In this document: piece by piece, positions 1-64,000 of the stretch
Numbering within the stretch: the first letter of the stretch is position 1
How the letters are laid out: every line of letters begins with the position of its first letter
NCBI GenBank assembly: GCA_044221725.1
Contig: JBGAON010000005.1
Span: 160,001-224,000, forward strand
Direction of reading: 5' to 3'
DNA: 64,000 bases
DNA from: Elusimicrobiota bacterium
Lineage (GTDB): Bacteria; Elusimicrobiota; Elusimicrobia; F11
Notes under the pieces: model-generated
The model's input: the letters and a program-made list of their open reading frames with translations, nothing else
Told to the model about the DNA's origin: nothing
Databases searched by the model: none
Position numbers and translations under genes: made by a program

Positions 1-1346
1 CGCGCATGCACGATCTCGCCTCGCAAGGCCTCGTCGTTGAAGAATTCTTAGATGGAGTGACGCGCTACACATTGAAACTGCCGACAAACGCGGTCGACTT
101 GCGTGCGGACTCTGTTTCGACGAATTCTGGGGGCGCTGCGTCAGCGGCGGGCTATCACGGGCTTATCGTGTTTTTTACGCCGAGTCGAAAAGTTTTGATC
201 GCTTCCGTGCTTTTGTTGGTAACAGAAATTGGCGGACTTTTGTGGGGAAATTCCCATTCGTTGTTGCTTGGGGCCACCATCGCTGCCGCGGCTCCGTTTC
301 ATGTCGTTTTTGCGGAGCAAGGCAAAGATCCGTGGCTCGCGCGCGCCAATCAAAATGACCAGATGCTCGGTCATGTGTTGACTTGGGGGCTTTATCCGCT
401 CGCGTTTCTTGCGATGCGCGGCTTATCGGCGATGATGTTGCCGTTGCCAGCGGTCGCTTATGTTCCTCTGGCCGCTGCGGTCGCCTATCATTTGCAAAAA
501 GATTTTCGCTATTTCCGCCAAACGTTGAACCGCATTCGTGCTGCTGAAAAAATTGCGGCCGTGAATCACGCAATCGAAAGTTCCCCAGCGGATTCCAACG
601 GGAATGCGAGCGTGCAACACGTGCTCGCGAATCTTCGAGCGCGGGATCGCAAAGATGGCGGTCTCTCCAAAAATATTTCGGAACTCACGCCACATTTAAC
701 GAACAAAATTTGCACGTCACCGCTGTTGAGATGGTCGCGGATCGTCATGTTAAGCGCTGCAATGTTGGGGACGAACGGAATAAGCCAAGCGAACACCGCC
801 AACGTGAAGCTCGACCGCGGGAGCAACATCGTCACGGTTGTGGTTATGGACGCGAGCGATGTCGAAGACAAAAAGGGAAGCCTGTTGCACGACACGCTGC
901 GCAATATCGAAAAGCAGATTCGAGAGGGGAAGCTTGGCGCGACGGTCACCGTGGCCATCCCGGAATCGATGGTGGAAGACGCTTCCGCTCTCAGGGAAAG
1001 TGCCAAGCGATTGGCGCTTGATTTTGACGTTCCGGTCGTCGTGACGATTGACCGCGCGATAATCGGTCGAGGATTTGATCAACCGAACCGTTTCACGTTG
1101 AACCAACACTACGATGACGCTACGAGAGAAGTTGATAATCACGGTTCGCACAAGGCCGCGGAAAAAATTCGTTTCTACCAAAACAAAAATTTTGCGGGCG
1201 TGAACGTGAAAGTGGTGGCTTCGAAAGCGACGCCGTACACGGCGAATGGCGCGCTGACCCAAATTGCGCAGATGACAATTGCTGGCGTGACGATTTCTAT
1301 CAGCGAAGCAATCAAGCTCGCCGAACTCGCCTACAAGATGGCGTAA
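1..1346 (+). CDS. 3' part of a membrane protein, probably another member of the giant-protein family (5' end outside window)
   Basis: Frame is open from the window edge. It has a hydrophobic TM bundle, then an alpha/beta C-terminal domain ending ...ISISEAIKLAELAYKMA* (GCG TAA), like the ends of the three downstream giants. Confidence 0.7.
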   Translation, partial: RMHDLASQGLVVEEFLDGVTRYTLKLPTNAVDLRADSVSTNSGGAASAAGYHGLIVFFTPSRKVLIASVLLLVTEIGGLLWGNSHSLLLGATIAAAAPFHVVFAEQGKDPWLARANQNDQMLGHVLTWGLYPLAFLAMRGLSAMMLPLPAVAYVPLAAAVAYHLQKDFRYFRQTLNRIRAAEKIAAVNHAIESSPADSNGNASVQHVLANLRARDRKDGGLSKNISELTPHLTNKICTSPLLRWSRIVMLSAAMLGTNGISQANTANVKLDRGSNIVTVVVMDASDVEDKKGSLLHDTLRNIEKQIREGKLGATVTVAIPESMVEDASALRESAKRLALDFDVPVVVTIDRAIIGRGFDQPNRFTLNQHYDDATREVDNHGSHKAAEKIRFYQNKNFAGVNVKVVASKATPYTANGALTQIAQMTIAGVTISISEAIKLAELAYKMA

Positions 1347-1423
1347 CACAATCCTAGTCGCTTTTTTCCGTCGATCTTTAAGCAAACACATCTATAAATC
1401 AGTTCGTTTTTCGACGGAATTCG

Positions 1424-1477
1424 TTTACTGAAAATTTACTACTTCTTAAGGCAAACTTAATCCACTTCCGATAGCCT
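1424..1477 (+). promoter_or_regulatory. Conserved promoter box, copy 1 (TTTAC-N6-TTTAC-N5-CTTAA-N6-CTTAA-N11-TAnnnT)
   Basis: TTTAC at 1424 and 1435, CTTAA at 1445 and 1456, TAGCCT at 1472. Spacing is identical to the copies at 29152 and 35177. A GGGAGG RBS precedes TTG 1507. Confidence 0.8.
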
Positions 1478-1506
1478 GTCTTATAAGAATTCGGGGGGGA
1501 GGCCTT

Positions 1507-4500
1507 TTGATTCAATTCCGACGCGTATCCACGATGATATTTGCGCCAAAAACAATCGCGATTTTGTTGGTTTCGGTTCTCACATACGAAACTGTTGGTA
1601 CACCTCTAGCAGAAGCCAGTCAATACAGCTCGCTGTGGTCCGAACGACGCAAAACTTCCTCTGCCACTCAAAACGAAAACGGCCAGAATCTTCTCGCTTC
1701 GCTTCCGTCCCAGTCTCTTCTGAAGCAAATGCCGTCGGTGAAAGCGGCGCTTCCGTCCTCCGTCGTAACAACACCGATCTCGAATGAAGCAAGAAAAATT
1801 CCGCCGGTGTTGCGCGCGCTCGTGGCGGCTGTTCCCCAGAATCAGGGCATCGTGAGAGAAATTTATGCTCCTCTCTCATCGAGCAACGAACCGATTGTGT
1901 TGGCGCAAGACGTGCACATGAATTCGGAAGCGCAAATGAATTTGGCCGGGGTCATCCAAAATATTGTGCGCGAAAACAAAATTGATGTGATCGGAGTTGA
2001 AGGAGCGTTTGCGCCGTTCGATTTTGCTCTCGCACGCAAAAGCGGTTCAACGGAATCGCGCACACAATTGGCCAAGGCTTTTATGGACAAAAAACTCATG
2101 GGCGCTGCTTCCTACATTGGTCTCGTGAACGATTCGCTACCGCCCATCGTCGGTGTCGACGATGAGAAACACTACGATGCGAACGTGCTTGCGTATTTGA
2201 CGATCCGGCCGATGAAAAAGAAGACGCAGAAAGACCTTCAGAAGCTCAAGCGAAACTTGGATGAACGAAAGGCACAGGAATTCTCGAAAGAAATGCTCGC
2301 GTTCGACGCGTTGCGCAGCGGTTACCACGAAGGAACAATCCCGTTTGGTGTGTATGTAAAAAAGCTTTCGGCGCTCAGCTATCAGCTTGTTGATAGTTCG
2401 TCTTCGCCGGACAGCGGAAAGCGGATCGCTGAAAGCTCTCTCGCCGTTGAGCAGTTCATCGCCGCGTACGAAATGGAAAAGTCACTCGACTTTGCGCGCG
2501 TCGAAGCCGAACGCCGACGCGTGATCGAGAAACTCGCATCGGTGCTCAAAGGCGAGGATGTCACGACGCTCATCAATCACAGCGTTGCGTACAAGAACGG
2601 ACAGATCGGTTTTGGAACTTACTACCGTTTCCTTAAAAATTTGTGCGAAAGCAATGGCGTGCGCCTAAGCGACACGACCGCGTTCGATAACTACGTTCGT
2701 TATGTCTTGCTGTCCGACGGTATCAAAGCGGATCAATTGTTCGCAGAAATCACGAACATAGAAGACCGGGTGACAAAGGCGCTCGCACGCACGCCCGTCG
2801 AAAAGCAGTTGGCTGACGAAGCCGAGCATCTCGCGCTGGCGAACAAGCTCATTGAGTTTGAGTTGACGCCGGAGGAATGGGCCAAGTATTCGTCATCCGG
2901 GCATGATTTTGGCCGGGATCTAGGTGCTCTTGAGGATTTGACCGCTTTTGAAAATTTCTACCGTGAAGCCGATATCCGCAGCCACCGCATGCTCTCGAAT
3001 TTGCTGGGACGAAATCGCCAGCGGGCATCGGTTCTGCTCACCGGCGGTTTTCACACCTCGCAAATGACGTCGTTGCTCAAAGAGAAGAAAATACCCTACA
3101 TCGTCGTGTCGCCGAAGCTCACAAAAGTCTCTGAGGACGAATCGGGCAGCGCGTACCTAAGCGAATTCTCACGGGAAAAAACTCCGCTTGAGAAAATGTT
3201 CAGCGGTTCAAAACTTTTTGTTCTGCCAAAAACACAAATGGCCGGTTCGGCGGGCGGCCTCACAACATTCAAAGCGTTTGTGGTTTTCTTGATCGGTATT
3301 GCCGGCCTATCCACGGGAAAAACCCGGGCGGATGTGGATTTGACCATCAACAATGTTCCGGTGCACGCGGTGGTTCAGCGCGGCGATATCCGCGGCGCTG
3401 TCGAAACCGTGGAGTTATCAGAGAAGGGTACCCCACAAACCTATTCTCTTTTGTATCCGTCGCTTTCAGCGCGCGGCATGGATTTCTTTTTTAATCGCGT
3501 CGCTTCACCGAAACGGCTCGTCATGGCCTTGGGCGGCATTTTAAGCGCTGTATTGCTGTCGCCCGCTCCGGCTCAAGCGGCTTTGGCCCCAAGGCTCTAT
3601 GGCGTGGCCGCCGAAACGTTGTGGGGGGCCGCCGGTGGCGCGTTAATTTTTTCGCTTATCATCGGCAATTTTTTGTGGACCCGTTTCAATACACGGGAAC
3701 CAAGAGTGAGCCCGCAACCCGACAATCGTTTTCGTCCAGGCCTCGACCAATTGGAGCAAAAAGAAACCCCGGCGAACCTGAACGTGTGGGTGGATCCGAA
3801 TGGTGTTGTGCGCCCCGATGTTTTAACCGGGGGATTTAGCGATCAAGAATCAAAATCCGGTTTGCCGAGCGTGGAAGTTCGATTGGCCGATGGTTTCCAT
3901 TTCTCGAACGGGGATCTCGTGCGCGTTTCGCTCAGTGGTCCGGCGGGTTCGCAATCTTCCGGCTGGGTTCCAGCGGCCGATCGCATGGTTTTCCCCTACC
4001 ACGGCGAAACGGGCATGGGGCTGCGCGCCGTGCATGCGGATGGAACAGACGCCGTCGCAACTGCCGTGCCGGGAAGTTTCGCAACGGCAATCCCCGTCTC
4101 GGAAGCGGCGCCTGGCAATCTCGGTTCGTTCGATTTGTTTACGGTGCGCACGCCTCCCGAAGAACCGGTTCAAGACCGAATCAGCGTGAACAACCAAAGC
4201 GTGAACGGTGACCGCGTGCAATTGCAGTATTCGTTACCGTCCGACATGTTGGTTCGGTTCTCGCACGTAAACGCCGGAGCCAACGGCCAAACCGAACTTG
4301 GGTCGGGAACCGACTTTTTACCGGCGACACAGTTTAAAGACGGATACGCGATTCTCATTGCGAACGGACCGCTGAGAGCCGGGAATTCTGCTGATATCGG
4401 ATTTGCGGCGTATCGGTTGGATGCCTCGGGAAATTACGTCGAAGTGAAATTTCAGCCGGGGGAACCCGATTTGCCAATAACGGCCACGCTGGCGAACGCC

Positions 4501-7500
4501 GCCATGATTCCTGACAACCGCTTAACACCCACCAACACCTACACGCTTCAGCCGGACGGAATGGGTGGGTTTTTCATGAACGTGCCGGCGGGCACAAAGA
4601 GCGTTGCTTTTACCGTGAACAGCTTGGCCAACGCCGATCAATTCGTTTTCACACAATCCCATAAAAATGGGAACGGCGACATCGTTGTGGATGCGTTGAC
4701 GCCTTTTGCTTCGGACGACCAGCATCGTTACGTGTTGAACCTTTTACCGGGCGTGACCTCCGTCGGAATTGCGGCGTTTGCGGACAACCAGATTGTGAGC
4801 ATTCCCGATTCCGAGTTTGCGATTGGTACGGTGTTTGAAAATATAGCGGCTGATGCGATGGCGAACAACGGCCGATTGCTCACATTGACGCAAGATCAAA
4901 AAGCGGCGTTCGTGGTGGTAGATCCGGCGAACACGGGACACGTTCAAATTTTCGCGCCCGATCAACCGAACGCGAACGAATTCTTCATTGTTCGTAATCG
5001 CACGGACGAATTCGGCAACACGGTCGCTATTGACGCGCAGATCGTTCCTGATAATCAAACGTTCTATTCGGTGAATGTTGATGATCCTCGCACCACATCG
5101 GTCAGTATTCGACCGTTATCCGTTTCTGATAAGGGTTTCTCCGCGGTGCCCTTTGCGAACGGACTTCTTAAAGCGGATTTAACCAGGCAGTCGGTCGCGA
5201 ACGCACTTCCAATGACGGTCCGGCTGTTGCAGCCCGGGGACAAACAGGGAACGAGCTTCGTGATGACCGTGAATGCCGAGGTTCGGAACGTCAAGCTGCG
5301 CGTGAACGACTTGAACGGGGATCGGTTGTTCGTGACTTATTCCCAGGAAATTGCGTTCGAGGACGGAACAAAAGCAAATGTGCCAATGGTCGCCGCCATC
5401 GAACCCGACAACGAAGGATCGTATTCGTTTAACAAGCCCGAGGGCGCAAGCGGATTTGGTTTCCAAGAATTGATTCGAAACGCGGACGGTAGTTTCGATT
5501 TCACGACGATACCGTTGGACAGTATTGTTATCGCGCAAACGGCGAGGCGCGCGGACCCGAACGCGCGCGCAATGGAGCTTCGGATCTTAACCCCGGCATT
5601 CTTTGCAAATGCCGAGGGCGTGAACGAGTTGCGCTCGAACATTCTTGGAATCGCCATTCCCGAAGGGGCACAAAGTTTCGATGTGAACGAGATCGGACTG
5701 CGAATTCCTTTGAGCGACCACGTCAAATTTAATTTCACAAACGCCGAAGGGAAGATTATTTCCCAATTCGTATTGCCGCCTTTCGGTTCGTCCGCTTATA
5801 ACGCGCTCGTCTCGAGTGGAAAATTGCGTGTGACCGTGAACAACGGATACTTCACGTCAATCGTCCTCAATCTACAAACGGCTGGTGCCACGGCTTTTGC
5901 AATTGAAGTAACGCGGCCAAACGGAGCGCCCGAGCCTGTGGTGGGCACTGTTACCGTTCGCTTCTCTCCCACGGTGGGCCAACGCTCGATTGCGCCAATA
6001 GCGGTTTCTCCTTCCACGAATCCCCAACCGGTGGTCAACATTTTCCCGCAGTTTCCGTCGAACCCCTCCGTGGGACTTATCGGTTTCGGCGGGTCGTCTC
6101 TCGATAACACAACGTCCTCTGTTTTCAGTTACAGCAACATGAGCGGGCGCTGGCAGTACGATATCGGTATCGGATGGTATTGGGTCGACTACACAAAGAG
6201 CGGTGCGCCCAGTATAACGCCTGCAAAGAATAGGCCTCAATTGGAAGATGTGCCGCTCAGCTACAGCATTGTTATTTCGTACCGGCTCGAGATTGGGAAC
6301 GAGACGCCAAATGTTCAGGCGCTGTTGAGGAATGACGGTACCCTTATCGTTGAACGCGATATTAATATTGATCAGGCTCCGCTGGAGAGCGTGACGCTCA
6401 ATGGCCTTGTCGACGACAATGGAAATCAAATTGAAAGCGTGAACGTCCGCTTCGTGGCGCGGGGGCGAGAGCGAGAACTCAAAAATCTTAAAGTCACGAA
6501 CGGGAAAATCAGAATTCGTACGCCGATTGATCTGCCGACCACGACGCGTTTTGAAATTCGGTCCGCCGAAGGCAAGCGTGTTGGAAAACCATCCCGCATT
6601 GAAGTGAATCAAAATGATGAAGGCTTGCTGCCGGACCAAGCGCCGATTGTTGTCGATAAAATGCCGACGCCGTTAAAAACACAGTTGCCGTGGAAAGGTG
6701 TTCAGTTTGTATCGGCGCGTCACACGTCGCTGGGGGATGCTCCGGACGCGGCGGAACAAAATGCGGTGGCCGCAATCGAAGGTCCTTTTGTTGGACAAGC
6801 GTCGCAAACCAACGGAACGAGCCGTGCCAGTGAAACAACGTCCTCGCCGAGTTTTGTCGTGCGCGTGCTGTGGAATTATTTCGGTTGGTTGATTGGCCCC
6901 GTGTTGTTCGTGGCTTTTTTTATTCGAGAAACCGTCGAGAAGAAATTAAAAGCAATTCCACGCGCGGACAGCGCGCGCGAACCAATTGTGATCGACGGCC
7001 TGGTGCCACCACCGAACAATCTAATTCCCGCGGTTGCCGACATGCCGGCCGCGGTTCCCAATTCGACCGTCGCCGTCTCCGAAGGCCGCTCGCCTCCGGT
7101 GCGCCACCTCATTTTCGCCGCCGTTTTTTACGCCGCACTCTTTTTCGTCGTTCTTCCTTTTGTTTCTACCACGCTCGCTCATTGGGGCGACCTGTTGTCC
7201 GCTCTTCCGTCCACCAGCCCATGGATCTTCCCGGCTCGCGCGCTTCAATCGATAGTTGGTTTGTCGTCGTGGATGCTGTTCTTTACCGGCAATGTTGTCA
7301 TGGTGCTCATGCTGCTCAATTTGCAAACGCGGTTTCACGTTGGGCGCAAGGCCTTGTTGGTTCAATCGCTGGTGTTGTCGGCCGCGGCGGCGGCCGGGCT
7401 TGTCAGCGTCAGCACGGGACTCTTTATTCTGGCAACAATTGGGTTTGTCGCGATCTCGCGCACGAGACTGGGAGCGGCGGTTGGTCAATGGATCGCACAT

Positions 7501-10500
7501 CCATTCAAAGAAGCGGACCCCAAAGAAAAGAAACAACTTTCGCTGCTCGGAAGATTTCAACAATCAATCACACATTTGCCGCTGGGTCTCATGAAGACGA
7601 TGTATTCGTTCGGCTTCGAACCGATCGATCGATTGGTTCTTTTGATGATGGGTCGCCCGGTCGCCGGCGAACGGAGCCGCTCGGAACGACTGTTCAATCG
7701 CATGCCGCTTGTAGCGCAATTAATGGCGTTGCCGTTCTTCGCGGCGAATGCGCTTCTCGGCAAGCGCCTGAAACTTAAGCTCTACAGTTTCGCGACCCAG
7801 ATCGTTCTCATCACTGTTTTCTCCGGACTCGCTGTTCTTATCGCGCCAATGTTCGGTTTGGACCCAACGCTCACGCTGTCGTGGATGATGAACTTCAATA
7901 TGCTGGATCCGACCGCCACCGGCTGGGCGCACAATGTGATTCAGGATGGTGGCGTCGTCGGTGCGCTGCTGCAAATTTTCACGGTCTTCGCGATTTTAAA
8001 CTCCTATGTGCTGCAGGTGATTCTCACGTTCTTCTCATCGCGTCGCACGCAGCCGAATTTGGGAATTGGTCGCCGGTTTTCATTGTCGTTGCGCTCCGGG
8101 TTTTCGGCGTTCAAATTCCTCGAGGGTCTCCATTGGGTGAGTTTCGAAATCGAAATCCTCAAATACATGAGCGGCTTTGTTTCTCCGCTGCACGATTTGG
8201 TTTTGACGATTGAAGGGCACTCGGGTGTGCTCGGCGCCGGAGATGAAGCGGTGCAACGCGCGGTGGCACCGTTCGGCGTGAGCCCAGACAACCTCACGCG
8301 ATTTATTCCGTGGACCACGGGCTTGAGCCACAGCGAACTTATGCAACTTGCTCCCATTCAACGCACCATCCGTGATCAAGCAAAAGAATTATCGGCGGTC
8401 GTAAAGGCGAGGGACTTAAGTGAGGTCGCAAATCGCCAAGTGTGGCTAAAAGCGCTGCGATCGGAACGCGACACCGTGCTCAAGTCGATCAAGGCGCTCG
8501 AAGATCAGGCCGCGGTTTCACCGGCGGAGCGCGCGATGGTAGCGGAAAGAATGAGCGCGGAGAATAAATGGATTCAAGAAATCGACGCGCTCGCCGCTGC
8601 TGTAACGATCGATACGATTACGCTGGAGCAGAAGCAGATTGTTGTGGCCAAGCTTGGTGAGCGTCTGCAGAGTTCTGAAGCGCAACTCGCAAAGATTAAA
8701 GACGTCGCAACCAAAGCCACTGCCAAACATCGGTCGCACGTTGAGCTGGCGGCGCCGGCCGACACGAACAAAGAGGTCACGGTTCCTGCGGACACAAAGA
8801 ACGGCGCGGGGGGCGGTGGGGACAAAAACAAAACTTTGAATAACGACGATACGGCGTCGCTTCCGAAGAATTCGGCCAACGTGCTTGCGTCCATTCAAAA
8901 GAACGTGGACGAATCCGTAAAACGCGGCGAGCGAGCAGTGGCCGCGGCCCAGCGTGAAACGGCCGCCAAAGATCGTGCCGTTGCGCAGAAAGAATTGGAC
9001 GCGCTCGCGCCGGCGTTGACGGCGCTCGCGGGTCGCTACGAAAAGGTCACGAAAGAATTGCAGGCGCTTCGGGACCGGTTGAAAGCCGCGACATCCGAGA
9101 AAGTGGTTGGTGTTGATTTGCGCGCGGCAAACGAACGGTTCGATGCGGAATCGAAACGCACAAAAGACTTGGTGGCGCGGTACGACAACGACCAACGGCC
9201 GGATGTTCGACATTTCCTGAACATCGTTGAACGAAATGGAATCGTTTTGCGACCCGACAACACGTACGTGGCGCTCACGCGTGCGGATGTTCCGAAACTG
9301 AAATTCGACGCCGCTGGAAAACTGACGCTCGCGGGCTCGAATGGCACCGTGTGGTTGGGCCAGCAAACAATTGAGCGCTTGCGCTTGCACGCCGTGGCCT
9401 CCGCTTTGGGTGCCGATGTGGAAGCGACGCTGCTGCAACTTGGAAGAAATCCCGTGGTCGACGCGCAGTTCGAGTTCGGCCGCGCCGTGTCGGTCGCATC
9501 GGGTCGTGAATATAGCGTGCCGCAAAACCGCATTGGTGGTCTTGCGGTATCCAGCGATGGAAGCCTGGTGGCCGAGAGCGTTGAAGGCACGCTTCGAGTT
9601 CAATTGTCCGAGAAAGGTCTCGACGTGTTCGAGCCGATGTGGCTCGGCAAGAAAATCGAAGTTCTTGAGAAACAAGCAGAATCTTTGAAGCAGAAAAGAG
9701 TTCAAGATATCAGCGCTGCGCTTGAACAAAAAAATGAGGAATTGGCCTCGGTGGAAACGGATCGGAATGTTTTACGCGATCAGGTCGCAGCGCTCATGGC
9801 CAGAATTAATGGCGAAACCGTTCCGCCAAACGTCGTTAATAACGATGTGGTGCTCGTTAATCACCGTGATAACGTTCAATCTTTTGCGGACCTCAAAGAA
9901 AAGGTTCTCGCCGAGTCCGAGAAGCTCAAACAGAAGAACCGCAATGACAAGGGCTTCACGCTCGAAGATCCAACCGATCCGCAATCGCTCTCTCGCGTTG
10001 TGCAATACACGAACACGCAAGAGATTCGCAACGAGCTGAAAGCCGGCAACATTGGCCGCGCGCGTGACCTGTTAAAGAAATCGCTGAAAGGCCCGTCGAG
10101 CCACGGCGGACTTGCCACCACCATTGATGTGCGCTCTTTTGATCTTCGTGCCAACGAGCAGAGCGAAGACTTTGGCCCGATGTTGCTCATGGTGCAAGCC
10201 GGTCTTGAGGTTCTCGTGACCGACGCTCAGAAAGGAAATTTCGACAAGGAGCTTTTCTTCCAATTGAAGGATCTGTTGGATTACGCCCTCTTTTATCAGT
10301 TGCCAACCGGGGAGATTCCGCACGGCGTCACCTGGCGTCTGCTCACGCCCGAACTTCAAATTGATGCGAAAGCGTTCCGCATGATGCATCTGCTTACCGG
10401 TGAAGAAAAATATTTGAAGGCCGCCGACGCCTCCGAGCAGGCGCTCATGAAAATGTACGACCCCCAATCGAAGAAATTCCTTGCGCGCCGCGAAGACGGA

Positions 10501-13500
10501 AGACTCGACGAACCGGCGGACGTGCCCGGCTGGGCCATGTCGCAGCTTGGTCCTGAGAAATTGAAAGAGCGCGGAGTCGATGTCGAAGCGCTCGTTCAAC
10601 GCCTGCGCGAAATGCCCAAAGATCGGTTCATCGTTGAATGGCAAGTGAACCGCGCGTTTGGCCTCAAGCGCGGCATTGAATATTTGCGCAGCATCGGCAA
10701 CAACGCCGCGGCCGACGCTGCTCAGAAAGATTTGGAAAAAATGACGAATTTCTTGTTGTCGCTGGGGATGGCGTACGCGTACGAGCGTGACCTGAACAAT
10801 CCTGACAAATGGGTTCCGGCGCTCGGCAAGAGCATGGATTGGGGGGTCACGACACAGAGCGGCACCGAGAGCAACACAACGCGTGTTGCGCTCGAAGCGC
10901 TTGCGCGCGGTACCGATCCGATGCGTACGTTGCCGGACGAAGCTTATGTAAAGGCGCGCGCGTCCGTTCCGAAAGACAATCCGGCGCGAAAACCTTATTT
11001 CGGTCGCGGCACCGGTCCCACCTGGCGTACGAAAGAAGCGAGCCGCGATTTGTGGTTCGCCGATGCGCGCGCGAACGCGGCCAAGCAATTGTTGAAGCCC
11101 GACAACAATGTGTTGGCATTTATTCTGCCCGAAAAAATCGGCGATCCGGTTGAGAAAATTGAATATGCGGGCGCCGCCTCACAGGACAAGTTGCCGCCGA
11201 TCGCGTTCAAAACCATTTGGTTGAGCGCTGCTCCGTCGTGGGCAAAATTCGATGCGGACGGTTGGGCTCTGGCGCCGGAAAATCTGTACCAAGCGGGCTA
11301 CCGCGCAATTCAGCGGGATGAAAACGGTCGGCTTTATTTGTGGCGCCTTGGCGTCGACGTCGGAGAGGAAGCGCAACTCGAGAGAAACGAGGGAATTATT
11401 GAGATGCGCGAATGGGTTCGCGGAAAGACGCGGCCGGGCCGTCAAATTTTTGTTGATCCGGAATCCGGGCGAACGAACTTTAATTGGTTCGCAAAACGCG
11501 ACACCGGCTATCTGTATCTGCTCATGCAAATCACGGGCGGCATCATCGTTAATGAATCACAGGCACGCGGGAACAATATCACGACGAGCATTGGAGCGTT
11601 CATTCTGCGGGAGCAGTTGATCGCCGATCTCGAAACGCGACGCACCGTGGAAGCGGTTGCCAAAAAGGTGACCGATCCTATTTTGCGCGCGACGCTGCTC
11701 GATACGCTCGCTCGCGGGGCGCGCACCGAAGACGATCCGGCGCTGCGTGCATTATCGCTCCGAATGGCGCAGGTATCGCACGACGAAGAATTTGTTCGCT
11801 TGCGGCGCTTGTTGCGCGCCGACCCGAAACTTCGTGCGGGTTCCGCGGAGCTCGAACGCTACAACGACGTTCGCGCTCAGGTGATGGACCGGCTCACCGA
11901 AGTTTATGCCACGTATCGCAACGCGCGCCGCGCTATTTTCGCGTTGAACGATGTTGAAGCGCGGCTCGGCGATCGTCGGAATGCCGCGGATCTAAAAGTC
12001 ATCAGCGATGCAAAGAATCAATTGTGGATTTCGGCGAACGGCAAGAGAGAAATTTTTGTGTTCGGAAAAGAAAACGTGATGGCCGCCGAACGGCTTCTGC
12101 CAATGCTCGCGGAGCCAGCGAAAGCGGAGTTGCAGCGCAAGATCGATTTCGCGAAGCAGCATGGGCTCGACCTCGAAACCCCGGTTTTGAAAATTGGCCC
12201 GCGCACGTTTGGGTTGCCGAGACAAACGGCGTTTGATCGCATTTATTTTGACCGTATTGATGCGAACGCTATTTCAATTTGGCTGAACGCTATGGCCGAG
12301 TTGGATCCGGCGAAGCAAGAGCAGCTCCGCCAAGAATACGAATGGGCACGTCGAACAATGACCGCGCGTTGGGACAAAGCCGGCTTCGTGATGATTCCGG
12401 GAGCGATTGCGACCGAAGAACGCGCCGCGCTCGCGCAAATGGCCGATGATGGCGTCGTGCGCGCCACGGAGAAACAGCCCCGTATTGTCGGAAGCGAGCC
12501 GATTTATCCGATGTCTCTCGAAGGCAAAGTGGAAGCCGTTGAAGAAATCCTTCCGCAAGACCGACGAATTGAAGGGAACACATGGGTTCGCATCACGCGC
12601 GCGAAGTTGCCGCCGGTGCTCGGTGTGCGCAGCCCGCGCGGAGAAATCATCGCGGTCATTCGGTCCAACGAGTTCGGAAAACTCAAGGTAAACGGTCGTC
12701 CACTCGAAGAGTTGAGATTTCCGCTGAACGAAATTACCAGCGTCTCCGGCGACGGCCTCTATTTAACGATGAACGAATTCGATCCGGTGCGCGGCCGCTT
12801 CGCTGGATATTCTACGTATCACTTTGGCGCCAACGAATCGAACTTTGCGGCGAAAGGCTTCATGACCACGGTGGGCCGGGCGTTGGTGGCAAGAAATCCG
12901 CTGACCCGCGTCGAATTGACCGCCAATCCGAACATCGCGAGCGAAATCACGGCCCGTGTTCGTTCGAACAACGGTGACAGCTGGGTCGATACCTACAGTT
13001 ATCCAACGTTCCAGGATCCGGAATCGAGAATCAAAGAACGCGTTTATCCGACGGGCCGTGTCGAGAAATACAGCGACTATCGGTTCAATGCCGTAACGGG
13101 CCAATGGGTCGCGGGTCGCACCGAGATCTATCAAGCGGGCGCCTTGAAATCCGTGAAGCTTGTGACCGGCATCGACGAACGAGGTCGTGTTTCCATTGAA
13201 GAACAAACGGTGCTCATGCGGCCCAAAGCCGGCAACGCGAAAGAATACGAACCGCGATTTGTTCCGACGCGCCGCGACCTCATGGACGGCCCGCATTTGG
13301 TAATGCGCGATGATCTCTCGAAAAACGAGCGCACCATTTACAATCTCGAACGCGAAAAAGAATACGAGCGTGCCGGATTCCGAGTGGAAGTGCCCGCGGA
13401 AGCCTTCGAACTGAGAAACGGCGCCGTCGGGAACAAAGTCGCTGACTTCACGGTGAGCGTGGAAGAATCAAACGCCGTGCTCGCGTCGGTCACGATCACG

Positions 13501-16500
13501 CGCACCACCGTGAACGGGAAAGAACAAGAGGTCGATGTGTATGTTCGGTCGCCGGCGAATTATTCCGACGGCAATGGTCAGCCCATGGCGACGCGCCTCA
13601 AACACAAATACGTCATCGCTCGAGCGGATCGCTCCGCCAGCGGCTTGGGCCCAATTCTTTCGCGCACGCACGAAGAAGTGTTCTACGAAGACGAAGCGGC
13701 GCGCATTCCGGATTTCTTGCTTAAAGCCGTCAGCGAAATGAAGCGAAAAAACACGGGTCGTGCGTCGGAAGTGGGGCGCGTGGTGCGGCTTTTGCAGGCC
13801 GACGGTCGCAATATTATCGATGCGGACGGTGTCGCGCCGGTGGTGCGTCATTCGGTCAATCTTGGTTTCGACTATTCGATGTTCAATGACAAAAACGTTC
13901 ATGCGCGTTTGTCCGGCAGTGTTGCGAGCGTTCGTGTCGATCATGCGAAAGACACCAGCGGACGTTGGTACACGAGGAAGCCGATGATTGAGTTTTATCA
14001 AGGCGAGATGAACGTGGCCCGGTTGGACCGCGAAAAGGGAGTGGCTTCGTTCAAACGGTCCGAAGGTGAAATCAACGATCCACAAAAATTTCCAGACCGT
14101 GAAAGAGCCGGTTGGGACGATTTTGAATTTAAAGCAGCGGACAAAAATTCCGCCGGCGATATCGGTGATCTCAAGTATTACAGTATCGATGCACAGATTT
14201 TCGATCTGCTAGCAAACCCGAATTCTATTCCGGCCGCGAAGCGTGCGTTTCAGTCTTATCAGTTGAACCGGCTGACACAAAATTTCCAGTGGAACGAAAC
14301 GGTGATCATGGACGAATGGGGGCATGCGCTCGCGTACATTCGTCCGGATCCGCTGTACTTCGATATCAACCGTCGTGTGATCGCGATCAATGGATACGAC
14401 GGCAAACAAGAAAACGTCGAGACCGGGAACGTGCGCGAGACAATCGTGCGAGCCTACGATCAGATTTCGAAATCCATTGGTTTGGAAGACCTTGGAAAAG
14501 CGACCGCGCAATTACCGAATGGCATTATTAATTTCAACAATCCAAACGTGGCGGGCTTGAACGAAAAAGGCGTGTCGCTTTTTGAAATTGTGGACTACCG
14601 AAGCGCCAAGAGGTTTTTCGCGTTCTTTGACACGTTGCACGAAAATTCGTCGATCGCGCGCATTGAAGGCGATGGTGCGCGAAATTTGCGGCGCATTATT
14701 CTTCCGCGATACAAAATCGATGTGCCGGCAAACGAGCGGGATAAATTCAACATCCTCGGCGATCTCGAGGCCACGGGCGAGCGTACGTTCGAAATGGATA
14801 ACGGAACCGTTGGCAACCAAACGTATCGTTCGCGTGTGGTGCTCGACAGAAACTTAATTCCGCGGTTGATTGCACAAATGGAAAACGAGGGACTGAACCT
14901 CGTAGCGAAAGCGATTCAGGGACCGCAAGTCCTCGCGTACGAAGTGGAGTCGCTACAAAAACCAAATCCGCAGGACCCGAACGCCGAACAGAAGGTGATG
15001 TCGAAATTTACGGCCATCTTCAATAAATTCCAACAGCACGTGAAGATCGACCAGCGGCCGAACGAGCAGCGCCTCATGCGCACAAACATCAATTTTGCGT
15101 TTTTCGATCCGGAGCGTCCGTGGGTGGACTTGGGCGGGATCAGTTACGACTATCGGGGCGACAAAATCGGAGAGGCGGTCGGCTTGTCCGTGACGCTAAA
15201 ACCCGGTGATTCGCGTTACGATATTCCGGGCACAAAACGCGTCATGGTGCGCACACTGGGGCTCAAGTCCGGATTCATCGAACATCGTTCGAACGACGAC
15301 GGTGTGGTGGAAGCACAAGATACGGGGGAATTCGTTTTTCCGCGCGAAGGAACCAATAATTATGACGAGCTATACGCACGCGTGTTTGAAGAGCGCTCCC
15401 GCATCACGCTCGAATCGTTGAAAACAGGAAAATGGGAAGAAGCGCAACGCGCCGCCGAAAACGATTACCGGTATTACGCGCGCCTCGCTTTTGACTTCAA
15501 ACCGTACAGGAATTTCACGGCCTCGCATTTGCGTCAGCTTGGTGCCGCCTATCAAACGAAGGCGTTTCTTTATTCGAACAACGTGCTGTCACCGTTCGCG
15601 AGCAGCACTTCAACGATGATCAATATTATGACCGACGATGCGCTCGGTTTTCTTGTGGAATCGTTCCGGATGGGAACCGGTATCTATCGAGGCGAAGAAC
15701 TTATCACGACGCGCAAAGAAACCATTGTGAACGGCGACAAAGTTATGGTGTCGCATGGTCGGTGGAAAACCGGCGCCGTTAAACCCGAAGGGGTTTCGTT
15801 GGAGAAGTGGGTCGCTGACAACTTCGTGGAGCGGTTGCGGTTCTTCTCGTTCATTGATCCGACGTATCCGGGTTCGTTGGCGCACCACGGAATCGCGAAC
15901 ATAACCGCGGTGTTCCGCGCAAGCGAGAAAGGTCTTGTGATGTCCTCGCGCGCAAACTCCACGAGACTTCTTCCGAACGGCGACGTGTTCTTCGGAACGT
16001 TGCGCGGCGTTAGCGATGTTGCACTCCCGGCGGATCTCACGCCATTCCAATTGTTGGAATACGCGCGGAAAAATGTGCCGACGCTGCCGATAACACCAAT
16101 TGCAATCGAAGGTGAAAGAAAAGACGCTCTTGGGCGCTTGAAGGCGAAATTCAGCGGATACCAAGAAGCCAATGAAAAAGGTTACCCGAGCGATCTCACC
16201 GCTCCACAACGCGTGGTGTTCTTGGAATATCCGGTGGACATCAAAGATTTCGGTTCGGTGTTTGCGTGGCACGAACTTTTGTCCGACCGCGGAATCGAGT
16301 ACGAATTCAGCCGGGGTAAATTCAATCGCGAAGCTTATGGCGACAGTCGTCGCCTGGATACATTTAGCAATCTTCGCATTGTGAACACGCGCGTCGACGG
16401 CGTCGTCCATCGTGTGTTGAATTACACGGTGGACAGTCGACGGTCCGGCGGCGCGATCCTTGAAAAAGAAGTGAACCTCGATGGTTTGCCCGAGGACGAC

Positions 16501-19500
16501 ATTTACGCGGGCGAATTTGGCATCGATTCGCGCAACCTCATTTATTACGGTCTCGATCAATTGCCGGCGCGCAGCATCGGAAAAACGGGAGAACGCGAAA
16601 GCTTGCGTCATTTGTTCCAGTACGCGACGCTCGAAAAAAATGGGCACAAATACCTAATTACCCGAACGTTGGACCTCACGCGCAATCCCGCATTGGAGCG
16701 GATTTATCCGGACGACATGGAAGTTCGGCGCGACGGTATCGTGATCTACAAACGCGTGAATGGACAGATCTCACCGTACGAAGACAATCTCGTTCTCGAC
16801 CCGCGCAACGAATTCAATCGCAGCCTGGTTGCAAAATTGTTTGGCCAATGGTTGCGCCCGTCGTGGGCAAAGGAAGCGGAGCGTTTGATCGCGGAAGCCG
16901 ACGCGAACGGTTTGTTCGAGTTCACCGAAGGCTCGCGCCAATATATTCGGGAGTCCGGAAAGAATTTCGGTCAACTTAAAGGCGCCGCGCAGCTCGCTTA
17001 TTACGAAAAAGGCATTCACTTGAACGCCATTTTTGCATTGGCCATTTCCAGCATGCTCGCGTTTGGTGTGTTCATGTGGAAATATTTCTTGCCGTGGCGT
17101 GCGTTTCGGCGCGCGCCGTTCCGAGCGAACGGAATGTCCAAGGCCGAAGTGGGACAATTTTTGTCGCCGACCGACACGGCGGCGTACATTTCGTTCCGTA
17201 ACCGCGTCGGATTTATAAATGAGACCGACAAAGAAGCACTGCGCCGCGTGATGAAGCACAGTCGCGATAAAGCCACGTTCGAAAAATTCTGGAACCGGTT
17301 GTCGTTCCACGAAGGTGGGAACGTCACACCGACTTACAAAGCCGCGTTGCGCGTGACGACCGCCGCACTCGAGGCGACCAATTTCCGGACGGAAGGAACC
17401 GAATTGGGCCAAGCGAGCGACGTGTTAGGGCCGATCATGGCGCCGATTCACAGTTTTGTTGATAACAGATTCCTCTCCGCCCGGCAGATTGCAACGATCA
17501 TTAACGATGTTGCCGATCGTGCAACCAATGGCGGAGTTAATCGCGTCCAACTGCGCGAGCGCATTTTGCAACAACTGATCAAGAACGCGTATTTCAATGA
17601 TTTCGGAATGAAAGAAAGCGTGAAAGAAGTTTTCCGTGTTGAAATTCGAAAACTGTTTGAAGCCTCGGGTTTTCGGCTCGGTGAGTTCGACACGGAATAT
17701 TACGTGGAACATGCGATCGCCGAATTGGGTGCGGTTCCGATGGATTACGTGGCCGCTGCTTATGTGGCCGACGATTCTCCAAACAAAGAATTGGTTACCG
17801 CAAAGAACACGTCCAAGTTCATCAAAAATATTTTTATCGCGGAAAACCGGCGCTTGTGGCGTCCGGAAGATGAGAATGAATCGACGCGAAATCATGGTCA
17901 GTCGGTATTGGGCTGGGGGGCAACGACGCTCGAAGAATATGTGCTCTTAAACACGATTGTGCCGCGGTTCATTCCGGTCATGAACACAAACACGCCGGCG
18001 GCTCACTACTACGCGAATCAAATTTTGCAAAAGATTCGCAGCGGAGCTTCGCACGAGAATATTCAACAGTTCATGAAACGCCACGAGCGGTTCTGGTACC
18101 AGGTTCATAAAGACCAAATGACCGTTCGCCTTGAAACGAATCGCGACATGCGTATTCCCGGGTTGTCCTATGAAAACGACACCGAAAAGACCTGGACATT
18201 CTTGGCAACGTGGGACGAATTCAATGAATTCTTCCGTTACCTGCAGTGGGGTTCGGACATGACGCTTGATGGTCGGTTGCCTGAGAATCTGCGGAACGAT
18301 GCGGCGTTCATCCGTCGTTTCCGCGAGAACCAGACGCGCGCAGGGGAATTGCTTCGAAAGGTGAGTGACGGTGAATTTGATTTCGGACGTCCCCAGGCGA
18401 ATTTGCGTTCGGACGTAATTCAGCGCGCGGTCAACGACGGCATGCGCCCGCTCGTGCGCGATACACAAAACGCACTGAACATTCCGCGTTACGATTCAGA
18501 GGGCAACGAGAATGACACGATCGCCTATGTTTATAAACTAATCACGGATCCGCGCGTGTGGCGCGCACCGACGATGGCGCGACTTGTGAAAACCGTTTTC
18601 ACGGCCGGCTTGGCCGCGTTCATGATTCAGGTCGGTGTCGAGCTTCCGTATGTCGGCGGCGTGGTGGCGCTCGCGTTCGCGTTAAGCCAGGTTCATTACA
18701 CGCGGTTCGTTACATCATCGAATGTTGGCGTGATTCGCCAGGTTTTATCGTGGGGGGCACTGGCGGTTGTAGCGTTCCTCCTATTATTAGGCCCCGGTTT
18801 GGCCTTTGTCGGTTACGATTTCGCAACCACGTTCCCCATCATGGGAATTGATACTTCGGTTAAAGATGTGATGTTGACGGTTGGTACCGCGGCCATCGTT
18901 CCGTTCCTCATGGGTATCTATATGAACAAGACCGTGTACCCGGGTCGCCAAGGCAAAGACACTCTTCGCAACATGCGCGCTGCGTTCTTCTGGTCAATGG
19001 TCACCGTAATTTCTCTAGCGTTTGCGTTCTTTGTGTGCGCGTTTTTGGTTGTCACCATTGTGTTTATGCCGGTTCCGTTTGAAGTGAGCGGCCTCGGTGT
19101 GCTCGCGCCGTGGACGCGCGTCGGATTTTTGATGCTTGGCATGGGCCCTCTGCGCGATATGTTTTTCCTTACGTATTTCGGTGTCGCGAATTTGCTGAAA
19201 GGTATCGTGCGCATTTATGTGCTTCGCGAATACGAATTTGCGAAAGCGCGCACGTACGACACGAACGCGCATGGGTGGCAAAAAATCTATCGCGTGCTTC
19301 CTCCCGCGCGCGCGGTGTTCCTAGCTTCGGCTGTGGCGCTTGCCGTTACAACGGTTGTGCTGGCGGTCGGCGGAACGTTGGCGCCGCTTTACGTGGCGTT
19401 GGGGCTCGTCGTAGCCGCGGTGGTTTTCATGTCGTCCATCGGAATGCAGGACCACAGCAAAGGCGCCGTGCAACTGGTGCCCCAAATGGTCGCCAACGAC

Positions 19501-22500
19501 CCGGAAATTCTCACGGTGATTCGCGAGGTGTTCTTGCCAGATTGGCTCGGCGAAGCGTATTTGACCCGACAGGAACACGACCGAATCTTAAACGCCATCA
19601 ATGCGCTTCAACCGGAAGTTGAGCGTTTGCAAAATTCTCGAATCTTTGATGACTCCAACGAAGGGAACGGTTTGCTGCGCTTAATCAATAAAGACGTTCA
19701 TGCAAGCGCCGCAATGAAAAATCTCGTGGACGCGCTGAGCGAAAAAAATATTTCTCTGCCGGAGATGCGAGGTTTTATTCAAGACGTCGTGAACAAAGCG
19801 TTCCGCAAAGACATTCCGGCGGCCCCGAAGAATTTCGACGAACTTCGCTCGGTGACGTATCAGATCAGCGGATACAACGAGCCTCCCTATGTTTTATGGG
19901 AAGAGTTCAATAAGAAGACGAACGAACAAACGCAGTTCGGTATGTTGGCGGCGTCTTATCCGGAACAATTCGCGCTTCTGGTCAACAGACTTCAGTCGGA
20001 GGGTCTGTTGTCGCTTCAACAGCGACTGGATTTGGAATTCGCGAAAACGAAACCAAGCCATATTGTTAACACGTTGAAGCGGGGTGTGGACGACCAGGCG
20101 ATCAAGCAAATAGAACACTGGTTCAACATGCGTTCTCAAACAATCTACGCAAACTTTCAAGGTGCCGTGAAAGCGCGAGCGGTGTATTCCTATTACATTC
20201 GTAAGTTCTATCGCGAGAAAACTGGCTCCGATCCAGCCCCTGACGTTCTCAAGAAGCTGGTGGAACAGAAAGTGCAAGTCGTCATTAACCACACGATGGC
20301 CGCCGATGAATTTATTCGGTTCTTACGTGAAGCATTTAAAGGCAAGTCCTTTAACAACCATTCGTTGAACAATCTGTCACTGAACGAGTACATGGACCTC
20401 ATGAAACAAGGATTGGATTTCCCTGCGGAGACCAATAACAATAAATTGAAATCAGGGTTTCCATTCCCGGCGTGGAACCATTCGACGGCGAAGAGTTACA
20501 TGGATTTCCTTGTTAAAGAAAACGTCGATCTGCAATACGGTGCCCGCGCGCAAAAATCCGACGCACACCAAGAGAAATACGAAGGATGGATGCACACGGA
20601 CATGAACGTGCGTGGTGAAGTTGTCATTGCCTGCGACTTTGATATGCGCCACGACATTCAAGAAACATGGATGGTTCCGAACGTGGGCCGCGAATACGAC
20701 ATCGACCCAACGTTCGGTGTTGGTGTCTACTCCGGATACATCTTCACGGAACCGATTTCGCCGCAGGCGCTCGTGATGGCGAAGATGGAAATGGGCTGGT
20801 TACAGGGCGAGCAGCCGACGAAGCGCGAAATCGGCACTTTAGAAGCGTACGGAAAATTCACTTATCGTCGTCAGATGATCAGCAACCTGGAAGCGTTGCC
20901 CGCTCACCTCGTTGCCGAAGATGCGAAAACAGCCGAGCGCGTTTTGACTTTTGGAGGATCAACTGGGCACCTTAGTTACTACAAGCTCGGAAAAGGGCTC
21001 AGCAATCAATGGGGCGGTTCCTTAAATCCATTGCGCAAATGGTCCGGCGACGCGCCGGAGTCGATTTACTCTCCTTTGTTTGTGAAGTTTATGTTCAGCC
21101 CTTATCAGCACTGGACGGTGAAATTGGATGCGTTGATGAGCTATGCGTTTTATCTGAAGAAGCCATCGGTGTTTCGAACGACGATCAATGTTCTCGTGCT
21201 TTTCTATTTATTGAACTTCAATCCGTGGACCGGATTGCCTCTGACGATGTTCCTTTCAAGTTTGATCATTTCGCAAGCTATCGGTTACGGTGCGATGATG
21301 CTGTACGTGGAAAAACACGGCTGGATCAAAGGTGTCGCAATGTTCGCTCGCGACATGGTATGGCCAATTTTCCCGTTCGCAACCACGATCATTCCTCAAT
21401 ATTCCGACTCGGTAACGAAGGGATTTATGAAGAAGGCAAAATTCCTGCGCACCGGCGGTAAAGGTGGCGCGCTCGGCCGCTACGATTTCGAAGATCTTTT
21501 TATATTTATGCAATACGGCGTTTTCCCGGGCGTTATCATGACGTTCCTGGTCGGATTTGCATCGTTTGATGTTTTGAAATTTTCGATCTGGTTCCCACAG
21601 ATACTTATGGTGTCGTATGGGTTTTGGACCGCCGCGTTTCTGTTTAACTCAACGTTTGATCGGCAAACAGTTTGGACTCGTCTCGCTCGGTTTGTTTACG
21701 TTGGGGCATTGATTGCCGCGGTTGTCGTACCGCTGGTGTTGGATTTCCCAATTATTGCGATGCTCGCGCCGACGCTTGTGCTCATTTATTGGGTGGATGC
21801 GAAGGTATTTAAACAACGGACGCGCTGGCAAAACATCGGAGATATTTTCTGGCGTGCGCCCAAAGCAGTTTTAAAAGACGCACTTAACAATTCTACACGG
21901 TTGCTCGAAATAGTGACGCAACCGATCGCAACGGTCGTCGCTTTGCAACGAGCGATTCCTTTGCCATTCCGGATTACAACGTTGGGTTTAACTGCGGCGC
22001 TAATCGTCATTGTGAATCAGGCGACGTTCTACGTTTTTGCCGGTGTTCTGATTGCGCTTATCGTTGGTGGCGCTGTTTCGCCTCGCTTTGAAAGATGGCT
22101 GCACCGCCCAAGTTATTCGTGGTCGCGCCTTGCTGGAACGGACGAGGAAATCTATCGAAAATCTTTAATCGCCATAAAAATGGCGCAGTTGTTAAAAGTA
22201 AGCCCGCCGGATCTGGGTGTATTAAATAGCTTTGTCGGTCCTTACTTTGCACAGGGCGATGATGGCAACCGAAGAAACGATACTCCAGGGTTTTATAACT
22301 CTTTAGCATCGATGATGACGGGTCCGGCGCGACAAAATCCATCCAGGGTTCTGTTAGATAAAATCAGCCGGCACACCTCAAATGTCGAAAACCACGTTGC
22401 TGCTGTCGTTCCTCGTTACGATTTATATCGTTCCGCGTTTGATGACTTGAACGACTACCGCGGGCGAAATCCATCCGATAAAAATGGAATTGATCAACGA

Positions 22501-25500
22501 CAGAAACGCCTAAATGAAGTTATCAACGCGTATACGAATTATCAAACCGCCCAAAAGGAATTGGCGGATCTAAGGAAGAGCAACACACCAGACCAGGCCA
22601 AAGCAAACGAGCTACAAGAAAAGATCACAAGAAATGAAGGCATGCTTGGAAATAGCGGTGATTATAAACGCTTCGTAAGTTTAGCGGAATCAATTCTAAA
22701 TTTCGGTCCAACCGTTATTCCGACGAACGAACCGGTGTGGAACGATCGTTTGGAAGATTTGATTGAGGGCGGGAATGTGACCGTCGAGTCCGCGTGGGCG
22801 CGAATTTCGGCGAGCGAACGTCGGTCGCTGTTGGATATGCACGATAACGATTTGGGCCGCGCCCAAACTTATCTGTGGGACCGCTTGAGAAATTATATCG
22901 ATGCGCGCATTCGCATTGAGATTGAATACGTGTTGCTCGCCGACCATGCTTCGTTGCTGTCGGATGTGCGCGCTGAATTCATTCGTGTTCGTGCGCTCGG
23001 CGCGGAAAATCCCGATTTCAATCGTGAGCGACAGGCGTTATTGGACCGTATCGTGGAATCGGACGCGATGCGTCCATCAACGGAAATTTTGTTGAGTCTT
23101 TCGAACCCGGCCGACATTCAGCAAAGGATTTATCAAGCTCTGAATGATCTTGTGCCAGTCCCGGCAGCGCGTCAAGAACAACAAACTGTGGAACTGACGC
23201 CACTTCCGCCGCCACCGGCACCACCAACAGCGGAGCAAGTTGCCGCCCAGAATGCCGCTCAAGCAGCGCAGGCAGCGAAAGCCGCACGAAACAGAACGGC
23301 TGCGCGCGTTTTTGGTGTGCTGATCGAAAACCGGGAACGATTGCTGGGCCGGTACGGAAGCCGCCTGCGCCAGCTGAGCCGCGTGAACCCGTTGTCCGTG
23401 GATAGCAACGAAGTGAAATCGGTTCTGAACGCGATCGTGAAAGATTCTCGTTTCGCCCCAGCATGGCCGATTTATCTTGAGCTTTCGGGAAACAACGAAC
23501 AAGAAGCGCAGAAATTGTTGCTGAACGATGTCGTCACGCTCATCGATTTGCAAACGACCGCAGAAGCAGAATACGCAAGTGATCCTTTGGCGCTGAAAGA
23601 TTTGGCGCTCAGCGTTCAAGAGGAAGCGCTCATAATTAAGCGAAACGGTGGACTTTCGCAGGGAGACAAGCGCGCATTTGAACAGAGGGTTTTCCGGTTC
23701 CTTGGCGCGTCGGCGACAGAGATATTAAAGGACAAGAAAACAACGGTTGATGCTGCCACGCGGGTTTCTGACTACGAGATTGTGCAGAAGGCGTACGACG
23801 AAGCCGTCAAATTAGCGGAAGCGGACATCACAAAAGAAATCAATCCGCTCAAAGGCGACGCGTTCCGCCACCATCTCGAGAACAGTCGGTTGAATGCGGC
23901 GCTTCAAGACACAACCATCAGCGAATGGAAACGTTGGAATCTCCGTTCAAAACGCGACCGCGAGATCGCGGCGTTCGCTAGGGATTTCGTGAAACTGGTC
24001 AACGCGCAGAAACGGGTTTCGCCAGCGGCAACGGTGGCGCTCAAGGCGCGTTGGGAAAGCGAAGGTCTTAACGGTCGCGCACCGCCCAGCTCAGATATCG
24101 TTAAAGAGGCCTATTGGAAAATCCCGTCTTCTCTAAGAAAAACCTATTCCGAAGTTACCGGATTCAATCCATCCTCATCCGAACCAAGGGTCTCCGCGGT
24201 TGGAGTAAACGCCGATGCGATCGGCGATGACGTGGCCCGCCAACTGCTACGGGACGCGTACGACAGCAACTACGTTATTGAAGGCTCCAAAAATTCCGCT
24301 GGCGACGCGGAACTGGACCTAAACGAACAAAACAAAGCTATTGCTCAGCGTCTGATCGGTAGCGACGGCATGTCCGCTCTTAAAGCGGCGGTGGAACTTG
24401 CGCTATCCATTGTTGATAACGGTGATGACGATGGTTACCGCACCCGCGATCAGATAAAAGAAATCACAAAAGACGGTCGCGTCGTCTTTGTCTTCATCGA
24501 ATCGAATCACCCGACGTGGAAAAACAATTTCTTCCTTTGTTTCAATAGCTCGGACGAAAACATTCTTGCGCTTGGCGGCCGCGGATTGAACAAAGATCAG
24601 CGCAAAGCTTACGTGCCGGCGGCGCTTGTTGTCGGTCTCATGGGAATGCGTACGGCCCACGAAAACGGTTCCAAAACAAAGCTGAGCCGGCAAGAAATCG
24701 ATTTGGTGTTGCGCCTTATTGTGCGCCACGAACTTCAGCACGCGGCCGAAAAAGAAAAGGGGAATGCCACGTGGTTGAATCACGATGCCGAAGTCACGGA
24801 AATTCTGAATTTGCTCGCGAAGGGCGGCTTCTTCCCTGGCGCGAGCGCGCAGCCAGGCAATACGCCAGACGTTGCGAAAATAGCTGTGGTCGGCGGTCTT
24901 GTTGATGAGGCAAATAAAGACGGACGGATCGTGTCACTATTAGCGCCGGTGACCGCCGATTCTCCTGTTCGTTACCGTTACGCGAAAGCGGAACAAAACC
25001 TTAACGGCGCGCCGGATATTAATTTGGCGATTGAGCGCGTGTTCGAAATGCAACGCGAAGCCGTCAACACCGATTTCGACAACGCCGGTAAAGGAAAATA
25101 CTTCAAGATACTCGCGACCAGCGGTTCAATCCTCACGCGTCGCATAAAAGTTGGCGCCAATCAGTTCGTGCGGTTTGTTGTGAACATTGCGCGGCAATCG
25201 AAACCGGGCGGATTGGGGCTTTCGCCAGTTTGTTTCCTCTGTTGGAACACGGTTCGCACAAGCTTCCCGCACGAGTTCGGCATGGTGCTCGGAAACCTGC
25301 GAATTTATTTCAATCCCACCGCGGTGTGGCCGCCGACGGTGTTTGGTCCCGCGTCGGAACAGCCGCAAGCGCTCGTCGTGACATTGAATGATCAGGAGCA
25401 TCCGAGCGTTTCTCAAGGAAACATTAGTAAGGTGAACACACTTCAAGAGTTGCTCACGCAGTGGGTGCGCGCGAACCAATCCCCCAGTTTGCAAGATGCC

Positions 25501-28095
25501 GATGAACAGCGCAGCGCGATGCTTGCGCCGAAACATCGCTTCCGAATGGCGATCAATGGCTTGGGCGCCGGCGCCAGTCAAGACCATATCCACGCGCATT
25601 GGGTGCGTGAGCGTTTTGAAATTGAATCCGTGAAAATTAACGATGTCGTTGATTATCCGGCGCAGGCGCGGGTGACAATCGGCACTGTCGATATTTTGCC
25701 GGCGGCTATCGGTGCAACCGCCGAACCGGTTCTCGGTTTGGCACTCGAGGCGAACATCAACGATGTCCCGACTCTCGCGCAGGCCCTTAGTGATGCGCTA
25801 ACAAAAATCAGCAAGCACGGCGAAGGATACGATGTCTTTTTCTATCAGACCGTCGCCAACAACGCGACCGTCCTACGTGTAATTGTGACCGGTCGTCGCT
25901 TTGAGCGGACAAAAACGTTTGACGCCCCTTGGGGTGCCAATCAGGTGACGATGCGCGAAGTAACAATCGAAACCGAAACTGGGAAGGGACTTTTTGAAAA
26001 ATCCACAAACGACGAACTGCTGCAGGCCTATCGCGAAGCGCTCGCGGAGACTTCTTACACAGCCGATCAAACGCGAACGCTGCTCAAGGAAATCCTTCGG
26101 CCAAACTTTGAATTTGGAAATGTCGTCCGGTTTTCCAACGACCCGGTTGCCGGACGGACATTCCGAATCGGAGGACCGATTGATCAAACGAATCTGTGGT
26201 ATTCGGCAGCGGATAGCACGCGAGGCGAAGCGAATTCCGTCATTGTGACGGAGAAGGATTACGGTCCGACCATCGAAGTCGACAACGAATTCATGGGCGT
26301 CAGGACTTACAAAAAAGTATTGGAAGACCCGGCGACCGGAATTGCGTTATATGAATTCGGCGGCTACGCGGCGGCTGACCAGCAGCACAACATCGGACAA
26401 CATGGTTTCCCGTTCGGACTTTACCGAAACGTGGATGTGAAACGTCTGATCACTATTCTTAGCGACGTTCAGCGCGGTGTCGATCCAGCAACAATCCCAA
26501 TAACATCACTGAAAACAAGTGAGCGAACTCCTTCTTCTTCGTTTACGCCGGTCTATTCTTATGCAATCTCAGGTTATTTTGGCGGACGCACACATCACGC
26601 GGAAAAACCGGTCTACTCAAATTATGTGTTCTATGTTCCGGCCAACCAACAGAAGCCATTCAGCCGCGCCTTTGAACCGCAGGATCGCGAAGTGGGTGCG
26701 GATCACAAAACCGCGTCGTGGAGTACTGTCGCACGTCAGAAGGGAATGTTCCTGGAGTACACGATCAAAGGAACGGAAACCCCCGTCAGTTACGACGATG
26801 CGGTGCTTGTTCGCGACTTAACCGAAGCAAATGTGCTCTCCAGAGAAAATCCCACGTCGCGCGCCGAAGCGCTTCGTTTGCTCGGACGAACAGAAGACCA
26901 ACAGCGACAGTTTGAAAAACAGATTTTGGAGGAACTGACGACCGGTTCGCCGGCCCAATCCCGCTCACCGATTTTCCAATTCGCAATCACATTCTTCTTT
27001 GCGGGGTTGGCATCTGTTGCCGGGACGCTTTCGTGGTTGCTCACAAACCAAATTGCACGAGAGGCCTGGATTTTTATTGCCGCGTCTTTGACCGTGACCG
27101 GATTGGTCTTTGGTTGGGGCGTGTACGAAGCGATATCTGTTACCATCGCGAAGCGGACGTACGAACGGCATCCGTTGTCGACGGACGAAGCGAATTTACG
27201 GCTCGGCCGCGCCCTTGAGCGAATTCCGGCGGATCTGTTGAGCGGCAAGACCACGATCAGGCTCGCCGAGAACAATGAGCTCGCTCTTTTTGAATCCGGT
27301 CGCACCGAAGAAAGCACGGTCATAATCCACCCCGCTTTCGTTGATAACTTGAATATTTTGTTGCACGAACTGAGCCACCGTGATGGTGCTGGGGAGCTCC
27401 GGGCGCGCTTCCGCGAATGGAAACTGGCGTGGAGAATCGCTACGAACGAACGCGTGCAAAAACAACTTGATCAAGATGCGCGCACATTCGCTTATATACG
27501 GGTTGCGCACGAAGCAAGCGTTGGCACAGGAGCGAGCAAACAAGGGCTTGTGAGTCTTTTATCCGGCATAAATGTCGCAGGGCCCATTGGGCTCGAAGAG
27601 TTCGTAACGAACCCGCGGCAAATTGCGCATCGTGTGTACGCGGCGCGCAAAAAACTTTCGGAACAATCCGCTAACGCGTTTATGTCCACGCCGGCGAACG
27701 TCGAAGGCGTTTTGAAATTGGTTTATATCCCGAGAGCGAAATCGGCTCCAGCGATTGCGCAAGAAATTTCGGCACTCTTGCAGTTGCCGGCGGCAAAGAA
27801 TCGGAGAATAGATATCGTCGTAAAGACGCACGAAGAACTGGAGCGTATGAATGTTAGCGATCTTTTGTCTGTTGACGGGCAGCGCGCCGCCGCGCTTCGC
27901 CTCGTGTTTGCTGAAGGCGCGCAGCGGCCGAAGAATTTTGAGAATCTCATTCGGACCATTGGCGCGAGTTACCGTTCCGTTAATTTCGATTGGGGCATGT
28001 TAAACGCTGATGGCACGTTCGTGCGGAAAATGAGTATCTCCGAGTCTTTTGAGTTGCGCCGGTTTGAGGATGCTATCGTAGGTTCGCAAGCGTAG
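1507..28095 (+). CDS. Giant multidomain membrane protein (8862 aa): shared N-domain, beta-rich regions, six-hairpin glycosidase-like region, GT48/FKS1-like glucan synthase, HIT-type nucleotidyltransferase, two HExxH motifs
   Basis: Uninterrupted 26.6-kb ORF with RBS and signal-like N-terminus. Motifs include WFNMRSQTIY, RGEVVIACDFD, YIFTE, AED, YYKLGKG, CFLC...GAGASQDHIHAH, HELQH and HELSH, with several TM bundles. Confidence 0.9.
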   Translation: MIQFRRVSTMIFAPKTIAILLVSVLTYETVGTPLAEASQYSSLWSERRKTSSATQNENGQNLLASLPSQSLLKQMPSVKAALPSSVVTTPISNEARKIPPVLRALVAAVPQNQGIVREIYAPLSSSNEPIVLAQDVHMNSEAQMNLAGVIQNIVRENKIDVIGVEGAFAPFDFALARKSGSTESRTQLAKAFMDKKLMGAASYIGLVNDSLPPIVGVDDEKHYDANVLAYLTIRPMKKKTQKDLQKLKRNLDERKAQEFSKEMLAFDALRSGYHEGTIPFGVYVKKLSALSYQLVDSSSSPDSGKRIAESSLAVEQFIAAYEMEKSLDFARVEAERRRVIEKLASVLKGEDVTTLINHSVAYKNGQIGFGTYYRFLKNLCESNGVRLSDTTAFDNYVRYVLLSDGIKADQLFAEITNIEDRVTKALARTPVEKQLADEAEHLALANKLIEFELTPEEWAKYSSSGHDFGRDLGALEDLTAFENFYREADIRSHRMLSNLLGRNRQRASVLLTGGFHTSQMTSLLKEKKIPYIVVSPKLTKVSEDESGSAYLSEFSREKTPLEKMFSGSKLFVLPKTQMAGSAGGLTTFKAFVVFLIGIAGLSTGKTRADVDLTINNVPVHAVVQRGDIRGAVETVELSEKGTPQTYSLLYPSLSARGMDFFFNRVASPKRLVMALGGILSAVLLSPAPAQAALAPRLYGVAAETLWGAAGGALIFSLIIGNFLWTRFNTREPRVSPQPDNRFRPGLDQLEQKETPANLNVWVDPNGVVRPDVLTGGFSDQESKSGLPSVEVRLADGFHFSNGDLVRVSLSGPAGSQSSGWVPAADRMVFPYHGETGMGLRAVHADGTDAVATAVPGSFATAIPVSEAAPGNLGSFDLFTVRTPPEEPVQDRISVNNQSVNGDRVQLQYSLPSDMLVRFSHVNAGANGQTELGSGTDFLPATQFKDGYAILIANGPLRAGNSADIGFAAYRLDASGNYVEVKFQPGEPDLPITATLANAAMIPDNRLTPTNTYTLQPDGMGGFFMNVPAGTKSVAFTVNSLANADQFVFTQSHKNGNGDIVVDALTPFASDDQHRYVLNLLPGVTSVGIAAFADNQIVSIPDSEFAIGTVFENIAADAMANNGRLLTLTQDQKAAFVVVDPANTGHVQIFAPDQPNANEFFIVRNRTDEFGNTVAIDAQIVPDNQTFYSVNVDDPRTTSVSIRPLSVSDKGFSAVPFANGLLKADLTRQSVANALPMTVRLLQPGDKQGTSFVMTVNAEVRNVKLRVNDLNGDRLFVTYSQEIAFEDGTKANVPMVAAIEPDNEGSYSFNKPEGASGFGFQELIRNADGSFDFTTIPLDSIVIAQTARRADPNARAMELRILTPAFFANAEGVNELRSNILGIAIPEGAQSFDVNEIGLRIPLSDHVKFNFTNAEGKIISQFVLPPFGSSAYNALVSSGKLRVTVNNGYFTSIVLNLQTAGATAFAIEVTRPNGAPEPVVGTVTVRFSPTVGQRSIAPIAVSPSTNPQPVVNIFPQFPSNPSVGLIGFGGSSLDNTTSSVFSYSNMSGRWQYDIGIGWYWVDYTKSGAPSITPAKNRPQLEDVPLSYSIVISYRLEIGNETPNVQALLRNDGTLIVERDINIDQAPLESVTLNGLVDDNGNQIESVNVRFVARGRERELKNLKVTNGKIRIRTPIDLPTTTRFEIRSAEGKRVGKPSRIEVNQNDEGLLPDQAPIVVDKMPTPLKTQLPWKGVQFVSARHTSLGDAPDAAEQNAVAAIEGPFVGQASQTNGTSRASETTSSPSFVVRVLWNYFGWLIGPVLFVAFFIRETVEKKLKAIPRADSAREPIVIDGLVPPPNNLIPAVADMPAAVPNSTVAVSEGRSPPVRHLIFAAVFYAALFFVVLPFVSTTLAHWGDLLSALPSTSPWIFPARALQSIVGLSSWMLFFTGNVVMVLMLLNLQTRFHVGRKALLVQSLVLSAAAAAGLVSVSTGLFILATIGFVAISRTRLGAAVGQWIAHPFKEADPKEKKQLSLLGRFQQSITHLPLGLMKTMYSFGFEPIDRLVLLMMGRPVAGERSRSERLFNRMPLVAQLMALPFFAANALLGKRLKLKLYSFATQIVLITVFSGLAVLIAPMFGLDPTLTLSWMMNFNMLDPTATGWAHNVIQDGGVVGALLQIFTVFAILNSYVLQVILTFFSSRRTQPNLGIGRRFSLSLRSGFSAFKFLEGLHWVSFEIEILKYMSGFVSPLHDLVLTIEGHSGVLGAGDEAVQRAVAPFGVSPDNLTRFIPWTTGLSHSELMQLAPIQRTIRDQAKELSAVVKARDLSEVANRQVWLKALRSERDTVLKSIKALEDQAAVSPAERAMVAERMSAENKWIQEIDALAAAVTIDTITLEQKQIVVAKLGERLQSSEAQLAKIKDVATKATAKHRSHVELAAPADTNKEVTVPADTKNGAGGGGDKNKTLNNDDTASLPKNSANVLASIQKNVDESVKRGERAVAAAQRETAAKDRAVAQKELDALAPALTALAGRYEKVTKELQALRDRLKAATSEKVVGVDLRAANERFDAESKRTKDLVARYDNDQRPDVRHFLNIVERNGIVLRPDNTYVALTRADVPKLKFDAAGKLTLAGSNGTVWLGQQTIERLRLHAVASALGADVEATLLQLGRNPVVDAQFEFGRAVSVASGREYSVPQNRIGGLAVSSDGSLVAESVEGTLRVQLSEKGLDVFEPMWLGKKIEVLEKQAESLKQKRVQDISAALEQKNEELASVETDRNVLRDQVAALMARINGETVPPNVVNNDVVLVNHRDNVQSFADLKEKVLAESEKLKQKNRNDKGFTLEDPTDPQSLSRVVQYTNTQEIRNELKAGNIGRARDLLKKSLKGPSSHGGLATTIDVRSFDLRANEQSEDFGPMLLMVQAGLEVLVTDAQKGNFDKELFFQLKDLLDYALFYQLPTGEIPHGVTWRLLTPELQIDAKAFRMMHLLTGEEKYLKAADASEQALMKMYDPQSKKFLARREDGRLDEPADVPGWAMSQLGPEKLKERGVDVEALVQRLREMPKDRFIVEWQVNRAFGLKRGIEYLRSIGNNAAADAAQKDLEKMTNFLLSLGMAYAYERDLNNPDKWVPALGKSMDWGVTTQSGTESNTTRVALEALARGTDPMRTLPDEAYVKARASVPKDNPARKPYFGRGTGPTWRTKEASRDLWFADARANAAKQLLKPDNNVLAFILPEKIGDPVEKIEYAGAASQDKLPPIAFKTIWLSAAPSWAKFDADGWALAPENLYQAGYRAIQRDENGRLYLWRLGVDVGEEAQLERNEGIIEMREWVRGKTRPGRQIFVDPESGRTNFNWFAKRDTGYLYLLMQITGGIIVNESQARGNNITTSIGAFILREQLIADLETRRTVEAVAKKVTDPILRATLLDTLARGARTEDDPALRALSLRMAQVSHDEEFVRLRRLLRADPKLRAGSAELERYNDVRAQVMDRLTEVYATYRNARRAIFALNDVEARLGDRRNAADLKVISDAKNQLWISANGKREIFVFGKENVMAAERLLPMLAEPAKAELQRKIDFAKQHGLDLETPVLKIGPRTFGLPRQTAFDRIYFDRIDANAISIWLNAMAELDPAKQEQLRQEYEWARRTMTARWDKAGFVMIPGAIATEERAALAQMADDGVVRATEKQPRIVGSEPIYPMSLEGKVEAVEEILPQDRRIEGNTWVRITRAKLPPVLGVRSPRGEIIAVIRSNEFGKLKVNGRPLEELRFPLNEITSVSGDGLYLTMNEFDPVRGRFAGYSTYHFGANESNFAAKGFMTTVGRALVARNPLTRVELTANPNIASEITARVRSNNGDSWVDTYSYPTFQDPESRIKERVYPTGRVEKYSDYRFNAVTGQWVAGRTEIYQAGALKSVKLVTGIDERGRVSIEEQTVLMRPKAGNAKEYEPRFVPTRRDLMDGPHLVMRDDLSKNERTIYNLEREKEYERAGFRVEVPAEAFELRNGAVGNKVADFTVSVEESNAVLASVTITRTTVNGKEQEVDVYVRSPANYSDGNGQPMATRLKHKYVIARADRSASGLGPILSRTHEEVFYEDEAARIPDFLLKAVSEMKRKNTGRASEVGRVVRLLQADGRNIIDADGVAPVVRHSVNLGFDYSMFNDKNVHARLSGSVASVRVDHAKDTSGRWYTRKPMIEFYQGEMNVARLDREKGVASFKRSEGEINDPQKFPDRERAGWDDFEFKAADKNSAGDIGDLKYYSIDAQIFDLLANPNSIPAAKRAFQSYQLNRLTQNFQWNETVIMDEWGHALAYIRPDPLYFDINRRVIAINGYDGKQENVETGNVRETIVRAYDQISKSIGLEDLGKATAQLPNGIINFNNPNVAGLNEKGVSLFEIVDYRSAKRFFAFFDTLHENSSIARIEGDGARNLRRIILPRYKIDVPANERDKFNILGDLEATGERTFEMDNGTVGNQTYRSRVVLDRNLIPRLIAQMENEGLNLVAKAIQGPQVLAYEVESLQKPNPQDPNAEQKVMSKFTAIFNKFQQHVKIDQRPNEQRLMRTNINFAFFDPERPWVDLGGISYDYRGDKIGEAVGLSVTLKPGDSRYDIPGTKRVMVRTLGLKSGFIEHRSNDDGVVEAQDTGEFVFPREGTNNYDELYARVFEERSRITLESLKTGKWEEAQRAAENDYRYYARLAFDFKPYRNFTASHLRQLGAAYQTKAFLYSNNVLSPFASSTSTMINIMTDDALGFLVESFRMGTGIYRGEELITTRKETIVNGDKVMVSHGRWKTGAVKPEGVSLEKWVADNFVERLRFFSFIDPTYPGSLAHHGIANITAVFRASEKGLVMSSRANSTRLLPNGDVFFGTLRGVSDVALPADLTPFQLLEYARKNVPTLPITPIAIEGERKDALGRLKAKFSGYQEANEKGYPSDLTAPQRVVFLEYPVDIKDFGSVFAWHELLSDRGIEYEFSRGKFNREAYGDSRRLDTFSNLRIVNTRVDGVVHRVLNYTVDSRRSGGAILEKEVNLDGLPEDDIYAGEFGIDSRNLIYYGLDQLPARSIGKTGERESLRHLFQYATLEKNGHKYLITRTLDLTRNPALERIYPDDMEVRRDGIVIYKRVNGQISPYEDNLVLDPRNEFNRSLVAKLFGQWLRPSWAKEAERLIAEADANGLFEFTEGSRQYIRESGKNFGQLKGAAQLAYYEKGIHLNAIFALAISSMLAFGVFMWKYFLPWRAFRRAPFRANGMSKAEVGQFLSPTDTAAYISFRNRVGFINETDKEALRRVMKHSRDKATFEKFWNRLSFHEGGNVTPTYKAALRVTTAALEATNFRTEGTELGQASDVLGPIMAPIHSFVDNRFLSARQIATIINDVADRATNGGVNRVQLRERILQQLIKNAYFNDFGMKESVKEVFRVEIRKLFEASGFRLGEFDTEYYVEHAIAELGAVPMDYVAAAYVADDSPNKELVTAKNTSKFIKNIFIAENRRLWRPEDENESTRNHGQSVLGWGATTLEEYVLLNTIVPRFIPVMNTNTPAAHYYANQILQKIRSGASHENIQQFMKRHERFWYQVHKDQMTVRLETNRDMRIPGLSYENDTEKTWTFLATWDEFNEFFRYLQWGSDMTLDGRLPENLRNDAAFIRRFRENQTRAGELLRKVSDGEFDFGRPQANLRSDVIQRAVNDGMRPLVRDTQNALNIPRYDSEGNENDTIAYVYKLITDPRVWRAPTMARLVKTVFTAGLAAFMIQVGVELPYVGGVVALAFALSQVHYTRFVTSSNVGVIRQVLSWGALAVVAFLLLLGPGLAFVGYDFATTFPIMGIDTSVKDVMLTVGTAAIVPFLMGIYMNKTVYPGRQGKDTLRNMRAAFFWSMVTVISLAFAFFVCAFLVVTIVFMPVPFEVSGLGVLAPWTRVGFLMLGMGPLRDMFFLTYFGVANLLKGIVRIYVLREYEFAKARTYDTNAHGWQKIYRVLPPARAVFLASAVALAVTTVVLAVGGTLAPLYVALGLVVAAVVFMSSIGMQDHSKGAVQLVPQMVANDPEILTVIREVFLPDWLGEAYLTRQEHDRILNAINALQPEVERLQNSRIFDDSNEGNGLLRLINKDVHASAAMKNLVDALSEKNISLPEMRGFIQDVVNKAFRKDIPAAPKNFDELRSVTYQISGYNEPPYVLWEEFNKKTNEQTQFGMLAASYPEQFALLVNRLQSEGLLSLQQRLDLEFAKTKPSHIVNTLKRGVDDQAIKQIEHWFNMRSQTIYANFQGAVKARAVYSYYIRKFYREKTGSDPAPDVLKKLVEQKVQVVINHTMAADEFIRFLREAFKGKSFNNHSLNNLSLNEYMDLMKQGLDFPAETNNNKLKSGFPFPAWNHSTAKSYMDFLVKENVDLQYGARAQKSDAHQEKYEGWMHTDMNVRGEVVIACDFDMRHDIQETWMVPNVGREYDIDPTFGVGVYSGYIFTEPISPQALVMAKMEMGWLQGEQPTKREIGTLEAYGKFTYRRQMISNLEALPAHLVAEDAKTAERVLTFGGSTGHLSYYKLGKGLSNQWGGSLNPLRKWSGDAPESIYSPLFVKFMFSPYQHWTVKLDALMSYAFYLKKPSVFRTTINVLVLFYLLNFNPWTGLPLTMFLSSLIISQAIGYGAMMLYVEKHGWIKGVAMFARDMVWPIFPFATTIIPQYSDSVTKGFMKKAKFLRTGGKGGALGRYDFEDLFIFMQYGVFPGVIMTFLVGFASFDVLKFSIWFPQILMVSYGFWTAAFLFNSTFDRQTVWTRLARFVYVGALIAAVVVPLVLDFPIIAMLAPTLVLIYWVDAKVFKQRTRWQNIGDIFWRAPKAVLKDALNNSTRLLEIVTQPIATVVALQRAIPLPFRITTLGLTAALIVIVNQATFYVFAGVLIALIVGGAVSPRFERWLHRPSYSWSRLAGTDEEIYRKSLIAIKMAQLLKVSPPDLGVLNSFVGPYFAQGDDGNRRNDTPGFYNSLASMMTGPARQNPSRVLLDKISRHTSNVENHVAAVVPRYDLYRSAFDDLNDYRGRNPSDKNGIDQRQKRLNEVINAYTNYQTAQKELADLRKSNTPDQAKANELQEKITRNEGMLGNSGDYKRFVSLAESILNFGPTVIPTNEPVWNDRLEDLIEGGNVTVESAWARISASERRSLLDMHDNDLGRAQTYLWDRLRNYIDARIRIEIEYVLLADHASLLSDVRAEFIRVRALGAENPDFNRERQALLDRIVESDAMRPSTEILLSLSNPADIQQRIYQALNDLVPVPAARQEQQTVELTPLPPPPAPPTAEQVAAQNAAQAAQAAKAARNRTAARVFGVLIENRERLLGRYGSRLRQLSRVNPLSVDSNEVKSVLNAIVKDSRFAPAWPIYLELSGNNEQEAQKLLLNDVVTLIDLQTTAEAEYASDPLALKDLALSVQEEALIIKRNGGLSQGDKRAFEQRVFRFLGASATEILKDKKTTVDAATRVSDYEIVQKAYDEAVKLAEADITKEINPLKGDAFRHHLENSRLNAALQDTTISEWKRWNLRSKRDREIAAFARDFVKLVNAQKRVSPAATVALKARWESEGLNGRAPPSSDIVKEAYWKIPSSLRKTYSEVTGFNPSSSEPRVSAVGVNADAIGDDVARQLLRDAYDSNYVIEGSKNSAGDAELDLNEQNKAIAQRLIGSDGMSALKAAVELALSIVDNGDDDGYRTRDQIKEITKDGRVVFVFIESNHPTWKNNFFLCFNSSDENILALGGRGLNKDQRKAYVPAALVVGLMGMRTAHENGSKTKLSRQEIDLVLRLIVRHELQHAAEKEKGNATWLNHDAEVTEILNLLAKGGFFPGASAQPGNTPDVAKIAVVGGLVDEANKDGRIVSLLAPVTADSPVRYRYAKAEQNLNGAPDINLAIERVFEMQREAVNTDFDNAGKGKYFKILATSGSILTRRIKVGANQFVRFVVNIARQSKPGGLGLSPVCFLCWNTVRTSFPHEFGMVLGNLRIYFNPTAVWPPTVFGPASEQPQALVVTLNDQEHPSVSQGNISKVNTLQELLTQWVRANQSPSLQDADEQRSAMLAPKHRFRMAINGLGAGASQDHIHAHWVRERFEIESVKINDVVDYPAQARVTIGTVDILPAAIGATAEPVLGLALEANINDVPTLAQALSDALTKISKHGEGYDVFFYQTVANNATVLRVIVTGRRFERTKTFDAPWGANQVTMREVTIETETGKGLFEKSTNDELLQAYREALAETSYTADQTRTLLKEILRPNFEFGNVVRFSNDPVAGRTFRIGGPIDQTNLWYSAADSTRGEANSVIVTEKDYGPTIEVDNEFMGVRTYKKVLEDPATGIALYEFGGYAAADQQHNIGQHGFPFGLYRNVDVKRLITILSDVQRGVDPATIPITSLKTSERTPSSSFTPVYSYAISGYFGGRTHHAEKPVYSNYVFYVPANQQKPFSRAFEPQDREVGADHKTASWSTVARQKGMFLEYTIKGTETPVSYDDAVLVRDLTEANVLSRENPTSRAEALRLLGRTEDQQRQFEKQILEELTTGSPAQSRSPIFQFAITFFFAGLASVAGTLSWLLTNQIAREAWIFIAASLTVTGLVFGWGVYEAISVTIAKRTYERHPLSTDEANLRLGRALERIPADLLSGKTTIRLAENNELALFESGRTEESTVIIHPAFVDNLNILLHELSHRDGAGELRARFREWKLAWRIATNERVQKQLDQDARTFAYIRVAHEASVGTGASKQGLVSLLSGINVAGPIGLEEFVTNPRQIAHRVYAARKKLSEQSANAFMSTPANVEGVLKLVYIPRAKSAPAIAQEISALLQLPAAKNRRIDIVVKTHEELERMNVSDLLSVDGQRAAALRLVFAEGAQRPKNFENLIRTIGASYRSVNFDWGMLNADGTFVRKMSISESFELRRFEDAIVGSQA

Positions 28096-29143
28096 AAGTT
28101 CGCATAGTAAGTGCAACAGTAAGTAGTTGAGGAGTTGGTTATCCCTTTAAACTGAGGGATACCATGAAATACAAGCACTTAACCGACGGCGAACGAGAAA
28201 CGTTGTCGTATATGAGAGCTTGTGGCAAATCGATACGAGAGGCAGCGTTCTATTTGAATCGAGCGCCCAGTACGATTGCCAGAGAAATACGGCGCAATAA
28301 GAGTCGAGCACGTTATCGGTCCCATCTGGCCCATCGGGCTGCTATAGATCGACGCCATCAGACGCTCCGACGTCAACATCGGTTTAAAGCTGATCCTCAG
28401 CTGAGAGATCGTGTTATCGAATGGCTTAAGGCAGGATGGTCCCCTGAGATTATCGCAGGCCGACTGAAGCGTGAAGCCCATGGCAAGTCCGTAATACATC
28501 ATGAGACCATCTATCGTTGGATTTATCGATACGATCGATCTCTCATCAAGTGTCTCGTCCGATCACATCCTCGTCGGTATCGTCGTCATCAACGGCGCTG
28601 GCCGAATCGAATTATCCCTCGACGGATTTCAATTCTCCAGCGCCCCGATTTCATTAACCAGCGCAAACAACCAGGGCATTGGGAATCTGACTTGGTGTGG
28701 GGATCTGGACGCGCTGCTCTGCAAGTGCTTGTCGAACGAAAAACCCGTTTCGTCTTTATTCGCAGAACCCGCAATAAATCCGCTCAAGCCAATTACGATG
28801 CGCTCTCTGAAGCATTGGAACAAATCCCAACTTCTTTACGGCGCACCATCACGTATGATAATGGAAGCGAGAACACACTGCATTGTGAACTCAATGACCG
28901 TTTCCAACTGCAATCGTTCTTCTGTCAGCCGTATCACGCCTGGGAAAAGGGAACCGTAGAAAACACCAACGGTCTGATCCGTCGATACTTCCCCAAACGC
29001 ACCAACTTCGATACCATCTCAGTTCACCAAATCGAAGACGTTCAACGTCGCCTTAACAACAGACCTAGAAAATGTCTTCGCTTTCAAACAGCCGGGGAAG
29101 CCTATTCTTCCACCTTCCGTTGCACTTAAAACGCGAATTCAGC
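28093..29143 (+). mobile_element. IS30-family insertion sequence (~1051 bp)
   Basis: Imperfect terminal IRs: TTCGCATAGTAAGTGCAAC (28099-28117) and GTTGCACTTAAAACGCGAA (29119-29137). GCG flanks both sides (28090-92, 29144-46). One transposase gene. Ends uncertain by 1-2 bp. Confidence 0.85.
28164..29129 (+). CDS. IS30-family transposase
   Basis: N-terminal HTH (LNRAPSTIAREIRRN) and DDE motifs GHWESDLV, TITYDNGSE, PYHAWEKGTVENTNGLIRRYFPK, LNNRPRK. The stop codon lies inside the right IR. Confidence 0.95.
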   Translation: MKYKHLTDGERETLSYMRACGKSIREAAFYLNRAPSTIAREIRRNKSRARYRSHLAHRAAIDRRHQTLRRQHRFKADPQLRDRVIEWLKAGWSPEIIAGRLKREAHGKSVIHHETIYRWIYRYDRSLIKCLVRSHPRRYRRHQRRWPNRIIPRRISILQRPDFINQRKQPGHWESDLVWGSGRAALQVLVERKTRFVFIRRTRNKSAQANYDALSEALEQIPTSLRRTITYDNGSENTLHCELNDRFQLQSFFCQPYHAWEKGTVENTNGLIRRYFPKRTNFDTISVHQIEDVQRRLNNRPRKCLRFQTAGEAYSSTFRCT

Positions 29144-29151
29144 GCGTAAGA

Positions 29152-29205
29152 TTTACATTTTGTTTACGCGTTCTTAAGGAATTCTTAATCCGCGGCGATT
29201 AGTAT
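29152..29205 (+). promoter_or_regulatory. Conserved promoter box, copy 2
   Basis: TTTAC at 29152 and 29163, CTTAA at 29173 and 29184, TAGTAT at 29200. ATG follows 6 nt later with no RBS. Confidence 0.8.
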
Positions 29206-29211
29206 TTCTTT

Positions 29212-32200
29212 ATGATCTACGCCGATCGAGAGCAAGTTTCAGTATTTGTTCGACTCAAAAAACTCACTGCGGTTTCCATCCTTTTTAGTTTCACGTTCAA
29301 CCAAATCCTTTTCGCGCATGTGCCCGAGACATCGGTTTGGTCCGAACGCCAACGAGCCCAGCCGTCATCCCGGCACGTATTTGGCCGGGATTCACGTGTT
29401 CTCCACGAAAACCTAGGTCTCGTACCAAAGGAACGTACCGGGACGATGGGTTCTCTCGCCGCCTTCTCCACGCTTCGTGAAACCTACAAAGGCGGGTCTG
29501 GTACATCCCTCCTTATTATTCAGGATATTCACTTAAACACCGAGGCCCAAGCGAACATTGTGAAAATGTTCGACGTGCTGAAAAAAGAAGGGCGCCTTGG
29601 CACCATCGCCACCGAAGGCGTTTCCGGAAAATTCAATTTCGCACAGTTTTTTGCGCCGGGCAATGAGTCGGCTCGCAAAGTGGTGGCCCAGGCATTTTTG
29701 AACGATAAACGAATTGCAGCTCCGTCGTATTTTGGCGTTACCGCTCAGCAGCCAAACGCGAACGTGTTTGGCGTTGATGATGAGTCGCTCTATGCTCGAA
29801 ATGTGCAGGCGTATGTTGACAGCTCGAAAAAACAGAAGGAGCTAGTTAAGAATATAGAAATCGAGCGCCGTGCCGTGGCTGAGCAGAAAAGAAAAATATT
29901 CAACGCCGACTTGATGCGTTTGGATTCGATAGTTGATTCGTATCAGGCGGGCAGCCTTCCGCTTGGAAAATTTTTGCCGCACCTTACGTTCACGTCGCCG
30001 GCGTTAAAGAAGTTCGCGGAAGCGTATGCGCTCGAGCAGAAAATCGATTTTGATCGCGTCGCGCGCGAACGCCGCTCCGTCATGGAAGTGCAAGCGCTTT
30101 CCGTTTCTCAGAAGAAAATGTTCGGCGATTATTTGCGCTACGTCGATTTGGCAAACAGCATCAACGCCGATGAACTTGTTCGCGAATTGCAGGCGGCCAC
30201 GAAAGCATCGTTGCTGGTTCTCGCAAAAACGCCAGCCGAACGCGAGCTGCTGCAAGCGTCTCGCGCGCTCGTTCTAAAAACACATCTTGTTAAGTTCTCC
30301 CTAACGCCGGAGGAATGGAAAGAGATCCGTGGCCTCAAAGGTGTCGGCTTTAAGCCGTTCGACGATTTTTATTCGCTGGCGGACTCTCGCAGCGAAAAGA
30401 TGGTCGAGAACCTGTTGAACGAAAGCTCAAAGCCATCCGTTCTTGTGATCGGCGGTTTCCACACGCCGGGGGTCACGGCAGCGCTCAAAAAGCGCGGCAT
30501 TGGTTATTCTGTCCTCACACCGAAAGTTACGAAGCTCGAAGATTCCGATTCCTCGTATCTGTCCATCTTCACGCGTGAAAAGACGCCAATCGAGAAATTG
30601 TTCGCTGGTGAAAAGCTTACGATCCTACCGCAGCAAGTGTTGATCGGAGGAAACGGTCGGCTTGCGCAACAGTCCAATGACTTGTTTCGCCTCGAGTTGG
30701 CTTTCACGGAACTCGCTGCACAAATTCGTGCGATGCGCATTCACCGGTATCAGAGCACCGTTGGTGAGAACATTGCTTACACCAACATTCAAGGTCAGGA
30801 TTATTATGGAATTGATCCGACGCTGGGAATCAATGTGCCGAAGGGATTCGAGAGACACGGCCTTATCACGGCGCCGGATGGAACGCGTGTCCTTCTCCTC
30901 GAGCGAACGTCCAAGAGCATTTTCTCCATTGAAGGATTGAAAGGTGCCGTACAAGCACTTAAAGATGTTAACAGCGTAATAGCAGCGAATCGTTACACGA
31001 TAACGCTTCTGGCGGGCTTGGTGTTGTTCGCATCGACGGGAAAAACATTCTTCCTTGGAATTGCGGCGCTTCCTTTTATTTTCGGCCTCACGATCGTTTC
31101 TTCCCCGGTCGGCGCGTCCAATTGGGTAGAAGAAAACACGCCTGGTTTGGCGGGCAAGAATATCATCGAAGTAACAATGGAGATGGCGTTACCCGATGCT
31201 GCGATCGAGGAGCTTTCGCGCCGCGGTGCAACCGATGACGAGCTCCGCGCCGTTGCCATGGCTTCTTCGACGGGCGGGATCGGTCCGTTGTTGCACGAGC
31301 GCGTTATTGCGCAGTCCAATTTGGGAGCCCACGTTACCGCGGTTTCGCTTTTGTACGACAAAGTGTGGGTTCAGAAATTCAAAAAAGACAAAGACGGTCA
31401 TGACATCATCAATCTCGAGAAAGTGGAAGTCGGGCATCTGCTGCGAAATTATTTCGAAAAAATGCCGTTCACGATTGATCTTGAAATGTACGACGAATCC
31501 ATTGTCACCGCAGAGGTGTACCGCGCACCAACTGGCCTTTACGGACGTGCCAACGTGTATTTCCTTTATCACCCGTCGATGACCGAAGTGGTGTACCCCG
31601 GCGAAAGAGATTTTCCGGATCCCCAAGAACCCGAAAAAACCACAAAGCGACGGCAGTTTAAAGAGACCAGCCGGTTGCAACAAAACTGGTTGGTGGGCCG
31701 GGGAACCTTGGCGTTGCTCGAAAAACTGAACGAACAGACCAACGTGGCGCCCGATGTTATCGTCATGAGCGAAATGCCGACGGTGTTTGTTCATCACCGA
31801 ATGTTTTTGGATCGGTTCTCGGAACACCCACTGTTCCGAAAAGCAAGTTATATTTTCAATGATCACACGCCGCTCGAATATGCGCATCCGAAATGGATGT
31901 GGCATGAACTGAAGAACATGCGACTTGACCCGCGCTATTACGAAGGAATTCCGTCCGTGTGGGGAAGCAAAGATGGGGAGCGGGCCGTTGATGGCACCGC
32001 GATGATCATCAACGCGGCGGATGCCGTTTATGGCGTTGCGAAAAAGCACGGTGAAGTGATGCGCCGCATGCCGCTCTTAAACGAGTTTGCGTCAAAAATC
32101 GACTCCATCACGAATGGCGTCAGCCCGAAATGGATGGCGAAAGAGTTTGGAAGTATCGAAAACGTGAAGCGGTTATCAAACACGCAACTTCTCGAAATCA

Positions 32201-35139
32201 AAAATAAAAAGCGAATGGAGTTGTTCCGTTGGATCGAGAAACGTAACGGGATGAGAGCCGGATGGGCAGACGACATGATTGCCGCAAACAATCCCATTGG
32301 TTTGTGGACGCGCAGAATTGTCGGTTACAAGCGTATGGACGTGTTCACGCGGCTCATTGAAGATGAGCACATGCGAGAAGAGTTTCTTAAATCCGGAATT
32401 GTCTTCGTTATTGGAGGACGTATTCATCAAGACGATACGTTCGGCCAAGACCATTACGCTCGAATCCAGAAAGTTGTTCACAGGGATCCTCGGCTCAAAG
32501 ACTTCGTGGTGTTTTTTGACAATTACAATACCTGGGAAGCGAAGCGATTGATGCAGGGTGTGGATTTTTCGACGATGCTCGCCGACGATGGCTACGAAGC
32601 ATCGGCGACGGGGTTCCAAAAGGCATTGTCCAACGGTGCTCTTATTATTGCGAGCCGTGACGGCGCTGTTCCCGAGTCCGTCGTTTTTTATGAACCAAAC
32701 TCGGACGAGAATGAAGCCAACGGCTTTGAAGTGCCCTACGTCAGCCAATTTAATCCGGAGAACGGAGCGTGGAAAATGGGTCCGACGCCACAAGGGCTCT
32801 TGCACGCGTTTTCATCGTTCCGTCACGTTTTTAACGAAAAAGAAACATTGGGCCGAATGGTTCGCAACGCGTTCAATCTTTCGCCGCGCGTTGACGTCAC
32901 TCGCACAGCGATCGACATGCTTACTTTCTTCGAAGATGTCATTGAAGGAAAAGAAATTAAAGACAGTTATTTCCAAAATGGCCGACTGCGGGTTCGGGAA
33001 ATAATATCGGGGATCAATTTCGAGCCGGGCGTTCGCGAACGAATTATCGGCCAACTCGAATTGGTGGAAGGTTTTTCCTGGAAATATCTTCGCTACGGTC
33101 ACGATGAGCAGATTCTCCCGTCGAATTTATTGAACTTCCGTACGAAACCGGATGAGAGACCGGATCGGGGGCTCGCGGCCATGGCGGCGGCCGTCGCTTA
33201 TATTCGGTCCATTGGAACGGTGGGCGAATGGTCGTTGGCTTATCACGCTGCGAATCACGGCGGTATCGGCGACATCCCAACATTTTTCTCGGAAGCCATC
33301 GCGAAGATTCCTGAATTGGCTCCGTTGCGAGACGCGGTGCTGAATATTGGAGAAGCCGCGAAAACGAGCAACAAGCCACAGCATGTCCTGAATCTCAATC
33401 GCATTATTCTTGGAATGATGGAAGCGTTGGTGGAAAGCCTGCGGGAACGCATTCCGATTCGGCAAGAGGAAACGGGAAAATTGAGCGCTCGTCGGCAGGT
33501 TCGTCTTTCGAATTTGCTCCGTTCAAAAATTCAATTTGAAACGCCCGTCCCGAGACTCCAGCAACTTGATCACAATAAAGTCGGCGCTTCTATTCGATTT
33601 CATCTGGAAAATCACATGATTCCACGAACGGAATTTTTTATTCATTGGGGAGAAGTCGGTAAGCCGAACTGGCAGATTGTGCATGTAAACCCCGAAGAAA
33701 TACATCTGTTGGCAAACAATGTGTCGGTGTTGTCCAAGACCATCGATGTCATCAAACCCGGACGCTACGGCGTCACGGTGTTTGCTGTTCCAAAAGGAGT
33801 GGGAGCCGATCCGAAGCACGATGAGCTTCGCGTCTATTCGGCGAGTTATTTCGGTGAAGTGGCGGAGTTTCAGGTCCACGACGAAATGGGCGTGCAAATG
33901 GCAGGGCATTCGCCGGCGCCCGTTCCGGGTGCGATCGGAATTCTTCCGAATTCAAAAATGAGTTTCGCTGATCGCGGTGCGGCGGAAGGCGCGGCGACGT
34001 CCGTGCTCGGAATGGCACTTTTCGCGGGCGTGAATGCGCTCGTCGCGCTTCGTCTCGCGGAATCGCACGTGATCGCTGCATCGTTTGAGCCGTTTGTTCG
34101 GTGGAGCATGGCAACCGCGATTACTTTGATTGTTTCGTTCGCGTTGATTTACGCGGCGCATCGCGCGCTCGGCGTAAAACTGCCGGGGCAGAAGGAACCG
34201 AGTTTCGATCAAAATAGCGTTTGGTCCGCGACACGGGCGGCCAGCGTGAGCTTGTTCGCACCGCTCCTTGCATCGTTTGCCGTTTTTGCACCAATGTGGG
34301 CAACGCTTCCGCTCGTTGGAGTCGGATTTGCCGCGGGAACGCTGTTGCACCGCGAGAAAAACAGGCCTGCCGATTATTATCCACTGACGAACGCCGAAGC
34401 AAAATTGGCGAAAAGTTATGCGCAGCGAACGAAAACGGAAACTTCCGCTGAGATTCTCGCACGTGTTTCGAAATTAACCGAAATTCGCAATGCGGAACTT
34501 GTTACGTATACGACGGAACGTCAGAACCTCTATCGTCACGCGTCCGCGCACGCAGCGGAGCCTTTGAACGCGTTTGCACGCGAAGCCGCTCGATCGGGCG
34601 CACGTCCGAATGTGAAAGTCTTGTCACTTGATAAGCAGCTAAAGACCGGTGATATCGGAATGCTTGTTCCACAGGCAAACAATGCCGCCGAACTCGCAGC
34701 CGAAATTCGTGCAGCGCTTAAACTGGCGCAGCAAAAAGAGATGCGCCAGGTTTCTGTTTATATGATCGCATCGAAAGCGGACATCTTTCAGGAAGTTCGA
34801 AATCCGGACACGACGACGCTGACGCACGCTGAAATTGGAGCGATCACGTTCATCGACGAAACCGCGGTGGACACGAATGAAGAAATCGCCGAGCGCTTAC
34901 TGGACCCCACGATTGGCACGGACGGAAAATTTGACTTGCTCGTGCACGGCGCGCAGGCACTTCCGAAAGCGCTTGCACAATCGTTGGCCGAACTGGGTCG
35001 CACCGAAAAATACGCAAACAAGGTGAAGCTCAGCATCGCGGATGAGATTTCCGCTAATGCACGCGCGATGGAGTTTTCTGATATGCGCGACATCGAAGCG
35101 CTGCTTAAGTTCTTCGAGCTCGTCGGGAAGTACGCGTAA
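29212..35139 (+). CDS. Large membrane protein (1975 aa): shared N-domain plus GT35 alpha-glucan phosphorylase domain
   Basis: N-domain motifs QDIHLNTEAQ, LTPEEW, GGFH, REKTPIEKLF. GT35 motifs MEMAL, GGIG, VSLLY, DHTPL, VYGVAKKHGEV, SITNGV, RRIVGYKR, EASATGFQKALSNG...SRDG. Confidence 0.9.
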   Translation: MIYADREQVSVFVRLKKLTAVSILFSFTFNQILFAHVPETSVWSERQRAQPSSRHVFGRDSRVLHENLGLVPKERTGTMGSLAAFSTLRETYKGGSGTSLLIIQDIHLNTEAQANIVKMFDVLKKEGRLGTIATEGVSGKFNFAQFFAPGNESARKVVAQAFLNDKRIAAPSYFGVTAQQPNANVFGVDDESLYARNVQAYVDSSKKQKELVKNIEIERRAVAEQKRKIFNADLMRLDSIVDSYQAGSLPLGKFLPHLTFTSPALKKFAEAYALEQKIDFDRVARERRSVMEVQALSVSQKKMFGDYLRYVDLANSINADELVRELQAATKASLLVLAKTPAERELLQASRALVLKTHLVKFSLTPEEWKEIRGLKGVGFKPFDDFYSLADSRSEKMVENLLNESSKPSVLVIGGFHTPGVTAALKKRGIGYSVLTPKVTKLEDSDSSYLSIFTREKTPIEKLFAGEKLTILPQQVLIGGNGRLAQQSNDLFRLELAFTELAAQIRAMRIHRYQSTVGENIAYTNIQGQDYYGIDPTLGINVPKGFERHGLITAPDGTRVLLLERTSKSIFSIEGLKGAVQALKDVNSVIAANRYTITLLAGLVLFASTGKTFFLGIAALPFIFGLTIVSSPVGASNWVEENTPGLAGKNIIEVTMEMALPDAAIEELSRRGATDDELRAVAMASSTGGIGPLLHERVIAQSNLGAHVTAVSLLYDKVWVQKFKKDKDGHDIINLEKVEVGHLLRNYFEKMPFTIDLEMYDESIVTAEVYRAPTGLYGRANVYFLYHPSMTEVVYPGERDFPDPQEPEKTTKRRQFKETSRLQQNWLVGRGTLALLEKLNEQTNVAPDVIVMSEMPTVFVHHRMFLDRFSEHPLFRKASYIFNDHTPLEYAHPKWMWHELKNMRLDPRYYEGIPSVWGSKDGERAVDGTAMIINAADAVYGVAKKHGEVMRRMPLLNEFASKIDSITNGVSPKWMAKEFGSIENVKRLSNTQLLEIKNKKRMELFRWIEKRNGMRAGWADDMIAANNPIGLWTRRIVGYKRMDVFTRLIEDEHMREEFLKSGIVFVIGGRIHQDDTFGQDHYARIQKVVHRDPRLKDFVVFFDNYNTWEAKRLMQGVDFSTMLADDGYEASATGFQKALSNGALIIASRDGAVPESVVFYEPNSDENEANGFEVPYVSQFNPENGAWKMGPTPQGLLHAFSSFRHVFNEKETLGRMVRNAFNLSPRVDVTRTAIDMLTFFEDVIEGKEIKDSYFQNGRLRVREIISGINFEPGVRERIIGQLELVEGFSWKYLRYGHDEQILPSNLLNFRTKPDERPDRGLAAMAAAVAYIRSIGTVGEWSLAYHAANHGGIGDIPTFFSEAIAKIPELAPLRDAVLNIGEAAKTSNKPQHVLNLNRIILGMMEALVESLRERIPIRQEETGKLSARRQVRLSNLLRSKIQFETPVPRLQQLDHNKVGASIRFHLENHMIPRTEFFIHWGEVGKPNWQIVHVNPEEIHLLANNVSVLSKTIDVIKPGRYGVTVFAVPKGVGADPKHDELRVYSASYFGEVAEFQVHDEMGVQMAGHSPAPVPGAIGILPNSKMSFADRGAAEGAATSVLGMALFAGVNALVALRLAESHVIAASFEPFVRWSMATAITLIVSFALIYAAHRALGVKLPGQKEPSFDQNSVWSATRAASVSLFAPLLASFAVFAPMWATLPLVGVGFAAGTLLHREKNRPADYYPLTNAEAKLAKSYAQRTKTETSAEILARVSKLTEIRNAELVTYTTERQNLYRHASAHAAEPLNAFAREAARSGARPNVKVLSLDKQLKTGDIGMLVPQANNAAELAAEIRAALKLAQQKEMRQVSVYMIASKADIFQEVRNPDTTTLTHAEIGAITFIDETAVDTNEEIAERLLDPTIGTDGKFDLLVHGAQALPKALAQSLAELGRTEKYANKVKLSIADEISANARAMEFSDMRDIEALLKFFELVGKYA

Positions 35140-35176
35140 AATCGCGTCGTTTCTTCGTCGCAGAAAATAGCGTTCC

Positions 35177-35230
35177 GTTACAGAAAATTTACGCGTTCTT
35201 AAGGCGAACTTAAGACAGCATTCGTATAGT
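35177..35230 (+). promoter_or_regulatory. Conserved promoter box, copy 3
   Basis: GTTAC at 35177, TTTAC at 35188, CTTAA at 35198 and 35209, TATAGT at 35225. ATG follows 6 nt later with no RBS. Confidence 0.8.
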
Positions 35231-35236
35231 GGTTCC

Positions 35237-38200
35237 ATGAGATTTTCGTTACGAAAAGGCAGTGCCGCCTTTATTGCCGGTTCTCTTTTTATCACCCAGG
35301 TTCTCACGAATCCGATGTTGGTGCAAACCTGTTTTGCGCAAAACACCGGATTTGGATTGCGCGCCAGCGCCGATATCTGGACGGAACGTTCGAACCAAAT
35401 TGCTCGCCTAAAATCTCCGCAAGCCGACATTTTTCCAACGCGAGCCGCCGATAACGCGTTTAAACCTTTCTTCCAATCCGTCAATCCATTCGCGCGCGTG
35501 GGCGAAACACACATCGAGAACAACGGCGGCCCCACGGTGTTGTTGCTGCAAGACGTTCACATGAATCTTGAGGCGCAAAAGAACATCGGCGAAGTCTTGT
35601 TGCGCACGCCGAAGAATTCCGTGATCGGCGTGGAAGCGGCCGTTGGCCCTTTTGATTTTTCGAAATTCCGTTCTTATCCGGAACCCAAAATTCTCGCGAA
35701 CATCGCGTCCGTATTGCTGCGCGAAAATTATATTTCGGCGATTTCGTGGATGGGACTCACGGCCAAGGGCTCGCTGCCAACGATTGTCGGCGTCGATGAT
35801 TCCAGTTTGTATGTGAAGAACGTCGACGCGTTCAAGAACACAATTGCGATAAAAGCGGATCGGTTATCCAGCATCGAAACGGCCCTGCAAAAACTCGCGC
35901 ATGAAAAAGCCGATTTGTTCTCCGCTGAAGAAAAAGCGCTCGATGCGTTGATCACGAATTACGAAGCCGGCAACGTCACGCTCGCCGCGTATATCCAATC
36001 GTTGGAACAATCGGTTTCAATGGATGCGTTCCCATCGCTAAAAACGTTGTCGGCCGCGCTTCAGCTGGAAGCGCGTTTGGATCAGAAACAAGCCGAACAA
36101 GAAAGGGAACGGCTTGTTCGAAAGATTTCCGCCACCGATTCCGCCGCGCTCCAACAATTAACAGCCCTCAGTATTTCGCACGGCGCCGGCGAAATGGAGG
36201 CTACGACGTTTTATTCCGAGTTCCGCTCCATATTAAATGCGCATCATATTTCGCTCGCAGCGTACCCGCATTTTTCCACCTACGTCGAATACGCAGCGCT
36301 CGCCGACGGCATCAAGCAAGAAAGAATCTTCAAAGAAATTCAGGATTTGACGAAAGCCGCGATCGGAAAAATCGCGCGCCGTGAGCAAACGAAGCAGCTT
36401 TTTAAACAAGGCCGCACGCTTTTTCTTGCAAAGAAGCTTGTAAATTTCGAACTGACACCGGAAGAGTGGAAGGAATATCAAGTGGGTCCTGGATTGCGAC
36501 ATTCCAGGACGACAGCGTCAGTACCTTCCGGTACGAACTTGGAGGCTTTTTTCGACTTCTACCGCTATGCCGAAGCGCGCAACGAGAAGATGGTGAACAA
36601 TCTTTTGAACGCGCGGGGGAATTCGAACACGATCGTTTTGCTTGCCGGTGGTTTCCACTCCGCTGGTATTCGCGCGCTTCTTCGTGCGCGCGGTGTATCG
36701 TACGCGGTGCTCACGCCGCGCATTTCCCAAGACAATCTTGGAAACGGATCTGCTTACTTGGGCAGTTTCATTCGTGATCGCACGCCACTCGAAAAGCTTT
36801 TCTATGGAGAAAAACTAACGGTTGCTGCGGCGGATACCATTCTTGGCCCATCGAACCCAATTGCTCCGGGCCGCCGCTGGTTGCCCGCGGCTGCCATCTC
36901 GTTGACCGCGGTGCTCGCGGCCGCGTACTTTGCTACGGGCGCAAATCCGAATTTGGAATTGGCCACGCTCTCGGCCTGGATAGCGGGCATTTCGGGCGGT
37001 GTCGCGATTCTGTTGAGCGCCCAAGACCGTCGGGCGCACCTCAATATAAATGGAACAGAAATTGAAGCGGGAGCCGAACTTTCGGCGCCCGCCTATCGCA
37101 CGATCAAAGATGTTCCGGGCCTCGGCAACGTGGGATGGAACACGCACCGCTCCTTTGGCACCGTGATCAAAGGCATTGCGCTGGTTGTTTTTGGAATTGC
37201 GTTTATCAAGTTACTGACGAACGTTTTCGAACCGTTTGTAAAAGCGCGCGACGTGATTGCCGTTGGACATTCTCCGTCATTTCCTATGCGCACGGGTTTT
37301 TTCCGATGGGGATTCTTGCTCACGATTGGCGTCGCTTTCTTGAGCATGGTGACAACCACCCGAGCGTACTTCCATCGGTTTGCGCCGGAAAAAAGTTTCG
37401 GTGACCTTCCTGTTGAGAAGCTCAATTCGATGTCGGACGTCGAATTGTGGAACGAGATAAAAAAGAACGGATACATTCGAATTCATGAACGGCTTCCTTA
37501 TCTGCCCCACGGCGGCAGCCGCGTGGAAGGACGGCTTTGGAATTACTTCCTAACCCATTCGGTGGACGAGCTTGTCCCCGATTTCCAAAAAATGGACGCG
37601 TGGACCGTGGCCCAAGTTTTGCAGAACGAAAACATCATGAATCATGAGCACCGGTTGGCGAAACCGCACAAAATCATGATGGCGCTGTCGCACGAGCAGC
37701 GCTCCGATGTGAGCGACAACATGAAGCTCAAATATTACCGCCAGCTAATGGATCCAACGCGTGTAAAAAAAGTGGTCTACATTGCGAGCGAGGTTCGCGG
37801 AATTTTCCACACAGGCGGCATTGGGGTTGTGGCGGACAGTTTCCCGCGCGCGATGCAGGGGTTTGGTCACGATGTGAGTCAGATCCTTCCTTATTATGAG
37901 GGCGTCGGTATCGAAGAAGAGATTTCCAAGAATGTTGCGGCCGGGATTTGGACGAAAAAAGAATTGTTCCAGAAAATCAATGTGCCAATGGATGGGCATA
38001 TCGTTACCGCGACGGTCGTTCAGATTGATCGGCGCGATCTGCCAACGCTTTATCTGATTCAGAATCCGGAATATTTTGGCCGATACACCATGGGGAAAGA
38101 CAAGCGGGGCAAATTAAATCCCTACTTCCCGGCGAATTTGCCCAATTCGCACGCGAGCTTCACCGAAAGAGAGATGTTGACGCTCGAACGGTTCATTTTC

Positions 38201-41200
38201 TTTGCGAAAGCTTGCATGATGGCCATGCCGGTGCTCAATTTGAACGGCAATGGCGAGGCGCCCGACGTCGTGCACGTGAACGATTGGCAAACCACGCTCC
38301 TGGCGCCGTGGCTGCTGTATTTGCGCGCGACCACGCCCGTCGAATTTCAGCACGATGCCGAAGCCAACCCGTACATGCGCGGCATGAATCCGGCCACTTT
38401 TTCTCGGCTAAAGACGTATTTCCAGAAAACGCAAACGGTGTCCACTCAGCACAACGCGGTCTATCAGGGTCTTTTCTCCGAAAGCGCGCGCTACGAAAAC
38501 ACGTTTGATCGGTTGAAAGACAATTCGTGGGAATTGTTTAAGAAAACCGGACTTCCTTGGGATCCGTTCTTCATGCAGACGGACCAAAAAACCGGTGTTA
38601 CCGAAGAGAAACAGCCGTTTTCGCTGCGTCTCCATGGACAATTCAATTTTTCTTTAGCAATGAAGTCCGCTGATGCGAGTTACACCGTGAGCGAAGCGCA
38701 TGCCACGGAATTGGCGGAAGGTGCGTATCCGGAATTGCCCCGGTTTTATTATTCGCTCACAATGGATGAGCGTTTCACCGGTATCAATAACGCCCCGGAT
38801 GTGGAGCTTCGCAATCCGCGAAACCTTAAAGGGATTATTGCCTATGGTGTGACCGATGTTGAAGAGAAAAAGCCACTCAACAAAATTGCGTTGCTTGAAA
38901 AAGTCGGTCTTGCGAGCGGAAACAAGTCCGATGACGAGGCCAAGTTTGTGGTGGGTGTTGTCGCCCGCGCTGAAAAGGAAAAAGGGTTCGACCTTATTCT
39001 CGAGGCGTTACCCGAAGTGTTGCAGGGGCATGAGCACGACACCGTCGTGGTTGTGCTCGCGAGCGGAAACCCGGAATACGAACGCCGCATGCGCGAATTG
39101 CAGGCGAGTTATCCGCGTAACATCAAATACATCGACAAATTCCTTCCCGAGCTAGAGCCCATGATTACCGTGGGATCCGATTCGCTGCTCGTTCCGTCCA
39201 TTTTTGAGCCGTCGGGCCTCACGCATTACGACGCGATGATCGCTGGCACGTTGCCGATTGTGGCCCCCAGCGGTGGGTTGAATGTGGTACGGGATCCGTC
39301 GGAGGGCATCGAAGCCGCCATTGGCTTCATGATGCGCAGCAAGACCTCGATCGAATTGTCGAAAAAAATAGAAGAAGCGCGTCAAATGTTTTTGAACGAC
39401 AAATCGTCGTGGAACCGAATGATCGACAACGCGATGAACACGGACTTCAGTTGGCCCGACTCCGTGGACAAAGTGATGGACTTGTACGAACGGGCGGAAT
39501 TTTTTGCGCGCATTCAAAAAAACAACAAGATATCGATCAAATCTCCGCGCGGAAAACGGCCGCGGCCACAACTCGTTCTCAATTTCATCTTCAATCTCGC
39601 GCAGAATCTCGAGCAAAGATACGCCGACCCGATCAGCGGTCATGATCTTTATAAGAATAGTTTTTGGGGCGCGCCAAAATACGAAGCCGGATTTTTGTTT
39701 GCACTATTGGCGGGCACGTTTGCTGGATTCGCGGTCGTTCTGCCGGTGACCTGGATGGCGTTGGCCGCCGCCACCATCACCACGATGGTAACGTTTCTGT
39801 TGCTCCATCCGATTCGAGCTGGCCCTTCCAAGGGATCGCCCTCGCTACTTGAATACCGATCGCTCGGTATCCTTTTCATATTCCTGCCGTTTCTCCTTAT
39901 TATTGGGCCTTTAGCGCTTGTTGGTTTGTCTTATATTCCCAATGATCGAACCATTCTTCGCGGGAGCATTTTGGCCGCCAGCCTCGCGATCGGAGCTATC
40001 TCAACCATGCCCGGTCACGCCTGGTGGAACAATCATTCGCCGAAACCTCTCACCGCCGCGCACGCATCGTATGGCGCGCTCGATAAATACTTGACCGGTA
40101 CTGCTGTTAGAGAATTGTTGGCTTTTCGCGGGATGCAATTTCGATACGATGAATCCGATTTTCAATATTTTGCAACCAATCCTCGTATCGTTGGTTTCGA
40201 TCGCAAGACACAGAAGATCGTTCTTCAACCGTTGTTTAATTTCTTGGATCCAATTCCGCCAGCGAACTCTCCAGCCGCTGAAAGAAAAGTGATCGTTGAC
40301 AGAAATATGGAATCCATTCTTCGTCTTTCGCCCCCGATCAATCAACAAGGGCAAATCAATCGTGAAGAGTACCACCGCGTCATAAACGATGCTTTTGAAG
40401 GAAAGCTTGATAAGGTCGAGAAATATCGGGTTATCGATAAAATCGCCTCGCACCCCGATCGGATCTTTGACGCGACCGCGGTTTCCGCGCGGGAACATCA
40501 GATTTCCTTTGTTCGCCTCATCGAGCGTTACGAGCGAGGGGAAATAGCGATCTTTTCCTTGCTCGGCGGTGCCGGCAGTCGTGTGATTCAGAAAAGTAAG
40601 AAAATCAAAGAAAGCATTACCAAGGCGATTCTTTCTACGATTGGTATCCAGATTCCAGCAATTGGACTCGGTACCGGCCCCAAACATCCGCTCTTCCTGA
40701 CAATATTTAAGCATTCGATGCTCGTTACGGTTAAAGCCGTGGCACTTGTGTTTAATACACAGTTGGGTGTTAATGACCACAATATCATGGCCGCGGTGCA
40801 AGACGATCCGCATATGACTCGCGCGATCAGTGAGAAGGTCGAAATCTTAAAGAGTCCTGGCAGCGGTATCCCCATGCAGCGCGTGGCCGACAAAAAAACC
40901 AAGAAGCCGGGTGGCGTGCTATGGACCAACAAGAACGGTAAAGAAATTCCTGACAGCGACGTTAATGTGCGCGAAGGGAATGCGATAACGCGGCCGCGCG
41001 GTCCGGGCGCGTTTTCGGTTTTGATTGCCGCGGCGGTGGATGGCACGCTGCTCAAGTTGCACCGCGATGGCCGTTTGTACGGCCTCATTAGCAACGGAGA
41101 AGATTTGGGGGCCATGCCAAACGAAATGGCGGCCAACTTTATGGAAGAGAATAATCTTCCCATTACGTTTTTCCTTGCCGAGCGCGATGTGAAATATCAA

Positions 41201-44047
41201 TTCAAGATTAATGGCCGAACCTACTCAGGAAAGATCCGTGGACAAAAATCGGTTGTACCGGAACAAGATTTGAAACCGGATTCGGGCGTGCCGAACGGTG
41301 AGGACTACGAGTTCTTTGTCGATGGACCCAACAACTTTGTTATCGAAAGACCGAACAAAGATCCTCGCGGACGGTTTGTTCCGCTTCTCAAGAAAAAGGG
41401 TACCAATGAGATTGTTACGCCCACCGATGAACAGGTGTCGTTGATCGAGCCAGACACGGGCGGCGCTTTGGTGATTGATGAGAAAGGAAATTTCGTCATT
41501 GTCGACAAATTTCAGTACGCGGGCACCGACGTTGCTGACCGTATCGACAACGACCGTTACTACAATACAAATCAGGTTCAGTTTAAAATCGCTGACATGC
41601 TGCGTTTCTTTGGTCTTATGGACGCAAACGGATCAACGGAGAGATTTGAAGCGATGTCCCCTCAGATGCGGCTCGACACGGTTTTAAAAGCCACGCGGGA
41701 TCTTCCGTATTCGATGGAAGACATTGATTCCGGGGCCGCGCTCTTGCCGGTGCGAATTCTTGCCACGGTCTTGAAAAAAATGAAAGGCGGCTTTGTGGTC
41801 ATTGACCCCTTCGCCGAGGCCACGCCGTTTAACGGCTATCTCGGTTTCAAAGATTGGAACGATCACATCTTAAAGGCCACTCCGATTAAAAGGATTTTTA
41901 CTCACATTGTTGAAGCGCTCGCGAAAAGAGGACGTTTCCCCGCTGTCAGAGGGGAAATAACGGTCGATAACTTCATCCCGACGTTTACTCCAATCTACGC
42001 GGCGGCCATGGATCATGTTGCGCATCACTTGAACGGCATAGACGATCGGGCCGATTACGATTGGATGGCTTCATCGGTTGGCACCAAGGAGAAGCCGGAA
42101 CCAACGCCGGACACCGTGTTGCAGTTGACGCGATCGGGAATTCTGAACCTCTACAAAAAAGACGTTCGTCGGTATTCTTTCCTACGGGAAAACATGAATA
42201 TTCACAAGGGAAAAGAACAGCAGGACAGATACGTCACGTGGAAAGTGCGGCAAATTTTTATGCGCCTGTTCGCAATGAAAAAGTTCAAACTGGTTTTTGA
42301 GAAATACGGAATTCAAACCGGAGTTTCGAAGGAAGATCCGTACGTGCGTTTGTTGCTCTACACACGCATCGATGATGAACTTGCGGCCGAAGTTGGTGGT
42401 TCGATTGAAAGACTTCATCTTCAGGGCGGATCGACGGATTTGGATGAGGAAGACCTTGAGCTTGGCGAATATAGCCCGCTGGAATCTTCATTGGATGTGC
42501 GACCGGTTCATTCCGTGAGTTTTTTACGTCCTTCCCGTACCGCCCCTTTTGTTGAGGAGCTGACGGTGCTCATTTATGGCCCCATCTTCGCGACCACATT
42601 TGTGTTCATCCAAAATTCATTCGTCTCGTTTGGAATAACGCTCGCTGTGTTGATTTTTATCGCGGGATTTTTAGCGATGATACACACCGAGGTTTTCTTG
42701 CCCAATACGGACGGGACTTACGCGCGTACGGCCGCACGCCCGTCCGACAAAATAAAAATTTTTGGTTTGTTGTTCTCTTTCGCGATTCCATACTTGTTTA
42801 TCTTAACCGTCGTGAGCTTCTATATTAATGTTCCACCGAATCTCAGCTTTATTGAATCGCAACGGGCGATGCGCTCGTTGCCAATCGCGGCGATCGTTTT
42901 CGCCGGTCTGCCAGCGCTGTTGCACTTGGCGTATGTGCGGCGTGTTATTCCCTTCTTTTTGCATCGCTTCAATATTCGTTTGCCGTTCGCAACGATCGCT
43001 GCAGAGCCACTGACCGACCGGGATCAAATCAAGAGAATGAGTAGTGAGCTTACCCCCGAGGCCCAAAGCCTTTTCGTCTCGCTGCTTTTAAAATCAATGC
43101 CGCCGATGGAGCAGCTCGGTTTGGAAAAAATGGTGGAGCCGAAGATCGAATCTTTAACGATGATGCCCATTAATCGTGTTTGGAACAGTGATGAGCGGAT
43201 TGCCGAACGAACGGACGCTGCGATAGCCGTCTATGCTGTTCTCTACAAAGCAGAAATTTATCGGCACGTGAATCATTTGGCGCGTCAAATTTCCGTCGGA
43301 GCGAAGGTGGACGCCAACATTATCAACCGAATTGCGTCGCTCACGGGCACGCTAAATACTTTGGGCAGAGGAGTAAATTCCGAACGGGATCACGCCTTGC
43401 AGGCTCAGCTCGCAACCTTGGGCGCTCTCGCGAGGGCTGCAGAGATTTCCCAATTCGATGTCAATGTCGTGCGAGGATTGCTCGAGAAAACAACGAAAGA
43501 GGCCCCGTTGGCGGCGGATGGCACCGTGAAACCGGCCGATGTAGAAACCAATAGAAATGATTACGGTATCTTTTCGTACCCTGACTTGAGTGGAAACGCC
43601 GACTCCAAAGGCGCTCAGACGGCGCTCGCTGAAATTGGCCAGTTCGTTAAGGCGGCTTCGTTGCCCGGGGCGGAACGGAAATTTGGTTACGTGATTATCA
43701 CGTTGCGTTCGATTGAGGAAAAGGTAGCGGCATTGAATTTCCTCAGTGAAAGAATTCCTGGCGCCATGTTTAAAGAAGGGGATAATATTCGCTTCGAAAT
43801 CCAGGCCCGCACGAATCCTCAACCGTTTATTGCCGACCTTAAAAACAAAGGACTGAACAAGATGTTCGGGTATCCGATCGGAAGCGCCAATTTCGAAACG
43901 AACTGGGATATTTCCGGCTTATCATCAGAAGACTTGGCGCTTTTCTCTCTGCGTCTAATCGGCCTCGAAAGTGGGGAATTGTTTAACCTGGACGACCACT
44001 TCCGCCAAGCCGAAAAGAACATCCAGCTCGCCGAACAGGGCGCTTAG
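35237..44047 (+). CDS. Large membrane protein (2936 aa): shared N-domain, GT5 glycogen synthase-like domain, UDPGP-family pyrophosphorylase-like domain
   Basis: GT5 motifs VVYIASEV..HTGGIG, PDVVHVNDWQT, HNAVYQG, RAEKEKG, VPSIFEPSGL, DFSW. UDPGP-like motifs LLGGAGSR, PRGPG, ISNGEDLGA, TGGALV, YNTNQ, LGFKD. Confidence 0.9.
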   Translation: MRFSLRKGSAAFIAGSLFITQVLTNPMLVQTCFAQNTGFGLRASADIWTERSNQIARLKSPQADIFPTRAADNAFKPFFQSVNPFARVGETHIENNGGPTVLLLQDVHMNLEAQKNIGEVLLRTPKNSVIGVEAAVGPFDFSKFRSYPEPKILANIASVLLRENYISAISWMGLTAKGSLPTIVGVDDSSLYVKNVDAFKNTIAIKADRLSSIETALQKLAHEKADLFSAEEKALDALITNYEAGNVTLAAYIQSLEQSVSMDAFPSLKTLSAALQLEARLDQKQAEQERERLVRKISATDSAALQQLTALSISHGAGEMEATTFYSEFRSILNAHHISLAAYPHFSTYVEYAALADGIKQERIFKEIQDLTKAAIGKIARREQTKQLFKQGRTLFLAKKLVNFELTPEEWKEYQVGPGLRHSRTTASVPSGTNLEAFFDFYRYAEARNEKMVNNLLNARGNSNTIVLLAGGFHSAGIRALLRARGVSYAVLTPRISQDNLGNGSAYLGSFIRDRTPLEKLFYGEKLTVAAADTILGPSNPIAPGRRWLPAAAISLTAVLAAAYFATGANPNLELATLSAWIAGISGGVAILLSAQDRRAHLNINGTEIEAGAELSAPAYRTIKDVPGLGNVGWNTHRSFGTVIKGIALVVFGIAFIKLLTNVFEPFVKARDVIAVGHSPSFPMRTGFFRWGFLLTIGVAFLSMVTTTRAYFHRFAPEKSFGDLPVEKLNSMSDVELWNEIKKNGYIRIHERLPYLPHGGSRVEGRLWNYFLTHSVDELVPDFQKMDAWTVAQVLQNENIMNHEHRLAKPHKIMMALSHEQRSDVSDNMKLKYYRQLMDPTRVKKVVYIASEVRGIFHTGGIGVVADSFPRAMQGFGHDVSQILPYYEGVGIEEEISKNVAAGIWTKKELFQKINVPMDGHIVTATVVQIDRRDLPTLYLIQNPEYFGRYTMGKDKRGKLNPYFPANLPNSHASFTEREMLTLERFIFFAKACMMAMPVLNLNGNGEAPDVVHVNDWQTTLLAPWLLYLRATTPVEFQHDAEANPYMRGMNPATFSRLKTYFQKTQTVSTQHNAVYQGLFSESARYENTFDRLKDNSWELFKKTGLPWDPFFMQTDQKTGVTEEKQPFSLRLHGQFNFSLAMKSADASYTVSEAHATELAEGAYPELPRFYYSLTMDERFTGINNAPDVELRNPRNLKGIIAYGVTDVEEKKPLNKIALLEKVGLASGNKSDDEAKFVVGVVARAEKEKGFDLILEALPEVLQGHEHDTVVVVLASGNPEYERRMRELQASYPRNIKYIDKFLPELEPMITVGSDSLLVPSIFEPSGLTHYDAMIAGTLPIVAPSGGLNVVRDPSEGIEAAIGFMMRSKTSIELSKKIEEARQMFLNDKSSWNRMIDNAMNTDFSWPDSVDKVMDLYERAEFFARIQKNNKISIKSPRGKRPRPQLVLNFIFNLAQNLEQRYADPISGHDLYKNSFWGAPKYEAGFLFALLAGTFAGFAVVLPVTWMALAAATITTMVTFLLLHPIRAGPSKGSPSLLEYRSLGILFIFLPFLLIIGPLALVGLSYIPNDRTILRGSILAASLAIGAISTMPGHAWWNNHSPKPLTAAHASYGALDKYLTGTAVRELLAFRGMQFRYDESDFQYFATNPRIVGFDRKTQKIVLQPLFNFLDPIPPANSPAAERKVIVDRNMESILRLSPPINQQGQINREEYHRVINDAFEGKLDKVEKYRVIDKIASHPDRIFDATAVSAREHQISFVRLIERYERGEIAIFSLLGGAGSRVIQKSKKIKESITKAILSTIGIQIPAIGLGTGPKHPLFLTIFKHSMLVTVKAVALVFNTQLGVNDHNIMAAVQDDPHMTRAISEKVEILKSPGSGIPMQRVADKKTKKPGGVLWTNKNGKEIPDSDVNVREGNAITRPRGPGAFSVLIAAAVDGTLLKLHRDGRLYGLISNGEDLGAMPNEMAANFMEENNLPITFFLAERDVKYQFKINGRTYSGKIRGQKSVVPEQDLKPDSGVPNGEDYEFFVDGPNNFVIERPNKDPRGRFVPLLKKKGTNEIVTPTDEQVSLIEPDTGGALVIDEKGNFVIVDKFQYAGTDVADRIDNDRYYNTNQVQFKIADMLRFFGLMDANGSTERFEAMSPQMRLDTVLKATRDLPYSMEDIDSGAALLPVRILATVLKKMKGGFVVIDPFAEATPFNGYLGFKDWNDHILKATPIKRIFTHIVEALAKRGRFPAVRGEITVDNFIPTFTPIYAAAMDHVAHHLNGIDDRADYDWMASSVGTKEKPEPTPDTVLQLTRSGILNLYKKDVRRYSFLRENMNIHKGKEQQDRYVTWKVRQIFMRLFAMKKFKLVFEKYGIQTGVSKEDPYVRLLLYTRIDDELAAEVGGSIERLHLQGGSTDLDEEDLELGEYSPLESSLDVRPVHSVSFLRPSRTAPFVEELTVLIYGPIFATTFVFIQNSFVSFGITLAVLIFIAGFLAMIHTEVFLPNTDGTYARTAARPSDKIKIFGLLFSFAIPYLFILTVVSFYINVPPNLSFIESQRAMRSLPIAAIVFAGLPALLHLAYVRRVIPFFLHRFNIRLPFATIAAEPLTDRDQIKRMSSELTPEAQSLFVSLLLKSMPPMEQLGLEKMVEPKIESLTMMPINRVWNSDERIAERTDAAIAVYAVLYKAEIYRHVNHLARQISVGAKVDANIINRIASLTGTLNTLGRGVNSERDHALQAQLATLGALARAAEISQFDVNVVRGLLEKTTKEAPLAADGTVKPADVETNRNDYGIFSYPDLSGNADSKGAQTALAEIGQFVKAASLPGAERKFGYVIITLRSIEEKVAALNFLSERIPGAMFKEGDNIRFEIQARTNPQPFIADLKNKGLNKMFGYPIGSANFETNWDISGLSSEDLALFSLRLIGLESGELFNLDDHFRQAEKNIQLAEQGA

Positions 44048-44140
44048 CCTAAACATCTCGTCAAATAGGTCGTTTTCCACTTGCCGTGATTATTGACACC
44101 CCCCGTGGCATTCCCATGACACGCGCGTTACACTCGATTC

Positions 44141-44977
44141 ATGGGTATGGAGATTGTCCGTTTAGGCGAATCTGATGTCAGGCAGCTCTCCGGTGAAAAA
44201 GAAGAACTTGGAGAGTTGTCGTTCGTAACCCACAACCTTCCTGAAAAGAACCTGTCTATTTGGATGATGACGGCAACCCGCGGTCAGCAACTGGTTCCCT
44301 GGTGGAATTACGACGCGAAAATTGACGGTGATTTGCAACGGCTCAACGATTTTTGGGGCGTGTCGAGCGCTCAGGGATTTTTCGATTGCCTGTACCTTTC
44401 CCAATTCAAAAAAATGGCGAGCAACAATTTTTATGTGATTGCTCCAGGTTATCTGCGCACCGATGGGTGGGACAAGATGCCCGAAGCGTCCCGTGTCGCG
44501 TATTTGCGGGGGCAAGGTTGCGTTTACCGATTGGAAGGGGCGTTCGATTCGAAGCTCACAATTAACTGGGTGCCTTTTGCGCAGCCGCAGAGTCTCGTCA
44601 AAGATCCGTCGTTTGGCGCATTGTGGCCGATGTTCACGGCGGCCCGCAACGATGATGTCGCCAACAGTCTTGGATTTTTCTCTCTTTCCGATATTCATCA
44701 GCTGCCAAAAGTGGTGGGCATGCTGATTTCGCAAAGCAACAATCGCTCACTGGAATTGGCGTCCGCCGTCGATTGGTTCGGGTTGTATTCATCGCCGATA
44801 ACGCCCGATCATACCGCCTGCTCTGTCGTGTACACAAAACACGTGAGCGTGATGGCGAAGCTCGCCGAATTCCAGCAGAAATTTCAGCACGTGCTCAATG
44901 AAGCCCGAGCCACATTGAAAGCCAACCCCGCTCCTCAAACCGCATTCAAAGTGCTGTCTCGCTATATCGCTATTTGA
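44141..44977 (+). CDS. Hypothetical protein
   Basis: 278-aa ORF filling the gap between genes, with TACACT 6 nt before the ATG. No recognised motif. Confidence 0.7.
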   Translation: MGMEIVRLGESDVRQLSGEKEELGELSFVTHNLPEKNLSIWMMTATRGQQLVPWWNYDAKIDGDLQRLNDFWGVSSAQGFFDCLYLSQFKKMASNNFYVIAPGYLRTDGWDKMPEASRVAYLRGQGCVYRLEGAFDSKLTINWVPFAQPQSLVKDPSFGALWPMFTAARNDDVANSLGFFSLSDIHQLPKVVGMLISQSNNRSLELASAVDWFGLYSSPITPDHTACSVVYTKHVSVMAKLAEFQQKFQHVLNEARATLKANPAPQTAFKVLSRYIAI

Positions 44978-44998
44978 TTACGATATAATTTCAGCACT

Positions 44999-46612
44999 TT
45001 GAAACTTCGCCACGCCGCCCCGTTCCTGTTGTTTTTCCTCCTATCAATGGCGCGCGCAGACAACCTTCAGCCAACGATTCGCTCAATCCTCATCAATCGA
45101 AAAAACGTTTTTGAAACGGGCTCGCGCACCGACAATGTTTTCCCGTATTCGTGGGCCAACAAAATTCACATCGTGACCAAAGAGGACACCATCCGCCATG
45201 CGCTGCTATTTAAGGAAGGCGACGCTCTCGATGCTGAGAAAATTTCGGAATCCGAGCGGTTGTTGCGCCGGCAGGGAAATTTTCGCTACGTGAAAATAAC
45301 GCCGCTTGAGAATATGAATGGGCAGGTGGACGTGAAGGTAGAAACCGAGGACGTGTGGACCACGGCACTCGAATTGTCGTTCGGTCTGGCGGCGGGGAAA
45401 CGGTCGTACTCGTTTGGTATTAACGAACAGAACTTCTTGGGGCGCGGAAAAGAAATCGGCGCGTTTGTGAGCAAAAATATCGACCGGACCACGCGCGGTG
45501 CCGTGTATCGCGATCCGCAAATTTTGGGTACGCGGTGGGAATTTTTCGGCGGTTACGGAAAAGACGAAAAAGGAAAGGAGTGGGAAACCGATCTCACACG
45601 CCCCTTTTATTCCGCCCTCGTGACGCATTCGGAAGGCGTCTTGCTCGGCGATCGCCAGAACGAAGACCGCTTGTTCGATGATGGAGACGAGGTTGCAACG
45701 TTCGATCATCACTCGCGAAACGCTCGCGTGTTTGGTGCGGTGGCGCTCGTGGCGAGCATGAAACGTGTGCGGCGTGTATCGCTTGCCTACGAAAATAATC
45801 TCGATGAATTTTCCAACGCCAAAGGACCGCAGTCGCCGGCTTTGCCAGAAGAGCGCCGTGTAAACCCCATTCTTCTCGGTTATCAGCACGAAAATATTCG
45901 ATTCCACAAAGTTCGCGGTGTGACGACCTTTGACCGCGACGAAGACATCAACTTGGGCGGCTCCTTTATCGCTGAAGCGGGGCCCACAAACGAACACACC
46001 GGAGCCACGCAGCGTGGGTGGTTCGGGCGAGCACGGATTACGAAAAATTTCCATTTCCAAGAAAACCAAGTCTGGTTCAATTCGATTGAAGTCGACGGGC
46101 GACAGGAACATGACGACGTGCAAAACGGTGTTCTGCGGTTGCAGACGCAATACTATTTGCTGGATTGGTTGCCGTTGCACACGGCGAGTCTTCGCAGCGA
46201 ATATGTGGTCTCAAAGAACTTGGATCCGGAACGCGAATTTTTGCTCGGTGGCGAAAATGGATTGCGCGGATATTCGGTTCGACAATTCAGCGCCACGGAC
46301 CGAATTCTTTTCACGCTTGAGGACCGTCGCGGTCTATTGTATGACTGGCTGCATTTGATCAGCATTGGGTGGGCCTGGTTCATGGATTCGGGTGCCGTGT
46401 GGGAAAAGGGTTCGTTCCCGGATGCCAATCAGTTCCGCACCGACGTAGGAGGAGGAATTCGCTTTGCACCATCAAGGTCCACCAATCCGGGCCTCATCCG
46501 TATCGATGTCGCGTACGCGCTGCAAGACAACAACCGCTCCTCGCGCTTTGTCCTTAATATTGGCGCCGACCTTTCGTTTGGAGATCGCCCTGCTCGAAAG
46601 TTTGATCGCTAG
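44999..46612 (+). CDS. Omp85 (BamA/TamA-like) outer membrane protein
   Basis: Signal peptide, one POTRA-like unit (TKEDTIRHALLFKEGD...ESERLLR), EQNFLGRG, LGGENGLRGY and DVGGGIRF. TATAAT at 44984. Confidence 0.85.
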   Translation: MKLRHAAPFLLFFLLSMARADNLQPTIRSILINRKNVFETGSRTDNVFPYSWANKIHIVTKEDTIRHALLFKEGDALDAEKISESERLLRRQGNFRYVKITPLENMNGQVDVKVETEDVWTTALELSFGLAAGKRSYSFGINEQNFLGRGKEIGAFVSKNIDRTTRGAVYRDPQILGTRWEFFGGYGKDEKGKEWETDLTRPFYSALVTHSEGVLLGDRQNEDRLFDDGDEVATFDHHSRNARVFGAVALVASMKRVRRVSLAYENNLDEFSNAKGPQSPALPEERRVNPILLGYQHENIRFHKVRGVTTFDRDEDINLGGSFIAEAGPTNEHTGATQRGWFGRARITKNFHFQENQVWFNSIEVDGRQEHDDVQNGVLRLQTQYYLLDWLPLHTASLRSEYVVSKNLDPEREFLLGGENGLRGYSVRQFSATDRILFTLEDRRGLLYDWLHLISIGWAWFMDSGAVWEKGSFPDANQFRTDVGGGIRFAPSRSTNPGLIRIDVAYALQDNNRSSRFVLNIGADLSFGDRPARKFDR

Positions 46613-47384
46613 TCTTTTCGCTGCTGTGCTTTTGTTGGTGTCGCCATTCGTGTGCGCTGACGAACTTGTGTTGAAAGAAGGGAAATCAATCCAAGGAAAA
46701 ATCACGAAAGAAGACGCTGACGAGTACACCATTCTTATGGGCTCTCAAATGTATTTGCGCGTGGCGAAAGAAAAAGTGGCGCGCGTCGTGCGTGATACGC
46801 CGGCAAAACCCAACAAGCCCATTGTCCGGACACCGGTCGCGTCGCCAAAAGCAGTTAATGTCTCGACGGCAGTCGCCGCAGTTCCGTCGCCATCGTCCAA
46901 TGCTCCGGTGGCCGCAACAGCCGTGAAACCATCGCCGGCCAAGGCAACTCCATCTCCTGGAGTCGTTGCGACGCCGAGCATAAGTCCCGCAAAAGTCACC
47001 GAGCCACCACAGCAAACGGTAAAGAAAGGTGTCGTCACAATTGAGGAGAATGTGGCGGCATCAAAAACCGGGAAAACCACGCTGCAGACGGTGTGGGAAG
47101 GAACGCCTGAGAAAGAGGCCAATCAAACCAAGTGGAAAGCCGTGATCTTGCGCGCGACGATCGCGAACGATCCAACATCCCCGCACGCAAAACAGGAAGT
47201 GGACTCGCTGCGTTCTTCGCTTTCTTCGTTCGCTGAAGAACTGACGGCGTTGCGCGCCAACGACGAGAAAACGCTGCGGTCCGAAACCGACCGGTTGTTG
47301 GCGGTCATGCAGGATCACGCCAAAAAAAGATTGCAAGGGTTGGCGCGTCGCGAAAAAAAAGAATTTGACAAAAAACAAAAATAA
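46602..47384 (+). CDS. Secreted hypothetical protein with Pro/Ala-rich linker
   Basis: TTG at 46602 gives a signal peptide (IASLFAAVLLLVSPFVCA), followed by DELVLKEGKSIQGKI. Start inferred. Confidence 0.7.
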   Translation: MIASLFAAVLLLVSPFVCADELVLKEGKSIQGKITKEDADEYTILMGSQMYLRVAKEKVARVVRDTPAKPNKPIVRTPVASPKAVNVSTAVAAVPSPSSNAPVAATAVKPSPAKATPSPGVVATPSISPAKVTEPPQQTVKKGVVTIEENVAASKTGKTTLQTVWEGTPEKEANQTKWKAVILRATIANDPTSPHAKQEVDSLRSSLSSFAEELTALRANDEKTLRSETDRLLAVMQDHAKKRLQGLARREKKEFDKKQK

Positions 47385-47478
47385 CTTAAGATCTCCGTCG
47401 ACAAACCCTCCCGTCCCCTCCTTGTTTTAAAATTCAATCGACCCCCTCCTCGACGCAAGTTTCATTCGTGGAGATGTT

Positions 47479-47889
47479 ATGTGGAAGAGCCGTTCGTTTG
47501 GTGGATCTGTTGTGGAAATGGCATTCGTGGCGCCGCTGGTCGCGTTCGTGTCGCTTCTGTTTCTAAATCTCGTTTGCGTGGCTCTTGATCAAATTCGCTT
47601 GGAGCGCGTCGCGGCGCAATTGTCTCGAGAAATCGCGTGCCGCCGCATCGCGGATTCTGCGACTCTGGAATCATGGGCTCGTTCGTGGCTTGCCGGACGA
47701 TCGCTCTCAAACATCACTCCTCTCATTGTGCTGCACGCCGTTCCGGTCGTGCCGGGAAATTTCCCACGCTCAAATAATCCGCTCATTGTTTTCGACATTG
47801 ACCTGAAAAAGGAACCTTGTCAGCCGTTTCATTTTTCGGGCGTGGGTTTCACTCAGATTTCGACACACGCGAAGGAAGTGCGGTTGTGA
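47479..47889 (+). CDS. TadE-like pseudopilin
   Basis: GGSVVEMAFVAPL followed by a hydrophobic helix (G/xxxxE prepilin-type motif). First gene of the Tad cluster. Confidence 0.75.
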   Translation: MWKSRSFGGSVVEMAFVAPLVAFVSLLFLNLVCVALDQIRLERVAAQLSREIACRRIADSATLESWARSWLAGRSLSNITPLIVLHAVPVVPGNFPRSNNPLIVFDIDLKKEPCQPFHFSGVGFTQISTHAKEVRL

Positions 47890-48623
47890 CGATCGTGACC
47901 GTCTTGGTTTCGCTCGCGATGGTGGCGATGGGCGTGTTTGTCATGGATATTGGCCGCGTGTCCATTGTTTCGCAGAAATTGGAAACCGTCGCCGATGCCG
48001 CGGTGCTGGCGTCGCTAAGAATGCGCGTGGAAGCTCTCGAGATCGTGGCAAGTCGGTGGCAAGAATTCGGCGGACTCATGGGACCTTTGGCGAGCGACGG
48101 AGCAATCTCCTTGCGCTCGACCGATTGGACGTCTGTCGAACAAAAAGCGGCGACGCTCAAACGTGCATTGTCCGGTTACCAGGCGCGCACGACCGCTATC
48201 GTCAAAGTGATCGCCGAGGCCAACGGGTTCTCGCGGGAACAGGTCGAAATTATCGATGACCGCGGGTCGCGGCTCGGCATTCAGTCCGCGAGTGCGATTG
48301 TTATTGACGAACAACGTCGTGAGAAAACGCTCGACAGCTTGTGGTTTAAGCGTCTGTGGGCGACGAATGAGAAGCTTTCCCAACCTGCGGAGGTCACCCG
48401 ATTCCACGTTCAAACAACCGTTCCCGTTGCGGACGGAGAAACGTGGACGTTAACGCGGGCTTCGGTCGGGCAAATCCGTTGGGACGTTTCAGAGAACGAC
48501 GCCGACGTTCGTCGGCGCGGTAATGGCGGTTACGCGCGCGCCTTCGAAGAGGCCGTGGACGCCGGTGCTTTTTTGCCTCAGCGCTGGCCTGTTTTTCGCG
48601 CGGTTCTGGGGCAAACGAAATGA
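47817..48623 (+). CDS. TadG-like pilus assembly protein
   Basis: REGSAV-hydrophobic-DIGR...KLETVADAAVLA matches the TadG N-terminal pattern. Start uncertain (TTG 47817 or GTG 47886). Confidence 0.75.
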   Translation: MSAVSFFGRGFHSDFDTREGSAVVTIVTVLVSLAMVAMGVFVMDIGRVSIVSQKLETVADAAVLASLRMRVEALEIVASRWQEFGGLMGPLASDGAISLRSTDWTSVEQKAATLKRALSGYQARTTAIVKVIAEANGFSREQVEIIDDRGSRLGIQSASAIVIDEQRREKTLDSLWFKRLWATNEKLSQPAEVTRFHVQTTVPVADGETWTLTRASVGQIRWDVSENDADVRRRGNGGYARAFEEAVDAGAFLPQRWPVFRAVLGQTK

Positions 48624-48994
48624 GCCGACGCGGAAATATTGTGTTCGAATTTTTGTTGGCGTTGGGAGTTTGGAGCGCGGCGTGGATTGGACTCATTCTT
48701 ATTGCGCGCATGATTGTTCTCGAGCAGCGGGCGCATCGCGTCGCGCGCTTTGGTGCGATGCTTGCGGGAACCGGACGTGTAACGGACGCCACCGTTCAAA
48801 ATGAAATGACGAATTACGTCGCTGCATTGCCGTCGTCGCGCTTTCCGATAAATTGGACATTTTCGACCGCCCCGTACACGCAAACCGCGGCCTCGCGGTT
48901 TTACCGATTCGTACAGGTGGGTGTTCGCGCCGAGTCGACCGGCGTGCCGGCCGTTGCCCAAACGGTCGTTTCTCAAAAGGAAAATCCACTATGA
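48620..48994 (+). CDS. TadE/TadF-like pseudopilin
   Basis: RRGNIVFEFLLAL followed by a TM helix. ATGA overlap with the upstream gene. Confidence 0.7.
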   Translation: MSRRGNIVFEFLLALGVWSAAWIGLILIARMIVLEQRAHRVARFGAMLAGTGRVTDATVQNEMTNYVAALPSSRFPINWTFSTAPYTQTAASRFYRFVQVGVRAESTGVPAVAQTVVSQKENPL

Positions 48995-49740
48995 AAATAA
49001 TCATCACGCCGGTGCGAAAACTTTTGCTGTGCGCGGTGGTGGGAGCTTTTGTGTTCGCGGTAGCCGAAATGCATTTCGCAAAAAAGAAACGAGAGATCGC
49101 CGAAAAGCAAACGTTCGTAACGGTGGTCCGATCTCGAAAGTATATCGGCGAGGGAAAACCGATCGCTCTGGATTTTATAGAGGAGTTCGTGATGCCCGAA
49201 GCTTACGTGACGCCAACGATGGTGAAAAAATGCGAGCTCATGGATAGGAACGGTCACACGCGATTCAAAGCCCGTGTTGGTATACCCAAGGGAGAAATTC
49301 TCAGCAAGAGCACGATGCTCGATGAGCAGAGCGCTTTGGGGCCGGCCTGGTCGCTCGAACCCCGTCAGACCGCTTTTGGTTTGCGGTTGAACGCTGAAGA
49401 CGCGGTGGGAGGATTGCTTAAACCCGGGGATTGGGTGCATCTCGTGTTCACGTCCAGCAAGCGCGCGAGCATTCTTGTCCCGCGGGTGCGCGTATTGTCG
49501 ATAGCGGATCAGGTATGGGACGGGAGCCGTGCTATTTCCGATGAAAATCTCGCAAAGCCCATGGCAACCGATTCCATTTTGGTTACACTCATTTTGGCGC
49601 CCGAAGATTTGTTGGTAGCGCGACTGGCCGCGATGCATGGGCAGCTGACGCTTAGTTTGATATCGCCGCTTTGCGATGATCTGCACGTGCCGCGATCAAT
49701 TGAATTAAAGGAGCTGGAGCTACATGGCGGACGTACCTGA
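48991..49740 (+). CDS. cpaB: Flp pilus assembly protein CpaB/RcpC
   Basis: N-terminal TM, SAF-like region, AVGGLLKPGDWVHLV, VRVLSI, VTLILAPE. ATG 48991 overlaps the previous stop codon. Confidence 0.85.
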   Translation: MKIIITPVRKLLLCAVVGAFVFAVAEMHFAKKKREIAEKQTFVTVVRSRKYIGEGKPIALDFIEEFVMPEAYVTPTMVKKCELMDRNGHTRFKARVGIPKGEILSKSTMLDEQSALGPAWSLEPRQTAFGLRLNAEDAVGGLLKPGDWVHLVFTSSKRASILVPRVRVLSIADQVWDGSRAISDENLAKPMATDSILVTLILAPEDLLVARLAAMHGQLTLSLISPLCDDLHVPRSIELKELELHGGRT

Positions 49741-50011
49741 GGCATACCGGATTACCGGGCCTCAAATGCGAAAGTGCGAATTTTGCGGTGGTGATAACCC
49801 GGTCAAAGCCTATTGTTGCTTGCACTGCTACAAGGTTTTGCACCCGAAGTACCACTTGCCGTGGTATCGAAAACACATTTGTTTAACGACGCCAATGATG
49901 ATTGTATTGTTTTGTTTTGTCGCGGTCGTGGTGTTCACATTTAAACGATGGGTTGAAAACGCAGAAGCGCAAGTCGACACATCGATCTCTCGCCCCTTAA
50001 AGACCAACTAG
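49724..50011 (+). CDS. Small zinc-ribbon membrane protein
   Basis: CEFC...CLHC followed by one TM helix; GGAG RBS upstream. Confidence 0.65.
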   Translation: MADVPEAYRITGPQMRKCEFCGGDNPVKAYCCLHCYKVLHPKYHLPWYRKHICLTTPMMIVLFCFVAVVVFTFKRWVENAEAQVDTSISRPLKTN

Positions 50012-50040
50012 GTTTCACGCTCCCCTCCAAAGGAGCTCTC

Positions 50041-51633
50041 ATGCAAGTTGTATTCGTTCCGCCCACCTCAGGACGGTTCGCTGAAAAGATTGTGTTCGAT
50101 GCGTTCGCGCACGAATTGAAGCGTCGCGCCATTTTTCCGGTGTCGCCTATGTTAATTCCACCCGAGGACCTGCAAACACAATCGTTCGCCGAAGACGCTC
50201 GATTTCTGCTCGGTTTCTCGCCTGTGTTACACGACGTTCGCTTCGTGCGTTCACTCGAAGGAAAGATTCTTGCGCGCGGCGCGTTGTCGAGCGGTATTCG
50301 GCGCATTTTGTGGAATTCCGATTTGCCCGGAGGATTGCCCGTGCGAGCGATTGAGAAAGAAAATGGACGAATGGACGGCTTTCTTCCGTTCGATCCCTCG
50401 ACGCTGGCGCGTTGCGAGAACCAAGAGTCCTATTTGGAAGCCGCTGGCGCGCACACGAAAATTTCGCGCGCTATAAAGAAGGTCGCCCAAGAGACCGCCA
50501 AATGGCTGGAAGAACCGCTGATCGATACCACGCTTTCGGCGGACAGGCACGACTGGCACGCGGTGGAAAAGGCGGTCACCGCGAAAATTTGGCAGCGATT
50601 TTCGCATTCAAATGATCTCGCCGGTGGCACGACCGAGCGCGTGCTTTCGTGTATCGATGAAATCTTGCACGGTCATGTTCGCGATCACGGTGTTCCGTCC
50701 GACTGCGAAAGTTTTCTCCTCGGACTCCGCCAGCGCGTTTTCGACCATGTGACCGGTCTTGGTCCGCTTGAGCAGCTGATGCGAGATCCATCGGTAAACG
50801 AAGTGATGGTCAACGGTGTAGACGAGGTTTTTGTTGAACGGGAAAGCTCCGTGTCACGTTCGGAAATTCGTTTTGATTCGGAAACGCAGCTGCGAACAAT
50901 TATGGACCGCGTGGCCGCGCGGGCAGGCCGTCGCATCGATTTGGCGTCGCCGCTGTGCGATGTGAGACTGTCCGATGGTTCGCGCGTGAATCTCGTGCTG
51001 CCACCCGTGTCGATTGGTGGCCCGTTGCTCACGATGCGTCGGTTTCGGCCGATTTTCCAAACGCTGGACGATTTGATTCGCGCGGGGACCGTGGAGCGAT
51101 CGCAAGCGGATCAGCTCGTCGACGCTGTTCGCGCTCGCGACAATATCATCGTGGCGGGAAACGCCGGCGCCGGCAAAACAACCCTGCTAAACATTCTCGC
51201 GTCCTTCATTGCTCCCGAAGAGCGCATCCTCACGCTCGAAGATGCTGCGGAACTTCAAATTGGGCGGCCGCACGTTGTGCGGATGGAAACGCGCCAGAAA
51301 AACGCTGAAGGAATCGGAGAAATTACAATGTCGAATTTGCTCATTAACGCTCTGCGAATGCGGCCCGATCGTCTGATCATCGGGGAATGCCGTGGCGCAG
51401 AAGCGATTCCGATGTTGCAGGCAATGAACACGGGGCACGACGGTTCGATGACCACGCTGCACGCGAATTCCGCTGGCGATGCGCTGAAGCGGCTCGAATC
51501 GATGGTGCTCTTGCATGCGCCGGAATGGTCGAGCGAGGTGGTGCGCGAACAAATCTCGGCTGGCATCGATCTCGTAATTCACATACGTCGCCGCGGATCT
51601 GAGAGGAAAGTGGTGGAAATTCGGCATGCGTAA
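50041..51633 (+). CDS. cpaF: Tad pilus ATPase CpaF/TadA with N-terminal extension
   Basis: GLGPLEQL, Walker A GNAGAGKTT, LEDAAEL, LRMRPDRLIIGECRG, AMNTGHDGSMTTLHANS. Confidence 0.93.
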   Translation: MQVVFVPPTSGRFAEKIVFDAFAHELKRRAIFPVSPMLIPPEDLQTQSFAEDARFLLGFSPVLHDVRFVRSLEGKILARGALSSGIRRILWNSDLPGGLPVRAIEKENGRMDGFLPFDPSTLARCENQESYLEAAGAHTKISRAIKKVAQETAKWLEEPLIDTTLSADRHDWHAVEKAVTAKIWQRFSHSNDLAGGTTERVLSCIDEILHGHVRDHGVPSDCESFLLGLRQRVFDHVTGLGPLEQLMRDPSVNEVMVNGVDEVFVERESSVSRSEIRFDSETQLRTIMDRVAARAGRRIDLASPLCDVRLSDGSRVNLVLPPVSIGGPLLTMRRFRPIFQTLDDLIRAGTVERSQADQLVDAVRARDNIIVAGNAGAGKTTLLNILASFIAPEERILTLEDAAELQIGRPHVVRMETRQKNAEGIGEITMSNLLINALRMRPDRLIIGECRGAEAIPMLQAMNTGHDGSMTTLHANSAGDALKRLESMVLLHAPEWSSEVVREQISAGIDLVIHIRRRGSERKVVEIRHA

Positions 51634-52132
51634 CGATCAGTGGTCGCAAGCGTTTCTGTTTCTGTCTGGTTCGCTGCGCTCCGGTCTTTCGCTGGAACAG
51701 GCGCTGGACGTTTTCGTCAGCGAATCGCCGCAATTTTTTGGATGTCAACAACCGAAGCAATGGTTGCCGCTCGAAAAACGTATTCAATTCCTTTTTCCCG
51801 GGAAAAACTTGGCGCTCGCGCGCGCCACACTCGAGTTCGCCTATCGCGCGGGCGGGAAGGCGGCACCGATGCTGGAACGCTGCGCAGACATGCTGCAACG
51901 GAAACACGAGATGGATCAGCGTGTTCAAGCGTTGACCACGCAAACGCGGATATCGGCGTGGATTGTGGGGCTCACGCCCGCCGCGCTGTTGTGCGGTTTC
52001 GGAATTATTTCGCCGGCGTATGTGTCTCTGCTATTTCGGACACGTTTGGGAATGACCGTTCTTGCCGCGGCGATTATTCTCGACGTCGTTGGTTTTGTGC
52101 TCGTGAAACGCCTCGCACGGGTGTCATGGTAA
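51626..52132 (+). CDS. tadB: TadB-like (T2SSF-domain) protein, short form
   Basis: SLRSGLSLEQAL, GGKAAPMLE, VQALTTQTRISAWIV and two C-terminal TMs; follows cpaF. Confidence 0.8.
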   Translation: MRNDQWSQAFLFLSGSLRSGLSLEQALDVFVSESPQFFGCQQPKQWLPLEKRIQFLFPGKNLALARATLEFAYRAGGKAAPMLERCADMLQRKHEMDQRVQALTTQTRISAWIVGLTPAALLCGFGIISPAYVSLLFRTRLGMTVLAAAIILDVVGFVLVKRLARVSW

Positions 52133-52767
52133 CGGTTGTTGGAACTCTCATCGCTGGAATTTGCGCCATGTTTGTGGCGGCACTCGTTGATCTGATCGAG
52201 CACGTGCGCGTCGCGGGGAATTTGCATCGGTTTATTCGTCCTTCAGAGGCGATGGCGGCGCGTCCCAGAAAATTTTCGCGTCTTTTTGAATTCGTTGATA
52301 CCCGCCGCGGCAAATCCGTTCGGACATCGTTCGCGGATTTTCTCGATTTGCTCGCATTGGCCCTTTCGGTTGGATTGCCACCCGAGCAGGCATGGACGTC
52401 CGCGCTTGAATATCTGCCGCCGTGTGTGTTGTCGAGAGAATTGGGTGTTTTTTCTCAGGCGCTAAGCGCCGGCCGATCGCGCACCGACGCGTTCCGTGAA
52501 TTGCGCGACCGTCTCGGCGAGCCGTCTGCCCAAATGACGCTCGTTTTGATCGAGCACGCAATGGAGCGAGGCAATATGATCGGCGACACGCTGCACGATC
52601 AGGCCAGCGCGTTTCGAAATCGGCGATTTATCGAAATCGAACGCGAAGCGCAGCAAGCCAGCATGAAATTGTTATTTCCATTGTTCGTTTTTATTTTGCC
52701 GGCGGTGTTTTTGATTTTGTTGGGACCGCTCATCATCCAACTCTCTCAAGGTTTATCGCTGTTCTGA
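52126..52767 (+). CDS. tadC: TadC-like (T2SSF-domain) protein
   Basis: DFLDLLALALSVGL, GRSRTDAF, AQQASMKLLFPLFVFILPA. Start inferred at ATG 52126. Confidence 0.85.
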   Translation: MVTVVGTLIAGICAMFVAALVDLIEHVRVAGNLHRFIRPSEAMAARPRKFSRLFEFVDTRRGKSVRTSFADFLDLLALALSVGLPPEQAWTSALEYLPPCVLSRELGVFSQALSAGRSRTDAFRELRDRLGEPSAQMTLVLIEHAMERGNMIGDTLHDQASAFRNRRFIEIEREAQQASMKLLFPLFVFILPAVFLILLGPLIIQLSQGLSLF

Positions 52768-52840
52768 CTTCGAGCCGATTTTTTAACGAGATCCTTGTTT
52801 TTGATGGGCCGAAGCGCCCATACTGTTTCCTGAGGCTCCC

Positions 52841-53800
52841 TTGCGGATAAAAGATCTAAAAAACAAACGGATTGTCGTGACGGGTGGCGCCGGTTTTCTC
52901 GGAAGCCATCTGTGCTCCAAGCTTCTCTCCTTGGGTTCGCACGTGACGTGCGTCGACAGTTTGCTCACAGGAAATTCCGATAACATCGCTCCGTTTTTCA
53001 AAAATCCCCGGTTCGAATTTATTAAGCACGATGTGACGCACGATTTGTATATCGGAACCCCGGTGTTTGCGGTGTTGCATTTCGCGAGCCCGGCAAGCCC
53101 GCTTGACTATCTTGAGTTTCCGATACAGACGCTGAAAGTCGGTGCGCTTGGAACCCACAAAATGCTGGGTCTCGCTAAAGAGAAAAAAGCGCGGTTCCTG
53201 CTTGCGTCGACCTCGGAAGTGTACGGCGATCCACAAATTCATCCGCAACCGGAATCCTATTGGGGAAACGTGAATCCCGTTGGTCCGCGCGGCGTTTATG
53301 ACGAAGCAAAACGATACGCCGAGGCGCTTACGATGGCGTATCACCGCGTACACAAAGTGAAAACGCGCATTGTGCGAATTTTTAACACGTACGGCCCTCG
53401 TATGCGACCCAACGATGGCCGCGCCATTCCGGCGTTTATTGGCCAGGCGCTCGCTGGAAAACCCGTCACGATATTTGGAAATGGCCAACAAACGCGATCG
53501 TTCTGCTACATCGATGACGAAGTCGACGGATTGCTGCGGTTGCTCGTGTCCGAGTATTCGAATCCGGTGAACATTGGCAACCCAAAGGAAATGTCGATTG
53601 AGGAATTGGCCCGCCTCGTGATTTCGTTGTGCAAAAGCAAGAGCCGACTTGTTGAAAGATCATTGCCGGTGGATGATCCGAAAGTTCGTCAGCCGGATAT
53701 TTCTATCGCGCGTCGGGTGTTGGGGTGGACGCCGCGCGTGTCGCCCGAGGTTGGACTTAAAAAAACGATCGCGTGGTTTCGAACATGTTCAAAAAAATAA
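52841..53800 (+). CDS. UDP-glucuronate decarboxylase family NAD-dependent epimerase/dehydratase
   Basis: [65 protein letters not shown]. Confidence 0.92.
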
Positions 53801-55815
53801 TAGCGGACAAGCAGGCTTTAAAGAGTTTGCTGATTTGTTGCGTGGTTGTTCTCGTCGTGATGACGCTTTTTGCTTTTCATGGTCTCGATTCGTTGGAACT
53901 CAAGTCCGTTGATTTTCGGTTTCAATTGCGCGGAACGCGCCCCGTCAACAAAGACATCGTGGTTGTTTCAATTGATGAAGCGTCGATAGCGCACCTTGGA
54001 CGTTGGCCGTGGCCGCGGTCGTTGCACGGGAGCCTCGTACAAAAACTGGCTGCGTCGGGCGCCAAAGCCATCGCGTTCGATGTTTTGTTCACCGAGAAGG
54101 ACGAACAAAACCCAGCGTCGGACGCATTGTTGGCGCGGGCCGCTGAGGAAACCGGAATTGTGACATCGGCGTTTCTCATTCGCGGCGGTTTGAGCCACGA
54201 TTTGCTTGGCAAAGACCCGCTTTTTCCATTTCCGGCCCTTAAGGATCACACCTATTGGGGTTTCGTGAACTTTGTGCCGGATCGCGACGGCGTTTGCCGA
54301 CGTGGTCACTTGTATTCGATCGTGGATGACGAAGTTTTTCCATCGTTGCCGGTCGCCACGCTCGCGCTCGCCGAACACAAAACATTTCAGGAGCTGTTGC
54401 CGCATTTGCCCGTCGTCGTGAGCAAAGATCCCGACATTGCGAAGAACCAATTGTTTATCAACTTTGCCTACTCCGCAACCGCTGATTCCTACAAAACATA
54501 CTCGTACGCGGATGTGCTGAGCGGTAAGGTGCCGCCATCGGCGTTCCAAGGAAAAATAGTGCTCGTGGGCGGAACGGCCGCCGCACTTTTCGACACGAAA
54601 GCGATTCCGTTTGCTTCCATTTATTACGGTGTTCTCATCCACGCAAACATCATCGATAACTTAATTTCCGGCAATTATATGCGCGAAGCGCCGAGCGAAA
54701 TCACGTTGCTTTACGTGATCGTGCTGGGACTGTTGTTCGGATTGGTGTTGCCACGCCTGTCGCCGGTGCGGCAGTTTGTGGTTTTCTTGATCGTGGTGGG
54801 CGGCGGGGTGGCCACCGCGATTTATATGTTTGCGTTAAGAAATACGATCTGGCCAATGGTCGCACCGCTTTTGACCGCTGTCAGCTGTTACGGTGGTGTG
54901 GTGTTTCACCGATTGATCGTTGAAGAACGAGAAAAACGGAAGATAAAAGGAAGCTTCAAGCAATATTTGTCCCCGAAGATCATTGATGTTCTCACGAAAG
55001 ATCCATCGAAGCTTCGCTTGGGCGGTGAGGAGCGCGAGGTTTCCATTTTCTTTCTTGATATTGCTGGTTTCACAACGATGTCCGAGACGTTAAAACCCAC
55101 GCAGCTTGTTGAAGTGATGAATCACTGTCTGACCGAGTTTAGCAACATCATTCTTAAACACGATGGTCTCATCAACAAGTATATCGGCGATTGTGTCATG
55201 GCGTTTTGGAACGCGCCGGCCGACCAACCGCTGCACGCGACCCAGGCGTGTTTGGCCGCGCTCGAATGCATTCGCGTGTTACCGGATATCAACCGCAAAT
55301 TGCAGGAGAAAGGGTTGCCGAGCATCGATTGCCGCATCGGCGTAAATACCGGAGTGGCGGTGGTTGGAAACATGGGATCGCATGAGAAATTTGACTACAC
55401 GGCGATGGGAGATCCGGTCAATCTCGCGTCACGCCTCGAAGGCGCGAACAAGCAGTATCACACGCGCATCATGATTTCGGACGCCACGTTCGAAAAGGCG
55501 CGCGAAGAAATTGAAGCACGCGATTTGGATTTGATCCGCGTGAAAGGAAAGAAAGAGCCGCGCAAAGTTTTCGAGGTGCTGTGCAAAAAAGGCGAGCTTC
55601 TCGAAGAGGTATCCGAAGGACGCAAGCGCTATCACCAGGGGCTTGCGCTTTACCGTCAGCGCAGCTTTGCTGAAGCGATTGAAGCATTCCAAACGGTGTT
55701 CGATTATCTTCCGAACGACCGCGTGACGCGTGTTTATCTCGAACGCGCACGTGCATTTGCTGCTCATCCGCCGCCGCCCATGTGGGACGGCGTTTACGAA
55801 CTCACCACAAAATAA
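53785..55815 (+). CDS. CHASE2-domain class III adenylate/guanylate cyclase
   Basis: [24 protein letters not shown], three TMs, [42 protein letters not shown], and a TPR-like tail. Confidence 0.93.
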
Positions 55816-55822
55816 TTCTCAC

Positions 55823-55838
55823 TGTGACAAAGTTCTCA
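55823..55838. promoter_or_regulatory. Possible CRP/FNR-family binding site
   Basis: TGTGA-caaagt-TCTCA, one mismatch from TGTGA-N6-TCACA, with TACACT at 55862. Confidence 0.4.
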
Positions 55839-55906
55839 TTGTATTGGGTGCCGTTGCCGCTTACACTTCTTTTGTCCCAGCAAAAAATTTCAGGAGGAAA
55901 TTGTTT

Positions 55907-56290
55907 ATGTTGAAAAAAACACTGCTTATTTCCTTATCGATTTTCGGGCTGCTGGGATCCACTGTTTTTGGTGAGGCGCCCGCGAAGCGCTACCGTGTTG
56001 TTGTGAAAATTGAGGGTTTTCCGTCGACGTTGATCGAATCGGTGAAAGGAAAAGTATACGCCTTTGGTTCGAGCTCTATCAGTGGGTCGACCGAATGGCC
56101 GATTCAAATGCAGGACGGCTCCTTGCGCGCCGATATTGAACTCGAGGACGCCGAAGATCCGGTGAATTTGCAGGCCGCGTTGGTGGCCCGTCCGTTCCGT
56201 GGTTCAGACATTAAAGCGACAGCCGAACAAAACTTCCTCGCCGGCGCCAGCGCCGGCAACACCATCGTCCTTCAAGCGGTGCCCGAGTAA
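55907..56290 (+). CDS. Small secreted hypothetical protein
   Basis: AGGAGG RBS before ATG 55907 and signal peptide MLKKTLLISLSIFGLLGSTVFG. Confidence 0.75.
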   Translation: MLKKTLLISLSIFGLLGSTVFGEAPAKRYRVVVKIEGFPSTLIESVKGKVYAFGSSSISGSTEWPIQMQDGSLRADIELEDAEDPVNLQAALVARPFRGSDIKATAEQNFLAGASAGNTIVLQAVPE

Positions 56291-56293
56291 GAC

Positions 56294-57103
56294 CTAGTAG
56301 TGCCCCAGTGTCCCGTCTTCCTGGGATTTCTTAAGAGCGATCTGAAACGCCACGATTCCAATCGGCCACACAAGAAGCGTGAACAAAAACAAAAACAATA
56401 AATCTTCCCGCACCGCATCAATTCCGGCATCGGCCAGCAACGTTCTTCGAATGCAAGAGAGCGCGTGTGTCATGGGGACCCATTGCGACACCGATCGCAT
56501 CCACTCCGGCAAAATGTCGGTCGGAAAGTAGACACCGCCAAACAGCTCTCCCGCCGATGCGATAAGCCATGTCACCGGATTTCCTTTTTTGAATCGCAGA
56601 ATGAACGCGGCCGAGAGGATTCCGAGACCCATGAACGTCGTCAGCGTCAAGAAAACCGCCAAGCACACCGCCGGTATGTTGGCTTGCGACAGATTGAGGT
56701 CAAACACACTTACGGCCACAATGAAGTAAATCAGCACCTCGGCGGTCGCGTACAGAAAATCCCATAGGGCGGAACCCGCCAGAAATGTCGGAATTCGGAT
56801 AGGGGTGACGAGCACCGACTCGAGCGTGCCCACGTATTGTTCTTGTCGCAGCGATTGAGCAAATGAGTTTAGGCCAACGCTCTGGTAGGTTGAAAACGCT
56901 ATTCCGACGAGCACGAACGGAAAATAGGAGCCGCCGTAACTTTTTATCGCGGGCATTCCCTGAGCGTCGAACAGCCGCGCCACGAAATAAAACGTTGTCG
57001 AAGTGAAAACAATACTCGCAATGTCGAGCAGAAACGAAAATCTGTAGCTGAGCATCTGCTTAAAATCGCGAAGCAAAAATGCCGAAAACGCCCGCGCGAT
57101 CAC
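56294..57103 (-). CDS. ABC-2 type transporter permease
   Basis: About six TMs, EQYVGTLESVLVTP, GGVYFPTDILPEW, PMTHAL. Confidence 0.9.
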   Translation of the reverse strand: MIARAFSAFLLRDFKQMLSYRFSFLLDIASIVFTSTTFYFVARLFDAQGMPAIKSYGGSYFPFVLVGIAFSTYQSVGLNSFAQSLRQEQYVGTLESVLVTPIRIPTFLAGSALWDFLYATAEVLIYFIVAVSVFDLNLSQANIPAVCLAVFLTLTTFMGLGILSAAFILRFKKGNPVTWLIASAGELFGGVYFPTDILPEWMRSVSQWVPMTHALSCIRRTLLADAGIDAVREDLLFLFLFTLLVWPIGIVAFQIALKKSQEDGTLGHY

Positions 57104-57861
57104 GACTTCGGCTCCTCGACCGCCTTCATATACATCTCTTCGAGCGTGGACGATTTTAGCTCCTTTTCCAAATCGAGGCCTTGCACGGTTTTCACAATTT
57201 CACCTTTGTTCACGATCACAATCATATCGGCGACACGACGCGCTTCCTCGAGCAAATGCGTCGAAAGCAAAACGGTTTTTTTCTGAATTCGGGTTAAATG
57301 ATCTTTCAACAGCCGTCGAAAGCGCAGCGTGGTCTGCGGATCCAAGTTTCGAATCGGCTCATCAAGCAATAGAACCGGCGGATTGTGCAGCAACGCACGG
57401 GCGAGACCTATTTTTTGTTTCGTGCCCGACGACACGCGTTGAAGGTTCGTATCGATTTCATCATTGATACCGATCTGCAGGGAAATATTTCCAATGTTGC
57501 GGTCCATCTCGATTGGCGTGAGGTTGTGAAGCGCTCCGAAAAACCGCAAATTTTCGCGACCCGTAATGCGACCATAGAGTCCGCTGCGTTCCTCGGCCGG
57601 CATCCAGCCAATATCGGCACGCGCGGCGCCGGGGTTGGCAAGTCGATCGATGCCGTGTACAAAAACCGTGCCGCCATCCGGTTCGATGAGGCCGGCCAAG
57701 ATTTTCAGCAGTGTCGTTTTACCGGAGCCGTTCGGACCGAGCAAGCAGCACACGGTGCCCATTGGAACTTCGAGTGAAACGTTTTTTAGGATTTCTTTTT
57801 TGCCGTAGTGTTTGGAAAGATTTTTGACATCGATTGCAATCGGATGCTCTTCGGATTTCAT
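57100..57861 (-). CDS. ABC transporter ATP-binding protein
   Basis: GPNGSGKTT, VSSGTKQK, LLLDEP, STH. Confidence 0.93.
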   Translation of the reverse strand: MKSEEHPIAIDVKNLSKHYGKKEILKNVSLEVPMGTVCCLLGPNGSGKTTLLKILAGLIEPDGGTVFVHGIDRLANPGAARADIGWMPAEERSGLYGRITGRENLRFFGALHNLTPIEMDRNIGNISLQIGINDEIDTNLQRVSSGTKQKIGLARALLHNPPVLLLDEPIRNLDPQTTLRFRRLLKDHLTRIQKKTVLLSTHLLEEARRVADMIVIVNKGEIVKTVQGLDLEKELKSSTLEEMYMKAVEEPKS

Positions 57862-57908
57862 GTGGTGGTATTGTGTTAATTTTTCGATGTGTTTTCAAAC
57901 GAACGAGT

Positions 57909-57964
57909 TCTGCAGTCTAAGATGTAACCATAGGGCTTATCGATCTGCAGTAAGAAATGTAACC
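57909..57964. repeat. Two direct copies of TCTGCAGT-N5-ATGTAACC, 35 bp apart
   Basis: Copies at 57909-57929 and 57944-57964, intergenic, upstream of the ABC operon. Confidence 0.7.
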
Positions 57965-58056
57965 CAACTTCAGAACAGCGAAGGAGGGTGGGATGCCGAG
58001 CTACACCGCACGAATGGAAAAGGAAAGGAAGGGTTGCGGCGTGCAGGGTATGGAAT

Positions 58057-58533
58057 TTAGAGGATGCGGATCGAGATGTTGCCGTCTTGTTGAATTGAAA
58101 AACGATCGCGATCCATTTTTCCGTCAAAGAAAATTTGCACGCCGGCGGGCATTTCGCATGTTGCGCTGACCGAGTCGAAATTGAGAATCGCCGTGGCCAT
58201 TCCGTTCGGCGAAACTTTTAACGAAACCGGGTTTGAGAAACTGATCCTTTTGCCTTTTTCCATGCAGGCACTTTCGAGAGCGTACATCGCCACCTGGATT
58301 TGCGCATCGACGGTTTTCTCATTGTCGTTCTTGATGACCGCTTCCAATGTATAAGGCGCGCCGGTCATCGCCGGTGCCGCGGAAGGTTTTATTGTGATTG
58401 AAATATTCGGCTGATTCTCTGCGGAAAATCCAAAAACGGCGGCCGCGATAATAATGCCAATTGCAACCGCGATGAGACGTGTTACGCACAGTCGTTTGAT
58501 CCAGGTACGGTGCAGATTTGGCAAGTCGCTCAT
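58057..58533 (-). CDS. Hypothetical membrane-anchored protein with beta-rich domain
   Basis: TM segment LIAVAIGIIIAAAVFG followed by an Ig-like pattern. Start inferred (ATG 58533 or 58542). Confidence 0.6.
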   Translation of the reverse strand: MSDLPNLHRTWIKRLCVTRLIAVAIGIIIAAAVFGFSAENQPNISITIKPSAAPAMTGAPYTLEAVIKNDNEKTVDAQIQVAMYALESACMEKGKRISFSNPVSLKVSPNGMATAILNFDSVSATCEMPAGVQIFFDGKMDRDRFSIQQDGNISIRIL

Positions 58534-58616
58534 GTCTCCCATAACGGTCTTCAGGTTACGGGGGACAGATGACATTTTGGTGGCATTTCTGGGGGAAATA
58601 ATCGACAATTCCTGCC

Positions 58617-58958
58617 ATGACGATTGTTTTTCTTTTTCTATCGCTGTTTGTCGCCTCGGTTGTTGTGGCCGCGCCGCCCCAGAAATCCAACGCGCAAATG
58701 AAATGGAGCGATGAAGATTCCGATGCAAGCGATTCCGATGCGGATCGGCCCGACGACGAAAAGTCCATGGCGCCCGAAGCCGCGGAAGGTCCGGATGCCA
58801 ACGATGTCTCGCCGAAGGCGGTCCAAACACCCGAGCAAACGCCGTCCCCGGAGCCGACGCCGCTGCCCAAAAAAGGGGAGATGAAAAAGAAGCCGGAACA
58901 GCCAAAACCCGCCAAAGTCACGCCCAAAAAGCTCGAAATTCCGAAGCCCACCTACTAA
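58617..58958 (+). CDS. Small secreted low-complexity protein
   Basis: Signal-like N-terminus, acidic middle, Pro/Lys-rich tail. Confidence 0.6.
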   Translation: MTIVFLFLSLFVASVVVAAPPQKSNAQMKWSDEDSDASDSDADRPDDEKSMAPEAAEGPDANDVSPKAVQTPEQTPSPEPTPLPKKGEMKKKPEQPKPAKVTPKKLEIPKPTY

Positions 58959-59114
58959 TTCTTTCTTTTCTTTCATTTCGCGCTGAAAAATAGGCACGAA
59001 ATGCAAGTCGCGTTTTTCGCGCGGCTCCCACCCTTCACTTGAATTTTCCGTCGAGCCACCGTACGCTGTTTGGACGGATTTTCGCATTGATTTTCAAGCC
59101 TTTCTTCGCCGCTT

Positions 59115-59167
59115 TTTAATCTCGAATTAAGGCCAATTTAAGGAGCGGTGTTTACAATTTGTTTACA
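59115..59167 (+). promoter_or_regulatory. 11-bp-phased TTAA x3 and TTTACA x2 repeats upstream of the YD-repeat giant gene
   Basis: (T/A)TTAA at 59115, 59126 and 59137; TTTACA at 59151 and 59162. Confidence 0.55.
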
Positions 59168-59209
59168 CCCTCTTTTTGATGCGCTCGGGGTGGGAAAACC
59201 ACTAAAAAA

Positions 59210-62200
59210 ATGAATCCAAAAACGCAAAAAAAACTGAAGAAATTTATCGCGATAGTTCTGTGCGCGGTGGAAGTCAACTCTCAGGTAATTTTTGCGGGTG
59301 TGCCAGTGTGGATGGGTGTTCCTCCGGGCGTCGAACCGATTCAGCAGCGCTTGTTACGGCTGGGCAAAAAAGTCGCGCAGGACGCCGCGCAAACGGGACT
59401 GAACATTTTTCATGGTTTTGCTTATCCCGATCGCATTCAGTTCGATCCGCGGGGTCGCACCGATTACCCCGAAGAATCCCGCACCTCTCCCGAATCCGCC
59501 TCCCGCGAAGACAAACGTCAGATGGACATCCTGCGACAGATGGAAGAGCTCCAAATTTTCCAGGAAGAAACATTTTCCAACCGTCCACAATTGCCGGGTG
59601 CCCAACCGGAAGTTTTGGACACGATCTCCACTTACAAGCTGAACACCAACGTTGGTCGCGAGCTGAAACGCGTTCGCGAAGATCTCACGAAAAAGCGCGA
59701 AGCCTACGACGCCGACTTGGATAGTCTGCGTCGCGCGATCAAAGGGGCTGGCGGGAGCGTCAAAACCGAACGCGACGGTGGCCGCTATTACTACATTCAC
59801 GGACTTTTGGCCGCGATCATTGGTCAACGGCTCGTCGACGGCAACAATCAGATCACCACGGTGGACACCCGCCGCATCAAGTACGACAAGGAGCGTCGCC
59901 TACAATCGGGCAGCACCCGCATTGCGCGCGATACGCAAGGAAACGTTACGGTCACCGTCCGAACGAATGTCAAATATTCGGCGGACTCGAACGAACACGG
60001 AAAACAAATCGTGACGAGCTACGTCGAGACCACGATCGATCCGAACGGCAACGTGTCCACGGTCGAGCGCGAAAACATTCAATACCTGGATCCCAGCCCG
60101 CACAAGATTAATGGCGAGGATAAGCGGGGCCAATACGTCACAGCGTATGACGAAATCAGCACGGACCAATTTGGCAACAAAACCACAACCCGTTTTGAGA
60201 ACGGGAAATACCAGCGCTACGGTGACAACTGGTACTTGACCGCGTTCGATCAAACTTCCACCGATGCCGACAAAAACACAACCGTTACGCATCGCCGCGA
60301 CGCGGCTTACGTGTTCAATCCAAACTTTCGGAAACTAAACGGCGGCCGAACGACGCGCGAAGAATATCTGCTCGACCACTACACGCAGGTCGTTACCGAT
60401 CCAAAAGGTTTGGTCTCAACGCAGCTCTGGCAAAACGCACGTTACGATGCGAACGACAACTTGGTGTCATACAACCAAACGAACCTGAACTCGGATAACG
60501 CGCTTGCGACCATCACCGAGTTTCGCAAAGGCGCGTACGACAAGTACGGTCGCCAGGTCGCATTCGACCGCACCGAGAAGTTTGCGGATGGCACGAGCAT
60601 CCATACAACGCGGCTCAACACGACGTTCAACAAGATCGGCGATACTCTTGCGTACAGTGAAATCACCGATGGGGACGACGGTTACCTCGTTCGCACCGAC
60701 CGGTTTGGCATCGATTACAACCGCAAGCGTCAGCAATTGTCGTACCGCGAAACACGCATCGACCAGAACGGCATTGTCATTGATGACACGTGGTCCGCTC
60801 TTCAGGATGGGCTGAAAGATGACGCGGTCGCCGAACTCGGAGAGAAAGGTTACGACAAGCGCGGCCGGTTGATCGGTTTCGAAAAAACCACGACGTCCGG
60901 TAACGTCACGGAAAACCAACGGACCACGAACATTACGTTCGATTTGCGGGGCGGGCAGATGGATTCCCTCGTGCGCACAACCATGCGAACGAATCGCGGT
61001 GACGGCAGCGACATCGGCTCAAACGATATCGTGCATTGGGTTGATACGCACCGGCTCGAAACCAAATACGGAGCCGATGGCCAAGTGGTCTCGTACAAAG
61101 ACCGAATTCTTGATTGGGGCATAAACACCTCGGACAACGAGATTGTGCGCGACCTGCGCATCGACGTCGACCGAAGCGACATATCGCTCACCGGATTTTT
61201 CGAGAAGCGCGTAACGACCGGAGGTGCCAAGCGCGCCGAATACGGACAAAACACCGCCGAGGCGATTGAGGCGACAACCACGAACTTGCAGACGAACACT
61301 GTCTACGACGGGAGCGGACGCGTGTTCAGCTACAACCAAGTATCGACCGATTCGAACACGAACAAAATCACGGCTTCGGCTTTCTCGAACTTGGCGTACG
61401 ACGCGCAAAATCATTTGTTGCATTCGAAAGAAGAGGCGGACGAAGCCTATCTCGCGGCCGATGGCGCTATGCAATCCGAAGGTCGCCTTCACCGGGTCAC
61501 CACCCGCGCCGCGCTGGTTTACGACGGGTTCGACCGGATTCTTGACGCTCAGACGAACACGCACACCTCAACCACGGGCACCGATATCACGATCAACGCA
61601 AACCGCAAGAGCGTGAAATACAACGCGCTCGGCGATGTGGCCGATTACACGGAAGCGGTTGTCTCGAACGCCTCTGCGAATTTGACCGAGACCACGCATT
61701 GGCAAGGTACCAACTACAGTGTGCTGGGTCGACTTAAAAGTTCGAAGCAAACACTGCACCGTGAAGGAACCGATGCCGATGGTACCGTGCTCGACACAAA
61801 CCGAACGACCGTGACGACCGGCATTCAATACGATTTGCGAAACCGTTTAACCGATTACGACGAGCTCGTAACGTCCGACGAATCGCCGGACCTCAAAACA
61901 ACGAACGTCGTTCGAAACATCACCTACGATTCGCGCGATCACCAAATGATCGGCACGCAAACAACAATCCGCGAAGGCAACGGCATGAACGAAATTTCAA
62001 TCGCGATGCGTGATCACATCACGACCAACGCGGACGGCGTGGTGGATGGCTATCAAGAAACAACGTTGACACCGGATGGCGTTCAGGCGACAAACGTTGT
62101 CGCAAACGTGGTGTGGACCGGGTGGGGACACAACGAACAGATTTTGGAAAAGCACACCACGTCGATTACGAACGAAGCGACCGGTATCACCACGACCACC

Positions 62201-64000
62201 GATTATCGCGCAACGTTCGACCAGTTTGGTCGCGTGATTCAAACGGACGAAGACGCGCGGCGACAAGGCGCTGGCGTTGACCAGCACACACAGCGTCAGG
62301 TGCTGATGAACTTCGATACCGTGGGGCTTATCAACATCCGTCGCGACGTAACGACCCGGCTCGATCCGTCGCCGCTCCTCAATCCGTCGGTCGAACTGGT
62401 GACGACCGTGCTGCAGAATTTTGTCTACGACCGTCACGGCCGCGAAAGTTCGGTGTACGAGAAAAATCAAACGGCCGGCACGCTGCCGAGCGGCGAAAGT
62501 TACGCGCGTGAAACGACGACGCTGAAGAACAACATTGCGTACAACGGTCTCGGTCGTGAAGTGAACTATCAGCAAACATTGCGGTCGAGCGATAGCCCGG
62601 ATTTGGTGACGACCACGTTGCGCGGCGCTATTGCCTATAACTTACAGGGCCAGCAACTCGGTTACACGGACACGGTGCACGAGCTTGGTGGCGACATCGA
62701 TAACACGTTCACCACGATTCGCTCCGGCCTGACGTACACCGGTTCGCATCTCGCGCATTCAAACGATCAGACGTTCGACGGCACCGTGCAAAGTGCGAAT
62801 CAAGTGACGCGCACACTCGACACCACGCTCGCGTACGACAATGCGTCGGGTCTCGTCACGTCGAACACGCAAGTGGCGTCCGAAACCGGCGCGGGTTTAA
62901 ATCACGTGAAAACCACGGTCCACAATGGCATCGTGTACGATCGGAATGGGACAGAGCTCACCTACGCAAACACCATCACCGACAATGCGACGCCGGACAT
63001 TACGCAGACCGTCGTGCGCACCGATGCCACCCTGGTTCGCGGGATCTTGACCGGCTACACCGAAAGCACACGAAATCTGTCGGCCGATGGAACAAGCCGC
63101 GACACGTTATTGGTGATGCGACACACGGCGCTCGGCTACGACAATTTCGCACGACTTGTTTCGGACAAATTTGTTGAACAAAATATTTACGGAGAAACGC
63201 TGGAGCATCTGCGCACACAAGGCTACGACACGACGGGACACGTGAACGACACGAACGAACGCATCGCGACGCGTGGTACAAATATTACGACCGAAACGCA
63301 CCGCGCGAACATTCGGTTCACGCGGCGCGGCGATCAAGCGTCTTACACCGAAACGCAAACATCGTCGGCGAGCGCCGGTCTCGTTACGACGATTGATTGG
63401 CAAGCACAAGGTGGTGTGCGCGACGGTTACGGAGCAAATGGACTCTTGTTTGGTTTTCACCAAGTCGAACACCGCGTGGGCGCCGAAATTAACGAAACAA
63501 TCGATCTCACGCGATCGAACCTCACCTACACGCGTACCGCGCAGCAAGCGTCGTACCGCGACGTGCGCATCGATAGCGCAGCGCCCGACGTGCGCGAAAG
63601 CGTTGATTGGCGTATCGCTGACGGCGGATACAACGGCGTGGGCGATCAAACGCATTACTTCACGACAACAACGCGCTCGGATATTTCGCAAAACGGTCAG
63701 CACCTGAACGTTACGAATCAGCAAGAATTTCAAGCGGCGTTTAATCGAATCGGCCAGCAAACACGGGTTCTCACGACGTCGCATGAAACCGGACTGGGTT
63801 TGGATGCCACCACGATCGAAGACCGATCGAACATTCAATACGATGCGCACAATCGTTCCACGGGTTACGATTTGTTGCAGACCGACGCCTATGGAAATGT
63901 AACGCACACAATTCGAACCGGCGGAGATTACGATGATCGGGGTCACCTGTTGGTCTATCACGAAGAGATCGACGACCCTTCCTACGATGGATCGGGCAAA
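59210..64000 (+). CDS. 5' part (>=1597 aa) of a giant protein with YD-like repeats
   Basis: My translation from ATG 59210 (MNPKTQKKLKKFIAIVLCAV...) is in the same frame as the last codons at 64000. The ORF track shows no stop-terminated ORF in this frame. Recurrent units include YDKYGR, YDKRGRL, YDGSGRV, YNALGD, YDLRNRL, YDRHGR, YNGLGR, YDDRGH. Confidence 0.88.
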   Translation, partial: MNPKTQKKLKKFIAIVLCAVEVNSQVIFAGVPVWMGVPPGVEPIQQRLLRLGKKVAQDAAQTGLNIFHGFAYPDRIQFDPRGRTDYPEESRTSPESASREDKRQMDILRQMEELQIFQEETFSNRPQLPGAQPEVLDTISTYKLNTNVGRELKRVREDLTKKREAYDADLDSLRRAIKGAGGSVKTERDGGRYYYIHGLLAAIIGQRLVDGNNQITTVDTRRIKYDKERRLQSGSTRIARDTQGNVTVTVRTNVKYSADSNEHGKQIVTSYVETTIDPNGNVSTVERENIQYLDPSPHKINGEDKRGQYVTAYDEISTDQFGNKTTTRFENGKYQRYGDNWYLTAFDQTSTDADKNTTVTHRRDAAYVFNPNFRKLNGGRTTREEYLLDHYTQVVTDPKGLVSTQLWQNARYDANDNLVSYNQTNLNSDNALATITEFRKGAYDKYGRQVAFDRTEKFADGTSIHTTRLNTTFNKIGDTLAYSEITDGDDGYLVRTDRFGIDYNRKRQQLSYRETRIDQNGIVIDDTWSALQDGLKDDAVAELGEKGYDKRGRLIGFEKTTTSGNVTENQRTTNITFDLRGGQMDSLVRTTMRTNRGDGSDIGSNDIVHWVDTHRLETKYGADGQVVSYKDRILDWGINTSDNEIVRDLRIDVDRSDISLTGFFEKRVTTGGAKRAEYGQNTAEAIEATTTNLQTNTVYDGSGRVFSYNQVSTDSNTNKITASAFSNLAYDAQNHLLHSKEEADEAYLAADGAMQSEGRLHRVTTRAALVYDGFDRILDAQTNTHTSTTGTDITINANRKSVKYNALGDVADYTEAVVSNASANLTETTHWQGTNYSVLGRLKSSKQTLHREGTDADGTVLDTNRTTVTTGIQYDLRNRLTDYDELVTSDESPDLKTTNVVRNITYDSRDHQMIGTQTTIREGNGMNEISIAMRDHITTNADGVVDGYQETTLTPDGVQATNVVANVVWTGWGHNEQILEKHTTSITNEATGITTTTDYRATFDQFGRVIQTDEDARRQGAGVDQHTQRQVLMNFDTVGLINIRRDVTTRLDPSPLLNPSVELVTTVLQNFVYDRHGRESSVYEKNQTAGTLPSGESYARETTTLKNNIAYNGLGREVNYQQTLRSSDSPDLVTTTLRGAIAYNLQGQQLGYTDTVHELGGDIDNTFTTIRSGLTYTGSHLAHSNDQTFDGTVQSANQVTRTLDTTLAYDNASGLVTSNTQVASETGAGLNHVKTTVHNGIVYDRNGTELTYANTITDNATPDITQTVVRTDATLVRGILTGYTESTRNLSADGTSRDTLLVMRHTALGYDNFARLVSDKFVEQNIYGETLEHLRTQGYDTTGHVNDTNERIATRGTNITTETHRANIRFTRRGDQASYTETQTSSASAGLVTTIDWQAQGGVRDGYGANGLLFGFHQVEHRVGAEINETIDLTRSNLTYTRTAQQASYRDVRIDSAAPDVRESVDWRIADGGYNGVGDQTHYFTTTTRSDISQNGQHLNVTNQQEFQAAFNRIGQQTRVLTTSHETGLGLDATTIEDRSNIQYDAHNRSTGYDLLQTDAYGNVTHTIRTGGDYDDRGHLLVYHEEIDDPSYDGSGK

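Follow-up and report, generated by a model that had tools for sequence, protein, structure and literature searches.

Why does an Elusimicrobiota genome carry, in one run, several very large genes in which glucan enzymes alternate with membrane bundles behind what looks like a single shared N-terminus? We analyzed a window of 64,000 nucleotides (G000:C2:160001-224000), the whole stretch of DNA considered here, from a 2.82-Mb genome (G000) in 5 contigs that is 94% complete. A first-pass annotation had read the array as a coherent, co-regulated glucan route on a constant N- and C-terminal chassis, serving either as a membrane-tethered factory or as a delivery system acting on the glucose stores of a host or prey cell. 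We find a real, well-supported family-level system, a new form of multi-enzyme giant with a recognisable head, membrane module, regulon and partner gene. The array has the following features, in window coordinates:

3..1346, +, gene 0, 3' end (whole gene G000:C2:153757-161346, 2,529 aa, ends YKMA)
1423..1463, +, four-box promoter motif of gene 1 (TTTAC, TTTAC, CTTAA, CTTAA, 11-bp period; leave-one-out score 38.7 bits)
1507..28095, +, gene 1 (8,862 aa, ends GSQA)
1894..3240, +, gene 1 TIKI-superfamily head (D135, H137, E165, R491, H516)
9964..10926, +, gene 1 helical glycosidase-like region (kept in genomes G002 and G004; family label tentative)
12574..16806, +, gene 1 beta-hairpin-rich region of ~1,400 aa (kept in relatives)
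18574..22116, +, gene 1 predicted GT48 (FKS1-like) glucan synthase including TM helices (ED at aa 6471-6472)
24934..25986, +, gene 1 HIT-like nucleotidyltransferase/phosphorylase region (DHIHAH at aa 8026)
28093..29143, +, IS30-family element (transposase 28164-29129; 3-bp target duplication)
29151..29191, +, four-box promoter motif of gene 2, then a -10-like hexamer and ATG
29212..35139, +, gene 2 (1,975 aa)
29494-30636, +, gene 2 Tiki head
31159-32946, +, gene 2 GT35 phosphorylase (43% to the genome's own copy)
34054-34404, +, gene 2 CPBP-like bundle, borderline
35176..35216, +, four-box promoter motif of gene 3, then TATAGT and ATG
35237..44047, +, gene 3 (2,936 aa)
35519-36835, +, gene 3 Tiki head
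37769-39496, +, gene 3 GT5
39650..40069, +, gene 3 CPBP/Rce1-like four-helix module 1 (50.5 bits; the module is part of the profile's training set)
40394-41986, +, gene 3 UDPGP-like domain
42542..42934, +, gene 3 CPBP-like module 2, borderline (19.8 bits, equal to the best decoy level)

The real start of gene 1 may be an ATG nine codons downstream of that listed. Gene 0 encodes a Tiki head, GH18 and hexokinase upstream of the window. The array had been described as three consecutive genes plus the tail of a fourth; the open reading frames are confirmed, strict adjacency is not, as the IS30 element separates genes 1 and 2. It provides the stop codon of gene 1 and leaves the protein sequence unaltered. 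Colinear orthologues of genes 1 and 3 adjoin at the same locus in the G002 genome, where they follow the same, presumably ribonucleotide reductase-like, gene (85% identity). DNA contigs from two other studies touched 30/30 bins of 24101-44100; neither an indel nor a joint is listed there, although no piece spans the stretch. Together, the G002 orthologues and these independent contigs rule out an assembly chimera. RNA contigs from one study covered 24/30 and 22/30 bins, which is not proof of transcription and whose gaps are uninformative. Rfam gave no match in the window.

Both identical IS30 copies (window 28093-29143 and G000:C1:244402-245440) lie just upstream of a family promoter motif, and in other sequencing runs the IS end abuts the sequence preceding family member C3:791181, where G000 has no element; the element may target family promoters. 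Directly 3' of the array, window 44999-55815 holds an Omp85-family gene, Tad/Flp genes (TadE/G, RcpC, CpaF, TadC-like), an NAD-dependent epimerase and a CHASE2 adenylate cyclase. From 59210 to 64000 runs the start of an 18,006-aa ORF (G000:C2:219210-273230) with a signal-like start and beta-rich repeats, five pieces of which gave no Pfam match; an OmpR-type regulator and kinase follow it on the other strand.

At the N-terminus the first reading holds. The N-domain is common to the array genes, and all four have a signal-like N-terminus and, where W(S/T)ER had been described, W-x-x-R near residue 42-48. In a structure comparison (VIA) of the AF2 model of the head (pLDDT 81), ranks 1-5 were ChaN, two Bcr Ere-like proteins, HopBA1 and EreC, at Z 7.2-7.8 and rmsd 3.8-6.6, where unrelated rows already stand at 7.1. 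PF04187 weakly matched 7/23 members (best 5e-7; Pfam on the members not wholly in the window), while the head gave no significant match against PDB sequences or in Foldseek. Residues D106, H108, E133, R448 and H474 are invariant in 26/26 G000 paralogues, and among 244 public proteins they are kept in 235, 241, 242, 244 and 244, respectively. The order of this two-His/two-acid plus Arg set is that of RRSP, a match of motif order and not of superposed residues, the RRSP catalytic set being E3900, H3902, E3930, R4001 and H4030 (PMC6254334, in part). It is the structure ranks, PF04187 and these residues taken together, and not Z alone, that place the modelled head in the TIKI superfamily. Members of this superfamily (Tiki/TraB, ChaN, EreA, HopBA1 and MARTX RRSP) have the same residue set (PMC6254334, in part), whereas the head departs from TIKI hydrolases in its first acid, which is Asp and not Glu, in a large helical insert and in its placement at the front of a polyprotein. 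We infer from sequence that the head acts as a hydrolase. Four other genomes (G033, G034, G038 and G015) and the locus L181:17794-19665 have short ORFs (567-715 aa) made up of little besides the head, possibly stand-alone enzymes.

A profile built from the three array N-domains recovered 26 paralogues of 775-8,862 aa in G000. Named relatives of the array N-domain are all Elusimicrobiota, including Ca. Obscuribacterium magneticum (79 loci), which is assigned to order F11 (10.1101/2022.07.08.499144, in part). The head occurs in 16/30 relatives, nearly all-or-none by family, with 16-49 matches each (matches, not copy numbers), and in 95/401 Elusimicrobiota genomes, G000 counted. In one family, f18, 49/79 genomes match; this is apparently Endomicrobiaceae, judging from the names (Endomicrobium, Endomicrobiaceae) of the relatives of two of its heads. 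Beyond the phylum, matches are named Omnitrophota, Ancaeobacter and Theseobacter, the Omnitrophota proteins being 1,300-2,700 aa long, and a search of 1.84 billion cluster representatives returned 9,880 matches at E up to 0.001 and 6,602 clusters at E up to 1e-30. First-look head candidates number 2-9 in the genomes of f18 genus g82 (0.9-1.3 Mb) and 20-54 in most of those measuring 1.8-2.4 Mb, a pattern that would fit loss of repertoire as genomes become smaller. In another genome, two head matches with identical scores at G006:C49:80244 and 102777 lie in 12,118-aa frames on opposite strands, a duplication or an assembly artefact.

What follows the head differs from member to member, so the swappable-cargo plan proposed for the array holds at the level of the family. 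Among the 23 members not wholly in the window, Pfam identified adenylate kinase, dehydroquinate synthase, HD, 2-hydroxyacid dehydrogenase, sigma-70, PP2C, FHA, WD40, protein kinase, beta-CASP nuclease, GGDEF and uridine kinase domains, with no match in 6/23 and the head only in 3/23. Because this cargo is functionally mixed genome-wide, the chassis is not glucan-specific; functionally random cargo, named at the outset as the outcome that would speak against a glucan route, is what the family as a whole presents. The cargo needs ATP, NAD, SAM, NDP-sugars or RNA polymerase, and it doubles housekeeping genes (GT35 at 43% and GT5 at 25-30% to the genome's own copies). We estimated signal peptides and TM counts from hydrophobicity windows, by which 13/17 members checked have hydrophobic segments ahead of the cargo and 4/17, including a P-loop kinase and an HD domain, have no TM from the head to the cargo or to the tail end.

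The family is also held together by its promoters. Every array gene is preceded by its own TTTAC-TTTAC-CTTAA-CTTAA boxes with an 11-bp period, which rules out a single operon for the array. A matrix from the four window genes only placed 21/22 other members above the 99th percentile of 3,328 other ORFs, and in leave-one-out scoring 25/26 members reach 19-43 bits. Genome-wide, 41 sites in G000 exceed 16 bits, 25 of them before family genes, with 0 in one shuffled contig strand. In other genomes the motif precedes 68/89 of the head genes read (shuffles, 0). It was not found before the f18 examples, nor before the two head genes of G071 or those read in G015 and G223. The co-regulation first proposed for the glucan route is therefore real at family level, 25 of 26 paralogues sharing the motif, and does not single out that route. 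At a constant distance beyond the boxes stands a TAnAAT hexamer, with ATG, GTG or TTG 6-8 bases on in 19/27 sites (start codons counted without site-by-site verification of frame; gene 1 is the exception), and we infer that family promoters are probably activator-dependent and leaderless. Generic sigma-70 and terminator scans gave nothing above chance. We take the four boxes to resemble OmpR/PhoB-type sites (PmrA/CpxR/PhoB). Nine OmpR-type regulators are encoded in G000; none of their genes has a strong motif before it, and none is singled out as the regulator. In Legionella PmrA/CpxR, a winged-helix response regulator steers dozens of scattered effector genes (PMC6989116, in part); scattered genes under one motif are the shared trait, the likeness is an analogy only, and the candidates here are the nine OmpR-type proteins.

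The full motif also precedes an 8,369-aa giant without a head and a 609-aa TPR protein. Both G000 TPR paralogues lie directly 3' of family genes, one TPR gene follows the G002 array, and close TPR homologues occur in 11/11 genomes of the family and 0/19 others; the TPR protein is presumably a chaperone. The headless giant (G000:C5:256705-281814, L023 and L024, with L193) has a motif of 43.5 bits, a similar signal and a KSQA end, and upstream of it lies an operon of PorV-like, TolC-like and double RND genes with a CTTAA-only motif. At G000:C3:793565 a 42.6-bit motif stands right after member C3:791181 with no family gene following and a radical SAM gene 116 bases on, perhaps an orphan promoter.

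Many of the membrane bundles prove to be four-helix modules with P-x-x-E, FxxxH and HxxxN. The FxxxH/HxxxN pattern gave 88 hydrophobic matches in the family, with reversed copies and other ORFs yielding 4 each; modules were seeded by it, so the presence of these motifs is circular within the alignment. The resulting CPBP profile finds 121 modules in 84/243 family proteins, up to five per chain, and no reversed sequence or other ORF scores as high as 20 bits. With E up to 1 allowed, 7/41 modules match PF02517 (best 7.7e-7), and neither window module does so by itself; one family protein is annotated as CPBP by NCBI, and the profile did not recover Rce1 from the PDB. Of the array genes, gene 3 contains a clear module and a borderline one and gene 2 a single borderline one; genes 0 and 1 contain none. 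Among 116 modules, EExxxR occurs in 3, EE in 17 and PxxE in 48. The CPBP catalytic motif is EExxxR (PMC11980579, in part); with the full motif in only 3/116, most modules are probably non-catalytic, and non-catalytic CPBP proteins do exist (PMC13692083, in part). The family thus shares with CPBP/Rce1 proteases (PF02517; PMC11980579, in part) a four-helix module with E, FxxxH and HxxxN, but repeats it up to five times per chain between cargo domains and mostly leaves EExxxR incomplete.

The other end of the protein is far less constant. A chassis constant at both termini had been proposed; the N-terminal half of that claim stands, while the tail is constant only in its terminal Ala. Post-head BLAST among the 26 paralogues and 3 other giants gave 6 matches, none between window genes. 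A tail profile from 109 relatives placed 6/26 members above the 99th percentile of 726 decoys, and profiles of lengths 200, 120 and 40 recovered 6, 2 and 6 of 26 members. BLAST and tail profiles together rule out a constant C-terminal chassis, the tails forming small clusters. Terminal Ala, found in all four array genes, is shared by 21/26 members versus 83/726 other ORFs of at least 400 aa (p 5e-15), and generally caps an amphipathic helix; the helix with its Ala is a candidate sorting signal.

For the glucan cargo itself, Pfam on window pieces gave no GT48, UDPGP, HIT or glycosidase match, and searching the PDB with single sequences came back empty or at E 0.39, only profiles being informative. 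The original GT35 (PF00343) and GT5 (PF08323) calls are borne out by Pfam matches. Compared with the genome's own copies, GT35 keeps GYKR and EASATGFQK, and GT5 keeps the GG loop, R-x4-K and EPSG, which we take to be the catalytic motifs of the two enzymes. The GT48 call was likewise upheld: Pfam missed the window protein, whereas an 8-sequence profile matches FKS1 at E 1.9e-7, and PF02364 is found in 4/8 members. Among sugar enzymes this profile matches FKS1/GSC2 only, with no GT2 chain listed and the ED motif aligned, and the homologues match PF02364 (best 3.6e-8) versus PF13632 (best 1e-4); Atlas placed the region near cellulose synthases (0.91). With ED invariant in the 8 homologues, the gene 1 region is, on this sequence evidence, a GT48 (FKS1-like) synthase with a predicted product. 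We assume that DFD in the window GT48 (DFD/DTD in homologues) sits where Fks1 has DAN; the first Asp is invariant in the homologues, and the FKS1 profile alignment did not reach the stretch. Fks1 uses the DAN motif (PMC12715860, in part). The gene 1 enzyme resembles Fks1 (PMC12715860, in part) in the aligned ED motif and the profile match, with PF02364 above cut-off in the homologue from G398, and differs in being bacterial and inside very long ORFs.

Other cargo labels fared less well. The UDPGP domain is upheld as a homologue of eukaryote-type UDP-glucose pyrophosphorylase (best profile E 9.5e-5 over ~60 residues, all 13 PDB matches being UGPases), but its motifs are degenerate, with PGPGA/PPGA lacking the His of PPGH and NGED/NGDD replacing NGDN (N-x-D-N). 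The HIT transferase rests its name on DHIHAH, which we take to be the HIT family motif; the region is kept in one relative and has no domain-library match. The glycosidase-like region, kept in two relatives, also has no domain-library match. Gene 1 residues 3701-4900 were blank in Atlas and modelled at pLDDT 47 by AF2, and Foldseek returned Rhs, teneurin and DDB1 (TM 0.07-0.11, rmsd > 30), which shows only that there are many beta-hairpins.

Degenerate UDPGP-like motifs, mostly incomplete CPBP motif 1 and unalignable tails are what one would expect of a domain-capturing family whose cargo is mostly inert, so that the head alone matters. We consider this improbable: GT35 and GT5 motifs are kept, the GT48 ED is invariant across 8 homologues, reading frames as long as 26 kb are uninterrupted and colinear in different genera, and the RNA contigs over 24/30 and 22/30 bins point the same way without proving transcription.

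If the cargo acts, does it act as one route? Glucose or glucan enzymes occur in 4/4 array genes versus 0-1/22 others (post hoc p 3e-4; Pfam misses divergent cargo). GT48 occurs in 6/11 family genomes and 22/401 phylum genomes, always in ORFs of 1,686 aa (contig-cut) to 11,500 aa. Its neighbours include an NTP transferase in G002 and UDPGP in G369, and it is fused to GT5 in G400, while the neighbours read in G015, G223 and G071 gave no sugar-nucleotide or GT5 match. G002 lacks the hexokinase and GT35 genes at the array locus, no family gene accompanies the GT35 orthologue in the part of G001 that was read, and Pfam found no phosphoglucomutase in the four array genes. GT5 and GT35 moreover run in opposite directions. 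These directions, the gaps in G002, the isolation in G001, the lost His and the missing phosphoglucomutase disfavour a fixed route. What survives of the proposed route is a local theme, seen in the four array genes and in the GT48 neighbours of three genomes; it is not the purpose of the chassis, and the four-gene set does not recur.

A GT48 complete as a membrane synthase, with ED intact, is most easily placed in the cell's own membrane, which leads to a reading of the giants as platforms there: the head would be periplasmic, TM bundles would return cargo to the producer's cytoplasm, the regulon would remodel metabolism and surface in some special state, and gene 1, fed by its neighbours, would make a beta-1,3-glucan located in the periplasm or capsule. 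We regard this, the main rival reading, as possible, if on the doubtful side. In its favour, GT48 adjoins NDP-sugar enzymes or GT5 in three genomes besides G000, TM segments precede the cargo in most members, and no injection system was found in G000. A G398 protein with GT48 and GH76, from a family with the head in 0/50 genomes, carries no head and also fits; this protein (L184:5148-14345) is 3,066 aa long, with GT48 above the Pfam cut-off and weak GH76. Nielsen and Lui list own-membrane platforms as an option for Omnitrophota giants (10.64898/2026.06.07.730766, in part). Left unexplained are the TM-less members in which a signal peptide precedes cargo of ATP or SAM type, and the sharing of one hydrolase head by 26 hypervariable copies carrying redundant enzymes and sigma domains.

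We are inclined, tentatively and with slightly less than even confidence, to see the array as belonging to a set of exported polyproteins that has expanded in this lineage, is induced together and acts within the cell of a host or prey. Of the factory and delivery options first offered, delivery is thus slightly favoured, for the family and not for glucose stores alone. A single response regulator would switch on all members together, and the signal peptide would send the chain out. The Tiki head would be an active hydrolase processing the chain or a partner substrate, membrane bundles would anchor the chain, and the few intact CPBP modules may cut it. Cargo enzymes would then work in a cytoplasm other than the producer's. 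The array would be the glucan subset, in which GT35, GT5, hexokinase and sugar-nucleotide enzymes would turn over glucose stores and GT48 would export beta-glucan across the membrane.

Several observations count for delivery: the TM-less members with nucleotide-type cargo (4/17), the redundancy of cargo with housekeeping genes, and the conserved active-site residues of the head. So do the constant peptidase-like N-terminus with variable cargo, a layout of polymorphic effectors (PMC3482391, in part), and the single motif before 25/26 scattered genes, kept in relatives as in effector regulons (PMC6989116, in part). Host dependence is proposed or partly shown for Omnitrophota, Endomicrobium and Ancaeobacter, and head relatives bearing these names count in the same direction. 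Against delivery, T3SS, T4SS, T6SS and a contractile-injection sheath, searched with one marker each, were not found in the 94%-complete genome, which has Tad, T2SS/T4P ATPases, Omp85, PorV-like and RND/TolC genes. The missing injection marker counts against this reading, as do the TM ahead of cargo in 13/17 members, the incomplete EExxxR, cargo that is not of classical toxin type and the lack of a host on record for the lineage. We know of no precedent for a many-helix GT48 moved across the outer membrane into another cell. Delivery and own-membrane readings may hold for different members. A bolder form of the delivery reading, rather unlikely in its full extent, is a contact-dependent system of Elusimicrobiota, Omnitrophota and kin, in which one regulator would induce dozens of Tiki-headed polyproteins with signal peptides; escorted by a TPR chaperone and cut or anchored by CPBP modules, these would enter a partner's membrane and install captured metabolic and regulatory enzymes there, GT48 draining the partner's UDP-glucose as exported beta-glucan.

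A third placement would put the proteins outside the cell or in the periplasm as degradative platforms digesting prey wall or stores, as proposed for Archaeovorins. Signal peptides and the GH18 of gene 0 would suit it, and the beta-rich region of gene 1 recalls the tube of West-Roberts et al. (10.1101/2023.11.21.568195, in part). Hydrolases are a minority of the identified cargo, however, most of which has synthetic or regulatory roles that depend on cofactors of the cytoplasm, and we give this placement little credence.

A shared hydrolase head, a promoter and a candidate chaperone turn the giant multi-enzyme proteins of Omnitrophota and Elusimicrobiota from oddities into one testable system. 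A bacterial GT48 is also relevant to how the beta-1,3-glucan synthases of fungi and plants arose, and gives a new way into this enzyme class. Elusimicrobiota are rich in huge proteins (PMC11573180, in part), and West-Roberts et al. (10.1101/2023.11.21.568195) and Nielsen and Lui (10.64898/2026.06.07.730766), both in part, describe membrane-rich multi-enzyme Omnitrophota giants with unannotated N-termini. Tiki, CAAX and Rce1 are absent from both main texts, whose supplementary domain catalogues may list some; promoter and glucan synthase are absent from the main text of 10.1101/2023.11.21.568195, and the portion of PMC11257099 consulted does not mention giant proteins. No relevant description of the head, CPBP, promoter and GT48 combination was found in the literature searched, with subscription papers outside its scope. 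New here are the shared promoter motif, the degenerate CPBP/Rce1 bundles, the TPR gene with the motif and the GT48 in gene 1.

The closest known systems are the Archaeovorins or "multi-enzyme metabolic" giants, with which the family shares a signal peptide, many TM helices and divergent enzymes including GT5, GT1, hexokinase, HIT and NUDIX (10.1101/2023.11.21.568195; 10.64898/2026.06.07.730766, both in part). Archaeovorins belong to host-dependent lineages and have unannotated N-termini, and the head described here also occurs in Omnitrophota. SecA DEAD and C39 had no match in the family among the Pfam matches shown. Polymorphic toxin systems with releasing peptidases, including the PrsW type (PMC3482391, in part), and MARTX chains (PMC6254334, in part) share with the family a constant peptidase-like N-terminus, swappable domains and membrane peptidase modules. 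Pfam scans gave no toxin family, and no immunity gene was seen in a non-systematic view of the neighbours. The family differs from both: from the Archaeovorins in having 26 mid-sized paralogues (775-8,862 aa) per genome and not single chains > 30,000 aa, and from polymorphic toxins and MARTX in cargo that is metabolic and regulatory, with several domains per chain.

Follow-up and report, generated by a model that had tools for sequence, protein, structure and literature searches.

GT48 enzymes produce the main polymer of the fungal wall, which is the target of echinocandins, and plant callose.

In FKS1, the DAN motif at residues 1102–1104 occupies the place of the GT2 DxD, according to the accessible part of PMC10499315. 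GT2 enzymes carry QRxRW in IF2, where FKS1 has K1261 for the Arg and no aromatic residue, and K1246 and R1248 of FKS1 stand in for Mg2+; the missing Trp and these two Mg2+ surrogates are the differences between GT48 and GT2 named in the accessible part of PMC13249079. The RxTGR loop of callose synthase has been tied to pyrophosphate binding (preprint 10.64898/2026.05.05.722910, accessible in part), and full function of FKS1 is reported to need N1104, E1155, H1195, R1248 and F1258 (PMC10499315, PMC13249079 and PMC12979857, each accessible in part).

Structural papers on GT48 state its kinship with GT2 and the active-site differences, and their accessible parts name no prokaryotic member or intermediate. 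We found no description of a prokaryotic GT48 in the open literature searched (accessible parts of PMC12715860, PMC3797821 and PMC12979857 included), and the main text of giant-protein papers contained no GT48, with FKS and callose absent where they were sought. FKS-like bacterial proteins already bear automatic PF02364 labels. What is new here is an ordered series of active-site motifs, a set of rooted tests and a prediction of metal dependence.

The locus described here encodes what we read, with a probability of about 65%, as a membrane-embedded GT48-related module, predicted to act as a processive, metal-using UDP-glucose polymeriser and likely to represent a bacterial branch that split off early in the lineage ancestral to the eukaryotic enzymes.

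A synthase module within a giant membrane protein

The window, that is, the whole 64,000-nucleotide stretch of DNA analysed, contains a giant ORF (1507..28095; this and all features below lie on the + strand) encoding an 8,862-aa multi-pass membrane protein that bears the synthase module. Its host genome of 2.8 Mb is rich in very long ORFs, and those adjoining this one encode a glucan phosphorylase as well as a GT5 domain. As the closest named relatives are Elusimicrobia records, this genome of an uncultured bacterium probably belongs to the Elusimicrobiota. The N-terminal head domain (1522..3270) is common to many other long ORFs of the same genome: when the giant ORF was compared with its own genome by tblastn, all 33 non-self matches fell in aa 6–622. 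The synthase domain, in turn, was found by genome search to be single-copy. Across the phylum, it was present in 17 of 401 genomes, always in frames of 3,000–11,000 aa, and PF02364 matched 14 of the 401, 7 of them above the cut-off. Three genomes were retrieved by both searches, and through them the window domain is connected with genuine PF02364 members.

WDEFNEFF (18211..18234), the counterpart of the eukaryotic YDDLN, lies in an accessory region of the module that precedes the TM bundle. The TM helices before the GT domain (18724..19452) were recognized by hydropathy and as AF2 helices, partly of low confidence. They are followed by a GT-A catalytic domain in which a helical insertion of the GT48 type comes after the first strand (19780..21170; profile A1, AF2 and Foldseek) and by channel-forming TM helices (21170..21801; hydropathy, AF2 and profile A1, the last covering FKS1 1378–1492). 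The equivalent of FKS1 F1297, located by alignment at 21148, precedes these post-GT helices.

Further upstream in the same protein, weak leads point to a putative alpha/alpha-toroid carbohydrate-enzyme domain (9814..11106). This region is kept in four relatives (L041, L043, P0068 and P0071), has a weak ESM Atlas similarity of 0.75–0.78 to GH88/MGH1-like proteins and shows a weak match to cellobiose 2-epimerase (E 6e-4 for L043, and E 0.083). It may be an alpha/alpha-toroid sugar enzyme placed outside the cytoplasm.

Kinship with FKS1 in sequence and fold

The window domain matched none of the Pfam and NCBIfam models, PF02364 included. The window also gave no match to PF14288, to the Pfam GT2 models PF13632, PF13641 and PF03552 or to TIGR03030, and a single-sequence search with the domain returned no PDB match. 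A profile built from 12 DxD-side bacterial sequences, with no FKS-like seed (profile A1), matched FKS1 at E 2.8e-14, in stretches from residue 832 to 1492 (832–1009, 1149–1275 and 1378–1492), the next match being the core region of Rhodobacter BcsA at E 2e-8. Another profile, made from six FKS-like bacterial sequences, matched FKS1 at E 1.7e-68. With a profile of 97 prokaryote-type segments of the upstream region, 54 eukaryote-type GT48 proteins yielded 52 domain matches of more than 8 bits, and reversed decoys yielded no such match.

The AF2 model of 1,196 residues (18229–21816) has a pLDDT of 79 and a pTM of 0.82, with most of the GT domain at pLDDT 85–98. Foldseek placed Fks1/2 at all of ranks 1–12 (E 2e-13 to 2e-7), BcsA at rank 13 and Cgs at rank 43, with modest TM-scores, the best being 0.43–0.46 on the 1,196-residue model. 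In both fold and sequence, the kinship with FKS1 takes in the accessory motif upstream and continues through the last of the channel helices.

Stricter family assignments were considered and rejected. The domain is not a canonical GT48, as it falls under the PF02364 cut-off and lacks DAN/NQD, R1248 and RxTGR, nor a canonical processive GT2, as the full QxxRW and matches to GT2 models are absent. Membership of GT84 (Cgs) was discarded on the grounds of no profile similarity, a different motif spacing and the Foldseek rank of 43.

An active site with GT2-type signatures

The equivalents of Y849 and E851, which bind uridine in FKS1, align with GYNE (19870..19881), and the K1082 equivalent (20575..20577) is K in 138 out of 138 rows of the four motif groups described below. 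At the place of the FKS1 DAN, the window reads CDFDMR, with the DAN/NQD motif absent. CDFD (20632..20643, aa 6376–6379; D at 20635 and 20641) is a true DxD and sits at the end of strand E798–803 of the AF2 model. By alignment, IF1 (20788..20799) holds the E1173 equivalent and a Trp at the F1176 glucan-stacking position, AYGK (20845..20856) stands against the FKS1 HYGH, and ED (20917..20922), equivalent to E1221/D1222 and thus to the catalytic base, starts helix H897–907 of the model. In the following segment (20992..21000), the alignment retains the K1246 equivalent (20992) and has Leu (20998) at the position of R1248, which substitutes for Mg2+ in FKS1. The RxTGR loop of GT48 is absent; the gating loop is instead FLRTGGK (21442..21462), an FxxTxxK pattern of the GT2 type (F..K) as opposed to the GT48 type (Y..R). 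This loop and the Leu at R1248 were not part of the original prediction.

The IF2 helix contains PLRKW (21028..21042), whose K (21037) corresponds to FKS1 K1261 and to the QxxRW Arg, and whose W (21040) corresponds, in the alignment, to FKS1 I1262 and to the QxxRW Trp. In profile A1, the LNPLRKW-type columns align without gaps to the FKS1 LNFTTKI (K1261, I1262). The W position lies 40 residues past the ED Asp in the window and in E. coli BcsA, as it does in 80 of 95 rows, fungal and plant ones among them; the K1082 equivalent and DxD lie 20 residues apart in 79 of the 95. K-W lies in a long helix after the ED helix of the AF2 model, with a pLDDT near 90. In all 18 rows of a GT2/GT84 outgroup, the second DxD position is D and R-W stands in place of K-W; the gating loop of these rows has the F in 11 cases and the K in 10. 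The gap-free alignment, the equal spacing and the published equivalence of K1261 with the QRxRW Arg place W 21040, as judged from sequence, at the position of the QxxRW Trp. The correspondence of motifs exceeds chance because the equivalents of K1082, D1102 and D1222 occur in nearly all of the 172 aligned family rows.

The original prediction had set a DxD against the FKS1 DAN and the K and W, downstream of ED, against the FKS1 FTTKIG. Both sets of coordinates proved correct on checking, with DAN described as the DxD counterpart in PMC10499315, and the lack of a Trp motif in FKS1, which the prediction had also put forward, is stated in PMC13249079 (both accessible in part). Of the proposed QxxRW-type signature, the Trp and the basic residue hold, but not the Q: the motif is P-x-x-K-W, so that only these two residues are shared.

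Divergence from all family models is what might be expected if the domain were a catalytically dead relic within a drifting giant protein. However, the frame is intact, and the equivalents of K1082, D1102, E1221 and D1222 are kept in the window and in relatives at 53–70% identity alike, so we consider a dead relic extremely improbable.

Motif steps across the bacterial family

Profile A1 retrieved 744 clusters at E<=1e-3, 297 of them at E<=1e-10, among 1.84 billion clusters. The family was extracted from the best 150 of the 744 clusters, together with PF02364-type matches and loci, giving 236 domains; removal of fragments <480 aa, of 30 of the 35 plant rows and of 8 duplicates left 172 rows. 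When 30 representatives were looked up, 8 were Omnitrophota, one was a 'bacterium', one a eukaryote and one an archaeon (P0113, partial, on a 2.9-kb contig). The remaining 19 had no taxon label, and many rows are therefore called bacterial by inference. P0207, P0208 and P0178 were assigned to the eukaryote group after a first tree and inspection of their sequences.

The 172 rows comprised 58 DxD, 17 DxN, 39 DxNQ, 24 eukaryote-type and 34 other sequences. At the I1262 position, DxD rows have W (36), Y (11) or F (11), DxN rows W (8), F (8) or Y (1), and DxNQ rows mostly F (34), whereas an aromatic residue is absent from all 24 eukaryote-type rows. R at 1248 is found in 12/58 DxD, 17/17 DxN, 39/39 DxNQ and 23/24 eukaryote-type rows. 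In the gating loop, K prevails among the DxD (51/58) and DxN (14/17) rows, and R among the DxNQ (39/39) and eukaryote-type (22/24) rows. The family can be arranged in the motif steps DxD/KW, DxN/KW, DxNQD/KF and, in eukaryotes, DxNQ/KI.

Rooting and the nesting of eukaryotic GT48

Trees were rooted with an outgroup of 18 GT2/GT84 rows (BcsA, Csl-like GT2, PgaC, OpgH and Cgs-like), without CrdS, CesA or chitin synthases as named rows. Sampling of eukaryotes was thin, with plants, fungi, one oomycete, Bodo, one amoebozoan and unnamed rows. In an unrooted FastTree of 171 rows, eukaryotes formed one clade inside the DxNQD bacteria, the DxN and DADTE grades lay further out, and the window domain fell in a DxD/KW clade. 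The rooted LG+C20 tree (95 rows and 306 columns) showed the same nesting of eukaryotes in bacteria. The window domain and GT48 belong to one ingroup, separate from GT2/GT84, with a support of 99 SH-aLRT in 95 rows and 100/99 in 35 rows. In the 35-row C20 tree, support was 100/99 for eukaryotes, 95/88 for eukaryotes with L056, 100/100 for eukaryotes with all DxNQ rows, and 98/96 and 100/99 for eukaryotes with the DxNQ and YGHS grades, while the window clade received 99/96. The base of all rooted trees is a three-way split or wider, its order not being resolved.

Since other bacterial grades stand between the window domain and the eukaryotes, eukaryotic GT48 nests inside bacterial diversity, and it likely arose from within a large bacterial family. 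The original prediction had favoured a deep-branching lineage over a recent transfer from a eukaryote. The window domain does lie outside all eukaryotic GT48 in every tree, a union of the window clade with eukaryotes is rejected by the AU test (p 1.8e-40), and the nesting of the eukaryotic enzymes goes beyond what had been proposed.

If bacterial and eukaryotic GT48 were instead sisters descended from a common ancestor, with neither nested in the other, bacteria should form one clade. This arrangement was rejected in all three completed AU tests, at p 2.4e-4 (49 rows, LG+G4), at p 9.2e-5 (35 rows, C20) and, more weakly, at p 0.032 when 29 signature columns were removed and only BcsA/Csl outgroups were used; the last value, the one most lenient to the sister arrangement, was unchanged with two of P0207, P0208 and P0178 counted as bacterial. 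Moreover, DxNQD, HYGHP, R1248 and the Y..R loop are common to the DxNQD bacteria and the eukaryotes and set both apart from the other bacterial grades. A sister relationship is, therefore, very unlikely.

A eukaryote or stem eukaryote might also have been the source of the bacterial copies through an ancient transfer, with the DxD and the Trp as reversions and the root drawn to the divergent DxD branch by long-branch attraction. The patchy distribution (17/401 and 14/401 genomes of the phylum), the mobile appearance of giant-protein modules, an outgroup identity of about 15% and a DxD group that stands no nearer to GT2 once the motifs are left aside are consistent with such a transfer. It is nevertheless unlikely, as eukaryotes form one clade with several successive bacterial grades outside it, in the unrooted tree too, and roots at or inside eukaryotes were rejected (AU p 0.032, 0.005 and 0.032, and 9e-5 under C20), the 0.005 being the value for bacteria grouped with fungi. 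A transfer also requires that DxD, Trp and the loop Lys reverted, and R1248 was lost, to GT2 states.

On the 95-row tree, N at 1104 needs one change, R1248 three, Trp at 1262 four and the loop Arg eight, and the last two sites are hence labile. The change from D to N and the gain of R1248 fall on a single branch and so count as one event, not as independent co-variation; R1248 also occurs in 4 non-N rows. With signature columns removed, identity to 12 GT2 rows is 13.5% for the window, 14.4% for DxD, 14.7% for eukaryotes, 14.9% for DxNQ and 15.4% for DxN-other rows. There is thus no overall identity gradient toward GT2, and the root rests on about 15% identity, a weak signal.

The idea of the window protein as a 'living fossil' was discarded, given its 13.5% identity to GT2 outside the motifs, no closer than eukaryotes. 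It is a side branch that has diverged while retaining old motifs. An intermediate between GT2 and GT48, as originally proposed, is accordingly found in the motif series of the family as a whole, but not in this protein.

Predicted function and history

The presence of DxD and the absence of the R1248 surrogate lead us to predict that the window enzyme depends on a divalent metal. UDP-glucose would be bound through the Y/E pair (Y849/E851 equivalents), the K1082 equivalent and a metal held by DxD. As in BcsA, the DxD would hold Mg2+ or Mn2+ against the UDP pyrophosphate, and K21037 and the gating-loop Lys may also contact the phosphates. W21040 would stack on the acceptor glucose, with the ED Asp acting as the base of a processive, inverting synthase, and the chain would be threaded through the TM channel, for possible trimming or display by the extracytoplasmic part of the giant protein.

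Curdlan synthase is a GT2 enzyme with DxD and QxxRW that makes beta-1,3-glucan. This counts against taking a GT2-type acceptor site as a sign of GT2-type chemistry, in which an enzyme of the same type and ancestry would yield a product other than beta-1,3-glucan, whether beta-1,4, mixed-linkage or of another sugar. For such a product speak the BcsA-like acceptor-site Trp, DxD and F..K loop, the absence of FKS1 H1195, E1155, R1248 and F1258, the nearest ESM Atlas neighbours of the domain, which are GT2 clusters (0.90–0.92), and the weak PF13632 or CelA matches of relatives, among them that of L043 to TIGR03030 CelA (E 8e-9). The whole module, in contrast, follows FKS1, including its upstream region and the glucan-stacking F1176/F1297 positions. 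We regard a different product as possible but doubtful, and slightly favour beta-1,3 as the most likely linkage of the predicted glucan; as N1104, E1155, H1195, R1248 and F1258 all differ in the window, the product and its linkage may differ.

As to history, a GT2-like ancestor would have acquired the GT48 architecture in bacteria. The change from D to N and the gain of R1248 would have followed on one branch, then Trp to Phe and loop Lys to Arg and, last, Phe to Ile in eukaryotes. Somewhat better than even, in our judgement, are the chances that fungal FKS, plant callose synthases and other eukaryotic GT48 descend from a giant-protein module of Omnitrophota/Elusimicrobiota, that bacteria preserve each step of the conversion and that the window protein represents its metal-dependent first step.

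The family offers natural sequences for each active-site difference between GT48 and GT2. The origin of metal independence, the loss of the acceptor Trp, the residues that set beta-1,3 vs beta-1,4 linkage and the source of the eukaryotic enzyme thereby become testable, and stand-alone members of about 950 aa (P0112, P0126 and P0143) provide expressible test cases. The module also supplies one concrete predicted function for giant proteins, most of whose length is without annotation.

Comparison with known systems

Cgs (GT84) and OpgH resemble the window domain in their processive GT-A fold with DxD and RW. Their motif spacing differs, however, and the family profiles left Cgs-like rows unmatched and matched OpgH marginally (1/3).

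BcsA/CelA-type GT2 (PDB 4p00 and 4hg6; TIGR03030) are closer in the active site, sharing DxD, ED, the F..K loop, GT2 spacing, a Trp 40 residues past the ED Asp and a basic residue ahead of that Trp. Unlike them, the window domain lacks the Q and has K for R in QxxRW, carries a large GT48-type insertion and possesses K1246; identity is about 15%, and both profile and fold searches placed these enzymes behind Fks.

The bacterial FKS-like domains with DxNQD (L052–L058 and P0004–P0012), whose named records are Endomicrobiaceae and Omnitrophota, carry this module too, likewise within giant proteins and in the same phyla, and match the window domain directly. They differ from it in scoring above the PF02364 cut-off and in having NQD, HYGHP, R1248 and the Y..R loop, and they constitute the grade nearest eukaryotes.

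With FKS1 itself, the window domain shares the fold (Foldseek ranks 1–12), the GT48-type insertion, the TM channel, a YDDLN-like upstream region and equivalents of Y849, E851, K1082, D1102, E1173, E1221, D1222, K1246, N1257, K1261, E1268 and F1297. It departs from FKS1 in having DxD for DAN/NQD, Trp for I1262, Leu for R1248, Pro for F1258, AYGK for HYGH and an F..K in place of the Y..TGR loop, in being part of an 8,862-aa bacterial protein and in scoring under every PF02364 threshold. The window domain combines features of GT48 and GT2, and it groups with GT48.

Genes flanking the giant ORF

The giant ORF that carries the GT48-related synthase module (1507..28095, + strand) is followed immediately by a gene with Pfam matches to an integrase core (rve) and HTH_38 (28164-29129), which we take to be, probably, an IS30-type transposase. 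Two more long ORFs lie at 29212-35139 and 35237-44047. Between them they encode domains of a glucan phosphorylase and of a GT5 starch synthase, and both have the N-terminal head domain of the giant ORF. Further downstream, a gene encoding an Omp85/POTRA protein precedes genes for Tad/Flp pilus components, namely TadE/G-like proteins, CpaB, an ATPase and T2SSF (44999-52767). An open frame of 18,016 aa starts at 59210 and continues past the end of the window; its in-window part (59210-64000) gave no match in the Pfam search.

Variation among family members

The stand-alone synthases P0112, P0126 and P0143 are apparently complete proteins of 942-956 aa, with a DxDH motif and R-Y at the position that aligns with FKS1 K1261/I1262 (the K-W position), and they would be the easiest members of the family to express. 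L047-L050 and their relatives form a divergent clade with DRDH and FYGPG motifs and R-F replacing K-W; in this clade, an Arg at the position of FKS1 R1248, the Mg2+ surrogate, has arisen independently. L047-L050 themselves also have a long insertion ahead of the YG motif. L108 (G037:C1:173430-174128), a PF13632 GT2 domain within a 4,460-aa frame from the same phylum, is distinct from the window domain and reads R-Y at the RW position; the trees were built without it.

One member of the DxN/KW grade, P0113, is labelled as Candidatus Njordarchaeales archaeon and is a partial gene on a 2.9-kb contig. This label may reflect either a binning error or a genuine archaeal copy, and in the latter case, it would be relevant to the route into eukaryotes.

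Accessory domains and fusions

Within the window protein, a putative alpha/alpha-toroid domain is encoded at 9814-11106. Similar but shorter segments occur in P0131, P0080, P0114 and P0120, whose synthases belong to other active-site grades. The window protein also contains a long region, at approximately aa 3700-5150, that is common to many relatives. In the Omnitrophota proteins P0007 and P0008, GT48 domains are fused with RHS/YD-shell and peptidase C39 domains. A GH72-like domain is N-terminal both in P0153, of the DxNQ grade, which is nearest to eukaryotic GT48, and in P0058, a GT48 protein of Bodo saltans; these two proteins may have in common a hydrolase-synthase fusion that spans the boundary between bacteria and eukaryotes.
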